Shown: positions 1 to 61,980, counted from the first letter of the stretch. The stretch: 61,980 nucleotides of DNA from Nautiliaceae bacterium (GCA_039831155.1 JBDONT010000035.1:1-61980); one strand, 5' to 3'. Numbers and translations are program-made. The notes: a model not told the origin generated them from the letters alone.

Positions 1-246
1 ATAACAGACACAAAATTATTTTAACTCCCTTTCGATGAACTTCCGGAAAACGTAAAAAATGCACTTATTGATATGATTTTCAATTTAGGAAAACCGAGAT
101 TTTTACAGTTTAAAAAGATGATAAAAGCTATTAAAGATGGTGATTTTAAACGGGCGGCGGAAGAGGCTAAAAACAGCAGGTGGTGCGGGCAGGTAGGGCA
201 AAGGTGTGAGGATGTTTATAATATGTTAACTGGAAATATGTTATAA
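1..246 (+). pseudogene. 3' part of a phage-type (T4-like, GH24) lysozyme/endolysin with an in-frame stop; 5' end lies outside the window
   Basis: Frame 1 translates as ITDTKLF*LPFDELPENVKNALIDMIFNLGKPRFLQFKKMIKAIKDGDFKRAAEEAKNSRWCGQVGQRCEDVYNMLTGNML*. This matches the C-terminal lobe of T4-type lysozymes (ALINMVFQMG...W.EAA..LA.SRWY.Q.P.RA). There is an internal TAA at 22-24. Not in the ORF track. Confidence 0.75.
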
Positions 247-247
247 T
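239..247 (+). promoter_or_regulatory. Extended -10 sigma70 promoter element (TGnTATAAT)
   Basis: TGTTATAAT is a perfect match, overlaps the lysozyme stop codon, and lies ~6 nt before a GC-rich structured segment. Confidence 0.6.
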
Positions 248-252
248 TTTAA

Positions 253-354
253 GACAGAACCCGCAAAGCCTCTGCGTCTGCAAGCTCAAATGTGCGGGTC
301 GTAGCTTTAATCTGTATCTTCCGTCACTTAGATGGCGGATACAGATTGATTTTT
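253..354 (+). ncRNA. Candidate structured small RNA (~100 nt), family unassigned
   Basis: Lies after the extended -10. Stem 1 is ACCCGCA(259-265)/TGCGGGT(293-299). Stem 2 is AATCTGTATC(309-318)/GATACAGATT(338-347) and is followed by a T-run. GC-rich relative to flanks; no ORF. Confidence 0.5.
309..354 (+). terminator. Probable intrinsic terminator hairpin
   Basis: 10-bp perfect outer stem, inner CCGTC/GATGG pairing, then GATTTTT. Confidence 0.55.
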
Positions 355-493
355 AGGATAACAAAGGGGTAACTTATGAGTTACCCTAAAGTTTAAAAAT
401 TGCTAAATTTAGGTGCTTTAAAATGATTTACTATAAAGTAGCTGCGAACCACTGATTTATATTTGTAAGTGTCTGGCACAAAAAAGGAAGAAA

Positions 494-952
494 ATGAAAA
501 TAGAAATACCGAATATCGGGATAAAAGAGATAAAATATATAGTTTTGGATTATAACGGAACTATAGCAAAGGATGGGAAAGTAAAAAATAGTGTAAAAGA
601 GATTTTAAGAGAGTTAAAAGATTTTGAAATATTTGTAATAACAGCCGATACTCACGGAAGTGCTAAGGAGAATTTAAAAGAGTGTGATGTAAAACTTCAA
701 ATTTTAAAAACTTCAAATCATACGAAAGAAAAAGAGGAGTTTGTAAAATCTTTAAAAAATGTTTTTGCCGTTGGAAACGGAAGTAACGACTTATTGATGT
801 TAAAAGAGGCTGAAGTTGGGGTATGTGTAATTGAAGACGAGGGGGCTAGTGTAAAAAGTTTATTAAACGCCGATGTGGTTTGTAGGAGTATTGAAGAGGC
901 TTTAGGGCTTGTTTTAAAACCGAAAAGATTAATAGCGACTCTTAGAGAGTGA
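494..952 (+). CDS. HAD-superfamily hydrolase (soluble P-type ATPase-like)
   Basis: Motif I DYNGT, motif II TADT, motif IV GNGSND; AAGGA RBS upstream. Confidence 0.85.
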   Translation: MKIEIPNIGIKEIKYIVLDYNGTIAKDGKVKNSVKEILRELKDFEIFVITADTHGSAKENLKECDVKLQILKTSNHTKEKEEFVKSLKNVFAVGNGSNDLLMLKEAEVGVCVIEDEGASVKSLLNADVVCRSIEEALGLVLKPKRLIATLRE

Positions 953-1874
953 TGTTTTCTTTATAGATATATCCTCTGATTTTCGGAGGTATTTTTAATT
1001 TTCTCATTTTTTCTTTAAACTCTTTTGGCATAGTCGTTTTTAGATAAGGGGAGATAAAAATTTCGTTTTCATTTGAGTCTATAGCGATTTTTCCTTGAAT
1101 AACACATGAAAAATCGGTTTTTATAACTTCGTTTCTTTGGGCTTTTGTCATAATGATTCCCAACTCTTTAGTAATTAAATCCACTTTTTTTATATCTATT
1201 TTTGGAGAGGTTTTTTTGAATTTATAGAGTTTTTTGTTTTTTTGCCAGTCTTTTTGAAAAAGGAGGTTTAAATCTTCTTCTAAATACTCAAAACTTTTTT
1301 TTACTCCTTCTTTAAAAAGTTTTATAAATTTATCCGAAAATTCGTGCCTTATAAAATTTCTTTTGTATTTTTTGTCAAAATTTGAAGAATCTATGAAATA
1401 TTTCACTTTTCTTTTACTTAAAAATGTTGAAATTTCATCACGAGATAAGTTATAAAAAGGTCTATATATTTTATACCCTTCTCTCTCCTCCCATTTTTTC
1501 ATTGCAATCAATTCTTTTAAACCGGCACCTTTTGAGAGTTGCATTAAAAACCATTCGAATCTGTCGTTTAACTGGTGAGCTGTTATAAGGGTTTTGTAGT
1601 TGTGTGTTTTTATTATCTCTTCAAAAAATCCGTATCTGCATTCTCTGGCTTTTTTTTCAGAAAATTTTTCTAAAAAACAATCTTTTATATAGATTTTTTT
1701 GTGGTATTTTTTTGCTAGGGTTTTGGCGTATTTTACTTCTTCGTCGCTTGTTTCTCTTGTATGGTAGTTTACTATGGCTATATCAAAAGGTATGTTTTGT
1801 TCAAGCAGCCAAAAAAACAGAGCCGTTGAATCCACTCCGGCTGAAAAAGCCAGTAGGTTAGATGATTTTTCCAA
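942..1874 (-). CDS. tilS: tRNA(Ile)-lysidine synthetase
   Basis: PP-loop AFSAGVDS, AR.CRY, TAHQLND, RP and D.SN...Y.RN.IR motifs. Confidence 0.93.
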   Translation of the reverse strand: MEKSSNLLAFSAGVDSTALFFWLLEQNIPFDIAIVNYHTRETSDEEVKYAKTLAKKYHKKIYIKDCFLEKFSEKKARECRYGFFEEIIKTHNYKTLITAHQLNDRFEWFLMQLSKGAGLKELIAMKKWEEREGYKIYRPFYNLSRDEISTFLSKRKVKYFIDSSNFDKKYKRNFIRHEFSDKFIKLFKEGVKKSFEYLEEDLNLLFQKDWQKNKKLYKFKKTSPKIDIKKVDLITKELGIIMTKAQRNEVIKTDFSCVIQGKIAIDSNENEIFISPYLKTTMPKEFKEKMRKLKIPPKIRGYIYKENITL

Positions 1875-3150
1875 TGAGCTGGTCTCCTGCTAAATTTTCT
1901 ACTTTTATGTCGTATAAATTTCCGATTTTAAGATTTTCTTTTTCACTTTCGTTTATTAAAATATCTCCGTCAATTTCCGGTGCCCATAGTTTCGGTCTTA
2001 CGCTGTAGAAGAGTTCATCTTCGGTTAAGCCGTCTAAGTAGCATTTTATATTTTTGTTTAGATATTTTTTAAGAGATTTTTTGGTTGTTTGTTTTACGAT
2101 TTTTCCCATCTCTTTTGTTCTTTTGTCTATTATTTGTTGAGGTAGTTTGTCTTTTCTTTTAAATGCCGCCGTATTTTCTTCGTCAGAATATGCAAATACG
2201 TTTACTCTGTCAAATTCAAACTCTTTAATAAAGTTTTTAAGCTCTTCAAAATCCTCTTCACTTTCTCCCGGATGACCAACTATAACAGAAGTTCTTATAA
2301 AGCTAAACTCTTTTTTCATTTCTTCTAAAAGTGATTTTAATTTCTCAACGCTTCCCGGTCTTTTCATAATTTTTAGCATTTTAGGGGTTATGTGTTGGAT
2401 TGGCATATCAAAGTAGTTTTGAACGTTTTTTGAAGCGAATATTTTTCTTATTAATCTTTTTGTGGTGGTAGCCGGGTATAGGTATAAAATCCTTGCCGTT
2501 ATTCCTTCTATTTTGTCTATTTCGTCAATTAACCTCTCAAGCCCGTCTTTAACGCCTTTGTCTCTAAGGTACGAGCTTGAATCTTGACTTGCCAGGGAGA
2601 AGTCTTTAAACCCTTTTTCTTTTAATCTTTTAATTTCGTTTATAATTTCCGGTATTTCTCTTGAATTTAATTTTCTTTTGAAATTCGGAATGGCACAAAA
2701 TGCACACTTTTGATTACATCCTTCGCTAAGTTTTATATAAGCGTGGTAGCTGCTGCCGGTAATTATTCTCTCTTCGTTATGAATAAGAAAAACTTTGGGA
2801 GAAAATTGAGATTTTTTTTCTTTTATAAGAGTGTCTATTTTGTCAAAATCCCCAATTCCACTCCATATATCTACTTCGGGTAGTTCTTTTGGAAGAATTT
2901 TTTTATATCTTTCGCTAAAACATCCGGTTACCACTAAAAGGGCGTTTTCTTTTTTCTCATTTGCAAGTTCAAGGATTGTTTCTATCGATTCTTCTTTTGC
3001 CGGGTTTATAAAGCCACAGGTGTTTACGATTATTACGTCTGCTTCTTGGGGATTTTGGGTGAGGGAATAGTCTTTTAATTTTCCAAGCATTACTTCGCTG
3101 TCTATTAAGTTTTTCACACATCCAAGAGATGCTAAGTATAGCTTTTTCAA
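1858..3150 (-). CDS. rimO: Ribosomal protein S12 methylthiotransferase
   Basis: N-terminal SLGC.KN..DSE and NTCGFI..AKEESI; radical SAM CNQKCAFC; APEIDG motif. Confidence 0.95.
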   Translation of the reverse strand: MKKLYLASLGCVKNLIDSEVMLGKLKDYSLTQNPQEADVIIVNTCGFINPAKEESIETILELANEKKENALLVVTGCFSERYKKILPKELPEVDIWSGIGDFDKIDTLIKEKKSQFSPKVFLIHNEERIITGSSYHAYIKLSEGCNQKCAFCAIPNFKRKLNSREIPEIINEIKRLKEKGFKDFSLASQDSSSYLRDKGVKDGLERLIDEIDKIEGITARILYLYPATTTKRLIRKIFASKNVQNYFDMPIQHITPKMLKIMKRPGSVEKLKSLLEEMKKEFSFIRTSVIVGHPGESEEDFEELKNFIKEFEFDRVNVFAYSDEENTAAFKRKDKLPQQIIDKRTKEMGKIVKQTTKKSLKKYLNKNIKCYLDGLTEDELFYSVRPKLWAPEIDGDILINESEKENLKIGNLYDIKVENLAGDQLIGKII

Positions 3151-3237
3151 ATAAATCCTTTTTAATTGAATTTTATCAAAAAAAATATTATAATAAAATC
3201 CGACCTATATCTTACGAGTGTCAAATGAAAGGTAAAA

Positions 3238-3477
3238 ATGGAAAAAATAAGTTTGATTTTAAGTTTTTTATTAGTGGGTGCCGGAATTTTTAAATTGGAT
3301 TTTTTTTTGATTCCTACTTTGGATTATTTTGGAAAGTATGTTTTTTTTGTTATGATAAACATATTCGTTTTTTGGGTTTGTTATCAATTTTTTAGGTATT
3401 TTAAAGGAACGTTAAGAATTGTAACGCCCTTGTTATACGGTTTAATTATTTGTTTATTAGGGTTTAAAGGAGTTTAA
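3238..3477 (+). CDS. Small membrane protein (about 3 TM segments), first gene of the adhesin unit
   Basis: 79 aa, hydrophobic; AAAGG RBS; stop is 1 nt before the adhesin start. Confidence 0.7.
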   Translation: MEKISLILSFLLVGAGIFKLDFFLIPTLDYFGKYVFFVMINIFVFWVCYQFFRYFKGTLRIVTPLLYGLIICLLGFKGV

Positions 3478-3478
3478 A

Positions 3479-6400
3479 TTGAAAAAAATTTTATTTTTGT
3501 TTTTGAGTGCGTTTTATGTTTTTGCCGCTCAAACTATTATAGTGGATAGTAATGCGATTTGTAAGCCTTCGGGATGTTACGGAGGATGTGAAAGCGGAGA
3601 TAAAACTTATTCTAATATTACCGATGCGGTTAATAATTCTTATTACGGGGATACTATTAAAATATGTAAGGGAAGTTATAGTGACGATATTACTTTAAAT
3701 AAAAGTTTGAGTTTCGTAGCGGCGGCTAACGTTCAAAAACCTACGGATGTTAATTGGACGGCTAGAAATCCTATTACTTTAAACGGTGGTAACGATATTT
3801 ATATAGACGGAATTTATATCGAAAGTACTTTGGGAAATTGTATAAAAGCAAATATAAGTATGACGAAAATAATTATAAAAAACGCCGTTTTGAAAGCTAA
3901 AAATCAAATAGCTTCTGTTGAAAATCTTTATACTCTTTTGGATATAGAAAATTCGACTCTTCAAGCGGGTAGGGAAATTATTTATATAGGCGGTTCCGGA
4001 AGCGATGTAATTATAAAAGATTCTAATTTAACTTCTTCTTCCGATGACGGTATCGATATAATGGGAGCGTTAAACGGGAATGTGAAAATGTATGATGCTA
4101 ATATTTCCGTAGATGATAACGCTTTTTATGTGAACGATAACGTAAACGGTTATTTGAATATAGAAAAATCGCTTATTTCCAGTGATTCCAGAAGCGGATT
4201 TTATTTTTCCGGTAATATTAATAAAGATTTGAATATAACCGATAGTAAAGTAACTTCCGATAATGAAAGTGTAAAGCTTTTAGGGAGTATTTATCAGACT
4301 TTAAACATTATAAATAGTGATTTGAATTCGACTTCCGACGACGGAATAGAAGTGGATAAAAATGCGGATACGATTAATATCGTAAATAGTAAAGTCACTT
4401 CTTATAAAAATGCTTTATATATTTACGGAGGAGACGTTTATAAAGATATTAATATAACTTCCTCTTTACTTTCTTCTCAAAGTTCGGGAGTATATGTGGG
4501 AGGAGGAAATATCGGATATTTCGAACTTAGAGATTCGAATGTGACCGTTGGTAATTACGGATTTTATATAAGAGGAAATTTAAATTCCAATTCCGCGGCG
4601 AATTTGATATCCGATTCCGAAATAAACGTTAGTTCCAGAAACGCTTTATACGTATATGGAAATGTAAACGGTCCTATAATTGTTGAAAATAGTAATATTT
4701 ACGCTCAATCCTATGAAGTGTTTTCTTTTAACGATTCCGTTTATGCGGATATGAATATTTCTAATAGTTCTTTGATTGGTGATGGGGGATTGGAGTTTAA
4801 AGGAGATGATGCTAATAAATTAAGCATTACGGATAGTAATATTTCGGCTTCTTTTTCCTATGCTGTATATTTCGGCGGAGATATGCAAGAAGATTTGAAT
4901 ATTTCGAATTCCGTATTAAAAGCTCCTAATAGTTATACCGTGGATTTTGAAAACGAATCAAAAGGAATTTATATAGATAAATCTTCATTGTCTTCCGATA
5001 GAACCAATATTTATTGTAACGGTGTGGTAAACGGAGATGTAATTATTAGCGATTCCAAATTATCTAGTGATAGTAGATATAATATTTATTTTAACGAAAC
5101 CTCAAATAAAACCCATATTATAAATTCCGAATTAAGTGCTTATAATTCCAATACTTATTTCGGGAATAATGCTTATGATAACGTTTTTGTCGATAATTCT
5201 TCTTTGGATTCTGAAAGCGGGAGCGGAATTATTTTTTATAAAGAAGCGTCGGCAAAAAATCTTTATATAAAAGATTCCAATATAACTAGTGACGATTATG
5301 CCGTTTATCTGGTAACCGCTACGAATATGGAGATAAATTCTTCTCATTTAAAAACCGATTCCAAAGACGTAATATATGTCGGTAGCGATATTAAAGATAC
5401 GTTGATTTATTCCAATTGTATAGACAACAACTCTTCTATAAAAACTAACTACGGTGTTTATGTGGACGATAACAGTTATGACGTAAACGTAACAGATAAC
5501 TGCTTTTATTCTTTTAATAACGGTAATTATGCTTATGATGATTATGATACCCATAGTTGGAACGGTAACTTTTGGTTGGGGGTTAACGATATTAACGGAG
5601 ACGGTAATATAACTCACGATGATACCGATAAAATAAGTTCTACTATATGGGATAGTGAATTTTTAACGAAATGTTCTCATAATTGTATCGGTTTGGTTGC
5701 GGAATGGAGAATGGACGAGTGTAGATGGATAGGAGAAGATTATGAAGTGGGAGATACTCAAGATGAAAATAACGGAACCGCTGTAAACGGGGCTAATACG
5801 GTAAAAACGGGAGTGTTGTGTAGAAGCGGACTTTTTGAAGCACTTAATAAAGAATACGTAAAAGTATCGGCAAGTAATTCTTTAACTCTTAAAAAAACTT
5901 TAACTTATATGGGATGGATAAAAATAACAGACCCTAATTATGTGGGAAATAGTGATAGATTGGAAAATATATTTACCAATCAGACGTGGGCTAACGCTTT
6001 GAGATATACGGAAAAAGGGTATTATAATAACGGTCTGAAAGAAAATAAGATTTTGTTTCAATTAAGTATTAACGGAACTGAAGAATATTTATATTCGAAC
6101 ACTTCCATTACCGATACGAATTGGCATCATATAGCCGTAACGTATGACGGAAATACGATGAAAATTTATATAGACGGAAATTTGGATGCTAGTAAAAGCG
6201 TATCGGGAATAGTTAATACCGGTAATTCCGAGAATATAATAGGAGGAGAATACAATAATTATTATTTTAACGGAAATATAGATGAATTTAAGGTATTTAA
6301 TAAAGCTTTAAGCCAAGATATGATTTCTTATATATATAAGAATGAAAGTTCTTCTAAAAGTTGGGACGGAGGGGAGAGAATTTGTTATATATGCGATATA

Positions 6401-8212
6401 GCTACTGTTTATAATGCCGTTGATTATGTTAATATAGGGGAATGTAACGCTAGTTATAATTGGGACGATAATATTACTACGAAAATAGCCGGAAGTGATT
6501 ATAATCTTACTATTTTGGCTAAGGACGAGAACGGAAATCCGGTTGAAGCTAATGTGACTAAAGTTGAATTTTTATATTATTCCGAAGGTAATCAAAGTGA
6601 ATGTAGCGGAGATTTGATAGGTTCTAAAGTTATTTGTGAAAATTGCGGTAATACGAATAGTAACGGATGTATGACTCTAGATGATGATAATTTGTCCTTG
6701 AATAGGGCGGTTAAATGTGTAGAGGTTTATATTGAAGGTCATGCCGCTCAAAATAGCAGTCCCGATGTGAATGAAAGTAATGCTACGGATGATTTTGCTA
6801 TTAGACCTTATAGATTTAAAATAGTTACTATTCCTTCTAAAGTGAAAGCCGGAAGCGAATTTAATGTAACCGTAGAAGCTTTGGATGAAAAAGGAAATAA
6901 AGTAAAAGATTATAATGAAACGATTTATATTAGAGGGGAGAGTGCGGATTTGGAATATAACGATACTAATTCTAAATGTATAACTGCGGAAATTAATAAA
7001 ACCGACGGAGGAGATTTTATAGACGGAGAATCGAATTTAACTCTTAAATATCCGGAAGTCGGGGATGTTAATTTTACTATTCAAGAAGTGAACGGAAGTG
7101 AGTTTGCTTTTATAGATAATGACGATACTAATATTTCTCAACGTTTAATTATGAAAGATGTTAATAGTACCGAATTTGTCGTACATCATTTCGATGTTAA
7201 CGCTAGCTTGATTAATTATGATACGAACGGAGGATTTACTTATTTAAACAAAGATTTAAATTTGAGTGCGGTATTGGATATAAATATCAGTGCCAAAAAC
7301 GAAGATAATCAAACCGTTGAGAATTATAATGAAGAGTGCTATGCTAAGGATGTTGAGGTTAATGTCAGTTACGAACTTTCTTATTATAATAAAGATATCA
7401 ACGTCACTTATTTAAGATTCGTATTGGAAGATGTAAAAGAAGAGAATTCGTCTTTTATGCAGTTGCCCGTATTAAGTAATTTGGAGATTAATTATACCGA
7501 AGGTAATTTTACTACGGATAATAACGGTTCTACTGCTTTAAGGCTTTATATTAATTTTGACAGAAACGTTTCTTTTCCTTCCAATCCTTTTAAATTGATT
7601 GTAAATGATATTAACGTTACGAATAAAGATAATAATTTATCGTTTGAAGATATTAGCGGGGAAGCTTTGTTTTATTATGGTTTTTTTGATTTGAATGATA
7701 TTTTGACTTCAAGTAACGAGTTAAGTAAAACTTTCGCTTTTGTTATGTACGATGAAAATTCAAGTGATTCTTTAAAACCTCCGACAAAAGAACACGGTTT
7801 TAATTGGTATGAAAATTCTTATCATAACGGAACGGACGGAAATATAAGCGATTCGGAAATTATAATTTCATCGGACGGAAACGTTTCTAACGTAATAACG
7901 GGTGTGGAAGTGAACGTATCGGAAGTGAAAGACGGAAATATAACTTTCGGTATAAAAAAAACCGACCCGTCTTTAAACTTTGCGGTTGTACATATTTTAT
8001 CTCCTAATCTTAAATGGTTATGGTATACCAGATTCGGAGATGAATATAATATTTCAAACGACTCTTCTTGTTTAAATCATTTTTGTTTTACTATTACTTG
8101 GCAAAGTTTGAATAACGAAAAAGGAGAAGTGGGAAGCGGAGAGTTTAACGGTACGGAAGTGAATATAACCGAAAGCAATACTTCTAAAACCGGAGTTAAG
8201 ATTTTTAGATAA
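3479..8212 (+). CDS. Large secreted MshQ-like pilus adhesin (beta-helix repeats, LamG/concanavalin domain, MshQ-like C-terminus)
   Basis: Sec signal [16 protein letters not shown]; ~25-aa I.(D/N)S.(L/I).S repeats typical of right-handed beta-helices; LamG signature [17 protein letters not shown] and [21 protein letters not shown] motif of MshQ-like C-termini; lies near MSHA-like genes. Confidence 0.75.
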
Positions 8213-9023
8213 AGATATTATCTATAAGTCTTGTATCTCCTATTTTCGCAGCTATTAAAATAATAGTGTTATTCGGTTTTATTTTATTTATATAATTGAA
8301 ATCTCTATCTACGAAAGCGATGTATTGAAGTTCGTCCACATCTAAAATATTTACCATTTCTTCTTTTAATTTTTCGGTATCTTTGATTTTTATTGATAGT
8401 TTCGCCGCTCTTTTTAAAGCTTTACTTATTGTTAAGGCTCTTTTTCTTTCCTCTTCGTTTAGGTATATGTTTCTGCTTGATAAGGCAAGACCGTCTTTTT
8501 CCCTTTTTGTTTCACACTCTACTATTTCTATATCGAAAAAGAAATTTTTTACCATCTGTTTTATTAAATATAACTGTTGAGCGTCTTTTTTACCAAAATA
8601 AGCACGGGTTGGACGGGTTATATGAAATAGTTTGTTTACAACCTGCAAAACTCCGTCAAAATGTCCGGGGCGATTGAAACCTTCTAAAATATAGCCTTTA
8701 ATTTTTGGGGCTTTTATTAAAACTTCGTCTTTTGAATACATATTTTCTGCATTTGGGGTAAATACTGCGTCAACTCCCGCACGTTTGCATATTTCAAAGT
8801 CCGCTTCAAGACGTCTTGGGTATTTGTCTAAATCTTCGCCGGGTAGAAATTGAGTCGGATTAACGAAAATGGATACTATCACATAGTCGTTTTCTTCTTT
8901 TGCCTTTTTAATTAAACTAAGATGTCCTTCGTGGAGGGCTCCCATTGTAGGAACGAATCCTATTGAGCCTTTGAGTGTTTTTCTAAATTCTATAGTTTCT
9001 TTAGGAGAATTTAAGATTTTCAT
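8205..9023 (-). CDS. panC: Pantoate--beta-alanine ligase
   Basis: [56 protein letters not shown]. Confidence 0.97.
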
Positions 9024-9081
9024 AATCCGCCTTTTTTGGTAAAATTATATATAAATTCGGAGAAGTTATAAAAGGATGATT

Positions 9082-10185
9082 ATGGATGCTTATGAATATG
9101 GAGAATTAATAAAAGAGCTTGAGAATAAAATAGAAAATATCGAAACTATTTTAAAACCTGAAAAACTTGAAGCCAGACTTAAAGAGATAGAAGAGCTGGA
9201 AAATTCTCCCGAATTTTGGAATGACCCTAAAGCCAGTGCAAAAGTTCAAAAAGAGAAAAATTCTGTTTTAAGAAGACTTGAAAAATATAGAAAAGCTAAA
9301 AGTGCTTTGGAAGATAATAAAGATATGTTCGAGCTTGCGAGTTTAGAAGAGGATGAAGAGACTTTAAATGAGGTTTTTGAGGATGTTAAGGAGTTAAAAA
9401 AAGTTATTAGAGATTTGGAAATTGAAGTTATGCTTAGTGATGAGAATGACTCTAAAAACGCAATTATTACCATTCACCCGGGAGCCGGGGGTACGGAGTC
9501 TCACGACTGGGCTTCCATTCTTTATAGAATGTATTTAAGATATGCCGAAAGAAGAGGCTGGAAGGTTGAGGTGCTTGATTATCAGGCTGGGGATGAAGCC
9601 GGGATTAAAGATGTGAGTTTTCTTGTAAAAGGTGAAAACGCTTACGGATATTTAAAAGTTGAAAACGGAATTCACAGACTTGTAAGGGTTAGTCCGTTTG
9701 ACAGTGCCGGAAGACGCCATACTTCGTTTGCTTCCGTGCAAGTTTCTCCGGAGATTGATGACGATATAGAAATAGAAATAGACCCCAAAGATATAAGAAT
9801 AGATGTGTTTCGTGCAAGTGGGGCCGGAGGACAGCATGTTAATAAAACCGAGAGTGCCGTTAGAATTACCCATATCCCAACCGGAATTGTCGTAGGGTGT
9901 CAAACAGACAGAAGCCAACATAAAAATAAAGAAATGGCGTTTAAAATGCTAAAATCTAAGCTTTACGAACTTGAGCTTGAAAAAAGAAAAGCGGAAGAAG
10001 AAGGAAAACCGAAAGACGAAATGGGATGGGGACATCAGATTAGAAGTTATGTTTTGTTTCCTTATCAGCAGGTAAAAGATAATAGAAGTAATAAAGCTTA
10101 TTCGAAAGTTGACGATATATTGGACGGAGATTTGGATGAAGTGATAGAGGATGTATTGATTTCTCAAAAGGAGACGGAAAATTAA
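9082..10185 (+). CDS. prfB: Peptide chain release factor 2 (single ORF, no programmed frameshift)
   Basis: SPF anticodon-mimic tripeptide, GGQ motif, WG.QIRSYV. The ATG at 9082 fits the AAAGGA RBS better than 9076. Confidence 0.97.
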
Positions 10186-10813
10186 AAAAGGATTAACGTT
10201 AATAGAACTTATTTTTACCATTATCATTATAGGAGCGGTTTTTACCGTAATTCCTAGAATAATTTACGTAAGTAATAAGGCTTTGGAATTTTCGAAAAGA
10301 GAAGATTCTATGTTTAATATGATGGGAAAAATTATGGATATTTCTTTAAAAGAATACGATGAAAACAATACGAATTCGGATGATATTTTGGTTGTTAACG
10401 AGCCTCCTAGATATGTACTTGATTGTAATGCTTCGAGCGGATATAGAATAGGAGGGTTTAAAGGTAGCAGAAACTGTCTAAATGATATAAGCGAAAGTTA
10501 TATTCCTACTAATAAAAGCGGAGAATATGATTATATAGAAGGGTATAACGGAGTGGAGGAAAATACTTCTTTATACGGGAGGACTTATTACACTCTTTAT
10601 ATACAAGTAGGATATACCGGAGAATGGAATAAAAGTAATTATGATTATGCAAAAGGTTCTTTGGATTACGATTTCAGTTCCGTATCGGATAATAATAAGA
10701 CTAATATTAAAAGAATACATATAGTCGTTTCTCAAAACGGAAATAATGTTTCTTCGGTAAATTACTATAGTGCTAATATAGGACATATAAGAATAGAGAG
10801 TGTGAGATGGTAA
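10181..10813 (+). CDS. Minor pilin (MshD-like) with type IV prepilin leader; probable ATT start
   Basis: In-frame extension of ORF 10283 gives (M)[24 protein letters not shown]. There is no in-frame ATG/GTG/TTG between the stop at 10157-10159 and 10283. AAGGAG lies 7 nt upstream of ATT at 10181. Confidence 0.75.
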
Positions 10814-10815
10814 AA

Positions 10816-11778
10816 ATGAGGAAATCTTTTACTTTAATAGAAATTATTTTCGTTATAATTATATTAAGTTTCGTTTTAATAGGGGGGTTTCAAATTATAG
10901 GTAAGCTTTATTTAAGAAATTATTTGGTAAAACAAACTTCGAAGTTTGAATTTTCTTCTCAGCAGGTGTTGGATGAGTTAAGCGGTATTTTATATAGTAG
11001 AATACCTATTAGCGTTATAGGATATGATCCTATAAAGCACGATTTTAAATATATAGGTTTTATAGAGGATGATAATAATTATACGGTTTTAGAATGGATA
11101 GGATATGCCAAAGATGCTATGGTGGATAGAAATTTAAGCGGTTTTGTAGATTTATATGACAGTGATAGAGACAGTAAAACTATATCGTGTTTGGATTTTA
11201 ATTACTCTTTTGTTCAGGAAGTTATAAATAATAAGTTCAAATATCCTCTTACTAGAGATTTAAACGAAAGTACCGCTATTATTTTTGCCGGAAATTTCGA
11301 TAGGGGAGATGAAGAGGCGTTAAGTGATTATAATGATTCTTTCGGTTGGCACGGTTATAAACACGAGTATCTTTTTACGTTTGAGAAAAATTCATCTGAC
11401 GGGGGAGATGTGAATTTGACTCTTAATAATTTTACTCACGGAAATATTTATGAGAAATTTTATTTAGCGGAAAGTGCTTATGCCGTGGCATTGGTTAAAG
11501 ATTTAAATTCTTCTTTGTTTAATAATTGTAAAGATATAAATTTGTCGCAAGAAGATAATAATACTTTAGTTTTATTTTATAACTACAGACCTTGGCTCGG
11601 GCAAACTTTTTGTGCGGATAATAACGGGACACCGGAAGGAAACGTAACGGTGCTCGCTCATAACGTTAGGTCTTTTAAAATTAAAAAAGTAAATTCTCAT
11701 TTAGAATTGGAAATAGAACTTTTTAAATCTAAAGGGGATATTAATATTTCCGTTTCAAAACAGAAGGTGGCATTTTGA
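10816..11778 (+). CDS. Minor pilin (MshO-like)
   Basis: MRKS|FTLIEIIFVIIILS prepilin motif (start 10807 or 10816); 320 aa; within the pilin run. Confidence 0.8.
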   Translation: MRKSFTLIEIIFVIIILSFVLIGGFQIIGKLYLRNYLVKQTSKFEFSSQQVLDELSGILYSRIPISVIGYDPIKHDFKYIGFIEDDNNYTVLEWIGYAKDAMVDRNLSGFVDLYDSDRDSKTISCLDFNYSFVQEVINNKFKYPLTRDLNESTAIIFAGNFDRGDEEALSDYNDSFGWHGYKHEYLFTFEKNSSDGGDVNLTLNNFTHGNIYEKFYLAESAYAVALVKDLNSSLFNNCKDINLSQEDNNTLVLFYNYRPWLGQTFCADNNGTPEGNVTVLAHNVRSFKIKKVNSHLELEIELFKSKGDINISVSKQKVAF

Positions 11779-12215
11779 AAAAAGGATTCGGTTTAATTTC
11801 GTCTATTATTATTTTACTTTTAGTTTCTACGTTAATGGCGGTGGTTGTTAAAGTGGCTTTTATAAGCGTTAAACATACCAGCGATACTTATTTACAACAA
11901 AGAGCGGAGTTATTTATGCAAAGTGTTACCGAAAACGCTCTTTTAGCTATAGAGGGTTACAATAGAAAAGAGAATAATAATTGTTTGGCTAATATGCATT
12001 TTGTGGATGAAAATAAAAAATTTGAAGCTAATGTAACGGTACTTAGATATTATTGTTATGATACGGATGATTGTCCTTGCGGAAGTTTGACTAAAAAAAT
12101 AAAAACCGATAAATCAAACGGATATGTTTTATTAAAGATAGTTGTCGAAGGAAATGAAACTTTATTGGACGGCAAAAAGATAAGACTCTCTCAAGTAACT
12201 TTACAAAGGCCTTAG
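11775..12215 (+). CDS. Minor pilin lacking Glu5 (MshP/PilX/GspK-like)
   Basis: MKKG|FGLISSIIILLLVS hydrophobic leader without E5; position after the MshO-like gene. Confidence 0.72.
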   Translation: MKKGFGLISSIIILLLVSTLMAVVVKVAFISVKHTSDTYLQQRAELFMQSVTENALLAIEGYNRKENNNCLANMHFVDENKKFEANVTVLRYYCYDTDDCPCGSLTKKIKTDKSNGYVLLKIVVEGNETLLDGKKIRLSQVTLQRP

Positions 12216-12668
12216 ATGAGTAAATCGTTTACTTTAATCGAACTTATTTTTGTATTGGTAATAGGAATCATTTTAATGATAAGCGGGCTTGAGTTTTTAC
12301 CGGATGAAACTTTTACTTCCGATAAACAGATGCTGGAAATGAAAATAATGCAAAAAAAATCGAATGCGTTGGGGTATTATTATACAGGTGAGAATAATTA
12401 TAGTTGTTTGGAAATTAATAAGACTTGGCTTAATGAAGAGGATAATATAAGCGATAAAATACATTATACTTTTAAATCCGATATATCGGTTGTTTCGGGA
12501 TTAAAAAACGGAAATACTATTTGTTTCGATTATTTAGGGAGAATGTATGACGGATATGTCGATGAAAAGTTGACAAATTTAGTAGATACGATTATAATTC
12601 TTAATCTAAAATACAAAAAACACGATGAAAATATAACTCTCTATCCTTTAACTGGAGAAATAAGGTGA
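12216..12668 (+). CDS. Minor pilin (MshC/FimT/GspH-like)
   Basis: MSKS|FTLIELIFVLVIG; ICFDYLGR and I..LTG.I C-terminal motifs of FimT/GspH-like pilins. Confidence 0.78.
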   Translation: MSKSFTLIELIFVLVIGIILMISGLEFLPDETFTSDKQMLEMKIMQKKSNALGYYYTGENNYSCLEINKTWLNEEDNISDKIHYTFKSDISVVSGLKNGNTICFDYLGRMYDGYVDEKLTNLVDTIIILNLKYKKHDENITLYPLTGEIR

Positions 12669-12672
12669 AAAA

Positions 12673-14103
12673 GTGAAAATAGTTTATCTTGCTAAGGATA
12701 AAATTTACGTAAATGAAAACGGTAGAGTTGTTAGGAAAGATTTCGGATTTGAAAAAGGTGTTATAACTTCCATTTTAGAATATAAGCACGTTTTTAATAT
12801 AACTTTTAAACTTCCGAAAAATTTAGATAAAGAGATGTTGGAAATAGAAGCTGAGAAGTATATTTTTACCGAAAGTTCTCTGGATTACACTAAGGATTAT
12901 AAAATTAATTTCTTTTTTAAAGAGTATGAAGATTTTTATAACGTCGAAGCTTTTGTTGTGGATATGGACGTTTTAAAAAGAGAGTATGAAGAGTATTTAA
13001 AAACTTATAAATTTATAGATTTCATAACTCTTAAACCTTTTGTATTCGAAGCGTATTACGATATAGCTAAACTCCCTAAAAAAAGAGATGTTTTTATTTT
13101 TTTTAATGAAGAAGACGCTTTTTTAAGTTGTTTTGTGGACGGAGAGTTTGTATTTGTAAAAAGTTTGAATAAATTAGCTACTTTAGCTAAGGAACTTAAT
13201 TTAAGTATAAAAGATACCGTTGCTTTGTTAAAAGAGAAAGGTTTGGACGTTCAAAATTATGAAGAAAAGGTTCAATTTGAAATAGTGGAATCTTTTTTTT
13301 CTCAGTTTTTTATGAAAGTTAATCATCTTTTAAGTTATGCAAGTAGTTATTATAAAGTGGATAATTTAGAGAGAATGTTTTTTTATTCTTCTTTCGAGAT
13401 TAAGGGGCTTTTTGAAAAATATAAGGAGTTTTGGAATTTAAGCGGAGTTGAATTTAGAGAATATAAAGTAAAAACGGATTATGATAGTTTTGATTATACC
13501 GCTGTGGTTTACAACTCCAAACATTACAAAAACGAAAAAGAAAATTTTTCTATTTTTCCTAGACCTATACCTTTTTACAAGACTCATAGCGGAATTTTGA
13601 TTATACTTATTTTAGTGGTGGGATTAGGGGGAGCCGTTGATGCTTTTTTGAAATATCGTGTTATGTTGGAACAAGAAGAATATATAGTGAAATTAAGAAA
13701 TCAACTTTCTCATAGAAAAAAACAGATTCAGACTTTAAAAGCTTTGATTAACAAATATGATAAACAAATAGCTCTTTTAGAAAGTAAGAATAAAAAACTA
13801 AAATCCGAAATAGAGGATATTTCTAAAAAAATAGATTATTTGCATTCTATTCAAATGAAAAAGCTTAGTGCTAACGAATTGGCGGATTTAGCTTTTGAAT
13901 TGAAAAAATATCATTTAAAACTTTTATCTTTTAAAAAAGAGCAATCTCATATTAAAGTTTCTATTATAAGTGATTTTGATAATTCGGCTGATGTTGCTAA
14001 ATTTATGCAAGGGATGTATAAAAGGGGGTATAAAAATGTTAATTTGGCTAAAATTGAAAACTTTAACGGAATTTATATTTCGGAAGTGAGCTATGATGAA
14101 TAA
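12673..14103 (+). CDS. PilM-PilN/MshI-like alignment protein (cytoplasmic domain, TM, periplasmic coiled coil)
   Basis: Large N-terminal soluble domain, one TM near residue 310, then a coiled coil; occupies the PilM/N position. Confidence 0.6.
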   Translation: MKIVYLAKDKIYVNENGRVVRKDFGFEKGVITSILEYKHVFNITFKLPKNLDKEMLEIEAEKYIFTESSLDYTKDYKINFFFKEYEDFYNVEAFVVDMDVLKREYEEYLKTYKFIDFITLKPFVFEAYYDIAKLPKKRDVFIFFNEEDAFLSCFVDGEFVFVKSLNKLATLAKELNLSIKDTVALLKEKGLDVQNYEEKVQFEIVESFFSQFFMKVNHLLSYASSYYKVDNLERMFFYSSFEIKGLFEKYKEFWNLSGVEFREYKVKTDYDSFDYTAVVYNSKHYKNEKENFSIFPRPIPFYKTHSGILIILILVVGLGGAVDAFLKYRVMLEQEEYIVKLRNQLSHRKKQIQTLKALINKYDKQIALLESKNKKLKSEIEDISKKIDYLHSIQMKKLSANELADLAFELKKYHLKLLSFKKEQSHIKVSIISDFDNSADVAKFMQGMYKRGYKNVNLAKIENFNGIYISEVSYDE

Positions 14104-14701
14104 GTTAGCCGTTTTAAAGAAATTAGAGAATTATCTGGAATCGTTAGATCAAAAAAACAGATTGGTTTTATATGCGTCGGTTATATTTGCAGGTATAATT
14201 CTTTATTATAATATAAATTTATCTTTTTTACAGGATGAAATCGATTATAACGTAAATGTTATAGAAAAATTGAAAAAAGAGATGAAAAGTCCGGGAGTTT
14301 TAAGAGTTAAATTAAAAAAGAAAAAAAAGATACTTAATAAAGTAAAAAAAGAAAACACTTTTTTAAGCGAAAACGTTAAATATTTGAAGATGTTAATTGC
14401 AACTTCGTCGGTATTACATATTAATGAAAATAGTTTTTTAGAAATTTTAAGAAAAGTTCTTTTGCACGCTTCGGAAAACGGAATTACCGCTTCTTATGTA
14501 ATTGATGAAGAAAAAGGGGATTACGTAAGTTATATTATAAATATAAAAGGGGCTTTCGAAAGAAAGAATTTTAAAAATTTTTATGCTTTTATAAGAGATT
14601 TGGAGGCTATTAAAGCTATTAAAAGTATAGATTCTTTAACTTTTTATAAAGTTGAAAATGTAGGTTTTGAGATAAATTGTAAATTTTGGGGTCTTAAATG
14701 A
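14093..14701 (+). CDS. PilO/MshJ-like inner-membrane alignment protein
   Basis: N-terminal TM, coiled coil, C-terminal I.G.F....F..F...LE pattern; gene position. Confidence 0.6.
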   Translation: MMNKLAVLKKLENYLESLDQKNRLVLYASVIFAGIILYYNINLSFLQDEIDYNVNVIEKLKKEMKSPGVLRVKLKKKKKILNKVKKENTFLSENVKYLKMLIATSSVLHINENSFLEILRKVLLHASENGITASYVIDEEKGDYVSYIINIKGAFERKNFKNFYAFIRDLEAIKAIKSIDSLTFYKVENVGFEINCKFWGLK

Positions 14702-15072
14702 AAAAAGCGGTCGTTTTATTAGGGAGTTTACTGTTTGCCGATATTAATAATATTATAACCGAAATTAAAGAAATAGAGTCTTTTAAGCCGCGTTTTAAAC
14801 CTCTTGTAAGATACGATGTGTTTGATGCGGCGAAAGTAATAAAAATAAATAAAAAACAACCTACGATAAAAGCTATAGTTGTAGAACCTAAACTTTATTT
14901 GAAAGCTATATTTAATAAAAAAGCTAATATAAACGGTAAATGGGTAAAGGTTGGGGATGAAATAGGGGGTTATAGAGTGATTAGAGTGGATGCGAACGGA
15001 GTTTTGTTACAAAAATTTAGAAAAAGATTATATTTGAGAGTCAAAATATCAGTAATAAAGGTTGTGAAATGA
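14698..15072 (+). CDS. MshK/PilP/CtsR-like periplasmic protein
   Basis: Signal peptide; L.AIFN.KA.ING.WVKVGD.IGGY.V..V motif; directly upstream of the secretin. Confidence 0.7.
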   Translation: MKKAVVLLGSLLFADINNIITEIKEIESFKPRFKPLVRYDVFDAAKVIKINKKQPTIKAIVVEPKLYLKAIFNKKANINGKWVKVGDEIGGYRVIRVDANGVLLQKFRKRLYLRVKISVIKVVK

Positions 15073-16415
15073 AGAAAATATTATTATTAATATTAGGGAC
15101 GTTTTTGTTTGCGGGGGTATGTGATAAGAGGCTTTTTAATCTTCATATTACACAAGGGGTACAATTAAAATCTATTCTTTCGGATTTAGTTAATGAATGT
15201 CAATTAAACGTAGTTTTAAAAGACAATATTTCTAGTAGATTGATTAATAAAAATATAGAATTGATTAATGTAAAAGACGTGACTTTAAAAGAACTTTTGA
15301 ATATTATATTTCAACATGCTAATCTGTTTTACGAAATGAAAAACAATACTATTTACGTGTCTTATACTAAGACTAAAACTTTTAAAGTGGATTTTATTCC
15401 TAATACTGTAACCGGAATTTCAAATATAGATTCTACCGATAATAGTGTAGTTAATAACTATAAATTTGATTTTTGGAGCGATTTACAAGCTAATATAGTA
15501 CAAATTTTAAGAAATGTGGATGAGAATTTTAAAAAGCCGGTAATAGATAAAAATTCCGGACTTATAAGTGTAACAGGTAATAGAGCTCAAATAAATGAAG
15601 TTGCAAAGTATATTAAAGAATTGAATGAAAGATTGCATAAGCAAGTATTGATAGATGTAAAGATATATACCGTTACGCTTTCTAAGTCTCATCAAACCGG
15701 TATCGATTGGTCTAAACTTTCCGTTACTTTACCTACTACTTCCGTGCCTCTTAGAGGAACTAATATTTTAGGTAAAAATACCGTGTTTAAAAACGCTACT
15801 TTCGATATAAGCGGTTTTTTAAACTTCTTATCTCAAAATGGAGATGTGAACTCCATATCAAATCCTAAAATCGTAACGCTTAATAATCAAAAAGCTTTAA
15901 TCAGCGTAGGGGATACTATTTATTATAAGTATGCTTCTCAAGTGGAAAATAACGATAACGGAAATCCTACCACTACTTATACTATAGATAGTAAATTTGT
16001 AGGAGTTTTACTTGATATAACACCTCAAATTAGTGATAACGGAGAGATAATTTTAAGTATTAATCCTAGAATAAGCTCTTTTAAAGATACTTCTCAATTA
16101 TCTAATATAAATAGAGATATGCCTCCTGATACTCAAGAAAACACTATGATAAGCGTTGTTAAACTAAAAGATAACGATACTTTAGTTTTAGGCGGATTAA
16201 TTACTGACGATAGGGCTTTAAAAGTAAACGGAGTACCGGTTTTAAAAGAAATTCCTTTAATTAAATATCTTTTTTCTTCTAAAGAAAAGGTTACTAATAA
16301 AAAAGAATTGGTATTCGTAATTACTCCTCATATTATTAATTTAGATAAAAAAGTACGTTTAAAAGATTACGGATTTAAAAAATTACCTACTTTAGAGGAA
16401 TTAGATGTTAAATGA
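15069..16415 (+). CDS. mshL: Outer-membrane secretin (MshL/CtsD-like)
   Basis: QVLIDVKI, GIDWS, SNPKIVTLNNQKALISVG, GVLLDITPQI, LVLGGLI, VPVLKEIPLI..LF, ELVFVITPHII. Confidence 0.92.
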   Translation: MKKILLLILGTFLFAGVCDKRLFNLHITQGVQLKSILSDLVNECQLNVVLKDNISSRLINKNIELINVKDVTLKELLNIIFQHANLFYEMKNNTIYVSYTKTKTFKVDFIPNTVTGISNIDSTDNSVVNNYKFDFWSDLQANIVQILRNVDENFKKPVIDKNSGLISVTGNRAQINEVAKYIKELNERLHKQVLIDVKIYTVTLSKSHQTGIDWSKLSVTLPTTSVPLRGTNILGKNTVFKNATFDISGFLNFLSQNGDVNSISNPKIVTLNNQKALISVGDTIYYKYASQVENNDNGNPTTTYTIDSKFVGVLLDITPQISDNGEIILSINPRISSFKDTSQLSNINRDMPPDTQENTMISVVKLKDNDTLVLGGLITDDRALKVNGVPVLKEIPLIKYLFSSKEKVTNKKELVFVITPHIINLDKKVRLKDYGFKKLPTLEELDVK

Positions 16416-17088
16416 TTTAATAGAAGCTTTTAGGGATAAAATCGATATAAACGATTTTTTTAGTTATCTTAATTTCGAAATGGTAAAAGAGGAACTCATT
16501 TCCTCTAAAAGTAATATTATTTTTCTTTTAGGTGCTCCCGGAATAGGGAAAAGTTATATGCTTGCTTTATTAAAAGCTAAATATCCTCAAAGTTATGTTC
16601 TACAAAAAGCACCGTTTTTAAGTAAAGAAGAGTTTTTAGAAACTCATAAGGATTTAGAAAATAAAACCGTTTTAATAGATGAAGCTCAACTTTTATCATT
16701 AGAGATGATAGAGTTTTTAAGAATTTTAAGTGATGAAGGTAATAGAATAATTTTGAGTATGCATGAAAAAGAAGGTGAAGAAATAGCTTCTTTACCTCAA
16801 TTTAATTCCAGATATACTCAAAAAATATATATGAAACCTTTAACTAAAGAAGAATTTGAAAAATATGTGATGTCAAAATTTATAGAAAAAAGAAGGTTTG
16901 ATTTAATAGATAAAAAAGGAATAAAAAAAATTTATAAATTTTCAAAGGGTAATTTCAGATTATCTAAAAAATTTGTGTTTACGTGTTTGAATTTGTTAAA
17001 TTATTCTTTTAATAACTCTTTAAAATATACTAAAATAGACAATTGCATTATAGAAATGAGTGCTATTGAATTGGGACTTTTAAAATGA
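16405..17088 (+). CDS. AAA ATPase (MshM/CtsP/ExeA-like)
   Basis: Walker A GAPGIGKS, Walker B LIDEAQ, S.GN.R; follows the secretin. Confidence 0.82.
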   Translation: MLNDLIEAFRDKIDINDFFSYLNFEMVKEELISSKSNIIFLLGAPGIGKSYMLALLKAKYPQSYVLQKAPFLSKEEFLETHKDLENKTVLIDEAQLLSLEMIEFLRILSDEGNRIILSMHEKEGEEIASLPQFNSRYTQKIYMKPLTKEEFEKYVMSKFIEKRRFDLIDKKGIKKIYKFSKGNFRLSKKFVFTCLNLLNYSFNNSLKYTKIDNCIIEMSAIELGLLK

Positions 17089-17735
17089 CTTTTTTAGAAT
17101 TGGAAAAAAAATGTAAAGAAAGAAGGCTGAAGCGAAAAATTGTTATTTTTTTTATTTTAATATTTTTAATAAGCGGAGCGGGAATTATTTATTTTATCGG
17201 ATTTAAAAATATCTATGTGAATAACAAATCTTTAAATAATGTTAAGTTGATTAATAAAACTTCGAATTCCGCATATAAACTTAAGCTTAATAAAATAGAA
17301 ATTAAAAAACAAAAATTTGAATATTCTTCTACGAAAGTTACGAAAAATCAACAGATATTACTTCCGGATTTAAGTTTCGAATTTCCTAAAACTTTAAAAA
17401 CTTTAAAACAAAAACCTAAACGAGAAGAAATTAAAAACAAAAATGAAATATCTAAGAAAAAAAGTTCTTTTTTAAATAGCGATGTACTTCCTTCTTATAA
17501 AGAATGTATTCGTTTAGCTAAAAAATTTTATAATAAAAAAGATTATGAAAATGCTTTAAAATGGGCTAAAAACGCTAATATGCAAAATAATAAAAAAGAA
17601 GATTCTTGGATTATTACGGCTTTGTCTTTATATAAAATAGGTAAAAAGGAAGAAGCGGTAAAAGTTTTGAGAATATATTATAATTATAATAAAAGTGAAA
17701 AGATAAAAAAACTTTTAAAGGAGTTGAATGAATAA
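17085..17735 (+). CDS. Membrane-anchored TPR protein (MshN/CtsX-like)
   Basis: N-terminal TM; C-terminal TPR-like LAKKFY..KDYENALKWA..A....SWII.A.SLYKIGKKEEA..L. Confidence 0.75.
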   Translation: MTFLELEKKCKERRLKRKIVIFFILIFLISGAGIIYFIGFKNIYVNNKSLNNVKLINKTSNSAYKLKLNKIEIKKQKFEYSSTKVTKNQQILLPDLSFEFPKTLKTLKQKPKREEIKNKNEISKKKSSFLNSDVLPSYKECIRLAKKFYNKKDYENALKWAKNANMQNNKKEDSWIITALSLYKIGKKEEAVKVLRIYYNYNKSEKIKKLLKELNE

Positions 17736-18237
17736 GTTGAGTTTAATTTTATTATTTTTCGTAACTTTATCTTATGCCGGAATAGTTGAAGATTTTATGA
17801 ATAACAAATATGCGAAAATTTGCAATTTTAATAATATCAGAACATATCTTAAAGATGAAAAAATGTTGAGTATTATAGGGGTTTCTTGCGTGAGAAGCGA
17901 TAAACTTTTTTTGTTGCCTTTTATCGTGAATAAATTGAAAAAAACTTCATACGGTAGAAAAAACGCTATTTATTTCGTTACTATTTTTATGGAAAAGAAA
18001 CTTTTATATTCTTATTTGTTTGATGGTTTTGACATTAATAGTTTTTCGTTTCCTAAAACAGATTATGTTTTATCTATTGTTTTTGATGCCGTTAAAAATA
18101 AAAAATATGTAAGAAAAAATAATTTTATTATCGTAAATAATAAAAATATCTCTTACTATATTTATAAAAAAAATGATAAAATGATAATTGATAAATTTGA
18201 AGGAGATAAACTAATAAAAAGGTATTGGTACAGATGA
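17728..18237 (+). CDS. Hypothetical exported protein in the pilus operon
   Basis: Signal peptide ending SYA; overlaps both neighbours; AAGGAG RBS. Confidence 0.7.
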   Translation: MNKLSLILLFFVTLSYAGIVEDFMNNKYAKICNFNNIRTYLKDEKMLSIIGVSCVRSDKLFLLPFIVNKLKKTSYGRKNAIYFVTIFMEKKLLYSYLFDGFDINSFSFPKTDYVLSIVFDAVKNKKYVRKNNFIIVNNKNISYYIYKKNDKMIIDKFEGDKLIKRYWYR

Positions 18238-19907
18238 TTAGACAAAAAATAAAATTAGGGGATTTATTAATAAATGAAAAAATAATTAAACCGGAAGAAC
18301 TTGAAGTAGCTTTAAAAAAACAACAAGAGTATAAAGCGGTAGGTAATTATAAAAAATTAGGAGAAATTTTAATAGAACTTGGATTTGCAACCGAAAAGCA
18401 AATTTTGGAAATTTTGTCGAGTCAGTTGGGATTTCCTTTTGTAGACTTATACGGAGAGCAAATAGATTACGATTTTATAGCGTCGTTTCCTATTTCTTTA
18501 ATAGAAAGATATCATCTTGTTCCTTTTAAACAAGAGGATAATTATATTTATGTAGCGACTGCCGACCCTTTGGATTATGATGCTATCGAACTTTTTGAAA
18601 AATTTTCACCGGCACCTCTTAAGATTTTTATAGCTTTAAGTAAAGATATTCAAATAGTAATAGACAGGTTAAAAATTAAACTTTCTCAAAAAGAACTTAT
18701 CGATAAAGTAAAAAAAGAACTTAAAAGCGGTGGTAGTGAAAATATTAGTGCCATTGACGAACTTTTGGATTTGATTTTGGAAAACGCTATTAAAGAAAGA
18801 GCGACGGATTTACATATAGAACCTTTAAAATATGATTTTTCGGTAAGAGTGAGGGTGGATGGTGTTTTGCATGAGAGTTTTTCTTTTGAAAAAGATATTT
18901 ATTATCCTTTGGTATCTAAAGTAAAACTTCTTGCGAGTATGGATATTAGTGAAAAAAGAAAACCTCAAGACGGTCGTTTTACTAAAAAATTCCATTTGCA
19001 TACTTATGATTTTAGGGTTTCCACCACGCCTACTTTACATGGGGAGAGTGTCGTTTTAAGGATTTTGGACCAAGAAAAAATTCTACTTAGAATGGTAGAA
19101 TTGGGAATGAGCGAATATAACTTAAAAAGATTCGAAAAGTTAATTCATACGCCTTATGGAATAGTGTTTGTAACAGGACCTACCGGAAGTGGTAAAACAA
19201 CAACTTTATATGCGGCTTTGAATGAAATTAAAGGAGTTGATAAAAAGATTATTACGGTTGAAGACCCTATAGAATATGAAATTCCTTTAATTCAGCAAAT
19301 ACCGGTGAATCATAAAATAGGATTTGAGTATTCGGTGGCTTTAAGAAGTATTTTAAGACAAGACCCGGATATCATTATGATAGGTGAGGTTAGGGATAAA
19401 GAAACTTTAGAAGCTGCTATTCAAGCTTCATTAACGGGGCATTTGGTTTTAGCCACTTTACATACCAATGACGCTCCTAGTGCGATTACGAGAATGATTC
19501 AAATGGGTGCCGAAAATTATATGGTCGCCGATTCTTTAGTGGGAGTTGTGGCCCAAAGACTTGTAAGAAGAATTTGTCCTCATTGTAAAACGGAATATTA
19601 TCCTTCTAAAGAAGAATTGGAAATTATTAAACCTTATTTAAAAGAAGAGATTACTTTTTATAAGGGAGAAGGTTGTAAGGAGTGCGGATTTACAGGTTAT
19701 TTAGGGAGAGAAATGGTTAGTGAGGTATTGGTGGTAAATGATGTTATTTCTCATATGATTGCTATTAATAAAGATAAATTGGAAATTTTGGAAACAGCTA
19801 AAAGATTCGGATTTACAACTATGATAGAAGATGCTATTAATAAAATTAAAACGGGTGTTACTACATTAAAAGAAGTATTAAGGGTGGTAAAAGTTGATGT
19901 ATTTTAA
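18234..19907 (+). CDS. mshE: Pilus extension ATPase (MshE/PilB/GspE/CtsE family) with N-terminal MshEN-like domain
   Basis: GPTGSGKTTTLY, TVEDPIEY, LRQDPDIIMIGEVRD, TGHLVLATLHTND, Zn CxxC pairs; tandem KLG..L N-terminal motifs. Confidence 0.92.
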   Translation: MIRQKIKLGDLLINEKIIKPEELEVALKKQQEYKAVGNYKKLGEILIELGFATEKQILEILSSQLGFPFVDLYGEQIDYDFIASFPISLIERYHLVPFKQEDNYIYVATADPLDYDAIELFEKFSPAPLKIFIALSKDIQIVIDRLKIKLSQKELIDKVKKELKSGGSENISAIDELLDLILENAIKERATDLHIEPLKYDFSVRVRVDGVLHESFSFEKDIYYPLVSKVKLLASMDISEKRKPQDGRFTKKFHLHTYDFRVSTTPTLHGESVVLRILDQEKILLRMVELGMSEYNLKRFEKLIHTPYGIVFVTGPTGSGKTTTLYAALNEIKGVDKKIITVEDPIEYEIPLIQQIPVNHKIGFEYSVALRSILRQDPDIIMIGEVRDKETLEAAIQASLTGHLVLATLHTNDAPSAITRMIQMGAENYMVADSLVGVVAQRLVRRICPHCKTEYYPSKEELEIIKPYLKEEITFYKGEGCKECGFTGYLGREMVSEVLVVNDVISHMIAINKDKLEILETAKRFGFTTMIEDAINKIKTGVTTLKEVLRVVKVDVF

Positions 19908-21114
19908 GATTGAATATATTTCAAAAGGAAAAATACAAGAAATTATTATTCCGGCGAAAAATCCGCTTGAAGCCGTTAGAAAGTTTAGAGCTAGGAAGTT
20001 GGGTATATTTAGAAATATGGAGATTATAGAAAAAAAATCTTTTTTGGAAGAACTTGGAGATAAGCTTAATCTTTCCAAAATAGACTTGGAAGAGTATATA
20101 AGTATTCTTGACCAAATGTATGTAATGCTTGATGCGGGACTTGCTATTGATGCGGTAGTTGTCGATATAAAAGACAATATTAAAAATAAAAAACTGAAAA
20201 AAATTTTTAATTCTATTGCGAACGATATTAAAGCCGGACTTTCTTTAACGGCGGCTTTTGAAAAATTTGAAAAGGAGTTGGGTAAATTAACGGTTTCACT
20301 TATAAAGTTGGGAGAAGAAACCGGGGATATAGCAATGGCTATAAAAGATTTATCCATTATTTTATACGAAATTTTAGATAATAGAAAAAGACTTAAAAAA
20401 GCTACAAGATATCCTATTTTTATAGTTTTTGCTATGAGTATAGCATTTGTAATTGTTATTTTATTTGTTATTCCTCCTTTTAAATCTTTATTTGCCGAAT
20501 TAAAAAGTGAACTTCCTCTACCTACTAAATTTTTAATATGGGTTGAATCGGCTCTTGAAACTTATGGAGTTTATACGTTGGTAGGAGCGGTAATTATTTT
20601 CGGTATTATCAATTTACTTTATAATAAATCGGAAAGAATGAAACTTTTTATGGATAAATTGCTTTTAAAAGTATATATTGTAGGGCCGGTTATTAAACTT
20701 GCTATGATAGGAAGGTTTGTTTACGTTTTACAAAGACTTATAGAATCGGGTATTCCTATTTTGGATGCGGTTGATATCGCTTTGAATATTATAGAAAACT
20801 CATATATAAAACAACAATTTATGCATATTAAAAATTCGATTGTTACGGGAGGGACTATTAAGCAAGGATTTGAGGATACTAAAATGTTTGAAAATATGGC
20901 GGTTCAAATGGTAGGAGCCGGCGAAGAGTCAGGAGCATTGGTTTTAATGCTTCAAAAGGTAAGTAAATATTATATGGAAAAATACAGATTTTTAGTTGAA
21001 AATATCTCGGTATTGATAGAACCGATTTTAATTGCTGCGATTGCAGGATTCGTAATTACTTTAGCCCTTGGTATATTCTTACCAATGTGGAGTTTAACCC
21101 AAGCGGCACAATAG
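19894..21114 (+). CDS. mshG: Inner-membrane platform protein (MshG/PilC/GspF/CtsF family)
   Basis: Two GspF domains (GEETG / GEESG), A.RYP, IEPILI, LGIFLPMW. Confidence 0.92.
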   Translation: MMYFKIEYISKGKIQEIIIPAKNPLEAVRKFRARKLGIFRNMEIIEKKSFLEELGDKLNLSKIDLEEYISILDQMYVMLDAGLAIDAVVVDIKDNIKNKKLKKIFNSIANDIKAGLSLTAAFEKFEKELGKLTVSLIKLGEETGDIAMAIKDLSIILYEILDNRKRLKKATRYPIFIVFAMSIAFVIVILFVIPPFKSLFAELKSELPLPTKFLIWVESALETYGVYTLVGAVIIFGIINLLYNKSERMKLFMDKLLLKVYIVGPVIKLAMIGRFVYVLQRLIESGIPILDAVDIALNIIENSYIKQQFMHIKNSIVTGGTIKQGFEDTKMFENMAVQMVGAGEESGALVLMLQKVSKYYMEKYRFLVENISVLIEPILIAAIAGFVITLALGIFLPMWSLTQAAQ

Positions 21115-21122
21115 GAGATAAT

Positions 21123-21218
21123 GTGGGAATAGAAACAGGCAGTATAGCGACAGCGATAGTAAGTATGTTTATTTTAGGTTTTATTTTATGGGTTGTGCAT
21201 AAAATTTCAAATATATAA
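21123..21218 (+). CDS. Small (31 aa) single-TM protein, not in ORF track
   Basis: AGGAG at 21113-21117, GTG start 5 nt later; MGIETGSIATAIVSMFILGFILWVVHKISNI*. Confidence 0.6.
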   Translation: MGIETGSIATAIVSMFILGFILWVVHKISNI

Positions 21219-21259
21219 AAATGAAATTTTTATAATTTTTTTGTAAAATTTTCACTACA

Positions 21260-21290
21260 TCGGTGTAATTATTTGTTATAATTACACCGA
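21260..21290. promoter_or_regulatory. Perfect 13-bp inverted repeat overlapping an extended -10 upstream of the major pilin
   Basis: TCGGTGTAATTAT-TTGTT-ATAATTACACCGA, containing TGTTATAAT (21274-21282). Confidence 0.65.
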
Positions 21291-21319
21291 CGCAAAAAAA
21301 ATTTGTAAAAGGAGAATAA

Positions 21320-21802
21320 ATGAAAAAAGCGTTTACATTAATCGAATTAATTTTCGTGATCGTAATTATCGGTTTATTAGCGGCGGTTGCAATTCCTAAA
21401 TTCCAAAACTTAAGACAAAATGCAATCGTAACAGGTGCACTTCAACCTTTAACTGACTTAAATTCTTCAGGTGGTGCTTCTTCATTCTTAAACCAAGCTG
21501 AATTAAACGGCGTAAATTTAGAAGATATCAATATGACTAATCTTTACAAATTTACAGGTAAAGAGTGGACAGCTGACACTACTAACAAACAAGTTACTTA
21601 CAGAAGTGGTCAATATGATTTCAATGCTACATTTACTTATGATGCAAATCATAGTACAGGTGAAGCTAACGTAACTGTTAAATATTACTGTGATACAAAA
21701 TCAAGAAGTGGTAAAGCTTTCGAAAACGCTTTAAAAGCTAAAGGTTATGATTGTTCTGCAACAGGTAAAACTTATATTATTGATTTAACAACTCAAGACT
21801 AA
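21320..21802 (+). CDS. Type IV pilin, probable major subunit (MshA-like)
   Basis: MKKA|FTLIELIFVIVIIGLLAAVAIPKF; C-terminal Cys pair; strong AAGGAG RBS and its own promoter; ATC/TTC/AAC/GGT codon bias like glnA and metE. Confidence 0.88.
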   Translation: MKKAFTLIELIFVIVIIGLLAAVAIPKFQNLRQNAIVTGALQPLTDLNSSGGASSFLNQAELNGVNLEDINMTNLYKFTGKEWTADTTNKQVTYRSGQYDFNATFTYDANHSTGEANVTVKYYCDTKSRSGKAFENALKAKGYDCSATGKTYIIDLTTQD

Positions 21803-21805
21803 TAA

Positions 21806-22300
21806 ATGAGAAAGGCTTTTACGTTAATAGAACTTATCTTCGTAATAGTCTTAATTGGGGTATTGGCATCAGTTGCCATCCCCAAATTTACTCATCTTGC
21901 TACAAATGCCAAATCTGCCGGCGTAAAATCTTTGGTAACTTCTATAGATTCTTCTATCGAAAATATTCACGGTAAATGGATAGTTAACGATAGTTATGCA
22001 TGGATAGGTGCCGATGGAGCAGACCACAGTAGTGATTTTAATAATACAACCGGTTATCCGGCTAAACTGGATGACGGTAGTGGAAGTACTTCTTTGTTTT
22101 CTTATGTTTTAAAAGTACCCGTACCTTCTTGTCAAGGAAAAACGAGAGGTTGTTGGGAAGAGTATGATGATAACAGATATGAGTATTACTATACAGGTGG
22201 TAAAATCTTAAAACTCGATTATAATCAATCAAACGGTACTTTAGAGTGTGTTGACGGTGTAGGGGTTACAAAAGAAGAGTGTGAAAAAATAATCCACTAA
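21806..22300 (+). CDS. Second type IV pilin (MshA/MshB-like)
   Basis: MRKA|FTLIELIFVIVLIGVLASVAIPKF; GYP motif; four Cys. Confidence 0.85.
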   Translation: MRKAFTLIELIFVIVLIGVLASVAIPKFTHLATNAKSAGVKSLVTSIDSSIENIHGKWIVNDSYAWIGADGADHSSDFNNTTGYPAKLDDGSGSTSLFSYVLKVPVPSCQGKTRGCWEEYDDNRYEYYYTGGKILKLDYNQSNGTLECVDGVGVTKEECEKIIH

Positions 22301-23244
22301 CGTGGCAGAAATATTTTAAATCCTTTCTTTTTTTTTGAAATTTCTATTTTTCCGTTGTGAGCGTTTATTATTTCTAAACTTAAAGCAAGTCCTAAGCCGT
22401 TGCCTTTTGTTTTTGTCGATTTAAAAGGTTCGAATAATATTTTTTCATCTTCAAACTCTTTTCCACTGTCGTAGATATTGATTATATGATAATTTGGATT
22501 TGTTTCGTATAAAATTTCAATTACTCCCTCTTCCTCTTCACTTTCTTCAATAGCGTCTATAGCGTTAAAAATCATATTTTGAAGGACTAATAGCAGTAAA
22601 TCAAAGTCCGCTTTTATCTCAATATCCGGTAAAAAAAACAAAAATTTTATATTTTTTGAAAAAGAGTAGTATTTAATGGAGTTTTCAAGTTCGTTTTTAA
22701 GTTCGCTTAAAAGAAAAGTTTTTATTTTAGGTTGAAGACCTTTTGAAAAAAGAAGTGTTGATTTTATTATTCTTTCTATTCTGAAAATTGAGCTTTTCAT
22801 TTCGTCAAGAAGTTCGTTTTCTTGATACTGCTTTTTTAAAAGTGAAATTAATATAGATATAGAACCTATAGGGTTTCTTATTTCGTGTGCTAAATGAGCT
22901 GCCATTTGTCCCATTGCTATTAATCTTTCGTTTCTTTTTTGTTCGGTTATGTCGGTTGCACTTATTATTGTTTTATCTTTTATTGATGATTTTTGAATAA
23001 GAAACACTTTATTATTTATCTCTATTTCACCTTCATTCGGAATTGAAGCGAATTCTTTTGTTTTTGAGTTTTGGACGATTATTTCTTTATTATTGTCTAT
23101 AACCCATAAAGCTTGAGGTAAAAATTCTATAACTCCGTTTAAGATATTTTTGAGTTCTATAAATTCTTTTTCAACTTCATAGGTTTTTTCTATTAAAGTT
23201 TCTAAATTTTTTAACAGTTCTTTTTGGTCTTGAGGGAGTTGCAT
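22297..23244 (-). CDS. flgS: Cytoplasmic sensor histidine kinase of the FlgSR flagellar system
   Basis: H-box MAAHLAHEIRNPIGS, N-box, KGNGLGLAL; no TM; N-terminus L..LIE.TY..E.E....VIE.LP.ALWV typical of FlgS. Confidence 0.85.
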   Translation of the reverse strand: MQLPQDQKELLKNLETLIEKTYEVEKEFIELKNILNGVIEFLPQALWVIDNNKEIIVQNSKTKEFASIPNEGEIEINNKVFLIQKSSIKDKTIISATDITEQKRNERLIAMGQMAAHLAHEIRNPIGSISILISLLKKQYQENELLDEMKSSIFRIERIIKSTLLFSKGLQPKIKTFLLSELKNELENSIKYYSFSKNIKFLFFLPDIEIKADFDLLLLVLQNMIFNAIDAIEESEEEEGVIEILYETNPNYHIINIYDSGKEFEDEKILFEPFKSTKTKGNGLGLALSLEIINAHNGKIEISKKKKGFKIFLPR

Positions 23245-23372
23245 TTTTCTCCTTTCTTATTTGATATAATAAATATATGGAATTGAATATGAGAAAACTT
23301 TTTTTTGATTTTATCAAAAATCTTGACATAATTTTTTTAGTATGATAAATTGCAATTCAAAAAGGAAATACA

Positions 23373-24647
23373 TTGTTTAAGTTCTCCGATGTATCAGATA
23401 TGTGTATAAAATGTGGTAAATGTATTCCGGGATGTACTATTCATAGGATAAATCCTGATGAGGCGACTTCCCCTAGGGGATTTTTGGATTTGCTAAAGGG
23501 AGTTGAAGAGGGGGAAATAGAACTGGATAAAACGACAAAGGATATTTTTGAGAGTTGTTTTTTGTGTAATCAGTGTGTGGAGGTTTGCCCTAATTCTCTT
23601 CCGACCGATTTTATGATTGAAAATGTAAGAGCGAAAATTGCAGATAAATACGGAATTGCGTGGTTTAAGAGAATCTTTTTCTTTTTACTTAAAAACAGAT
23701 GGGCTTATGATTTGGTTAGCAAGTTAGGGTTTATGTTTCAAACGTGCGGATTTAAGATAGAGGAAGAAAAAAACGCTATGAGGGCCAGATTTTCTCTGCC
23801 TCTTTTAAAAAAGGGAAGACTTGTACCTTCTATGAAAAAAACTTCGTTTTTAAAAAAATATCCCGAAAGAATTCTGGCTAAAAAGCCTCAAAAAAGAGTT
23901 GCTATTTTTATAGGGTGTTTAGCTAATTATCATTATACTGAAGTAGGGGATGCTTTGGTTAAAATTCTTAAGTTTTTGGATATTGATATTTTTATTCCAA
24001 AAAAACAGCTTTGTTGTGGGGCACCGGCTTATTTTACCGGAGATTTTAAAACCACAGAAGAGCTTATAAGATACAATATCGAATATTTTGAGAGTTTTAT
24101 AGATGAAGTGGATGCCATTTTGGTTCCGGAAGCTACTTGTACGGCGATGCTGAAAAAAGATTATGAAGAGTATATTCACACTCATATGGATAAAAGCTGG
24201 CAAGAGAGACATAAAAAAGTAAAAGCCAAGATATTCGGAACTACCGAATGGCTTTATAGATATACGGATTTGGGAAAAAGACTTTCTTTAAAAAACAGAC
24301 AAAAAGAAGTTATTACATATCACAATTCCTGTCATTTCGGAAGGGTTTTTAATATTAAAAAAGAACCGCGTTCTCTTTTAAAACAAGTGTATCAAATTAA
24401 CGAAATGAAAGATGCCGATATGTGTTGTGGATTCGGAGGATTGACTATTCAAACGGAAAAATTTGATTTGGCGATAAAAGCCGGTAGAAAAAAAGCGGAA
24501 ATTATCAAAGAAACAAAAGCTGATATAGTAAGTGCCGAATGTAGTGCCTGTAGAATGCAAATTACCGAACAGCTAGATAAAGTGGGAGATAATAAAGTTT
24601 TTAAACATCCTTTAGAACTGATAGCAAAAGCTATTGAGGAAAATTAG
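23373..24647 (+). CDS. Fe-S oxidoreductase (GlcF/GlpC-like; two 4Fe-4S motifs plus two CCG domains)
   Basis: CIKCGKCIPGC, CFLCNQCVEVCP, CCGAP, CCGFGG, ECSACRMQ. Confidence 0.88.
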   Translation: MFKFSDVSDMCIKCGKCIPGCTIHRINPDEATSPRGFLDLLKGVEEGEIELDKTTKDIFESCFLCNQCVEVCPNSLPTDFMIENVRAKIADKYGIAWFKRIFFFLLKNRWAYDLVSKLGFMFQTCGFKIEEEKNAMRARFSLPLLKKGRLVPSMKKTSFLKKYPERILAKKPQKRVAIFIGCLANYHYTEVGDALVKILKFLDIDIFIPKKQLCCGAPAYFTGDFKTTEELIRYNIEYFESFIDEVDAILVPEATCTAMLKKDYEEYIHTHMDKSWQERHKKVKAKIFGTTEWLYRYTDLGKRLSLKNRQKEVITYHNSCHFGRVFNIKKEPRSLLKQVYQINEMKDADMCCGFGGLTIQTEKFDLAIKAGRKKAEIIKETKADIVSAECSACRMQITEQLDKVGDNKVFKHPLELIAKAIEEN

Positions 24648-25454
24648 ATGTCGGAATTTTGGCAACATATATATTCCCATTTTAATCCGGTGGCTTTTAA
24701 TTTAGGGGTTTTTAAAGTTCATTGGTACGGTATTATGTATGTACTTGCTTTGGTTGTAGGTTATTATATGGCTATTTTTTTTGCTAAAAAAGAGGGTATT
24801 GAGAGAAAAATTATAGACGATTATTTCGTATGGGCTGAAATAGGAATAATTTTAGGGGCTAGAATAGGGTATTTTATTTTTTATGTGCCTGATAATTCTT
24901 ATTATCTTTTACATCCTTGGGAGATGTTTAACCCTTTTGTGGACGGTAAATTCGTAGGAATAAGAGGTATGAGTTATCACGGTGCCGTTATAGGATTTGG
25001 TATAGCTACTTTTCTTTTTTGGAAGATAAAAAAAGTGGATATGTGGAAGATTTTGGATGTGGTTGCTTTGGCTATTCCTCTTGGGTATGTATTCGGAAGA
25101 ATCGGGAATTTTTTAAATCAAGAACTGGTAGGAAGGGTAACGGACGTTGCTTGGGGAATTTACGTAAACGGTGTTTTACGCCATCCTAGTCAACTTTACG
25201 AGGCTTTTTTCGAAGGGATTGTTTTATTTTTGCTTCTTTATTTGTATTATAAAAAATTTAGGAAAAATTCCGGAGAATTGATAGCTTTATATATGGTTTT
25301 ATATGGGGTTTTTAGAAGTTTTTGTGAGATGTGGCGTCAGCCCGACCCTCAATTAGGATTTATATTTATGCATTTTACTATGGGGGAAATTTTAAGCTTT
25401 TTTATGATATTATTTGGAGTGATTCTTTTTATAAAAAGAAGATTTAGGAGTTAA
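24648..25454 (+). CDS. lgt: Prolipoprotein diacylglyceryl transferase
   Basis: VHWYGIMY, LGARIGY, GMSYHG, GRIGNFLNQELVGR, RHPSQLYE. Confidence 0.97.
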   Translation: MSEFWQHIYSHFNPVAFNLGVFKVHWYGIMYVLALVVGYYMAIFFAKKEGIERKIIDDYFVWAEIGIILGARIGYFIFYVPDNSYYLLHPWEMFNPFVDGKFVGIRGMSYHGAVIGFGIATFLFWKIKKVDMWKILDVVALAIPLGYVFGRIGNFLNQELVGRVTDVAWGIYVNGVLRHPSQLYEAFFEGIVLFLLLYLYYKKFRKNSGELIALYMVLYGVFRSFCEMWRQPDPQLGFIFMHFTMGEILSFFMILFGVILFIKRRFRS

Positions 25455-25455
25455 C

Positions 25456-26691
25456 ATGAAAGTAGCTATTGTAGGAGGAGGAATAAGTGGTCTTAGTTTA
25501 GCTTATTATTTGCAAGATAAATTTGACGTAACGGTGTTTGAAAAAGAAAAATGGGGTGGTAAGGCTTATACTCAAAAAGTTGATAATTATCTTTTGGAAG
25601 AGGGTGTAAACGGATTTTTGAGTAACTCTCCAAAAACTTTAGAGCTTTGTGAAGAGATTGGAATATCTCCTATTAAAGCAGACGAAAACTCAAAAATCAG
25701 ATATATTTATGATGATAAACTAATTAAAATTCCAACTAAACCTAAAGATTTTCTAAAGAGTGATATTTTATCTTTTTGGAGTAAGTTAAGAGTTGCTATG
25801 GAGTTTTTCGTAGAGCCCATTTGTGATAGGGAAGAGACGGTTGAGCAGTTTGCCAATAGGAGATTTGGTAAAGAGTTTACAAGACGTATGATGACGCCTA
25901 TGCTTGCCGGAATTTACGCTTCAACTCCTCAAAAAACCTCTATGAATGCCGCTTTTCCTAAACTGAAAAAAATAGAGTGTGAATATGGTGGGCTTTTTAA
26001 AGGTATGATGAAATTAAAAAGGGGAGGAGAACCTAGTGGGGAGCTTCACAGTTTTGAATGGGGAATGAGTGAATTTATTCAAAAACTTAAAGAAAAAACC
26101 AAAGCTTCTTTTGTGGAGCAAGAAATTAGAGATATTGACGAATTAAAAGAGTATGATATGGTAGTGATAGCCGCTCCTAGTTATGAGGCTGCTTCTATTT
26201 TGCAAAAATATTCTCTTTTAAGTGAACTTTTAAATAAAATCGAATATAATCCGGTGGCTATTGTTGGATTTGATTATGAAGAGATTAATCCTGTTTGTTT
26301 TGGGATTTTGAGTGTTAAAGAGCGTTCTTTGGGGATTTTGATGGATAAGTATATTTTCCCGAATAGAAACGGAATTAGGGTTATGTTAGGTGGGGCCAGG
26401 TATCCGGAGATTGTTGATTTGGATGAAAAAGAGATTATCTCAATAGCCAAAGAAGACATAAAAAAAATAACTGATGCCAAAAATCCTAAGTTTGAATGGA
26501 TAAAAATCCATAAAAAAGCTATTCCGAATTATTCTTTGGGACATCAAAAACTGGTTGAAGAAATTATGCAAGAGGCTAGAAAAGCCGGAATTTATTTAAC
26601 GGGTAATGCATATTACGGAGTAAGTTTTAATGATTGTATTAAAAACTCTTACAACCTAGCACTTAGGATAAAGGAAGAAAATGGAGCTTAG
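25456..26691 (+). CDS. hemG: FAD-dependent protoporphyrinogen oxidase (HemY-type)
   Basis: VAIVGGGISGL Rossmann fold, E.G.N.FL, GIYA, AFP.L...E..YG.L, AIPNY..GH, GNAYYGV..NDCI. Confidence 0.88.
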   Translation: MKVAIVGGGISGLSLAYYLQDKFDVTVFEKEKWGGKAYTQKVDNYLLEEGVNGFLSNSPKTLELCEEIGISPIKADENSKIRYIYDDKLIKIPTKPKDFLKSDILSFWSKLRVAMEFFVEPICDREETVEQFANRRFGKEFTRRMMTPMLAGIYASTPQKTSMNAAFPKLKKIECEYGGLFKGMMKLKRGGEPSGELHSFEWGMSEFIQKLKEKTKASFVEQEIRDIDELKEYDMVVIAAPSYEAASILQKYSLLSELLNKIEYNPVAIVGFDYEEINPVCFGILSVKERSLGILMDKYIFPNRNGIRVMLGGARYPEIVDLDEKEIISIAKEDIKKITDAKNPKFEWIKIHKKAIPNYSLGHQKLVEEIMQEARKAGIYLTGNAYYGVSFNDCIKNSYNLALRIKEENGA

Positions 26692-27379
26692 TTATCAACT
26701 TTTTGATTATTTTGACAAAATGCCTTTTATTGTGAGCTATGTAGCCGGGATTTTGTCTTTTCTTTCTCCTTGTGTACTGCCTCTTGTGCCGGTCTATTTT
26801 TTTTATATAAGTGGTATCAGTGCTAAAGAGTTGAAAGAAAAAGAGCTTAGTAAAAAAGAAAAACTTAAAATATTTTTAAATTCCTCTCTTTTTATTGCCG
26901 GATTTGGTCTTGTATTTATTTTGTTGGGAGCTGCTGCGGCTCATTTGATAGGAAACTTTTTTGGGAATAAGCTTTTTAATATAATAGCCGGGATAATAAT
27001 AATTATTTTTGGTATTAACGTTGCCGGTTTTGTGAAATTTAGATTTTTACAATATGAAAAGAGGCTTAACTTTCAAAACGCTGGAAGTTTTTTACTTGGA
27101 GTTTTTTTTGCGTTCGGTTGGACTCCTTGTATAGGTCCTATATTCGGTACTATTGTCGGAATGGCTGCGACGGAGCCTACAAAATCCGTTTTTATGATGA
27201 TTTTATATACTTTAGGTCTTGCCACGCCGTTTTTACTGATGGCTTTGTTTAGTGTTTGGAGTTTGAATTTTATAAATAAATTAAAGCGTTATATGGGGAT
27301 TATAGAAAAGGTTTCCGGGGGATTATTGATAGCGGTAGGTTGTTTTATTGTGTATAAGTCTTTATTTTTATTAATTTAA
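26681..27379 (+). CDS. ccdA: Cytochrome c biogenesis thiol-reduction membrane protein
   Basis: AGILSFLSPCVLPLVP and FAFGWTPCIGP motifs; about 6 TM segments. Confidence 0.92.
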   Translation: MELSYQLFDYFDKMPFIVSYVAGILSFLSPCVLPLVPVYFFYISGISAKELKEKELSKKEKLKIFLNSSLFIAGFGLVFILLGAAAAHLIGNFFGNKLFNIIAGIIIIIFGINVAGFVKFRFLQYEKRLNFQNAGSFLLGVFFAFGWTPCIGPIFGTIVGMAATEPTKSVFMMILYTLGLATPFLLMALFSVWSLNFINKLKRYMGIIEKVSGGLLIAVGCFIVYKSLFLLI

Positions 27380-27421
27380 ATTTGTTATAATATAGACTTA
27401 AGTTTAAATCAAGGAGCATAT

Positions 27422-27664
27422 ATGAAAAAATTATTGGCGATTATAGCATTTGCAGGTTTTGCGTTTGCTTATCCGGATTGTGCGAGTTGTCACGATACCG
27501 GAATGATGGGAGCTCAAAAATTGGATACTTTAACACCGGCTCAAATAATTGAAAAAATGAAAGAATATAGAGCCGGAAAAGGTAGTTCGATGATGGTTAA
27601 TATAGCTAAATCTATGAGTGATGAAGAAATAAAGGAATCAGCTGAAAAATATGGGAAAAAATAA
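27422..27664 (+). CDS. Monoheme c-type cytochrome (c553-like)
   Basis: Signal peptide, CASCH, distal Met region; own TGTTATAAT promoter and AAGGAG RBS. Confidence 0.9.
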   Translation: MKKLLAIIAFAGFAFAYPDCASCHDTGMMGAQKLDTLTPAQIIEKMKEYRAGKGSSMMVNIAKSMSDEEIKESAEKYGKK

Positions 27665-27697
27665 TTTTTTCCTTTATTTTTTAATTTTTTATTAAAT

Positions 27698-27719
27698 TTG
27701 GCACTTTTAAGACACTTTT
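27698..27719 (+). promoter_or_regulatory. 11-bp-period direct repeat upstream of the hao -10 (candidate response-regulator site)
   Basis: TTGGCACTTTT-AAGACACTTTT followed by TAAAAT at 27727-27732; a related repeat occurs at 36209-36230. Confidence 0.5.
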
Positions 27720-27771
27720 TTTAACTAAAATGCTAAAGAGAAAAAAAGCTTAATTTAGTAAAGGAGCTAAA

Positions 27772-29298
27772 ATGAAAAAAGCACTTACAGCCGGGATTGG
27801 TGCGGCTGCGGTAGCTAGTTTTGCATTTGCCGCAAATAGCTTAGATTCCAATCCTAATTATAAAAAGTTGATGAATTTTCATCCGAAAGACATAAATAAT
27901 CAAATGTGTTTAGGATGTCATAAAGGGCAAGACCCTGGTATTGTAGCTGATTGGCAACATTCTAAACACGCAAGCGTTGGTGTGGGATGTGTTGAATGTC
28001 ACGTTGTACCTAAAGATTATCCGACTGCATTTAAAACTCACCCGGGAACACCTTCAAAAGCTAACTGGGCTGTTCAAGTTGCGGTATCTTCTGTAACTTG
28101 TGCGAAATGTCACGCAAAAGAAGTTAAAGAGTATTTAAATTCAGGTCACGCAAGAGGTGCCGCTCAATGGCTGATTTCTAGCGATCATAAAAATAAACAC
28201 GGTTATTTGATGACTAAACTTGCTTACAATTACGAAACTTTAAAAGGTAACAACGAAAGCTGGAACGAAAAAGGTTCTAGTTTAATGAAAGGAATCAGAC
28301 AAGATATTCCTATTGTAAAAGCTAATCAAAAAAATCCTAGAATGTCAGATTTAGCGGTGGCTAATATTTGTATTCAATGTCACGGTGCAGTTGTTAAATT
28401 GCATAAAAACGGAAAACCTGATGCAGCTACTTGGCCGAATGACGGTATAGGTACTTTATATCCGGATGGAGGTGTAAGTAACTGTACGGCTTGTCATAGT
28501 AGACATAAATTTTCTGCGGCGGAAGCTAGACAACCTGGTGCATGTACAAACTGTCACTTAGGACCTGACCATCCGGATAAAGAAGTGTTCGAATCTTCTG
28601 TTCACGGACATATTTTTGATACTAATGAAGAAGATTACAACTTTGAAACCGGGGCACAAATTCCTGGAAAAACATTAAGAGCGGCGACTTGTTTTACTTG
28701 CCATATGTCTTCAATAGGAGGAAATAAAGCTACTCATAACGTTTCTGAAAGATTGAAATGGAATTTATGGGCACCGAGTAGTGCTTTAAGAACTGGAGGT
28801 AATGAAACTGCAGGCTGGTTATATTGGAGCAAAGGAAAAATTGCTAGAGGAAATCCTAAAGCAGGAAATCCTAAAGGACCGGAAGCTGCTAGAGCGGAAA
28901 TGAAAAACGTATGTATGGTTTGTCACGAAGCGACATTTACTGATAATTATTTCCAAAGAGTTGATGCTCATGTAAAACTATATAATCAATATTTTAGCTA
29001 TGCTAATAAAATGATGGCTGATTTAAAAGCAAAAGGTTTAATTAAATCTGACGTATGGAGTGACCCATTCTTTAAATTATACTATTATTTATGGCATCAT
29101 GAAGGTAGAAGAATGAGACATGGTGCGGCAATGGGGAGCCCGGATTATGCTCATTGGCATGGAGTGTTCCAAGTTATGCAAGATATTAGAGAAATGAAAG
29201 ATATTTATGATTATAGAATGAAAATGCTTAAAAAATACGGAAACGCTAAGAAAGTTCTTGATAATGAACCTCCAATGCCGGTTGTTACTCACGAGTAA
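27772..29298 (+). CDS. haoA: Octaheme epsilon-type hydroxylamine oxidoreductase (epsilon-Hao)
   Basis: Signal peptide; eight CxxCH motifs (CLGCH, CVECH, CAKCH, CIQCH, CTACH, CTNCH, CFTCH, CMVCH); SRH.FS..EAR.P..C..CHLGPDHP and HHEGRR.RHG..M..PDY.HWHG motifs. Confidence 0.88.
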   Translation: MKKALTAGIGAAAVASFAFAANSLDSNPNYKKLMNFHPKDINNQMCLGCHKGQDPGIVADWQHSKHASVGVGCVECHVVPKDYPTAFKTHPGTPSKANWAVQVAVSSVTCAKCHAKEVKEYLNSGHARGAAQWLISSDHKNKHGYLMTKLAYNYETLKGNNESWNEKGSSLMKGIRQDIPIVKANQKNPRMSDLAVANICIQCHGAVVKLHKNGKPDAATWPNDGIGTLYPDGGVSNCTACHSRHKFSAAEARQPGACTNCHLGPDHPDKEVFESSVHGHIFDTNEEDYNFETGAQIPGKTLRAATCFTCHMSSIGGNKATHNVSERLKWNLWAPSSALRTGGNETAGWLYWSKGKIARGNPKAGNPKGPEAARAEMKNVCMVCHEATFTDNYFQRVDAHVKLYNQYFSYANKMMADLKAKGLIKSDVWSDPFFKLYYYLWHHEGRRMRHGAAMGSPDYAHWHGVFQVMQDIREMKDIYDYRMKMLKKYGNAKKVLDNEPPMPVVTHE

Positions 29299-29310
29299 TG
29301 GTTTCTTTTT

Positions 29311-29329
29311 CTCCCTTTTGGGAGTTTTT
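29311..29329 (+). terminator. Intrinsic terminator after hao
   Basis: CTCCC-TTTT-GGGAG followed by TTTTT. Confidence 0.65.
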
Positions 29330-29387
29330 GATTTTAATTAAGATAGTGTCAAACACTTTATATTGGAAAGGTGCAAAAAAAGGAAGT

Positions 29388-29732
29388 TTAGTATTTGTTT
29401 TTTAAACTTCCGAAATATTGAATTTCCTCCGCTTTGTTTTCAGTATTTAATTCTTCAACCGTTGAGTTCAAATCTATGTTTTCTTTTAATTTATCCAATT
29501 CCTCTTCACAATAACTCATATGCATATCGGCACTGATTATAAAAGGCATTTGCTCTATTTTAGTAAGTTTTTCAATTTCTTCTTCTACAGTTTCTCCTTC
29601 TATTGTGATTATGATAATACCTTTTTCTTTGTCTCCGAAGTGTACATCGCAAAAATCACACTCTTGAAGGTTTAAAAAAACCGCGTCATAATTTTGAGGT
29701 TTTGTTTTTACTATAATACTTGAAATGTTCAT
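29388..29732 (-). CDS. napD: NapA chaperone
   Basis: MNISSIIV..., G.IIITIEG; last gene of the nap operon. Confidence 0.92.
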   Translation of the reverse strand: MNISSIIVKTKPQNYDAVFLNLQECDFCDVHFGDKEKGIIIITIEGETVEEEIEKLTKIEQMPFIISADMHMSYCEEELDKLKENIDLNSTVEELNTENKAEEIQYFGSLKNKY

Positions 29733-30676
29733 TTTTCATCCTTTAATTTCCAAATTATTATTTCAGCCGGTGAATAGCTGATTATAGTGTTTTCGTTTAA
29801 ATATTTTATACCGTTTAGTGCCATTGTGTGACCGTGTAGAGTATAAAGAACTTTTTTATTAAAATCAAATACTTTTATATCGTTTTTTTCATTGTATTGA
29901 ATAGCGAAACTTTTTATATCAGGAGATAAAGCGGCTCCGTAAGGTAGAAAATCGGTTTTTAAATTTAATTTTTCAGTTCCTTTTTCATTATAAATAGCCA
30001 CTCTCATATCGCTACTTGCATTAATAATAAAATTTTTTTTATAATCCAAACTTAAAGTTTTATCTTTATTAAAACCTTTTATTGTAGTTATTTTTTTTCC
30101 GTTTTTTATATTTACTATTTTTACGTTTCCGCTTTCATCTCCTATTACCACTTTATTTTTTTTGTCGTTTATAGCAAATGTGGAAAATACATAATTTCCT
30201 ATTTGTTTTTGATATACCCAATTTTTTTTATTTAAGTCGTATAAAGCTACTTCATCACTTAAAAGTCCGAATAAAATAGTGTTTTTTGTGACAAATCTAG
30301 CTTTCATAAGAGTTTTTTTTGAAGTAAAAATATGAGATAGTTTTTTCGATGTGATATCGTATATAAAAAGTTCTCTTTTACCGTTTTCTCCTTCGGTAAG
30401 TATTAAAATATGTGCTTTGTCCGGCGATATGTCTACGGAAAAAACCGGCATAGGTATTAAATCGCCCATAAAATCGTGTATTTTAGGCATTGAGATAGTT
30501 TGGTTTGTTTTTAGAGTTTTAAAGTTTTTAATAACTATTTTTCCCTCTTCCAAAGCAGCAATTAGATAAGTTTTATTGTATGCTATTTTAGAGATATAGC
30601 CTTTTTTATATTTTATTGTTGTGTGCGACAGTCCGAATAGTAGAGTTGAACTGAGTAAGAGAAGAAATTTTTTCAT
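29729..30676 (-). CDS. napL: Periplasmic WD40/beta-propeller nitrate reductase accessory protein
   Basis: Signal peptide, WD40-like repeats, IHDFMGD; position between napF and napD. Confidence 0.85.
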   Translation of the reverse strand: MKKFLLLLSSTLLFGLSHTTIKYKKGYISKIAYNKTYLIAALEEGKIVIKNFKTLKTNQTISMPKIHDFMGDLIPMPVFSVDISPDKAHILILTEGENGKRELFIYDITSKKLSHIFTSKKTLMKARFVTKNTILFGLLSDEVALYDLNKKNWVYQKQIGNYVFSTFAINDKKNKVVIGDESGNVKIVNIKNGKKITTIKGFNKDKTLSLDYKKNFIINASSDMRVAIYNEKGTEKLNLKTDFLPYGAALSPDIKSFAIQYNEKNDIKVFDFNKKVLYTLHGHTMALNGIKYLNENTIISYSPAEIIIWKLKDEK

Positions 30677-30685
30677 AAAGCTCCT

Positions 30686-31159
30686 TTAGATTACTTTTAT
30701 TTCAATCGAACAAGCCGGACATACAGTTATACAAAATCCACAGGCTGTGCATTTGTCTAAATCAATTACAGGATTAAACATACCATTATAACTAATTGCA
30801 CTCTCTTCACATATATCTTGGCACGAAAAGCAGATTGTTTGATTCCATGCAATGCATTTATTTGGATTTATAATCATTTCGGCGTTAATTTTTTTCTTGT
30901 TTTCAAGGTTTAAAACTCCGTATTTACAAGCTAAAGCACACTCATCGCAAAATGTACATCCTGAAATTTCAAAGTTTAAAATCGGTATTTCATTTTCAAT
31001 TTTTATAATTTTTTCATTGCATGCATTCAAACAATCTTTTGTTTCACATTCCATACATCTTAAAAAATCTTCTTTTTCTTTAAAATAAGGAGGATATAAG
31101 TAAGACTTAAAAGGAGAGGAAACTCTCCTAAAGAAATTTCTTCTTTGTTTATTTATCAT
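30686..31159 (-). CDS. napF: Ferredoxin-type protein NapF
   Basis: RRNFF, PPY, several 4Fe-4S Cys motifs. Confidence 0.88.
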   Translation of the reverse strand: MINKQRRNFFRRVSSPFKSYLYPPYFKEKEDFLRCMECETKDCLNACNEKIIKIENEIPILNFEISGCTFCDECALACKYGVLNLENKKKINAEMIINPNKCIAWNQTICFSCQDICEESAISYNGMFNPVIDLDKCTACGFCITVCPACSIEIKVI

Positions 31160-31656
31160 TGAAGTCCGGCTTTTGTTTTCATTTTCTCAAAGTTATTTTC
31201 AATTACCGGGTCTACGTTTGCTTGAGGAGTATGACAAGTCATACAAAAATATCTACTTCCGGCCACTTTTCTTTTTTTCTTATCACCTTCGAAATTATCT
31301 ACAAAATGATCTTGCGGCATAGGTACGGCATGGAACATTTCAGCATTTTGCGGCATATGACACATTAGACATTGATTATGTCCTATTTTAATAGGTACCA
31401 TACCTTTTACGCTATGAGGAATCATAGGAGGAGCATCAGGAAAAGATTTTTTAATAAGTTTAGCACCACCCGGTGCCGGTGCGTTGAAGTCAAGTTTTGG
31501 AAGATTTTCACTTCCGGCGTTTAAAGGACTTTTTCTGATACCGTTGATTACTATTTCTTTAGAAGTTTTTACTTCTTGTTTAGTAGAATTTGTTTGTTGA
31601 CCACATCCTATAAGAGCAATACTTGCGATTAGTGAACTAATTAATAGTTTTTTCAT
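31156..31656 (-). CDS. napB: Nitrate reductase diheme cytochrome c subunit
   Basis: APPMIPH, NQCLMCH, RYFCMTCHTPQ; lipobox-like LIGC. Confidence 0.95.
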   Translation of the reverse strand: MKKLLISSLIASIALIGCGQQTNSTKQEVKTSKEIVINGIRKSPLNAGSENLPKLDFNAPAPGGAKLIKKSFPDAPPMIPHSVKGMVPIKIGHNQCLMCHMPQNAEMFHAVPMPQDHFVDNFEGDKKKRKVAGSRYFCMTCHTPQANVDPVIENNFEKMKTKAGLQ

Positions 31657-32479
31657 TTTTTTCTCCTTTTGAGGTAAAGTATCTTAAAGAGTATTTAAGT
31701 GCGTTATGATTACACACTTCTATACATCTTCCGCAATTTGTACATTCTATTTTGTTAATAAAATCGGATTTTTTACCTATTATAGGCGTTAATACTTGAT
31801 TTTCGGGACATATATTTAAGCATTCTCCACAATTTGTGCAGTTTTCCGCATTATGTTTTACGCGAATTAGGCTTTTTGAACCTATAATACTATACATCGC
31901 TCCTACAGGACATATATGTCCGCACCATCCGTTTTTTAATATAAAAGCATCAAATAAAAATATGGCAACTAGCCATACCCATCCGAATCCTACGCTAAAA
32001 GCCACACTTCTCGTAAAGATACCAATTGGGCTTATAAATTCAAACGCCGCCGCTCCTACTATAGCCGACGTAATTAGCAAAATTACTAAAAATAAGTATC
32101 TAAAATTTCTCGTTTTGGTTGTACTTATTAGATTATCTTTTTCGTGATGGGTTTTTCTTCTGACCCACGCTGCAAGGTCTGTTATCATGTTTACCGGGCA
32201 TACCCAACTACAATAGGCTCTACCGCCTATAAGAGCGTAAAAGAGTACGATAACAGCTACTCCTATTAATAAATCGGCACTTATAACAGCTCCGGCAAAC
32301 ACCATTTGTAATACTGCAAAAGGATCGGCTAAAGGTATTTTATCAAATAATTTTGAAAAGCTTAAATTTCCGCTTAACACTTTTAAGCCGTATGCGTTAG
32401 CGGCAAAATATAAAAATAAAATACTTAGCTGGGTTATACGTCTTAGGATTAGATATTTGTTTTTAATTATTGATCCCAT
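31637..32479 (-). CDS. napH: Quinol dehydrogenase membrane component
   Basis: GGRAYCSWVCPVN, GWCGHICPVGA, two C-terminal 4Fe-4S motifs. Confidence 0.95.
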   Translation of the reverse strand: MGSIIKNKYLILRRITQLSILFLYFAANAYGLKVLSGNLSFSKLFDKIPLADPFAVLQMVFAGAVISADLLIGVAVIVLFYALIGGRAYCSWVCPVNMITDLAAWVRRKTHHEKDNLISTTKTRNFRYLFLVILLITSAIVGAAAFEFISPIGIFTRSVAFSVGFGWVWLVAIFLFDAFILKNGWCGHICPVGAMYSIIGSKSLIRVKHNAENCTNCGECLNICPENQVLTPIIGKKSDFINKIECTNCGRCIEVCNHNALKYSLRYFTSKGEKNEKTIN

Positions 32480-33288
32480 AAAACACCTTCATTTAAGTTA
32501 TCAATAGCACTTTTTTGGCTTCTTCCGGTAACTGTTTTTGTATTTAAAGAAGCGTTTTGCACTCTTTTTTCATCTTGTTTATCCCAGCCTTTAACGTATC
32601 TGTCTCCGGCTTTTCCTAAGAATACTTCTCTTGGGAAAACTTTAATTGCCGCTTTTTCAGTTACACAGGCTTCTTCGCACATTCCGCATCCGGTACAATA
32701 TTTTTCGTTTACTATAGGAATTCTATAAGCGTGTTTACCGGTTCTTTCGTTTTTTCTCCATTCGATTGTAATAGCTTTATCCATTTCAGGACATGCTCTA
32801 TAACACGCCGTACATTGTAATCCCCAGTAAGCTATACAGCTACTAGGGTCGATTACCGCTACACCCATCTTTGCGTAATCTATTGCGACTTCTCCTTTTT
32901 CGTTTCGGCATTCTTTCGGAGTTAACGCTCCGGTCGGACAAGCGTACATACAAGGTATATCGTCGCACATAAAACAAGGTCCGGTTCTGGCTATGAAATA
33001 AGGCGTACCTATTGCTACGTTATCTCCCGGTGCTCCTAATTTTAAAGTAATAATCTCTTTCCCGTCTATTATTACTTTGTTTTTTCTATTTTTACATGCT
33101 TCTACGCATAAACCGCATCTAATGCAAGTTTTGAGAAAGTCTTCTTCGTTTAAAGCTCCGGGAGGTCTTAATGTAAGAGGTTTGTCTTTATTTTCTTCGA
33201 CAAACGCTCCTACTACACTCCCGGCTACGGCCGAAGCCGCAGCAGCTTGAGCGATATTAACTAAAAAAGAACGCCTTTTATTATCCAT
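32467..33288 (-). CDS. napG: Quinol dehydrogenase periplasmic ferredoxin component
   Basis: Tat RRSFL, LRPPGAL.E.DF...CIRCGLC, four Fe-S motifs. Confidence 0.95.
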   Translation of the reverse strand: MDNKRRSFLVNIAQAAAASAVAGSVVGAFVEENKDKPLTLRPPGALNEEDFLKTCIRCGLCVEACKNRKNKVIIDGKEIITLKLGAPGDNVAIGTPYFIARTGPCFMCDDIPCMYACPTGALTPKECRNEKGEVAIDYAKMGVAVIDPSSCIAYWGLQCTACYRACPEMDKAITIEWRKNERTGKHAYRIPIVNEKYCTGCGMCEEACVTEKAAIKVFPREVFLGKAGDRYVKGWDKQDEKRVQNASLNTKTVTGRSQKSAIDNLNEGVLWDQ

Positions 33289-33296
33289 TAAAATCC

Positions 33297-36125
33297 TTAT
33301 GCTTTGTAAATTTTAACCGCTGCTTTTTTATAGTCGGTTTCTTTACTCATCGGACAAGTGGCATCCAGACATACTTTATTGATAAGTACTTTTTCGTCAA
33401 ACCAAGGTACAAATACAAGCCCTCTTGGAGGTTTGTTTCTACCTCTTGTTTCAACTCTTGCTTTTACTTTTCCTCTTCTTGATTCTATTACGACTAAATC
33501 GAATCTTTGAACTCCAAGCTCTTTTGCATCTTCAGGGTTCATATAACAAAGTGCTTCCGGCATTGCTCTATAAAGTTCCGGTACTCTCATTGTCATTGTA
33601 CCACTGTGCCAGTGTTCTAGAACCCTACCTGTACATAACCAGAAGTTATATCCGTTTTCATCATATTTAGGGTCTTCCGGATGAACCATAAACGGTCTGA
33701 AGAATATTTTAGCTTTATTTTTTAAGCTGTATTTTTGTTTAGTTTTAGGTCCTTGTAAATCACCTCTTTTTAGTGCTTTTAGAAGTGGACCGTAGAATGC
33801 AAATTTTTCACCAGGTGCGTATCTTCTTACGTATGGATCGTATTCTGCGTTAAATCTCCATTTAGTCTCTTTTCCGTTAATTACCGGCCATCTTAGACCT
33901 CTTACTTTATGATATGTATCAAAGTCTGCTAGGTCGTGTCCGTGACCGATACCGAATTTTCTATACTCTTCCCAAAGTGCTTTATGTACGAAGAATCCGT
34001 AACCTTTAAAAGGTTTACCGTCTTCTCCTATAATTTCTCTACCGTCTCCGGCAGCTTCGGTATTTTTGTGTAGTTTTCCGGTTTGAGGATTTTTAGCAAT
34101 CGGATCAGGCCATGGGAAGTTTTCACGATACTCTTTTCTGTTGAATAATACGTCAAATAGAGTCATTTCAGGGTCATATCCCATAGCTTTTGCTTTGTCA
34201 AGTACGTTTGGAAGTACTGTTCCATCCGGTAGTTTATGTTCTTTCCATACTTCTTTTAATTTAAATCTTTTTGAGAATTCCATCATAGTCCATAAATCTG
34301 GCATTGCTTTACCAGGAGGTGTTACTTGTTGTCTCCAATGTTGAGTACGTCTTTCAGCATTTCCGTAAGCTCCCCATTTTTCGTAAATCATAGCAACCGG
34401 TAAGATTAAGTCTGCAACTCTTGCGGATACTCCCGGATATGCTTCGTTTACTACAATAAAGTTATCCATAGTTCTAGCTGTTTTTAGCCAGTGGTTTGCG
34501 TTTGCAGTATTTTGCCAAGGGTTATTTACGTGCACCCACGCCCACTTAATTTTTCCTTCTTCCATATCTCTCATAATTTTTAGGAAGTGGCTACCGACTT
34601 TCGGATTTAGAGTACCTTCTGGAAGCTTCCATAATTTTTCAGTAATTTTTCTGTGTTTTGGATTTGCCACAAGCATATCCGCCGGAAGTCTATGAGCGAA
34701 TGTTCCAACTTCTCTTGCAGTACCACAAGCACTTGGTTGTCCGGTTAAAGAGAATGCTCCGCTTCCCGGAAGTGATTGTTTTCCAAGTAGTAAGTGAATC
34801 ATATAAATTTGTTCGTTAACCCAGCTTCCTCTTACGTGTTGGTTGAATCCCATTGTCCAGAAAGATACCACTTTTCTATTCGGGTCGCAGTAAAGGTCCG
34901 CCAGTTTTTTAAGTTTTTTCTTAAAGCTTTCAAGTGATTCGTTTTTATCACCTTTTGCTACTTTTGCTACATAATCTAATGTGTAAGGTTCTACTGCTTT
35001 TTTAAAGTCTTCAAAGCTGATTTCCCAATGCCAGAAAGGTGCTTTACCTTTTGCGTGTTTCATTTCCATCATTTCGCCGGCTTTCCATTTGCCAATCGGA
35101 GCTAAAGCTATAGCTTCTTCTTTAGTTACTTTTTTAGCAGCTTGTTTTTTTATTGTTTGCATCTCTTTTTCGGAGTAACCAAGTTTTTTTGCTACTTTAG
35201 GATTTCTTAATCCGTATCCCGTATCGGCATGACCGGTTGCGAAGATTGTATATTTATTTACGAAATCCCAGTTAATAGCGTTTCTTTTTACGATTTCTCT
35301 TGCGATATAGTTCATAATTGCAAGGTCCGTATTTGGTCTGAAGATTATTTCCATATCCGCAAGGTTTGAACATCTGTTTCTGTAAGTTGATAAGTTTACT
35401 ACGAAATATTTATCAGGGTTGTTTAGTTTAGCATCAGATACTCTTGACCATAGAATCGGATGCATTTCAGCCATATTTGCACCCCAAGTTACTACAGTGT
35501 CTGTTATTTCGATATCGTCATAACATCCGGCAGGTTCGTCAATACCGAACGTTTGATAAAATCCGACAACGGCACTTGCCATACAGTGTCTAGCATTTGG
35601 GTCGATATTGTTACTTCTCCATCCGCCTTTTACAAGCTTAACCGCTGCGTAACCTTCTTGAATCGTGTATTGTCCGGAACCGAATACTGCAACTCCAGTC
35701 GGTCCTAGTTCGTTGTAATATTTTTTGAATTGTTTTTCCATTTCATCGAAAGCTCTTTTCCAAGAAACCGGTCTGAATTTACCTTTTTTATCAAACTCAC
35801 CTTTATCGTTCATTCTAAGAAGTGGTTGAGTAAGTCTATCCGCTCCATACATAATTTTAGCGTTAAAATAACCTTTAATACAGTTAATACCTCTGTTTAC
35901 GGGACAATCCGGGTCTCCTTTTACCGCTACGATTTTATCGTCTTTCGTAGCTACCATAATACCGCATCCGGTACCACAGAATCTACATACCGCTTTATCC
36001 CATTGCCAATCTTTTTCAGATTCGTTTGCTTTTGCTTTGGCTTCTTGAGGAATTGCAATACCAGCCGCACTTGCTGCCGCTACCGCTGCTGTTGTTTTTA
36101 GAAAATCTCTTCTATTCATTGACAT
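33297..36125 (-). CDS. napA: Periplasmic nitrate reductase catalytic subunit
   Basis: Tat [55 protein letters not shown] supports ATG at 36125. Confidence 0.98.
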
Positions 36126-36208
36126 AAGCACTCCTTTTCGCTTTTTACATAATAATGATACAACTTTTTTTGAAAAAAGTGTAAAAAACTTAATAATATA
36201 TTTTAATT

Positions 36209-36230
36209 ATGGCACATTATTGGCACTTTT
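36209..36230. promoter_or_regulatory. 11-bp-period direct repeat upstream of napA
   Basis: ATGGCACATTA-TTGGCACTTTT on the + strand; the second copy is identical to 27698-27708. Confidence 0.5.
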
Positions 36231-36275
36231 ATATGATTTTTGAGATAGTTGAAAAGTGAAGAAAAAGAAGGGAGA

Positions 36276-38537
36276 TTATTTTTGAAGTTTGGCTCTTACT
36301 TCTTTTGCGGCTTTTACCATATTTTCAAGGCTTGGTTTCACTTCTTCCCATTTTCTTGTTTTAAGACCGCAGTCAGGGTTAACCCATACTTTTTCAGCCG
36401 GTAATACTTCTAAAATTGCTTCGATTTGCTCTACCATCTCTTCTGTTGAAGGGATTCTAGGACTATGGATATCATAAACTCCTGGTCCGATTTCACCTTT
36501 GTATCCTCTTTCTTTAAAGATTTTAAGTAGGCTATTATCACTTCTTGCGTTTTCGATTGAGATAACGTCAGCGTCCATATCCTCAATAGCGTCCATAATA
36601 TCGCTAAATTCAGAATAACACATATGAGTGTGAATTTGAGTTTCCGGTTTTACGCTTGAAGTAGTGATTCTAAAGCTTGTAATCGCCCAGTCTTCATATT
36701 CTGCTCTTTTTTCGTTTCTTAGAGGGTATCCTTCTCTAAGTGCCGCTTCGTCAACTTGAATAACTTTAATTCCGGCAGCTTCAAGAGCTTCTACTTCATC
36801 TCTTATAGCAATTGCCATTTGGTATGCAGTTGTTCTTTTGTCTTGGTCGTCTCTTACAAATGACCAGTTAAGCATTGTTACAGGACCTGTTAGCATACCT
36901 TTCATAGGTCTATCGGTTAAACTTTGAGCGTATGTAATCCATTCAACCGTCATATCTTTAGGTCTAGATACGTCACCGAAAATTAGAGGAGGTTTTACAC
37001 ATCTACTACCGTAACTTTGAACCCATCCGTTTTGTGAAAAAGCAACACCTTTTAATTGCTCACCGAAATACTCAACCATGTCGTTTCTTTCAAACTCACC
37101 GTGAACAAGAACGTCAATATCGATTAATTCTTGATATTCTACAAGTTCTTTAATCATAGCTTTAATTTGAGTTTTGTATTCTTCTTCGCTAATTACACCG
37201 TTTTTGAAATCTCTTCTAAGTTTTCTTAGTTCAGGTGTTTGTGGGAAAGAACCGATTGTAGTAGTCGGTAAAATAGGATATTTTAAGTTTTTGTGTTGAA
37301 GTTTGATTCTCTCTTCAAAAGGAACGCTTCTGTGTTTGTCTTTGTCTGTCAGATTGGATACTCTATCTTTAACAATAGGGTCGTGGATTTTATCGCTTGT
37401 TTTTCTTGTAGCTATTGCGATTTTGTTGCCTTCAAGAACTTCTTTTTCGTATTCGCTAAGTTCTTCACCTCTGAATAGTTTATCAATTACTCTAATCTCA
37501 TCAAGTTTTTCAAGAGCGTATGAAATCCAAGATTTGATATCTTCATCCATTTTTGTTTCGTATTTAAGTGTGTAAGGTACGTGTAATAATGAACAGCTGC
37601 TTCCTACCATTATTTTGTCGGCATCGTAAGATTCTGCGATACCTTTTAGGAATTCTACTGATTTTTCGATGTCGTTAACCCATACGTTTCTTCCGTTCAC
37701 AATTCCAATCCCTACGATTTTACCGGCATTAGCAAGTGCTTTTATGCTGTTTTCGCTTCCGTGTACGAAATCTAAAAACATTCCTTTAATAGGAGTAGTA
37801 GCAAGTATTTCATTTGCTTCGTTTGAGTGTTCGAAATAAGTTGCAACGAAAATGTTTGCAAGACTTCCAAGCTTGTCGTAAACTTTTTTTAGTGTTTGAA
37901 GGTCTTTTTCAGTAGGGTTTGTTACGAAGTAAGGTTCGTCGAATTGGATTGTGATATTTTCGTCAAGTTCTTTTAATTGAGCTATTAAGTCTTCATAAAC
38001 AGGGATTAGTTTTTCGATAATTTCATCTTCACTGCCGTTTACTATTTTAGATAGTTTTACGAAAGTAATAGGGCCTATGAAGTTTACTTTAGGATTAATT
38101 CCAAGTTCTTTAGCTTCGTTGTATTCGATTTTGATTTTATCGATACTTGCTTTGAAGTCCATATTTACATCAAGTTCCGGAACGATATAATGGTAGTTTG
38201 TATTGAACCATTTTGTCATTTCCATAGCTTTGTGGTTTGCATCACCCCTTGCAATTGCAAAGTATCTGTCCATACAGTTGTCTATATCTTTGTATCTTTC
38301 CGGAACTGCGTTTAGCATAGTCATAGCGTCTATCATATTATCGTAAAAACTGAAATCGTTTACGCTTATTAAATCGATTCCGGCGTTTTTTTGATAAGTC
38401 CAGTGTCTTTTTCTAAGTTCTGAAGCAGCTTTTTGAAGTTCTTCTTGAGTTGATTTACCAGCCCAATAAGCTTCAAGTGCTTTTTTTAGTTCTCTTTGTT
38501 CACCGATTCTTGGGAACCCGATAACGTAAGTTGCCAT
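36276..38537 (-). CDS. metE: Cobalamin-independent methionine synthase
   Basis: GFPRIG..RELK, EMTKWFNTNYHY, TTTIGSFPQT, HGEFERNDMVEYF, HTHMCYS, WVNPDCGLKTR. Confidence 0.98.
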   Translation of the reverse strand: MATYVIGFPRIGEQRELKKALEAYWAGKSTQEELQKAASELRKRHWTYQKNAGIDLISVNDFSFYDNMIDAMTMLNAVPERYKDIDNCMDRYFAIARGDANHKAMEMTKWFNTNYHYIVPELDVNMDFKASIDKIKIEYNEAKELGINPKVNFIGPITFVKLSKIVNGSEDEIIEKLIPVYEDLIAQLKELDENITIQFDEPYFVTNPTEKDLQTLKKVYDKLGSLANIFVATYFEHSNEANEILATTPIKGMFLDFVHGSENSIKALANAGKIVGIGIVNGRNVWVNDIEKSVEFLKGIAESYDADKIMVGSSCSLLHVPYTLKYETKMDEDIKSWISYALEKLDEIRVIDKLFRGEELSEYEKEVLEGNKIAIATRKTSDKIHDPIVKDRVSNLTDKDKHRSVPFEERIKLQHKNLKYPILPTTTIGSFPQTPELRKLRRDFKNGVISEEEYKTQIKAMIKELVEYQELIDIDVLVHGEFERNDMVEYFGEQLKGVAFSQNGWVQSYGSRCVKPPLIFGDVSRPKDMTVEWITYAQSLTDRPMKGMLTGPVTMLNWSFVRDDQDKRTTAYQMAIAIRDEVEALEAAGIKVIQVDEAALREGYPLRNEKRAEYEDWAITSFRITTSSVKPETQIHTHMCYSEFSDIMDAIEDMDADVISIENARSDNSLLKIFKERGYKGEIGPGVYDIHSPRIPSTEEMVEQIEAILEVLPAEKVWVNPDCGLKTRKWEEVKPSLENMVKAAKEVRAKLQK

Positions 38538-38583
38538 TTACATCCTTTTTTAAAGCGAATTATAACAAAAAATAAAAGAAGTT

Positions 38584-39591
38584 TTATTCCACTTCTTTAA
38601 ATGCCCCTTGAGAGATTCTGTAAAGTTTGGTTTTGTAATTGATTTGATTGTCGAAAATATAGATATTAAAATCGCTCATATAAAATTCGTCTTCTTGATT
38701 TTGCATATTGTAAGCTTTGTTGGCAAGAATTAGAGTTGAATAGTTAAACCAGTTGTATTTTATGTCGGAATTTAGGAGATTTGTGTATTCGTTTATAATC
38801 AAAGGAGGATTTATAATTGAATTTGCGATTATTAATTTTTCGATATCTTGAGGCTGGGTTAAAAGGATAATTAAAGGAGAATATCCTATTTGAGGTGTGA
38901 GATTTAATTTTGTTTGGATGTTTTTTTGGGTTATTTTGGAAAGGACCTGGGCTGTTTTGCTTGATATGGTGTTTAAGAAAACAAAAGAGTCGTTTAGGTC
39001 TTTATAATTTATGTTTGGGTATCGGAATACATTTTGAACGTTCGTTAGGTTTTGTTCGTAGGTAAGCAGGGTTTTTGATATTTGGGTGTTGCTTGTAATT
39101 ACGGATGTGTTTTTATCCGTAATATCGCTTAGGGCTTTTATCTGGGCTTTAAAGTTTATACCTCCGAAAAAGACGTTATCTGAAGAGTTGCTTTCTTTGT
39201 CTATTAGAGGTAAAAAGAATGTTTTGTTATAATCTTTTAAAGAAGCGATTTTGGTTTTATCGGTTGTATAGTAAAGGATGTATTTTTGAGGGAGAGATGA
39301 TAGGTTTACGTCGCTGTCATAGAGGGTTATATTGTAATCTATGCTTTTTTGAGAGTAGTAAGCTATTAAAGAGTTCATAAGAGACGGGATATATTTGTAA
39401 AATCTTTTTTTGTTTATTACGACTGCTATTTGGGCTTTTGAGTTTATACTTACAAAAGTGTCGTTTAGCTCCTCGGTTTGAATTATGGGCTGTGTGGTTG
39501 TCGAAGAAGTGTTGATTTCTATTTGCGGGATAATAAAATTGAGTGTTTGGGCACTTAGAAGTGCTGCTATAAACAGTATTAAAACTCTCAT
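38584..39591 (-). CDS. Hypothetical exported protein (possibly periplasmic-binding-protein-like)
   Basis: Signal peptide MRVLILFIAALLSA; FFGGI.F..QI..L motif; overlaps the UDG stop. Confidence 0.65.
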   Translation of the reverse strand: MRVLILFIAALLSAQTLNFIIPQIEINTSSTTTQPIIQTEELNDTFVSINSKAQIAVVINKKRFYKYIPSLMNSLIAYYSQKSIDYNITLYDSDVNLSSLPQKYILYYTTDKTKIASLKDYNKTFFLPLIDKESNSSDNVFFGGINFKAQIKALSDITDKNTSVITSNTQISKTLLTYEQNLTNVQNVFRYPNINYKDLNDSFVFLNTISSKTAQVLSKITQKNIQTKLNLTPQIGYSPLIILLTQPQDIEKLIIANSIINPPLIINEYTNLLNSDIKYNWFNYSTLILANKAYNMQNQEDEFYMSDFNIYIFDNQINYKTKLYRISQGAFKEVE

Positions 39592-40232
39592 AACATACTC
39601 TTTATAAGTAAAAAGTCTTTATAAGCCTCTTTTTTGGCTGACGGGTTTCTAAGTAGGAAACTCGGGTGAAATGTCGGTATCACTTTTTTCTCCTTAAATT
39701 CGAATATTTGTCCTCTTACTTTGCTAATAGGCATATCGCTGTCCATTAGATACATAAAAGCCGTTTTCCCAAGACATACTATAATTTTCGGGTTTATTAT
39801 ATCAATTTGTTTTAAAAGATATGGTTTACAGGTGTTGGCTTCTTCAATTGTCGGGACTCTGTTGTTCGGTGGTCTGCATTTTACTATATTTGCTATATAG
39901 ATATCTTCTCTTGTAAGTTCTAATACGTTTAGAATGATTTTTGTTAGAAGTTTGCCGGCTTTTCCTACAAAAGGACGACCGGTTTTATCTTCTTCAGCCC
40001 CGGGACCCTCACCTACAAACATTAAATCTGCATTCGGGTTTCCTTCTCCGAAAACCACGTTTGTTCTTGTTTTACTCAAGTCGCAAAGAGTGCAGTTTTT
40101 GCAAATTTCTTCTAATTCTTTAAGTTGAGAGGGCATTTTTATGCTGTTTTCTTTTGATTTAAAACCCTCAAAATATTTATGCCCGGAGAGTTTTAAATTA
40201 TAAAGGTACTTTAGTTTCATCAAATCGTTCAT
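39588..40232 (-). CDS. Uracil-DNA glycosylase family 4
   Basis: C..C.L, GEGPG..ED..GRPFVG.AG, NIVKCRPP.NR, TFHPS.LLR. Confidence 0.93.
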   Translation of the reverse strand: MNDLMKLKYLYNLKLSGHKYFEGFKSKENSIKMPSQLKELEEICKNCTLCDLSKTRTNVVFGEGNPNADLMFVGEGPGAEEDKTGRPFVGKAGKLLTKIILNVLELTREDIYIANIVKCRPPNNRVPTIEEANTCKPYLLKQIDIINPKIIVCLGKTAFMYLMDSDMPISKVRGQIFEFKEKKVIPTFHPSFLLRNPSAKKEAYKDFLLIKSML

Positions 40233-41670
40233 TTTCTTTCTTTATAATGGTATAAGTCGGATATGCTATTTTAATCTCCTCTTCTTTATTAAAAGCCTCT
40301 ATAATTTCCGAAGAGATGTTGCTTCTTAAATTTAAAGTTGCGTAATTGTTTAAATACCAGCAGCTTATGCGAATTCCGTTTTCTTCTATAAAAGTATAGA
40401 TTCTTGGTTCTACGTTTGCGTTTTTTATGTGATAAACGGATTTTAATTTTTGAAGTCTTCTTTTGGTTATTTCGGTGTAACCTTTTGAATATTTGCTTAC
40501 TATTTCTTTAACTAAATAGACGGCTTTTTTGTGGTTTGAATCGAATGTAATAGTAATATCTATCCCGTCCCAAACGGTTGAAAGTCCGTGATGGGTGTAG
40601 TTAAATACCGGATTTGTAAAAATTACGTTGTTTGGAATAAATACAATTCTTCCGGCACGTCTGTTGTATTGGTAGGTTGTGAGTGTTACGTCTTCATATA
40701 ATACTATTCTTGTAATTGTTACGTCTATAATATCTCCTACTATTTTTACTTGTCCGTTTTGGAGATAAATTTTTATTCTATCTCCTACTTTAAAATTTCC
40801 GCTGGTCATTATAACAAACCATCCGAAAATATTCATAAACCAATCTTTCATAGCAATAGCTATACCGGCAGATGCAAATCCTAAGATGGTAATTAAATAA
40901 GTAGCGTTATTGATGTAAAAGAATGATATAATAATTAAAATAACTGTAATATTTGCAAAATTTAAGATTTTATTTATTAAATAAACAGATTCTTCTTTGA
41001 TGTATTTTCTAACGGCAATTTTGATTATTAAGAATATAACGATACTAATGGCGATTGAAATGGTAAGGGAAATTAATTTGTTAATCTCTTTTTGAATCTC
41101 TTTTTTTACTTGTTGTATATATATTTTTGATTCCGCTTGAAGAGTTTTTATTTTTGTTTTATAAATATTGTTTATCATTATAAAATCTTCTAACGCTTGA
41201 TTTATATCGGGATTAGTTAAATTTTTTTCTTTTAAAAGAGTTTTTAAGAGTTGTAATTTTTTAAGTGTGTTTTGAAACTGTTCGTATGTTTTTAAGTTTT
41301 CGTTTACGACTTGTTTTACCTCTTTTTCGTAATTTAAAGCGTTAAATATTTGAAAAGGGTTGTTTACAAGAGGAGGTTTGGGAAGTTCTTTTAGTTTTAA
41401 AAGAGTGGTAAAAATATTCTTATTTTTGCTTAAAAGTTCCAGTTCGGTTTGAAGTCTTTGAAGCTTTTCTTGATATTTTCTAGGATTTTTTAAGGCTAGT
41501 TTTTGTAAATTAAATATTTGATTTTGTACTTTTTTATAATTCAAATAAGCTTGATAATTAATAAAAAACTCATCTTTTTTCAATTCGTCGGATAGAGTCG
41601 TTGCGTTTATGTCTTTTGCCGGTAATAGTAGTAAAAAAATGGATAAAAATAGAAAAACTATTCTTATCAT
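40198..41670 (-). CDS. MscS-family mechanosensitive channel with periplasmic N-terminal domain
   Basis: LGFASAGIAIAMKD, FKVGDRI, IVFIPN..IF..PV.NY, IAYPT. Confidence 0.9.
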   Translation of the reverse strand: MIRIVFLFLSIFLLLLPAKDINATTLSDELKKDEFFINYQAYLNYKKVQNQIFNLQKLALKNPRKYQEKLQRLQTELELLSKNKNIFTTLLKLKELPKPPLVNNPFQIFNALNYEKEVKQVVNENLKTYEQFQNTLKKLQLLKTLLKEKNLTNPDINQALEDFIMINNIYKTKIKTLQAESKIYIQQVKKEIQKEINKLISLTISIAISIVIFLIIKIAVRKYIKEESVYLINKILNFANITVILIIISFFYINNATYLITILGFASAGIAIAMKDWFMNIFGWFVIMTSGNFKVGDRIKIYLQNGQVKIVGDIIDVTITRIVLYEDVTLTTYQYNRRAGRIVFIPNNVIFTNPVFNYTHHGLSTVWDGIDITITFDSNHKKAVYLVKEIVSKYSKGYTEITKRRLQKLKSVYHIKNANVEPRIYTFIEENGIRISCWYLNNYATLNLRSNISSEIIEAFNKEEEIKIAYPTYTIIKKENERFDETKVPL

Positions 41671-42692
41671 TGAGCGAACTTTTTAAGTACTTTTAAGATA
41701 ATTTCTTTGTCTATGTTTTCTAAAATTTTATATTTGCCTATTTTTTCGGGAATTATGAATTTTATTTTGTTGTTAAGAGTTTTTTTGTCTGCAAAGAAAT
41801 GTTCGTAAAACTCTTCTATATCTTTTATTTTGTAAGATGTTGGTAGATTGTGTTTTTTCAAGAGATTTTTAATTCTTTTAGCTTCTTCTTCGCTTAAATA
41901 ACCCAATTCTTTTGATAGTTCATTTGCCATTACCATACCTATTGCTACTGCTTCTCCGTGAAGGTAGGTTTTGTAGTTTGTGAGGTTTTCTATTACGTGT
42001 CCGAATGTATGACCGTAGTTTAAAACGCTTCTTATGCCTTTTTCTTTTTCGTCTTGATTTACAACCCACGCTTTAAGTTCTACCGAGCGTTTTATAATTT
42101 CTTCTATTTTTAAAGAGTCTTTTTCTAAATTTTCAAAAAACTCCTTATCAAACATTACTGCCATTTTGATTACTTCTGCCATCCCGGCTGAAAATTCTCT
42201 TTTGGGAAGGGTTGATAGAAAGTGAGTATCTATATAAACAACTTCCGGTTGATAAAATGCACCTATTAGGTTTTTTCCGTATTTGTTGTTGATTCCGGTT
42301 TTTCCACCAACCGAACTATCCACCATAGAAAGTAGGGTGGTTGGGATTTGGATAAATTCAATTCCTCTTAGAAAAATAGAAGCTGCAAATCCGCTCATAT
42401 CTCCTATAACCCCACCGCCAAAAGCTATAATTACACTGTTTCTGTCATATTTGGCATCAAACATTCTATCAAGTGCGTATTGAATATATTCCATTGTTTT
42501 ATACTCTTCGCCGTCCGGGAGGGTTATGATTTTTAACTCTTTTGCTTTTATGTTGTTTAAAAGATATCCCAAATGGTATCCGGCGACTGTAGGGTTTGTG
42601 ATAATCGCTACTTTTTTATCAAGTGTAATTTGAGGTAATGTGTCTATTAAAATATCATAAGTTTTATTTGGGGTAGTGATTGTTGCTTTCAT
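41667..42692 (-). CDS. aroB: 3-dehydroquinate synthase
   Basis: GGGVIGDMSGF, PTTLLSMVDSSVGGKTG, LNYGHTFGH, HGEAVAIGM. Confidence 0.97.
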   Translation of the reverse strand: MKATITTPNKTYDILIDTLPQITLDKKVAIITNPTVAGYHLGYLLNNIKAKELKIITLPDGEEYKTMEYIQYALDRMFDAKYDRNSVIIAFGGGVIGDMSGFAASIFLRGIEFIQIPTTLLSMVDSSVGGKTGINNKYGKNLIGAFYQPEVVYIDTHFLSTLPKREFSAGMAEVIKMAVMFDKEFFENLEKDSLKIEEIIKRSVELKAWVVNQDEKEKGIRSVLNYGHTFGHVIENLTNYKTYLHGEAVAIGMVMANELSKELGYLSEEEAKRIKNLLKKHNLPTSYKIKDIEEFYEHFFADKKTLNNKIKFIIPEKIGKYKILENIDKEIILKVLKKFAQ

Positions 42693-42700
42693 TTTTATCC

Positions 42701-44089
42701 TTATTTAATTGGTATTAAAAACTGGTTGAATTTGTTTACCAGTAAATAGTTGTATTCCATTTTCGGATTTAGTATTTGCCATATTTTATTTATAGGTTTT
42801 TTCGTAAAAGGTGTAACGATACATTGATTTGACTCTTTGTTTAATTCGAAAATAGGATTGTCTTTTATTTTTTGAATTTTAACATCTTTGAAGTTAAAAA
42901 GTTTAGCAAAATTAATTAAATATTCCGTTAATTTTTTGTGTTCTTTTTCCGGGTCTCCTTCTATAAATGTTAGTGGTTTTTTAAGTTGGAAAGATAAATC
43001 AAAAATTACCGATGCTATTTTTTTTATCTCTTCTTCCTGAAGCAAGACTTTTATTTTTTTGCATTTTTTTATGGATTCTCTTCCTTTTTTAAAGATAGGT
43101 ATTTTAATATCAAATAATAAATCGCCGTTTTTATAAAAAGTATTTTCGTTTACTATGATTAAGCCTATATTGTATTTTGAAACGTCTTTTTTTAGTTGGG
43201 ATTTAAAAGAGGTTTGATGATAATCGGTGTGGACTTCTATGTTTTTGAATTTATAGAGTCTGTAGATTTGGTTGTTTAAAGAAGGGTTTATTATTTTTAT
43301 AATTAATTTTTTGTTTTTTAATTTTCTGTGTAGGAAAATCGCACTTCTTAAAAGTTGAGATATTTCTCTTTTTGAAAGCTCTTTCATATCCAAAAGCAAA
43401 TATATGTTTTGTCCGTATGGTTGAGGAAAAGCTCCTATATTTTTTTTGATTTTTTTGAATAAGTCTTTTAAGGTATCGGGTTTACCTACAAGTAACAGTC
43501 TGTCGTTTGGCAAAATCATTGTGTTTTTATTTATAAGTCTTAATTCGTTGTTTCTATAAATGGCTGCTACTTTTGCTTCTTCGTTTTCAAGTTTTGATGG
43601 GTGTGAATAAGCAAAAGGAGAGTTAGGCGGTACCTCAACTTCTAAAATTTCCCCTTTTCCAAGACCGATATCCCTTGCAAAAAGAGGTACTCCCGGTAGA
43701 AAGTCTATAATTTTATTGGTTAGAAGTTCCGGTAGGTCTATTACTTCTATGTTGTTTTGTTTTGGTACTTCAAAATCAAGCCAGAATTTTACAAATAAAA
43801 TAGGAATTTTTTTATCAAGAGAGTTTTTTAGGATAAATTCGGCTTCTTTTTTGTTTTTTACTAAAATTACTATTTTGTTTAAGTCTTTATATAGTAAGTT
43901 TTTATAAAGCTCGTAAGCGTAAAAGTTAATCTTATAAAAGAAAAGGTTTTCTTTTTCTAAAAAACTGTTTTTAATCTCATCTTCTTCGTAAATAATGTGA
44001 AATTCGCCTAAATTCAAGTAGTTTTGGGAGATTTTTTCTATTAATAAGTTTGCTTCTGCCGCTCCTGCAAATATTAAAATTTTATTCAA
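42701..44089 (-). CDS. TrkA-C/RCK_C-domain protein (COG3400-like)
   Basis: A..IGLG.GEILEV.VP..S.FAY, AAIYR, ILPNDRLLLVG.P, G.FP.PYG.NIY; lies between tgt and aroB. Confidence 0.75.
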   Translation of the reverse strand: MNKILIFAGAAEANLLIEKISQNYLNLGEFHIIYEEDEIKNSFLEKENLFFYKINFYAYELYKNLLYKDLNKIVILVKNKKEAEFILKNSLDKKIPILFVKFWLDFEVPKQNNIEVIDLPELLTNKIIDFLPGVPLFARDIGLGKGEILEVEVPPNSPFAYSHPSKLENEEAKVAAIYRNNELRLINKNTMILPNDRLLLVGKPDTLKDLFKKIKKNIGAFPQPYGQNIYLLLDMKELSKREISQLLRSAIFLHRKLKNKKLIIKIINPSLNNQIYRLYKFKNIEVHTDYHQTSFKSQLKKDVSKYNIGLIIVNENTFYKNGDLLFDIKIPIFKKGRESIKKCKKIKVLLQEEEIKKIASVIFDLSFQLKKPLTFIEGDPEKEHKKLTEYLINFAKLFNFKDVKIQKIKDNPIFELNKESNQCIVTPFTKKPINKIWQILNPKMEYNYLLVNKFNQFLIPIK

Positions 44090-44093
44090 GTAA

Positions 44094-46383
<2,290 letters not shown>

Positions 46384-46384
<1 letters not shown>

Positions 46385-47202
46385 TATGTCCTCATTTTTA
46401 AAGGGAGTGGTTTTATTTCCGAATCTTTTTTAACTTTTATTATATTACCTTTCGGATTTAATGTAAAGGTAACCTCTTTACTAGCTCCCATTTCGTCGCT
46501 AGAAATAACGGTTATGATTATTTTGTCATTTTTAATTTTTACTTTTTTAGCTTTTTCGTCCATTCCTAAATCTATAGTTTTAGCCCATACGGTTTTATTG
46601 TTTATAGTTTTGTATGCTATTAATAAATCATAAGAGTCTTTATATACCGTTCCTATTATAAGTAGGCCTTTTTTAAAAGGTAATATGTATTGAGCGTCTT
46701 CTTTATAAGGTAAATTTAAGGTTAGTTTATTTTTTTTCGAATATATAACTATTTTCGGATTGTCTTGGGAGTAATGAGTGGCGGTTATAAAAATTTGATT
46801 ATTTTTGAAAGTAAAATCTTTTGCTACGTCGTATTTTTCTCCGTAAAATTCTTTTGAAAACTTTTGAGAGATTAAGTCGTATTTTATTAAAATAGGTTTT
46901 TGTTTTTTCTGATCGTAACCTAATATATAAAGAGTGTTGTTTTTTATTGAGCTTTTTATGATATCTATTAAAATATGAAGCTCTTTTTTATAGATTAAAT
47001 TGTAATTTTCGGAGATTTTATATATATAAATTCCGTTTGCAGCCGGAGTTAGGAAAATATATCCGTCTTTTACTTTTATTAAAGAGTCTTCGTTTACGCC
47101 GTATTTATTTAAAAGTTGAACGTTTTTTGTCGTGTCAAGTCGAGTGATTTGGTAATTGTTACACCCTAAGAAGAAAAGAGGGATTAAAAAAAGCTTTTTC
47201 AT
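46384..47202 (-). CDS. Hypothetical lipoprotein (beta-propeller-like)
   Basis: MKKLFLIPLFFLGC lipobox from ATG at 47202; beta-rich repeats. Confidence 0.7.
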
Positions 47203-47212
47203 ATTTTTTACC

Positions 47213-47791
47213 TTATTCATAGTAAGTTACCGAACTTTTACCGAATTTTCTTGTTTTTATTTTTTTGTAAAGTCCTAATTCTTGAGGAAATTCATAATCG
47301 CTTTGGTGTTCGATTAATATTTTTTCCACGTTGTTTTTAGGAAGTTGTTTTATTAGGTGTTTTACTTTTTCGTAGATATCTTCATAACCTTCTCTTATGG
47401 CAAACGGAGGGTCGAAATAGAAAAACGCTTTATCTTTTTCTCTTTTTAGTTTTTCTATAACATCCCATATAGTTTCGAAGCTATCTCCTAAGATAATTTC
47501 ACACTTTTGAGGTTCCATTGAATCTATGTTTTTTTTAAGAACTTTCGCGGCATACGGGTCTTTTTCCAAGAAATAGGCTTTTTTAGCTCCTCTGCTTATT
47601 GCTTCAAGCCCGATAGAACCGACTCCGCTAAATACTTCCACCCAGGTAGAGTCCGCTATTTCCCATTGAAGAGTGTTAAAAACGCTCTCTTTTAAAATGT
47701 TTTTGGTACTTCTTGTAGTCTCTTTGTCTCCCATATAGAGTTTTTTCCCTCTATATTTGCCTCCTATGATTTTAATATTACTCTTTTCCAT
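47213..47791 (-). CDS. rsmD: 16S rRNA m2G966 methyltransferase
   Basis: IIGGKYRGKKL, TR.T...LKES.FN.L, F.G.GSIGLEA.SRGA, DPPF, FG.S. Confidence 0.93.
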   Translation of the reverse strand: MEKSNIKIIGGKYRGKKLYMGDKETTRSTKNILKESVFNTLQWEIADSTWVEVFSGVGSIGLEAISRGAKKAYFLEKDPYAAKVLKKNIDSMEPQKCEIILGDSFETIWDVIEKLKREKDKAFFYFDPPFAIREGYEDIYEKVKHLIKQLPKNNVEKILIEHQSDYEFPQELGLYKKIKTRKFGKSSVTYYE

Positions 47792-48071
47792 TGTAATCCT
47801 TTATCGTTTTTATTAGTTTTTCTTTGAATTCCTCTACCAATTCTTCTATTAATTCGTCTAAGTCCCTTGGAGTATTGATATTTAATTTTTCGAGCTGAAT
47901 TATTAAAGATGATTTGCTAAAAGGTTTTTTTATATCTTTTCCTATTATTATTCCCTCTTTTTGAGGGTCGTCCGTTATTAATATACCGTTTGGGTCTAAG
48001 CGGTCTTTTAGAAAATATTCTAAGGTATATTGCAATAAAGGCGATAAGCATTCGATTTTATATTTCCTCAA
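47778..48071 (-). CDS. Hypothetical protein
   Basis: AAAGG RBS supports TTG at 48071; C.SPLLQ..LE.FLK and IKKPFSKS.L...LE; overlaps the rsmD start. Confidence 0.7.
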   Translation of the reverse strand: MRKYKIECLSPLLQYTLEYFLKDRLDPNGILITDDPQKEGIIIGKDIKKPFSKSSLIIQLEKLNINTPRDLDELIEELVEEFKEKLIKTIKDYNGKE

Positions 48072-48103
48072 GAAAAACCTTTTTGAAAATTTTATCAAAA
48101 AAT

Positions 48104-48130
48104 TAAACTTTTATATAATATCGACGATAT
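48104..48130 (+). promoter_or_regulatory. Sigma28 (FliA) promoter of flaG-fliD-fliS
   Basis: TAAA-N15-GACGATAT versus consensus TAAA-N15-GCCGATAA. Confidence 0.8.
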
Positions 48131-48156
48131 TATTACATATATAAAAGGGGGCTGTT

Positions 48157-48519
48157 ATGGATATTTTCAGTAATATTAAAAATTATACTCAAAAAGTACA
48201 GCCGGTAGAGAATATGAATCAATCCGAAGTTCACAGAGTACAAAAAGTGGAAGAAGCTCAAAAAGACGTTATTGAAAATCAGGATAAGGAAAAATTGAAA
48301 AAAGAGTTACAAAGGGTTACGGAAGAGCTTAATAAAACTTTGAATCCTTTAAATACTACGTTAAAATTTCAATTTAACGACAAAGTGGATGAATTAACTG
48401 TAAAAGTTGTCGATACGACAAATAATAAAACAATTAGAGAATATCCCCCGAAAGAAGCTTTGGAACTTATGGAAAAAATGAGAGAACTGGTAGGTTTACT
48501 ACTTGATAAAAAAGGATAG
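48157..48519 (+). CDS. flaG: Flagellar protein FlaG
   Basis: L.F.F......L.VKVVD......IRE.PP.EAL.L...M....G.LLDKKG. Confidence 0.93.
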   Translation: MDIFSNIKNYTQKVQPVENMNQSEVHRVQKVEEAQKDVIENQDKEKLKKELQRVTEELNKTLNPLNTTLKFQFNDKVDELTVKVVDTTNNKTIREYPPKEALELMEKMRELVGLLLDKKG

Positions 48520-48522
48520 GGT

Positions 48523-50229
48523 ATGGCGGATTTAGGTGTTTTAAGCTCACTTGGAGCCGGGAGTAACGGTGTTTTAAGTTACGATGTAATCGATAAACTT
48601 AAAAATGCCGATGAAGATGCAATGGTAAAACCTTTGGAAGATAAATTGGATTTATTGAAAAAAAAAGAAACCGCTTTGTCTCAATTCGTTACCATAGGTT
48701 CTACCGTTAAAACCGATATTTTGGATTTAGCTGACGGGACTTTATTCGCTAAAGTTTCTAGTAGCGTAAGCGGTAGTAGCGTGAATGTAAGTGTGAATGA
48801 CGGAGTAAAGCCTCAAACGTTTAAAATTAACGTAACTCAACTAGCTCAAAACGATGTTTTCGAATCGAAAGGGTTCGTATCCGAAGATGCAAGTGTCAAT
48901 AGTAGCGGTAAAGACCAAACGTTAAATATAGGGGTTGGTGGAGTAACGACACAAATAACCGTTAAAAGCGGGGCTACTTTAAGTGATTTAAAAGATGCTA
49001 TTAACAATGCGGATATAGGAATTACCGCTTCTATTATTGATACGGGAATAGGTGATAATCCTTATAAACTTGTGTTAAAAGCAAATGATACGGGAGAGGA
49101 TAATTATATAAAGTTTAATTATTCGGGTATTGATGATTTAGGTTTAAACGCTACGACTTATACGTCCGCTACTTATGATTCGGATACCGATTCGGTTAAC
49201 GATTCGGGAGCGGACCAGACGTTTAAAATTACCGTAAACGGGACTGATTATTCAATGACTGTGGCTGATGGTACTACTGTTGGCGATTTTATAGACGCTT
49301 TAAATAACGGAGATTTAAAAGATAGTGACGGAAATTCTTTAAGTGTAAACGCAAGTTATAATAGTGATACCGGTGCTATTAATTTTGATATTCAAGCGAT
49401 TGGAGATATTAGCATAGATGATACCAATTTAACTACAGATTTTAACGATAATACCGACTTTACAAATGCAAACAGATTACAAACAGCACAAGATGCTCTG
49501 TTTGAATACAACGGAGTTGAAATTCAAAGAAGTTCAAATGAGGTTGATGATTTAATAACAGGTGTTACAATAAACCTTGAGAATGAAGGTGAATCAACCG
49601 TTTCTATTACTTCAAACGTTGATGATATGGTTGATGCTATTAAAAAATTTGTATCTGATTACAATGCTATGATCTCAAATCTGCAAAGCTTAACGGCATA
49701 TGATAAGGATACAGGGAATGTAGGGCTTTTTCAAGGTGATAGTGACTTTACCATGCTTAGTAGTAAATTTAGTAACGATTTGTTTGGGGTTGTGCTTTCC
49801 AATAAATCAACTCAAAAAGACCTAAACGGAAACGAATATACCGTTAATACCGTTTTTACGGCAGCTGATGTAGGATTTAGTATGGATAAAAACGGAATGC
49901 TTAGCTTTGATGAAGAAAACTTTAGGGAAGCTTATAATAAAGACCCGGATTTAACCGATAGATTATTTGAGACGATGTTTACTAATTTAAAAACGGATTT
50001 TGATACGAATATTACCGGAGATAAATCCAATTTAAATCTTTTAGACCAAGAAATTAAAGATGAAGAAGATAGGTATCAAGATAGAATTGATGCTATGAAA
50101 GAGTATCTTGATACGAAATATGAAATTATGGCAAAACAGTTTGCAGCGTATGATGAAATGATAAACTCTTTTAACGCTCAAAGCCAAAGTATAACTATGG
50201 CAATCGAACAAGCTATAAATACAAAATAA
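48523..50229 (+). CDS. fliD: Flagellar filament cap protein
   Basis: LSSLG.GS..L..DVIDKLK.AD, V.QLAQ, AQDA.F.YNG..I.RSSN.VDDLI.GVTI.L, Y..M..QFAAYD..I. Confidence 0.95.
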   Translation: MADLGVLSSLGAGSNGVLSYDVIDKLKNADEDAMVKPLEDKLDLLKKKETALSQFVTIGSTVKTDILDLADGTLFAKVSSSVSGSSVNVSVNDGVKPQTFKINVTQLAQNDVFESKGFVSEDASVNSSGKDQTLNIGVGGVTTQITVKSGATLSDLKDAINNADIGITASIIDTGIGDNPYKLVLKANDTGEDNYIKFNYSGIDDLGLNATTYTSATYDSDTDSVNDSGADQTFKITVNGTDYSMTVADGTTVGDFIDALNNGDLKDSDGNSLSVNASYNSDTGAINFDIQAIGDISIDDTNLTTDFNDNTDFTNANRLQTAQDALFEYNGVEIQRSSNEVDDLITGVTINLENEGESTVSITSNVDDMVDAIKKFVSDYNAMISNLQSLTAYDKDTGNVGLFQGDSDFTMLSSKFSNDLFGVVLSNKSTQKDLNGNEYTVNTVFTAADVGFSMDKNGMLSFDEENFREAYNKDPDLTDRLFETMFTNLKTDFDTNITGDKSNLNLLDQEIKDEEDRYQDRIDAMKEYLDTKYEIMAKQFAAYDEMINSFNAQSQSITMAIEQAINTK

Positions 50230-50238
50230 AGGTGAGAA

Positions 50239-50613
50239 ATGACATACAATAAAGCACTTAATAGTTATAATCAGATAAATATGAATATAGAAAGACCTGA
50301 AAAGCTTATTTTAATGCTTTATGAGGGGGCTTTAAGATTTGCAAATTTTGCTAAGAAAGCTATTAAAGAAGGAAATATAGAAGAGAAAGTTAAGTATATA
50401 ATTAAAACTTCAAATATTTTTATAGAGCTTTTGAATTCTTTGGATTTTGAAAAAGGTGGAGATGTGGCTTATTATTTGAACGGACTTTATGCGTATCAAC
50501 TTGAACTTTTAGCAAAAGCCAACTTAGAAAATGAAACTAAATATTTAGATGATGTAATTAGAGTTTTAAAAGGACTTATCGAAGCTTGGAAAGAAGAGAC
50601 GGGGATTAGTTGA
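50239..50613 (+). CDS. fliS: Flagellin export chaperone
   Basis: PEKLILMLYEGALRF, EL..SLD.EKGG.VA..L..LY, L.EAW. Confidence 0.96.
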   Translation: MTYNKALNSYNQINMNIERPEKLILMLYEGALRFANFAKKAIKEGNIEEKVKYIIKTSNIFIELLNSLDFEKGGDVAYYLNGLYAYQLELLAKANLENETKYLDDVIRVLKGLIEAWKEETGIS

Positions 50614-50861
50614 TGAGTTATTTAAATGAACTAAAAGTTGCAGTAATTAACGAAGATTTAAAAAAATTAGAAGAACTTTCAAAAAAAGAGTTTTCTTTTT
50701 CTTCTTTAGAGGAGGCTAAAGAGATTCAAGCTTTTATTAAAAAGGCTGTTGGAATTTTGGAAAAAGAGAAAAAAAAGACGGCTTTAAATATGCAGAAAAT
50801 AAAAAAGCTTCAAAAATTCAACTCTTTAAAAGAGCATAAGGCTTTTGATTTTAAAGCCTAA
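50610..50861 (+). CDS. Small helical protein after fliS (FliT-position)
   Basis: 83 aa, helical/coiled coil; coupled to the fliS stop. Confidence 0.65.
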   Translation: MMSYLNELKVAVINEDLKKLEELSKKEFSFSSLEEAKEIQAFIKKAVGILEKEKKKTALNMQKIKKLQKFNSLKEHKAFDFKA

Positions 50862-51331
50862 AAGATAGAGTATCTAAAGTGTAAAAATCCTAGAATGTTT
50901 TGAATATCCCTCACTACTTTTTCCATTATTGTAGCTTCTTTTGTACCGCTTAGCATTCTTGTAAGCAAATATCCATTCATAAGAGATATTTTTACTTCTC
51001 CGTTACTTGTTTCATATACGGCTATACTAAGAGGCATTTTTACTGCCATAAATTTTGTATCATCATCACTTAACATCTTTGAAGCATATTTTGCGTTACA
51101 AAATTTAATAATTTTAACTTTTCCTACTTGATTTATAACGGCTACTACGTGCCAACCTGGGGTGTTTGAGATTCTTTTTGTAATTAAATTTACCGTTTTT
51201 TCAAAAGAATAAGGGCTTGATACTTGTTTAAACAGCATATTTCGAGCCGAAATTTTTAAAAAAAGTCCCGTTAAAAACATTCCTATTACAAGACCTATAA
51301 TTATTCCGCCTATAAGTGTTCTTTTATTCAT
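50858..51331 (-). CDS. DUF302-family membrane-anchored protein
   Basis: N-terminal TM; SPYSFE.TV..I, FCN..YA..ML, MP..IAVYE...G.V.IS.MN. Confidence 0.75.
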   Translation of the reverse strand: MNKRTLIGGIIIGLVIGMFLTGLFLKISARNMLFKQVSSPYSFEKTVNLITKRISNTPGWHVVAVINQVGKVKIIKFCNAKYASKMLSDDDTKFMAVKMPLSIAVYETSNGEVKISLMNGYLLTRMLSGTKEATIMEKVVRDIQNILGFLHFRYSIF

Positions 51332-51332
51332 T

Positions 51333-52289
51333 TTATTCCTCCTCGATACAGATTTTTTTGTTTTTGATTGCGTTTAAAGTTTTAAGAAATACGTATCCCA
51401 CGATAATAGTTGTTAATGTTAGTAAAATAAGTGAAAACAGTTTTAAAGTAATGTTATTATAAGCCGAATCTATTAGGATAGTAGCTATCGTAAATGCTGC
51501 AAGTGGGAAAGTGTAAGCCCACCAAGATATAAAAAACTCTATTTTTAAGAAGTTTTTAGCCATACTGATTAATAGTACGAATATAAATAAAGCGATAAAA
51601 TATAAAAAAAGACTCTCTAAATTAATAAGTCCGAAAGTCAATCTGAAATAACTTATAAATCCTACTGCCGGTGGGGCTATTAAAATAAAAAGAGTAGGTA
51701 ATAGTTTTTTTGGCATAGGATGGTGGAAAATCATTCTATACATTACGATTGTAAATAAAACAATCCAAAAGAAAATACCTATTGAAAAATAAAAAAGATT
51801 TATAAATTCGTTTTGAGTATCAAATCCTACCACCGGGACTAATACATTACCTACTATAGGAATAAACCAGGCCGGATTTATTTGAGTTATTTCAAATTTA
51901 TGTTCTATCCAGAATTTCATCACTTTATATGTAAAAAACAGATGAAGCGGGGCACCTATATACCAAAACACTATTGCTATGGTGGGAACTATGTCATAGT
52001 AAGCAATGGAAAGTAGTAAAAAACTAATTGAAATTGTTGCGGCAAATGAACTTTTTACGGGGTGTGAAAACTCTTTTTGAATGGCTTGAGGATATTTTAT
52101 CCATTTAATAATGTAAGTTGTAAAAATAACGAAAAATAAGGCCGTATCTATTATAAGTAGTAATTGATAGATATAATAAAGACTTTCTATCTTTAAAAAA
52201 TGCCAAGCTTTCGCAAATGCTATGGTAAGACCTGAAATTCCCATAATAATTGCAAAAAATTGAACGGGAAAATATTCTAACTTTCTCAT
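51333..52289 (-). CDS. SLAC1/TDT (TehA-like) anion transporter
   Basis: FFAIIMG..GL, EF.HPV..SF, NPAWFIPIVGN, PTLFILIAPPAVGF, F.ISWWAYTFPLAA. Confidence 0.9.
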   Translation of the reverse strand: MRKLEYFPVQFFAIIMGISGLTIAFAKAWHFLKIESLYYIYQLLLIIDTALFFVIFTTYIIKWIKYPQAIQKEFSHPVKSSFAATISISFLLLSIAYYDIVPTIAIVFWYIGAPLHLFFTYKVMKFWIEHKFEITQINPAWFIPIVGNVLVPVVGFDTQNEFINLFYFSIGIFFWIVLFTIVMYRMIFHHPMPKKLLPTLFILIAPPAVGFISYFRLTFGLINLESLFLYFIALFIFVLLISMAKNFLKIEFFISWWAYTFPLAAFTIATILIDSAYNNITLKLFSLILLTLTTIIVGYVFLKTLNAIKNKKICIEEE

Positions 52290-52318
52290 AATATCCTCCT
52301 GAACAAATGTTTAAACGG

Positions 52319-52338
52319 AAGTTTATAACTATAAACTT
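52319..52338. promoter_or_regulatory. Perfect palindrome in the divergent TDT/rhodanese promoter region
   Basis: AAGTTTATA-AC-TATAAACTT. Confidence 0.45.
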
Positions 52339-52448
52339 AAAGTTTTTTTAAATTGGAATGTTTTTCTTGACTAAAACGGTTTATATTTTATATAATTTAA
52401 AACAGCTCTTAATTAAAATAATATTAAAAAGAGCTAGAAGGAGAAAAA

Positions 52449-52913
52449 ATGAAAAAAGCTTTAATTGCGTTAAGTGTAGTGTTTAGTGTAAATTCATTTG
52501 CTTTATCGGGACCTTTGGCTTCGGTGTTTAAAAAAGAGGTTAAAGAAAATGCGAAGTATGTTCAATATATAACTCCTAAAGAGTTAAAAAGCTGGATGAA
52601 TAAAGATAAAGATTTTGTAATTTTAGACGTAAGAGAACCGGATGAAGTGGCAAGTGGTGTGATTGACTGGGTTGAGCTTGAAACTATTCCTAGAGGTTTA
52701 GTGGATGTAAAAGCCGCAGTGGGTTATTTAAAACCTAACAATACGTATGTAGTTGTTTGTGAAACGGGAGGAAGAGCTACTTTAATAGGAGCTAAACTTC
52801 ATAAATTATATGGTTTTAAGCATATTTACGTATTAAAAGAGGGAATTAAAGCTTGGATGAAAAAAGGGTATATTATTACTACTAAATTAGGGGAGTTTAA
52901 AGCGGCTAAATAG
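52449..52913 (+). CDS. Exported rhodanese-domain sulfurtransferase
   Basis: Signal peptide; LDVREPDE, IPRG, active-site loop CETGGR, L.EGI.AW...G. Confidence 0.88.
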   Translation: MKKALIALSVVFSVNSFALSGPLASVFKKEVKENAKYVQYITPKELKSWMNKDKDFVILDVREPDEVASGVIDWVELETIPRGLVDVKAAVGYLKPNNTYVVVCETGGRATLIGAKLHKLYGFKHIYVLKEGIKAWMKKGYIITTKLGEFKAAK

Positions 52914-53652
52914 AGCCGTTTTTTACTCTAAAAAAGCTACTGCCACTTCCCGTGAAATATCCCTGCATATATTTATAGATGTCCGGATAAAGCGTAAGAG
53001 CCGGTTTTAGAAGGTCATTCAGTTCAGCTGCAGAGTAGTTGTTTAGAAGTTCTAAAGATTCGTATTTGTCAAAGTCGGTATTTTGAGGATTGAAAAATCT
53101 CTCTTTATAAACCCTGTAAACATCCGGAGTTGAGCATTCTATAGGTGGTGTAAATACTTCAATATCTAAAGGCTTTTCATCAAACTTTTCTACAATATCT
53201 CCACGTCCGTATACGTTTGCACTGTCATAATCATATATAAAAAAAGCTACGTCACTTCCTATTTTTTTTCCTATTTCCAGAAGTTCTTCTTTGGATAGGT
53301 TTAGTCTGCTTTCTTTGTTTACAAGTCTTAAAAAAGCAGCGGCATCACTGCTTCCTCCTCCAAGTCCTGCCATTTCCGGTATGTTTTTGTGGATTCTTAT
53401 CTCTTTTCCTATAAACCATTCTCTAATTTCCGGGTAGGTTGTAATCAACTCTACATAAGCCTTAAAAACACTATTGTCTCTTAAAGCACAGTTAATGTCT
53501 CCTATGATGTTAAATTTTTCAGCTTCTACTATTTCTATTTCGTCATATAAGTTTTGAACTTTCATAAATCTTGATTTAATCAAATGGTACATTCCGTCAT
53601 GACCTACTATTTTTAAAAATATATTTACTTTCGCGTGTGCTTTTATTTTCAT
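52906..53652 (-). CDS. ispE: 4-diphosphocytidyl-2-C-methyl-D-erythritol kinase
   Basis: [36 protein letters not shown]. Confidence 0.95.
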
Positions 53653-53885
53653 TTTTTTCCTTTGAAAATTTCAGAAATGTTTTTTAGTGTATTTGTGTCT
53701 ATCTCTTTTGCAGCTTTTTTGTTTTCTTTTGTAATCTCTTCTATAAGTTCGCTTCTTAAAATTGTAATCTCTTTTGGAGCTTCTATTCCTATTCTTACCT
53801 GATTTTTATCTACCGAAATTATAGTAATTTCTATATCTTCTCCGATTTTGATTTTTTCGTTTATCTTCCTTGATATCACTAGCAT
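53649..53885 (-). CDS. csrA: Carbon storage regulator
   Basis: MLVISRK.NE.I.IG.DI.I......[10 protein letters not shown]...ILR.EL. Confidence 0.96.
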
Positions 53886-54700
53886 AATTCAATCCTATTT
53901 AAAATGTATTTAACTTCTTCTCTAATTTCTATAATAGCAAAAAATTTATCATATTTAACGTAGTAAATTCCTTTTTTTTTATTTTTAAAATCTTCAATTG
54001 AAAGTTTTTTTCCCAGTAAAAGGTTATTGATATCGTTTAAGTAAATGTTTTCTTCCATATCAAGATATTCGATAGGATTTAGAGGTTTTTCACATTCATA
54101 AAAAAATTTTCCCTCATTCAATCTTTCAAGATATGTCAAAGCACCGGTGGTGTTTAGTTTTTTTGCTATGTCAAATCCTAAGCTTCTTATATAAGTCCCC
54201 TCACTTACGCTTGCTTTAAAAGTAACGAAAGGATGAGAATAATTGATTAGTTCAATTTCAAAAATTTCAACTTCGATTTCTTTATCTAAAAAAACTTTTT
54301 CATCTTCTAAAGAGTATGCTCTTTTTCCGTCTATTTTTTTTGCACTGTATTTTGGAGGAAGTTGTTTTTGTTTTCCTCTGAAAGAATTAAGGGTTGATAT
54401 TATCTCTTCTTTTGGAAAAGGTTTTAGAGTGTTGATGTTTTCAATTTTTTCTATGTCTAAAGAAGGAGAATAAGCTCCTAGCATAAGGGTGGCGATATAG
54501 GTTTTTGGAGTTTTTTTAAAAAATCTAAAAAGTTTTGTGTATTGTCCGGAAGCTATAATCAAACATCCACACGCAAACGGGTCGAGTGTGCCGGAAAATC
54601 CCATTTTTTTAGTGTTGTATTTTCTTTTTAAAGTGTTTAAAAATTTATTGGAACTTATAAACATAGGTTTATTGGCTACAAAAAGCATATTTTTTTTCAA
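53879..54700 (-). CDS. truB: tRNA pseudouridine(55) synthase
   Basis: [35 protein letters not shown]. Confidence 0.95.
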
Positions 54701-54709
54701 ATTACTCCT

Positions 54710-56704
54710 TTAGGTTTTTTCTACAAAATCACTTAAAATTTCTCTTACGTTATGACCGAAGTCTATTTTTAATTTTGTTTTGTTTCCGGCTTTGTTTATG
54801 CCTATAACCCTTCCGGTGCCGAATACTTTGTGTTTTACAAGAGAACCTACTTTTAATCCTCCTTGATTTGGAGTTTCTTTTATATTTATCCTCTCACCTC
54901 TGATAAGTCCGGCTTCGGTTAAAAACCTGCTTTTGCTCACTCTGCTTCTTTGTCCTCTTAAATAACGACTCTCAACATATGATAAGGTCAATTCTTTTTT
55001 GGCTCTTGTTATGGCTACATATGCTAGTCTTCTCTCTTCTTCTATATCGGCGTCGTTTAGAGGGAAAAACCCTTCTTCCATTCCTATTACAAAAAGATAA
55101 TCAAACTCAAGCCCCTTACTTGCGTGAATCGTCATAACGTTTACGTTTTCGTTTGTGATGTTGTCCTGGTCGCTCTCAAGTGAAAGTTCGTTTAAAAATT
55201 CTCTTAAACTTAAATCTTTCTTTTCTCTCATCATTCCGTAAAACTCTTCAACGTTTCTTTTTTTGTCTTCGTCTTTGTAGCTTTCGCTAAGGAATATGGT
55301 GCTTTCTATGGCTTCCGGGAGCTCTTCTATTTTTAAAGAGGCTAAAAACTCTAATGTTTTTTGAAACTCTTTTAGGGTGTTTGCAGCTTTTTTGCTTAAA
55401 AACGACAAGTCGTTTTCTTTTATAAATTCATAAAAAGATTTGTTTTGTTTTGCTTCTTCTAGTTTTAAAAGAGTTGTTTTTCCTATGCCTCTTCTAGGTT
55501 TATTTACTATTCTTTTAAAAGAGTAGTCGTCATTTGGGTTTACAAGGACTCTTAAATAGCTTATTAAATCTTTAATCTCTTCTCTTTCGTAAAACTTCAT
55601 CCCACCTACTAGTTTGTAGTTTATGCCGTAACTTCTTAGTCCGTCTTCAATTGAGCGAGAAAGGGCGTTTATTCTGTAAAGAATAGCTATTTGGTTCGGA
55701 TTTACGCCTTGGTTTATTAGAGATTTTATTTTTTTGGCTATTGTTTCTGCTTCTGCTATTTCGTTATAGTTTTTTAAAAGAGCCACTTCTTTTCCGTCTC
55801 CTATTGCAGAGATTAGCTTTTTATCGTATCTGTTTTTGTTAAAGCTTATCAGATTGTTTGCGGCTTTTAAAATTTGATTTGTCGAACGGTAGTTTTTTTC
55901 AAGTTTTATAACTTTTGCGTTAAAATCTTTTTCAAAGTTTAAAATATTTTTGTGATTAGCTCCTCTAAAGCCGTAAATTGACTGGTCGTCATCTCCTACC
56001 ACACAGATATTGTTGTGTGTTTTGCAAAGTTTTTTTAGCAAAAGAAGTTGAATTTCGTTGGTGTCTTGATATTCGTCTACCATAATATATTGGTATTTAT
56101 TGGAAATTTCTTCACATAAATCATCGTTTTCGTTTAAAATGGTATATGTTAATAAAAGCAAATCGTCAAAATCCACTAAGTTGTTTTCTAAAAGATATTT
56201 TTGATATTTATCATAAATATGAGCCAGTTTTTTATAAGTGGAATCTTTAGCCAGTGCATATACTTCATCGGCATTTAAAAAAGAATTTTTATATTTGCTT
56301 ATCTCTTTGCTTACGAATTGATAAGGCAAATCGCTTGAGATGTTTTTTATAATCTTTTTTTGGTCGTCACTGTCTATTATTACGAAGTTGTTTTTTCTGT
56401 TTAAAAGATGAATATAAAGCTTTAAAAACAGAAGACCGAATTTATGAAACGTAAGAAGCAAAGGAGGGTAAGAAGTGTTTTCCATCATATTTAAAGCTCT
56501 TTGTCTCATTTCGGTTGCCGCTTTATTTGTAAAAGTGAGAGTAAGAGTGTTTACCGGGTCTATGCCTAGACTTAAAAGATAGGCAAGTCTGGTGGTAATT
56601 GTTTTTGTTTTGCCACTTCCGGCACCTGCTAAAATAAGCAAAGCACCGTCTATATGAGTTACTGCTTCACGTTGAGCTTCGTTTAGTTCGTTTAAAAAAT
56701 CCAT
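54710..56704 (-). CDS. uvrD: UvrD/PcrA/Rep ATP-dependent DNA helicase
   Basis: AGAGSGKT, TFTNKAA.EM, VDEYQDTN, VGDDDQSIY.FRGA, NYRST, MTIHASKGLEF, EERRLAYVAITRA. Confidence 0.93.
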   Translation of the reverse strand: MDFLNELNEAQREAVTHIDGALLILAGAGSGKTKTITTRLAYLLSLGIDPVNTLTLTFTNKAATEMRQRALNMMENTSYPPLLLTFHKFGLLFLKLYIHLLNRKNNFVIIDSDDQKKIIKNISSDLPYQFVSKEISKYKNSFLNADEVYALAKDSTYKKLAHIYDKYQKYLLENNLVDFDDLLLLTYTILNENDDLCEEISNKYQYIMVDEYQDTNEIQLLLLKKLCKTHNNICVVGDDDQSIYGFRGANHKNILNFEKDFNAKVIKLEKNYRSTNQILKAANNLISFNKNRYDKKLISAIGDGKEVALLKNYNEIAEAETIAKKIKSLINQGVNPNQIAILYRINALSRSIEDGLRSYGINYKLVGGMKFYEREEIKDLISYLRVLVNPNDDYSFKRIVNKPRRGIGKTTLLKLEEAKQNKSFYEFIKENDLSFLSKKAANTLKEFQKTLEFLASLKIEELPEAIESTIFLSESYKDEDKKRNVEEFYGMMREKKDLSLREFLNELSLESDQDNITNENVNVMTIHASKGLEFDYLFVIGMEEGFFPLNDADIEEERRLAYVAITRAKKELTLSYVESRYLRGQRSRVSKSRFLTEAGLIRGERINIKETPNQGGLKVGSLVKHKVFGTGRVIGINKAGNKTKLKIDFGHNVREILSDFVEKT

Positions 56705-56851
56705 TTTCTCGCTTTTTTATATTTATTATAACAAATAGACATTAAGTTGTGAAGAGTTGATCAAAATTGAGATGTTTTATTAAGAAAAGTCGAATTTGTT
56801 TTGCTATAATTTTTAGTTATAATTCTTATTAATAAACTTAAGAGGGGAGAG

Positions 56852-57721
56852 ATGGTCATAAAGTATCTTGATAAAATATATACATTCTTAGTAATCAATA
56901 GAGAAAGCAGTTTTTCAAAAGCCAGTAAAGTTTTAGGAATTTCTCAACCGGCAGTTACCCAGCAAATTAGAATTTTGGAAGACTATTTAGGAGTGAGTCT
57001 GTTTGAGCGTAAAAAAAACGGAGTTGTTTTAACTAAAGAAGGACAGACGTTTTTAATTTATGCTAAGGAGTTTGAGAAGTTTTTAAATAATTTTGAAAGA
57101 AAGCTTGAAGATTTCAGAAATGCCGATTCTCCTTTTTTAATAGGAGCTTCACCTACTGTGGGTAATTACAATTTACCGGAATGCATTAAATATTTTAAAA
57201 GCTTAATAGATAGGGAAATAAATCTTGTAATTAAAAGTAATGATGCATTACTAGAAGATGTCGAAAAAAAAGCTATAGATATGGCATTTGTTACTAAGAA
57301 AAAAAGAAACTCTTTAAATTATGTGGAATGGATTGAAGATGAACTTGTAGTCTTTTCCAATAAACCTCTTCCTCCTAGTATGGATTTGGAAGATTTGAAA
57401 AACTATAATATGATTTGTAGAGAGCCCGATTCGTCAACGAGGGATTTTATAAAAAGAGAATTTGAAGAACACGAATTTGCGTGTGATACTTTAAATGTTA
57501 TTAGTGTAGTTCATAATTCTACCGCACTTAAATTTACGGTTATGAATTCAAACGAACAGGTTGTTTCTATTATTTCGAAAATGGTAATAAAAGAGGAGTT
57601 GAAAGAGAGAAAATTGTTTATGTCTAAGATTAAAGGTTTAAATTTAAAAAGAAAAACTTATATCGCTTATAAAGATAAAACGAGAGAAATCGAAGCGATT
57701 TTAAATTTCGTTAAATCTTAA
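56852..57721 (+). CDS. LysR-family transcriptional regulator
   Basis: HTH SFSKAS..LGISQPAVTQQIR.LE..LG..LFER; C-terminal RE..S.TR substrate-binding domain. Confidence 0.93.
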   Translation: MVIKYLDKIYTFLVINRESSFSKASKVLGISQPAVTQQIRILEDYLGVSLFERKKNGVVLTKEGQTFLIYAKEFEKFLNNFERKLEDFRNADSPFLIGASPTVGNYNLPECIKYFKSLIDREINLVIKSNDALLEDVEKKAIDMAFVTKKKRNSLNYVEWIEDELVVFSNKPLPPSMDLEDLKNYNMICREPDSSTRDFIKREFEEHEFACDTLNVISVVHNSTALKFTVMNSNEQVVSIISKMVIKEELKERKLFMSKIKGLNLKRKTYIAYKDKTREIEAILNFVKS

Positions 57722-58143
57722 TCCTCTTTTAAAAATCTTTTGTTTCTAGGATTTAGTGCAAAAGGGTTTTTAGGTTTTTTTTGTTTTGGTAAAGTGGCTG
57801 CCGGGTTGATAAAAAGAGGAATAGGCAGCTGGTCTTGTTGGATTTGCAGAATATTTTCTAAAGGCACCGTTACCAGGCTTCCTATATTTTCTTCCCCGAA
57901 ACCGGCTTCAAACGTAAAATAATCGTAATAAAGATTCGCACTCTCAAGTGTATAATTTGCAATGGCAAAAAGAATAACGTCTTGGAAGTTATTCATTATT
58001 TTTTCCGGTAAAGGAGGATCAAATTCCACTCCTTCTACATGACATAAGACATTAAACTCTTCTTTTGTCATTAACAACATATTTAAAATACTTCTTGCGT
58101 GAGATTTTTTTACGTTTCTAAATTCTTCCGTTTGTATAATCAT
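57718..58143 (-). CDS. Conserved hypothetical protein, possibly SspB-like
   Basis: F.PPLP; FEAGFG..N.GS.VTVPL..ILQI; coupled to pepF. Confidence 0.65.
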   Translation of the reverse strand: MIIQTEEFRNVKKSHARSILNMLLMTKEEFNVLCHVEGVEFDPPLPEKIMNNFQDVILFAIANYTLESANLYYDYFTFEAGFGEENIGSLVTVPLENILQIQQDQLPIPLFINPAATLPKQKKPKNPFALNPRNKRFLKED

Positions 58144-59860
58144 TTGTAATTCCTTTAAATTCGTTTAACATACCTCTTACCATTTCTATTCCATTGTTCC
58201 AAAAACTTTCATTTTCTATATCAAGACCGAATATTTCAAGTTGTTTTTTAGGAGGTATGCTTCCACCTTGAGATAAAAAGTTTATGTATTTTTCTTCAAA
58301 GTTTTCAAAGCCCTCTTTATATAATTTAAACAGAGTCAGCACTAAAAGTTGAGCGTATGAGTATGCATAGCAGTAAAACGGAGAGTGAATAAAATGAGGA
58401 ATATAACTCCACCAAATTTCGTAGTTTTTAGTAAGAATTACGCTGTTTCCAAACATTTTTTGGTTTTCTTCCATCCAAATTTTATTAAATTCTTCCGGTT
58501 TTAATTCATTTTCTTGGTGTACTCTTTTTTCAAAATTCGTAAATACGATTTGTCTAAAGAGAGTTGCGAAGATATCTTCAAGTTTGGCGGAATAAGTTTC
58601 TATTAATTCCTCTTTTGATAAAGATTTTTTAAGCTCTTCAAATAAAAGCATTTCTGCAAAAATACTTGCGGTTTCGGCAGTTGTTAAAGGTGTGTCTTGA
58701 TTTAGGTAACCGACTTCTTTTGCTAAATACTGATGAATTGCGTGACCTAGTTCGTGTGCTAGAGTGAATATGTCTCTTCTTTTGTTTGTATAATTTAATA
58801 ATACGTAAGGGTGGGCTTTTGGAGTTGCGGAGTGGCTAAATGCTCCTCCTCTTTTTCCTTCTTTAGGGTATACGTCAATCCATCTTTCATCAAACGCTTT
58901 TTTTGCTATTTCGTAAAATTTAGGAGAGAAGTTTTTAAAGGCTTTAATGACAAGTTCTCTTGCTTCTTCAAAAGAGATTTGAGGAGTTTTATCGGTTAAA
59001 TTAATAGGAGCGTATCTGTCGTAATCAAAAAGTAAATCATATCCTAAAAGTTCTTTTTTTATATTGTAGTACTCTTCCACAATATCGGTATTTTGGTTTA
59101 CACTGTTTACAAGAGCGTCGACGCTTTTTTTCGTTACTTTATTGCTAAGGTGTCTTGGTTCTTCTACGTTAGGGTATTTTCTTATCTCCACATAGTCGAT
59201 TTTCCAGTCTTTTTTGATTTGATTATAAATATACGCAAATAGGTTTTGATGAGGTTTTAGACCGTTTGTTAAAGATACTTGAGCTTTTTTTCTGATGTTT
59301 CTGTCACTTGAATACAATTGACTTAAAACTTCTTCTTCACTTAAATATTTTCCGTCAAAGAAAAACTTAAGTCTGCTTGTGTGTTCGTCAAAAAGTCTGC
59401 TAAAAGCCGAACTTGACGTTAAATCTTTTTTCATTAATATTTTTTCTTCTTTTTCGCTAAGTTTATAAGGAGATTCTTCTTGAAGATGAATTAAATAATA
59501 TTTATAAATTCCAGCATTGTCGATAAATTTTTGCTGTTTATCGATAGGCAGATGTATAAATTCAAGCTCAAACCAGATTAAATGCTCTTCAACTTCGTTT
59601 GCAAATTGCTGAAAGGTTGCTAAGAAATTTCCTTTTGAAGTGTCGGTTGCGAATATGAGGTATATATAAGTTAAACTTCTTCCGATTTTTTCCAAAATAT
59701 CTTCATATTCTTTTAAAACGTTCAAAAATTCTTGAGGGTTTAGGGTGTATAGTCTGTTTTTGTATTTTTTTTCAAACTTTTGAGCTTCAAATTTCGCTTG
59801 TTTTAAAAACTCTTCGGCTTCCGGAATGGAGCTAAATAGAGGTGTTAAATCCCATGTCAT
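58118..59860 (-). CDS. pepF: Oligoendopeptidase F (M3 family)
   Basis: WDL..LF, GKRGGAFS, TLAHELGHAIH zinc motif, AETAS.F.E, W..IPHF...FY.Y.Y; RBS supports ATG at 59860. Confidence 0.93.
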   Translation of the reverse strand: MTWDLTPLFSSIPEAEEFLKQAKFEAQKFEKKYKNRLYTLNPQEFLNVLKEYEDILEKIGRSLTYIYLIFATDTSKGNFLATFQQFANEVEEHLIWFELEFIHLPIDKQQKFIDNAGIYKYYLIHLQEESPYKLSEKEEKILMKKDLTSSSAFSRLFDEHTSRLKFFFDGKYLSEEEVLSQLYSSDRNIRKKAQVSLTNGLKPHQNLFAYIYNQIKKDWKIDYVEIRKYPNVEEPRHLSNKVTKKSVDALVNSVNQNTDIVEEYYNIKKELLGYDLLFDYDRYAPINLTDKTPQISFEEARELVIKAFKNFSPKFYEIAKKAFDERWIDVYPKEGKRGGAFSHSATPKAHPYVLLNYTNKRRDIFTLAHELGHAIHQYLAKEVGYLNQDTPLTTAETASIFAEMLLFEELKKSLSKEELIETYSAKLEDIFATLFRQIVFTNFEKRVHQENELKPEEFNKIWMEENQKMFGNSVILTKNYEIWWSYIPHFIHSPFYCYAYSYAQLLVLTLFKLYKEGFENFEEKYINFLSQGGSIPPKKQLEIFGLDIENESFWNNGIEMVRGMLNEFKGITNDYTNGRI

Positions 59861-59873
59861 TAAAATCCTTTTT

Positions 59874-60446
59874 TTATTTAATTTTACCAAAATTTTCTAT
59901 TGAGGTTATATCGATTTCATAAAAACCGATAATTGCGTTTATCATAGCAAATTTTTTAAAGTTTTTTAACTCTTTGTAATGGATTTTTTTTGGGTGGATA
60001 AGTTTTTTTCGGATAAGTTCTTCTCTTTTTGTGCCTTTAAGAAGAGGATTTTGGGGAGTGTACCATTTTTTGCCGTCAAAAAAAGCCAAATTTGAAATAG
60101 TCGTATCTGTTATAAATCCGTGTTTTACTATAATAACTTCATCATATCCTTTTTCTTTTAATACATTAAGCTTTTCTCTATAGGCGTATTTGTAGGAATA
60201 TTCTATATTTGAGTGAATGAGTTTAAATTTTTTGAATTCTCTTTTTTTCAGTTCGAAATATTCGATTTTTTCTATTTCTTTTGAGTAAGTAATTCTTACT
60301 CTTTTATTTGGAATGATTTTTACGTATTTTTGAAGGTCGTCTTTTTTGAGATTAAAAAAGTCTTTTCTTGTTTTGTTAAAACGGTCGTTGTGGTAGTTTA
60401 GGTTTTCGATTTTATCCGTTATCAATAGTGTTTCGATAAATCTCAT
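59874..60446 (-). CDS. Aminotransferase class IV (aminodeoxychorismate lyase PabC-like)
   Basis: FIET, YH..R, ITDTTISN, W.TP..PLL.GT.R..L, INA. Confidence 0.8.
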   Translation of the reverse strand: MRFIETLLITDKIENLNYHNDRFNKTRKDFFNLKKDDLQKYVKIIPNKRVRITYSKEIEKIEYFELKKREFKKFKLIHSNIEYSYKYAYREKLNVLKEKGYDEVIIVKHGFITDTTISNLAFFDGKKWYTPQNPLLKGTKREELIRKKLIHPKKIHYKELKNFKKFAMINAIIGFYEIDITSIENFGKIK

Positions 60447-60538
60447 TTTTCCTCCGATGATTAAAATTTATACAAAAATTTTTGATTTTAGTTTTTTAAG
60501 TTGGATATAATTATTTCAAATTTTAAAAAGGAGAGCAA

Positions 60539-61960
60539 ATGACTTCAAAAGAATTCTTGCAAGAATGTAGAGAAAAAGAGATTGAATTCGTAGATTTTAG
60601 ATTTACTGATATAAAAGGTGTATGGCATCACGTAACTTACGATATTGATGCACTTGACGAAGAAGTATTGGCTAACGGACTTCCATTTGATGGTAGTTCG
60701 ATTCCAGCGTGGCAACCTATTAACGAATCAGATATGATTTTAAAACCTGATTTTGAAATCGGAACTCACTTCGTAGATCCGTTCACAGCTGATCCTACAA
60801 TGGTAGTATTTTGTGACGTATTCAACACTGACGGAACGCCTTATGAAAAATGTCCAAGAAGCATTGCAAAAAGAGCACTTGAATATATGAAAGAACAAAA
60901 TATTGCAGATGTTGCGTATTTCGGGCCTGAAAATGAATTTTTCGTATTTGACAATGTTGTAATCAGAGATGAAATCAACGCTCAGTGTTATGAAGTAGAT
61001 TCGAGCGAAGGTATATGGAACGATTACGCAGACTGGGGAGATGAATTAAATATTGGTCACAGACCAAGAACAAAAGGCGGATATTTCCCGGTACCTCCTG
61101 TTGATTCAATGATGGATCTAAGAGCTGAAATGGTAAAAGTTCTTAAAGAAGTGGGACTTGAAACATTCGTTGTTCATCACGAAGTTGCTCAGGCTCAGGG
61201 TGAAATAGGTGTTAAATTCGGAACACTTATAGAAGCTGCAGATAACGTGCAAAAACTTAAATACGTTGTAAAAATGGTAGCTCACCTAAACGGAAAAACC
61301 GCAACATTTATGCCAAAACCTCTTTATGGTGACAACGGAAACGGAATGCATACACACATCTCTTTATGGAAAGATGGAGAAAATCTTTTCTATGGTGACG
61401 GATATGCAAATTTAAGCAAACTTGGACTAAACTTTATAGGAGGTGTTTTAAAACACGCTCAGGCTGTTGCTGCGTTTACTAACGCTTCAACTAACTCTTA
61501 TAAAAGATTGATTCCTGGATTTGAGGCACCTTCGATTCTAACTTATTCGGCTAAAAACAGAAGTGCAAGTTGTAGAATACCTTGGGGAGCAGGTAAAAAA
61601 TCTGTAAGGGCGGAATTTAGATTCCCGGACAGTTCAGCATGTCCTTATCTTGCATTTACGGCTCTGTTAATGGCCGGACTTGACGGAATTAAAAATGAAA
61701 TTGATCCGGGTGAACCTATGGAAATAGATCTATTTGAATTATCTCTTGATGAAATCAGGGAAAAAGGTATTAAACAGATGCCTCATACTTTAAGGGAAGC
61801 TGTTGAAGCGATGCTTAAAGATAAAGAGCTATTTAAACAAGGCGATGTAATGACGGAAGATTTTATCCAAACATATCAGCATTATAAATTTGAAACTGAA
61901 ATTTGGCCGTGGGAAGGAAGACCTCATCCTTACGAATTCGTAACTACGTTCTCTTGCTAA
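60539..61960 (+). CDS. glnA: Glutamine synthetase type I
   Basis: FDGSSI, GPE.EFF, HHEVA, ATFMPKP..GDNG.GMH.H.S, SYKRL.PG.EAP, NRSA..RIP, E.RFPD. Confidence 0.98.
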
Positions 61961-61980
61961 TTTTTAATCTTTCCCCCCCC

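Follow-up and report, generated by a model that had tools for sequence, protein, structure and literature searches.

Does the type IV pilus locus in this stretch of DNA from a hydrothermal-vent bacterium of the Nautiliaceae (the window, 61,980 nucleotides in full) encode a filament coated with N-linked sugars? The first-pass annotation had proposed a heavily N-glycosylated pilus because the adhesin and all the pilins carry extended sequons, D/E-X-N-X-S/T, the pentapeptide which a passage of PMC8342417 gives as the acceptor of Campylobacter PglB. Our analysis supports that reading; most of the refuting tests named in the annotation could be run, and these came out in its favour, with attachment of the glycan standing as a prediction. 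We think that the locus most likely encodes an MSHA-type type IVa pilus, whose filament subunits and MshQ-like adhesin have been selected for many PglB acceptor sites. Since the sequons are so densely packed and the genome encodes a PglB, this enzyme probably coats the pilus with N-linked sugars.

Gene content of the pilus locus

The features are collected in Table 1. Between the gene of the MshQ-like adhesin and those of the minor pilins lie two housekeeping-like genes. The proposed relation of the adhesin to MshQ holds, as both a LamG domain (residues 791-949, E 1e-24) and DUF6701 were found; the latter (E 1e-11, 45 bits, cut-off 27) comes up only in a scan restricted to the C-terminal 602 aa. 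The N-terminus is signal-like, right-handed beta-helix repeats occupy about residues 150-700, and the DUF6701 region (about 975-1577) is modelled as a row of Ig-like beta-sandwiches by structure prediction and fold search. As for the minor pilins, the first ORF most likely starts with the ATT at 10181, about 7 nt downstream of an AGGAG, in a frame open from 10160; because of this start and of an 11-residue prepilin motif at the N-terminus, we regard it as a real gene. The ORF at 11775 has a hydrophobic N-terminus lacking Glu5 and gave no match in the family search. In the same search, the ORFs at 12673, 14093 and 14698 had no match above the cut-off.

Table 1. Features of the pilus locus and related genes of the same genome. 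Sequons are extended sequons / all N-X-S/T; C20, C28 and C36 are other contigs.
Feature	Position	Strand	Basis	Sequons
MshQ-like pilus-associated adhesin, 1577 aa	3479..8212	+	Laminin_G_3, Beta_helix, DUF6701 (Pfam)	56/76
Housekeeping-like gene	8205-9023	-		
Housekeeping-like gene	9076-10185			
Minor pilin (10181/10283 ORF)	10181..10813	+	prepilin motif read directly	5/7
Large minor pilin, 323 aa	10807..11778	+	N_methyl motif, score below cut-off	13/14
Pilin-like protein, 146 aa	11775..12215	+	PilX/MshP-like by position	2/2
Minor pilin, 150 aa	12216..12668	+	N_methyl motif, score below cut-off	4/4
Three assembly proteins (476, 202, 124 aa), MshI/J/K-like	12673..15072	+	position only	1/5
Secretin, MshL-like	15069..16415	+	Pfam Secretin, E 4e-48	0/4
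AAA ATPase (MshM-like), TPR protein (MshN-like), 169-aa no-family protein	16405..18237	+	AAA_22, TPR	0/7
Extension ATPase, MshE-like	18225..19907	+	Pfam T2SSE E 1e-126, MshEN E 1.5e-15	0/1
Platform protein, MshG-like	19894..21114	+	T2SSF	0/3
Major pilin, 160 aa	21320..21802	+	N_methyl / TIGR02532 match	5/5
Second pilin, 164 aa	21806..22300	+	N_methyl / TIGR02532 match	2/5
FliD	48523-50229		NCBIfam FliD	2/12
Prepilin peptidase	C20:22686-22985		Peptidase_A24, 56.5 bits	
Wzy_C-family protein, 448-aa frame	C28:29275-29769		Wzy_C, one in genome	
pgl-like cluster	C36:196-15482			

Extended sequons in pilus proteins and in the rest of the genome

The sequons of the adhesin, first estimated at about 55, with about 39 in the last 590 aa or so and an acidic -2 residue at three quarters of all N-X-S/T sites, were recounted as 56, 39 and 74% (56/76), respectively. 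All six pilins carry sequons as stated before, together 31 extended among 37 N-X-S/T; the large minor pilin is indeed sequon-rich, although its number rises from about 11 to 13. In the major pilin none of the five sites (N48, N71, N102, N110 and N117) falls within the N-terminal half of the alpha-1 helix, and the structure model places N71 in the alpha-beta loop.

The composition-preserving shuffles that the first-pass annotation suggested revealed extreme enrichment. Whole-protein shuffles of the adhesin gave 4.7 +/- 2.1 extended sequons, with none of the 2,000 reaching 56, and block shuffles gave 5.5 (10-aa) and 5.0 (20-aa) with a maximum of 14. For the six pilins, block shuffles gave 1.8 +/- 1.3, at most 8, against the 31 observed; taken alone, the ORFs at 11775 and 21806 are weak, their two sequons being matched in 4-9 and 31-35 of 2,000 block shuffles, respectively. 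Moreover, the fourteen pilus proteins together contain 137 matches to [DE].N.[ST] where 9.8 are expected (about 14-fold), while replacing N by D, Q, S, G, K or T leaves observed/expected ratios of 0-1.5, i.e. no excess. S/T occurs at +2 in 77% of cases behind [DE].N and in 14% otherwise (background 16%), and D/E reaches a frequency of 0.76 at -2 but stays at 0.06-0.16 elsewhere between -6 and +6. S and T are used equally at +2, and -1 and +1 are free apart from Pro, which stands there in just one of the 137. The pentapeptide in the pilus proteins is thus selected as a single unit.

The rest of the genome (1.53 Mb, GC about 31%) behaves differently. Nine proteins of the pilus machinery have one extended sequon among 20 N-X-S/T, and four type II secretion pseudopilins, which share pilin superfamily and topology, are unenriched (2/6). 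Proteins without a hydrophobic N-terminus have 183 extended sequons against 245 expected. From 0.76 in pilus proteins, the frequency of D/E at -2 falls to 0.20 in the other proteins that have a hydrophobic N-terminus and to 0.11 in all the rest. In the proteome-wide count, 10 of the top 15 of 1,603 ORFs by enrichment are pilus proteins; the fourteen hold 136 of the 291 extended sequons found in hydrophobic-N-terminus proteins, yet make up 3.9% of those proteins' residues. An artefact of composition, in which an AT-rich genome with N/D/S/T-rich surface proteins produces the excess by itself, could draw on the low GC content and on the 10.4% Asn of the pilus proteins. However, neither whole-protein nor 10- and 20-aa block shuffles ever came near the observed counts, and FliD, which is alike in composition and had been put forward as an internal control, again showed an acidic -2 residue at 2 of its 12 sites, where 1.6 extended sequons are expected. 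This explanation, refuted by the shuffles and by the substituted-N counts, retains practically no probability.

PglB, its gene cluster and conservation among relatives

A profile search of the genome for pglB and pgl genes, as proposed earlier, yielded a single intact STT3/PglB of 704 aa on a contig other than that of the pilus locus (Pfam STT3, 91 bits; WWDYG at residue 465). It aligns over its full length with C. lari PglB (E 1e-103, about 350 bits) and with the NCBIfam model ProtGlycPglB, where 395 bits is far under the equivalog cut-off of 1300. In the alignment to 6gxc/3rce, D47, the motif YYDTDM, E307 and R319 match C. lari D56, D154/D156 and E319, which we take to be the catalytic acidic residues, and R331, presumably the Arg that binds the -2 acid. 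The adjoining pgl-like cluster encodes WecB, three glycosyltransferases, a flippase-like 7-TM protein, a PglC-like phosphoglycosyltransferase, a PglE-like aminotransferase and a PglF-like dehydratase; a PglD-like acetyltransferase was not identified within it. Because sequon recognition is reported to be different in PglBs of other deep-sea vent bacteria (a passage of PMC6025236, citing Mills et al. 2016), the specificity of this PglB is inferred from the sequons themselves.

Judged from homologous sequences, sequon loading is a trait of the family. All of the best 150 cluster representatives of the MshQ C-terminal domain have 8-41 sequons (mean 23.2, against 1.5 expected), as do 17 of 20 homologues from the phylum with 10-33. 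Ten domains of 41-52% identity contain 24-39 each, in 86 sequon columns of which 14 are common to at least eight of the ten. Among homologues of the major pilin, 115 of 120 have at least one sequon, and N48, N71 and N102 are kept in 39, 36 and 31 of 40, respectively. By a tally of the search matches, STT3 was found in 84 of 85 genomes with the MshQ C-terminal domain and in 133 of 216 others.

One earlier consideration, that equal density in PglB-negative taxa would speak against the idea, does count against it. In the relative G012 (99% complete) the sole STT3 gene is split into at least five fragments and has TAA stops in frame, and its MshQ homologue (24/33) and pilin-like ORFs (12/21) keep their extended sequons; G013 (96% complete), where no STT3 was found, still has 38/47 in its MshQ homologue. 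These two are the only near PglB-negative comparators, both are close kin, and all comparators come from within the phylum. The pilus locus of G012 itself looks damaged.

The motif might instead be structural or metal-binding, an Asn ladder or Ca-binding turn of beta-rich folds unrelated to glycosylation. We consider this very unlikely, even though the beta-helix repeat consensus of the adhesin, I-x-D/N-S-x-I/L-T/S, partly coincides with the motif, D/E at -2 occurs in just 50% of N-X-S/T in that part, and the motifs are kept in G012 despite its broken PglB. Enrichment of the pentapeptide extends over unrelated folds (alpha/beta pilins, Ig-like domains and no-family proteins), E serves as well as D at -2 (0.44 and 0.49 in the C-terminal domain), the remaining positions show the latitude described above, and three distant, partial homologues of the C-terminal domain have 0/19. 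Lower still is the chance that a PglL/TfpO-type enzyme O-glycosylates the pilus, as happens in other bacteria, and that the N-sequons are incidental. The genome does encode one Wzy_C-family protein, which may act as a WaaL ligase or as an O-oligosaccharyltransferase, but it lies away from all pilin genes, so that no such enzyme is linked to one; O-linkage would also leave the 14-fold excess of an Asn-centred pentapeptide unexplained, and N- and O-modification can coexist.

A less remote, though still improbable, alternative accepts the motifs as genuine PglB sites that serve mainly periplasmic folding, quality control or protease protection, or are occupied in a minority, the mature pilus not being densely coated. 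PglB prefers flexible segments, and of the 22 sequon Asn in the confident parts of the adhesin model, 14 are placed in beta-strands, which are no substrate once folded; some sites may therefore be poorly used. In addition, 35 of the 86 columns have a sequon in a single homologue, which makes individual sites dispensable. Against this stand the type II secretion pseudopilins, which take an equal route and remain periplasmic and unenriched, the three pilin sites kept in 31-39 of 40 homologues, and the density maintained in all of the best 150 representatives. For a dense N-glycan coat, we would propose the following course. Prepilins and adhesin, to go by their N-termini, would enter or cross the inner membrane through Sec and expose their bodies to the periplasm. 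PglB, which sits in the inner membrane and has its active site on the periplasmic side, would transfer a lipid-linked oligosaccharide made by the adjoining pgl-like genes onto the sequon Asn. Transfer most likely precedes folding, because many of the sequons are placed by prediction in beta-strands and have I/V at -1 and +1. The prepilin peptidase and Msh machinery would then assemble the subunits into a filament that bears about 3-5 N-glycans on each major pilin and, on the distal adhesin, roughly one for every 15 residues, and this coat might shield against heat, proteases or phage, or tune adhesion.

Comparison with known glycosylated systems

As in C. jejuni and C. lari, there is a full-length PglB with WWDYG and aligned catalytic residues, PglC/E/F-like genes and glycosyltransferases stand beside pglB, and the extended sequon occurs in exported proteins. 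The main predicted clients here are type IV pilus proteins, of which we know none in Campylobacter, and Campylobacter glycoproteins have a few sites each, a density far below 56 on one protein. With the MSHA locus of Vibrio cholerae (mshI-Q) ours shares an MshEN-domain ATPase, a T2SSF platform, a secretin, AAA_22 and TPR accessory proteins, several minor pilins and an MshQ-type LamG and DUF6701 protein; it differs in the upstream mshQ-like gene, set apart from the minor pilins by two genes, in the beta-helix added N-terminally, and in MshI/J/K being assigned by position. To our knowledge, MSHA pilins are not known as N-glycosylated.

Subunits of archaeal type IV pili and archaella have several N-glycosylation sites, served by STT3-family AglB on the outer side of the membrane (passages of PMC2952790). 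The predicted filament likewise has several N-sites per subunit, but with a bacterial PglB that needs an acidic -2 residue and a T4aP machine with a secretin. An N-glycan coat on type IV pili has so far been described for archaea and not bacteria; our literature search found no paper on a sequon-loaded or N-glycosylated bacterial pilus of such kind. Tentatively, type IV pili may be the principal, perhaps ancestral, PglB clients in Campylobacterota: deep-branching vent lineages would have an archaeal-style dense coat, attached before folding, with three conserved glycans on each major pilin and one for about every 15 residues of the MshQ Ig-like stalk, and in Campylobacter and Helicobacter the loss of this pilus would have been followed by retention or loss of PglB. 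If true, no other protein family known in bacteria would be as heavily N-glycosylated.

Compared with the O-glycosylated pilins of Neisseria (PglL/PglO) and Pseudomonas (TfpO/PilO), the glycan is likewise predicted on the exposed part of the pilin; in Neisseria it is presumably carried by the alpha-beta loop region, where the conserved N71 sits here. However, the predicted linkage is to Asn via PglB and not to Ser/Thr via a Wzy_C-type enzyme, with several sites per subunit and with minor pilins and adhesin included. The HMW1 adhesin of Haemophilus influenzae is N-glycosylated at about 30 sites by HMW1C, a cytoplasmic GT41 enzyme which attaches hexoses without requiring D/E at -2. Both are large bacterial adhesins with dozens of N-X-S/T sites, but the -2 acid at 74-93% of sites here points to PglB.

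Anatomy of the pilus locus

The genes encode a type IVa pilus of the MSHA type; their features are collected in the table together with other loci of the same genome (G000). The C-terminal 602 aa of the adhesin, scanned alone, matched Pfam DUF6701 with 45 bits (cut-off 27). Since we take DUF6701 to be the MshQ-type domain, the name MshQ-like is justified, and the identity proposed in the first-pass annotation is borne out by LamG plus DUF6701. The ORF at 10181, also proposed there as a pilin, is a true prepilin: its frame is open from 10160 and contains a prepilin motif of 11 residues, no ATG, GTG or TTG occurs ahead of this motif, and the likely start is an ATT about 7 nt after AGGAG. By eye, the two housekeeping-looking genes between the mshQ-like gene and the minor pilins are pantoate-beta-alanine ligase-like (minus strand) and release factor 2-like with a GGQ motif; the same order recurs in the relatives G013 and G012.

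Features of the pilus locus and of other loci in G000 (sequons as extended/all N-X-S/T; C-numbers are contigs outside the window)
Feature	Position	Sequons	Remarks
MshQ-like adhesin	3479-8212	56/76	1577 aa; right-handed beta-helix repeats; LamG E 1e-24; C-terminal DUF6701
Two housekeeping-looking genes	8205-10185
Pilin-like ORF	start 10181	5/7
Pilin-like ORF	start 10807	13/14
Pilin-like ORF	start 11775	2/2
Pilin-like ORF	start 12216	4/4
Nine machinery proteins	12673-21114	1/20	include the next five
Secretin	15069-16415
AAA_22 ATPase	16405-17088
TPR protein	17085-17735
MshE-like ATPase	18225-19907		T2SSE and MshEN domain
Platform	19894-21114		T2SSF
Major pilin	21320-21802	5/5	160 aa
Second pilin	start 21806	2/5
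Enriched protein	38584-39591 (-)	9/11	335 aa; hydrophobic N-terminus; proteome rank six
FliD	48523-50229	2/12	NCBIfam FliD
Second MshQ-like protein	C2:36334-39183	18/26	949 aa; DUF7305 below cut-off
Enriched protein	C18:1489-2682	7/15	weak match to surface adhesin Lsa25
Prepilin peptidase	C20:22686-22985
Three pilin paralogues	C20:50843-52269
Three minor-pilin-like ORFs	C20:293787-295902
Wzy_C protein	C28:29275-29769		448-aa frame
Enriched protein	C32:32359-33129	7/11	no family matched
Type II secretion-like cluster	C35:30364-41029	2/6 (four pseudopilins)	secretin-, ATPase- and platform-sized ORFs
Enriched protein	C35:43118-44536	10/13	no family matched
PglB	C36:9992-12106		704 aa

The AlphaFold model of the last 600 aa of the adhesin, built on a 10-sequence alignment, is all-beta and of moderate quality (pLDDT 69, pTM 0.54). 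Its Foldseek rows are generic Ig-like arrays (PrgB, invasin, FdeC, filamin and macroglobulin domains, TM 0.12-0.24), which describe the fold of the model and do not indicate homology to those proteins. The model of the major pilin is good (pLDDT 90): a long alpha-1 helix is followed by an alpha-beta loop and a sheet of four strands, and two Cys lie close to the C-terminus. The Foldseek rows are weak here (best E 0.06), and the top ones, the T4a pilins FimA, PilE, PAK and PpdD, are consistent with a T4a pilin fold. T4a filaments bury the N-terminal half of pilin alpha-1, and none of the five sequons of the major pilin model is located in that half: N48 is at the end of alpha-1, N71 in the alpha-beta loop and N102, N110 and N117 in the sheet.

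Two metatranscriptome runs (X1 and X2) from one hydrothermal-vent sample contained fractions of 0.93 and 0.90 of the words sampled from 18225-22300, a signal that may be DNA carry-over rather than transcription. In five DNA-type runs from four other studies the fraction was 0.24-0.40.

Enrichment and specificity of the sequon

The hand counts of the first-pass annotation were reproduced, with 74% of the N-X-S/T sites of the MshQ-like protein belonging to extended sequons (D/E-X-N-X-S/T) and 39 of these 56 located within the last 590 aa. Composition-preserving shuffles of the whole protein, a check set beforehand, gave 4.7 ± 2.1 extended sequons and none of 2000 reached the observed number, while shuffles within blocks of 10 and 20 residues, which keep the local composition, gave 5.5 and 5.0 (maximum 14). 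The six pilin-like ORFs together have 31/37, and their pooled block shuffles gave 1.8 ± 1.3 (maximum 8). Two of these ORFs are unconvincing alone, since their two sequons each were matched in 4-9 (11775) and 31-35 (21806) of 2000 block shuffles. We rejected a compositional artefact, because both kinds of shuffle stay far below the observed counts. FliD, proposed earlier as an internal control, has the number of extended sequons shown in the table with 1.6 expected.

Among 178 N-X-S/T sites of the pilus set, D/E reaches a frequency of 0.76 at -2 and stays at 0.06-0.16 elsewhere between -6 and +6; over the final 590 aa of the adhesin the value at -2 is 0.93 (D 0.49, E 0.44). The pattern [DE].N.[ST] was counted 137 times in this set against 9.8 expected, and when N was swapped for D, Q, S, G, K or T the ratio of observed to expected was 0-1.5. 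S/T follows at +2 in 77% of cases after [DE].N and in 14% after other x.N, with a background of 16%, so that N-X-S/T without the acid occurs at chance. Pro is found at -1 or +1 in one of the 137 extended sequons, and these two positions are mostly I/V. A Ca-binding motif (metal-binding loop), an Asn-ladder and an acidic-patch motif were all rejected, because the D/E excess is confined to -2 and no excess is seen with those other residues in place of N. The enriched pentapeptide corresponds to the definition of the bacterial extended sequon given in PMC8342417.

We then counted sequons across the proteome, as had been set beforehand. The proteome consisted of 1603 ORFs of at least 70 aa from a crude longest-ORF script, with neither gene finder nor signal-peptide predictor, and the export class was assigned by a heuristic of N-terminal hydrophobicity. 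The pilus set comprised 14 proteins (4803 aa), namely seven at this locus, the three minor-pilin-like ORFs, the three pilin paralogues and the second MshQ-like protein. In this set 136 extended sequons were observed and 9.6 expected; the corresponding figures are 155 and 65.8 for the other 375 proteins whose N-terminus is hydrophobic, and 183 and 244.6 for the remaining 1214. This last shortfall may reflect a mild avoidance or the simple way in which the expectation was calculated; in proteins without a hydrophobic N-terminus D/E has a frequency of 0.11 at -2, compared with 0.12-0.14 elsewhere between -6 and -1. In the Poisson ranking, pilus proteins account for 10 of the 15 top proteins and the MshQ-like protein heads the list with a margin of 25 orders of magnitude. 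The four C35 pseudopilins belong to a common superfamily with the pilins and have the same export route and membrane topology, yet are poor in extended sequons; thus enrichment tracks whether the finished structure is exposed at the surface, and access to PglB alone does not account for it. Assignments in the C35 cluster are by size and order, the prepilin motif excepted.

Several enriched proteins are not pilins. The product of 38584-39591, with no family match in Pfam or NCBIfam, is likely another N-glycoprotein, unrelated to the pilus, and three more are encoded on C18, C32 and C35. The gene of the second MshQ-like protein is solitary, with no adjoining pilus genes, and the C-terminus of its product is 35% identical to residues 1101-1564 of the MshQ-like protein in the window.

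PglB and the proposed glycosylation of the pilus

No pgl genes are present in the window, as the first-pass annotation said. In the genome, which is 96.7% complete and comprises 1.53 Mb in 43 contigs, the search set beforehand for pglB found exactly one STT3 match. Its product matched NCBIfam ProtGlycPglB from end to end with 395 bits, the cut-off of 1300 being tuned to Campylobacter, and has a WWDYG motif at 465. It aligned over its full length with the structures of C. lari PglB (E about 1e-103), and it retains the residues corresponding to D56, D154/D156, E319 and R331, R331 being the residue that contacts the acid at -2. The enzyme is apparently competent. Its gene is surrounded by genes for WecB, three glycosyltransferases and a flippase-like membrane protein, and by PglC-like, PglE-like and PglF-like genes. 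The Wzy_C family is represented by a single gene, whose product is either a ligase of the WaaL type or an O-oligosaccharyltransferase of the PglL type. In PMC7762298 the name PglB stands for a "Pilin glycosylation protein" of 206 aa, presumably the Neisseria-type protein of that name; we set it aside, as it is far shorter than the STT3-type PglB of about 700 aa.

From sequence we could establish the restriction of the acceptor motif to exported filament-forming proteins, the presence of PglB with a glycan-assembly locus, and conservation across the family. We propose that PglB would transfer glycan, in the periplasm, to the sequon Asn of the pilus proteins ahead of prepilin processing and assembly. 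In the confident blocks of the adhesin model, 14 of 22 sequon Asn are in beta-strands. Together with I/V at -1 and +1, this suggests that D, N and S/T would all point outward from the same side of the strand, and that transfer should precede folding. Glycan occupancy may be incomplete.

In textbooks, the glycans of bacterial type IV pilins are O-linked, and N-glycosylation of type IV filaments is regarded as a feature of archaea. We found no description of N-glycosylated bacterial type IV pili in a full-text literature search that covered few subscription journals. PglB homologues were noted in Nautilia, Caminibacter and Nitratiruptor in 2010 (PMC2952790), and vent PglBs are active with varying sequon recognition according to PMC6025236, citing Mills et al. 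2016. The Nautilia profundicola genome paper mentions pilin genes, and a term search of it gave no match for "glycosyl" or "N-linked". The proposal that PglB glycosylates this bacterial pilus is strongly supported on sequence grounds. The PglB signature is strong and specific across a bacterial pilus family of at least 150 clusters (50% identity) and eight Campylobacterota families. If the proposal is true, it would tell which proteins PglB mainly modifies in nature in free-living vent bacteria, and the evolution of glycan coats on type IV filaments in two domains would gain a point of comparison. Moreover, glycoengineering would gain a PglB from a thermophile lineage and naturally occurring proteins in which sequons function by the dozen, and how PglB handles sequons that end up inside beta-strands would become a testable question.

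Conservation among relatives and the link to PglB

Ten C-terminal domains of MshQ-like proteins from relatives (41-52% identity) have 24-39 extended sequons each. In their alignment, 14 sequon columns are common to at least 8 of the 10 and 35 of the 86 are singletons, and conservation is 0.62 for sequon Asn versus 0.45 for other Asn. This pattern fits selection on particular sites and on overall density. Among homologues from seven further families of the phylum, 17 of 20 carry 10-33 extended sequons (expected 0.5-1.9); the three sequon-free ones (0/1, 0/7 and 0/11) are weak partial matches in the genomes G241, G132 and G250. Searching 1.84 billion cluster representatives with a profile gave 2408 proteins at E up to 1e-3, and every one of the best 150 has 8-41 extended sequons in the last 590 aa, with a mean of 23.2 against 1.5 expected. 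For the major pilin, 115 of the best 120 homologues (38-100% identical, from sources including Nitratiruptor, Lebetimonas, Sulfurimonas and Nitrosophilus) carry one or more extended sequons (mean 3-4), and the Asn at reference positions 48, 71 and 102 belongs to a sequon in 39, 36 and 31 of 40 aligned homologues. Related-locus searches found three loci with the MshE protein, all in close Nautiliaceae, and 11 with an alignment (A1), of which 10 are Nautiliales/Nautiliaceae and one is Sulfurimonas; tblastn of the C-terminal domain against plasmids gave no match.

Among 301 genomes of the phylum, the MshQ C-terminal domain is present in 85 and STT3 in 217. By our reading STT3 occurs in 84 of the 85, a figure that is descriptive only, as kin are non-independent. 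The genome that lacks it is G250, the source of one of the three partial matches without sequons. The PglB-negative comparators for sequon density were Campylobacterota genomes. Six pilin matches were obtained in STT3-negative genomes; leaving out the ORF of G075 and the second ORF of G048:C28, the four pilin-like ORFs of G033, G041 and G048, a small sample, have 1/5.

Two relatives bear on this link in the contrary direction. In G012 (99% complete) the sole STT3 gene is in at least five pieces with in-frame TAA stops (C1:801500-806500), and the sequons are kept, 24/33 in the MshQ homologue and 12/21 in the pilin-like ORFs. These are no fewer than in its genus-mate G008 with intact PglB (25/29 and 8/22). 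Truncated frames are also seen in the G012 pilus locus (C1:925000-953500): the MshQ homologue falls into two frames of 179 and 660 aa, the gene of the TPR protein is shortened, and the N-terminus of the second pilin is missing. The broken PglB and pilus genes may reflect recent joint decay or poor sequence. In G013 (96% complete) no STT3 was found, despite which its MshQ homologue has 38/47.

PglB itself forms two lineages in the family (relatives G001-G040), with 51-68% and 37-40% identity to the G000 enzyme. The genus-mates G001 and G004 possess the distant type only, and G009 and G018 possess both.
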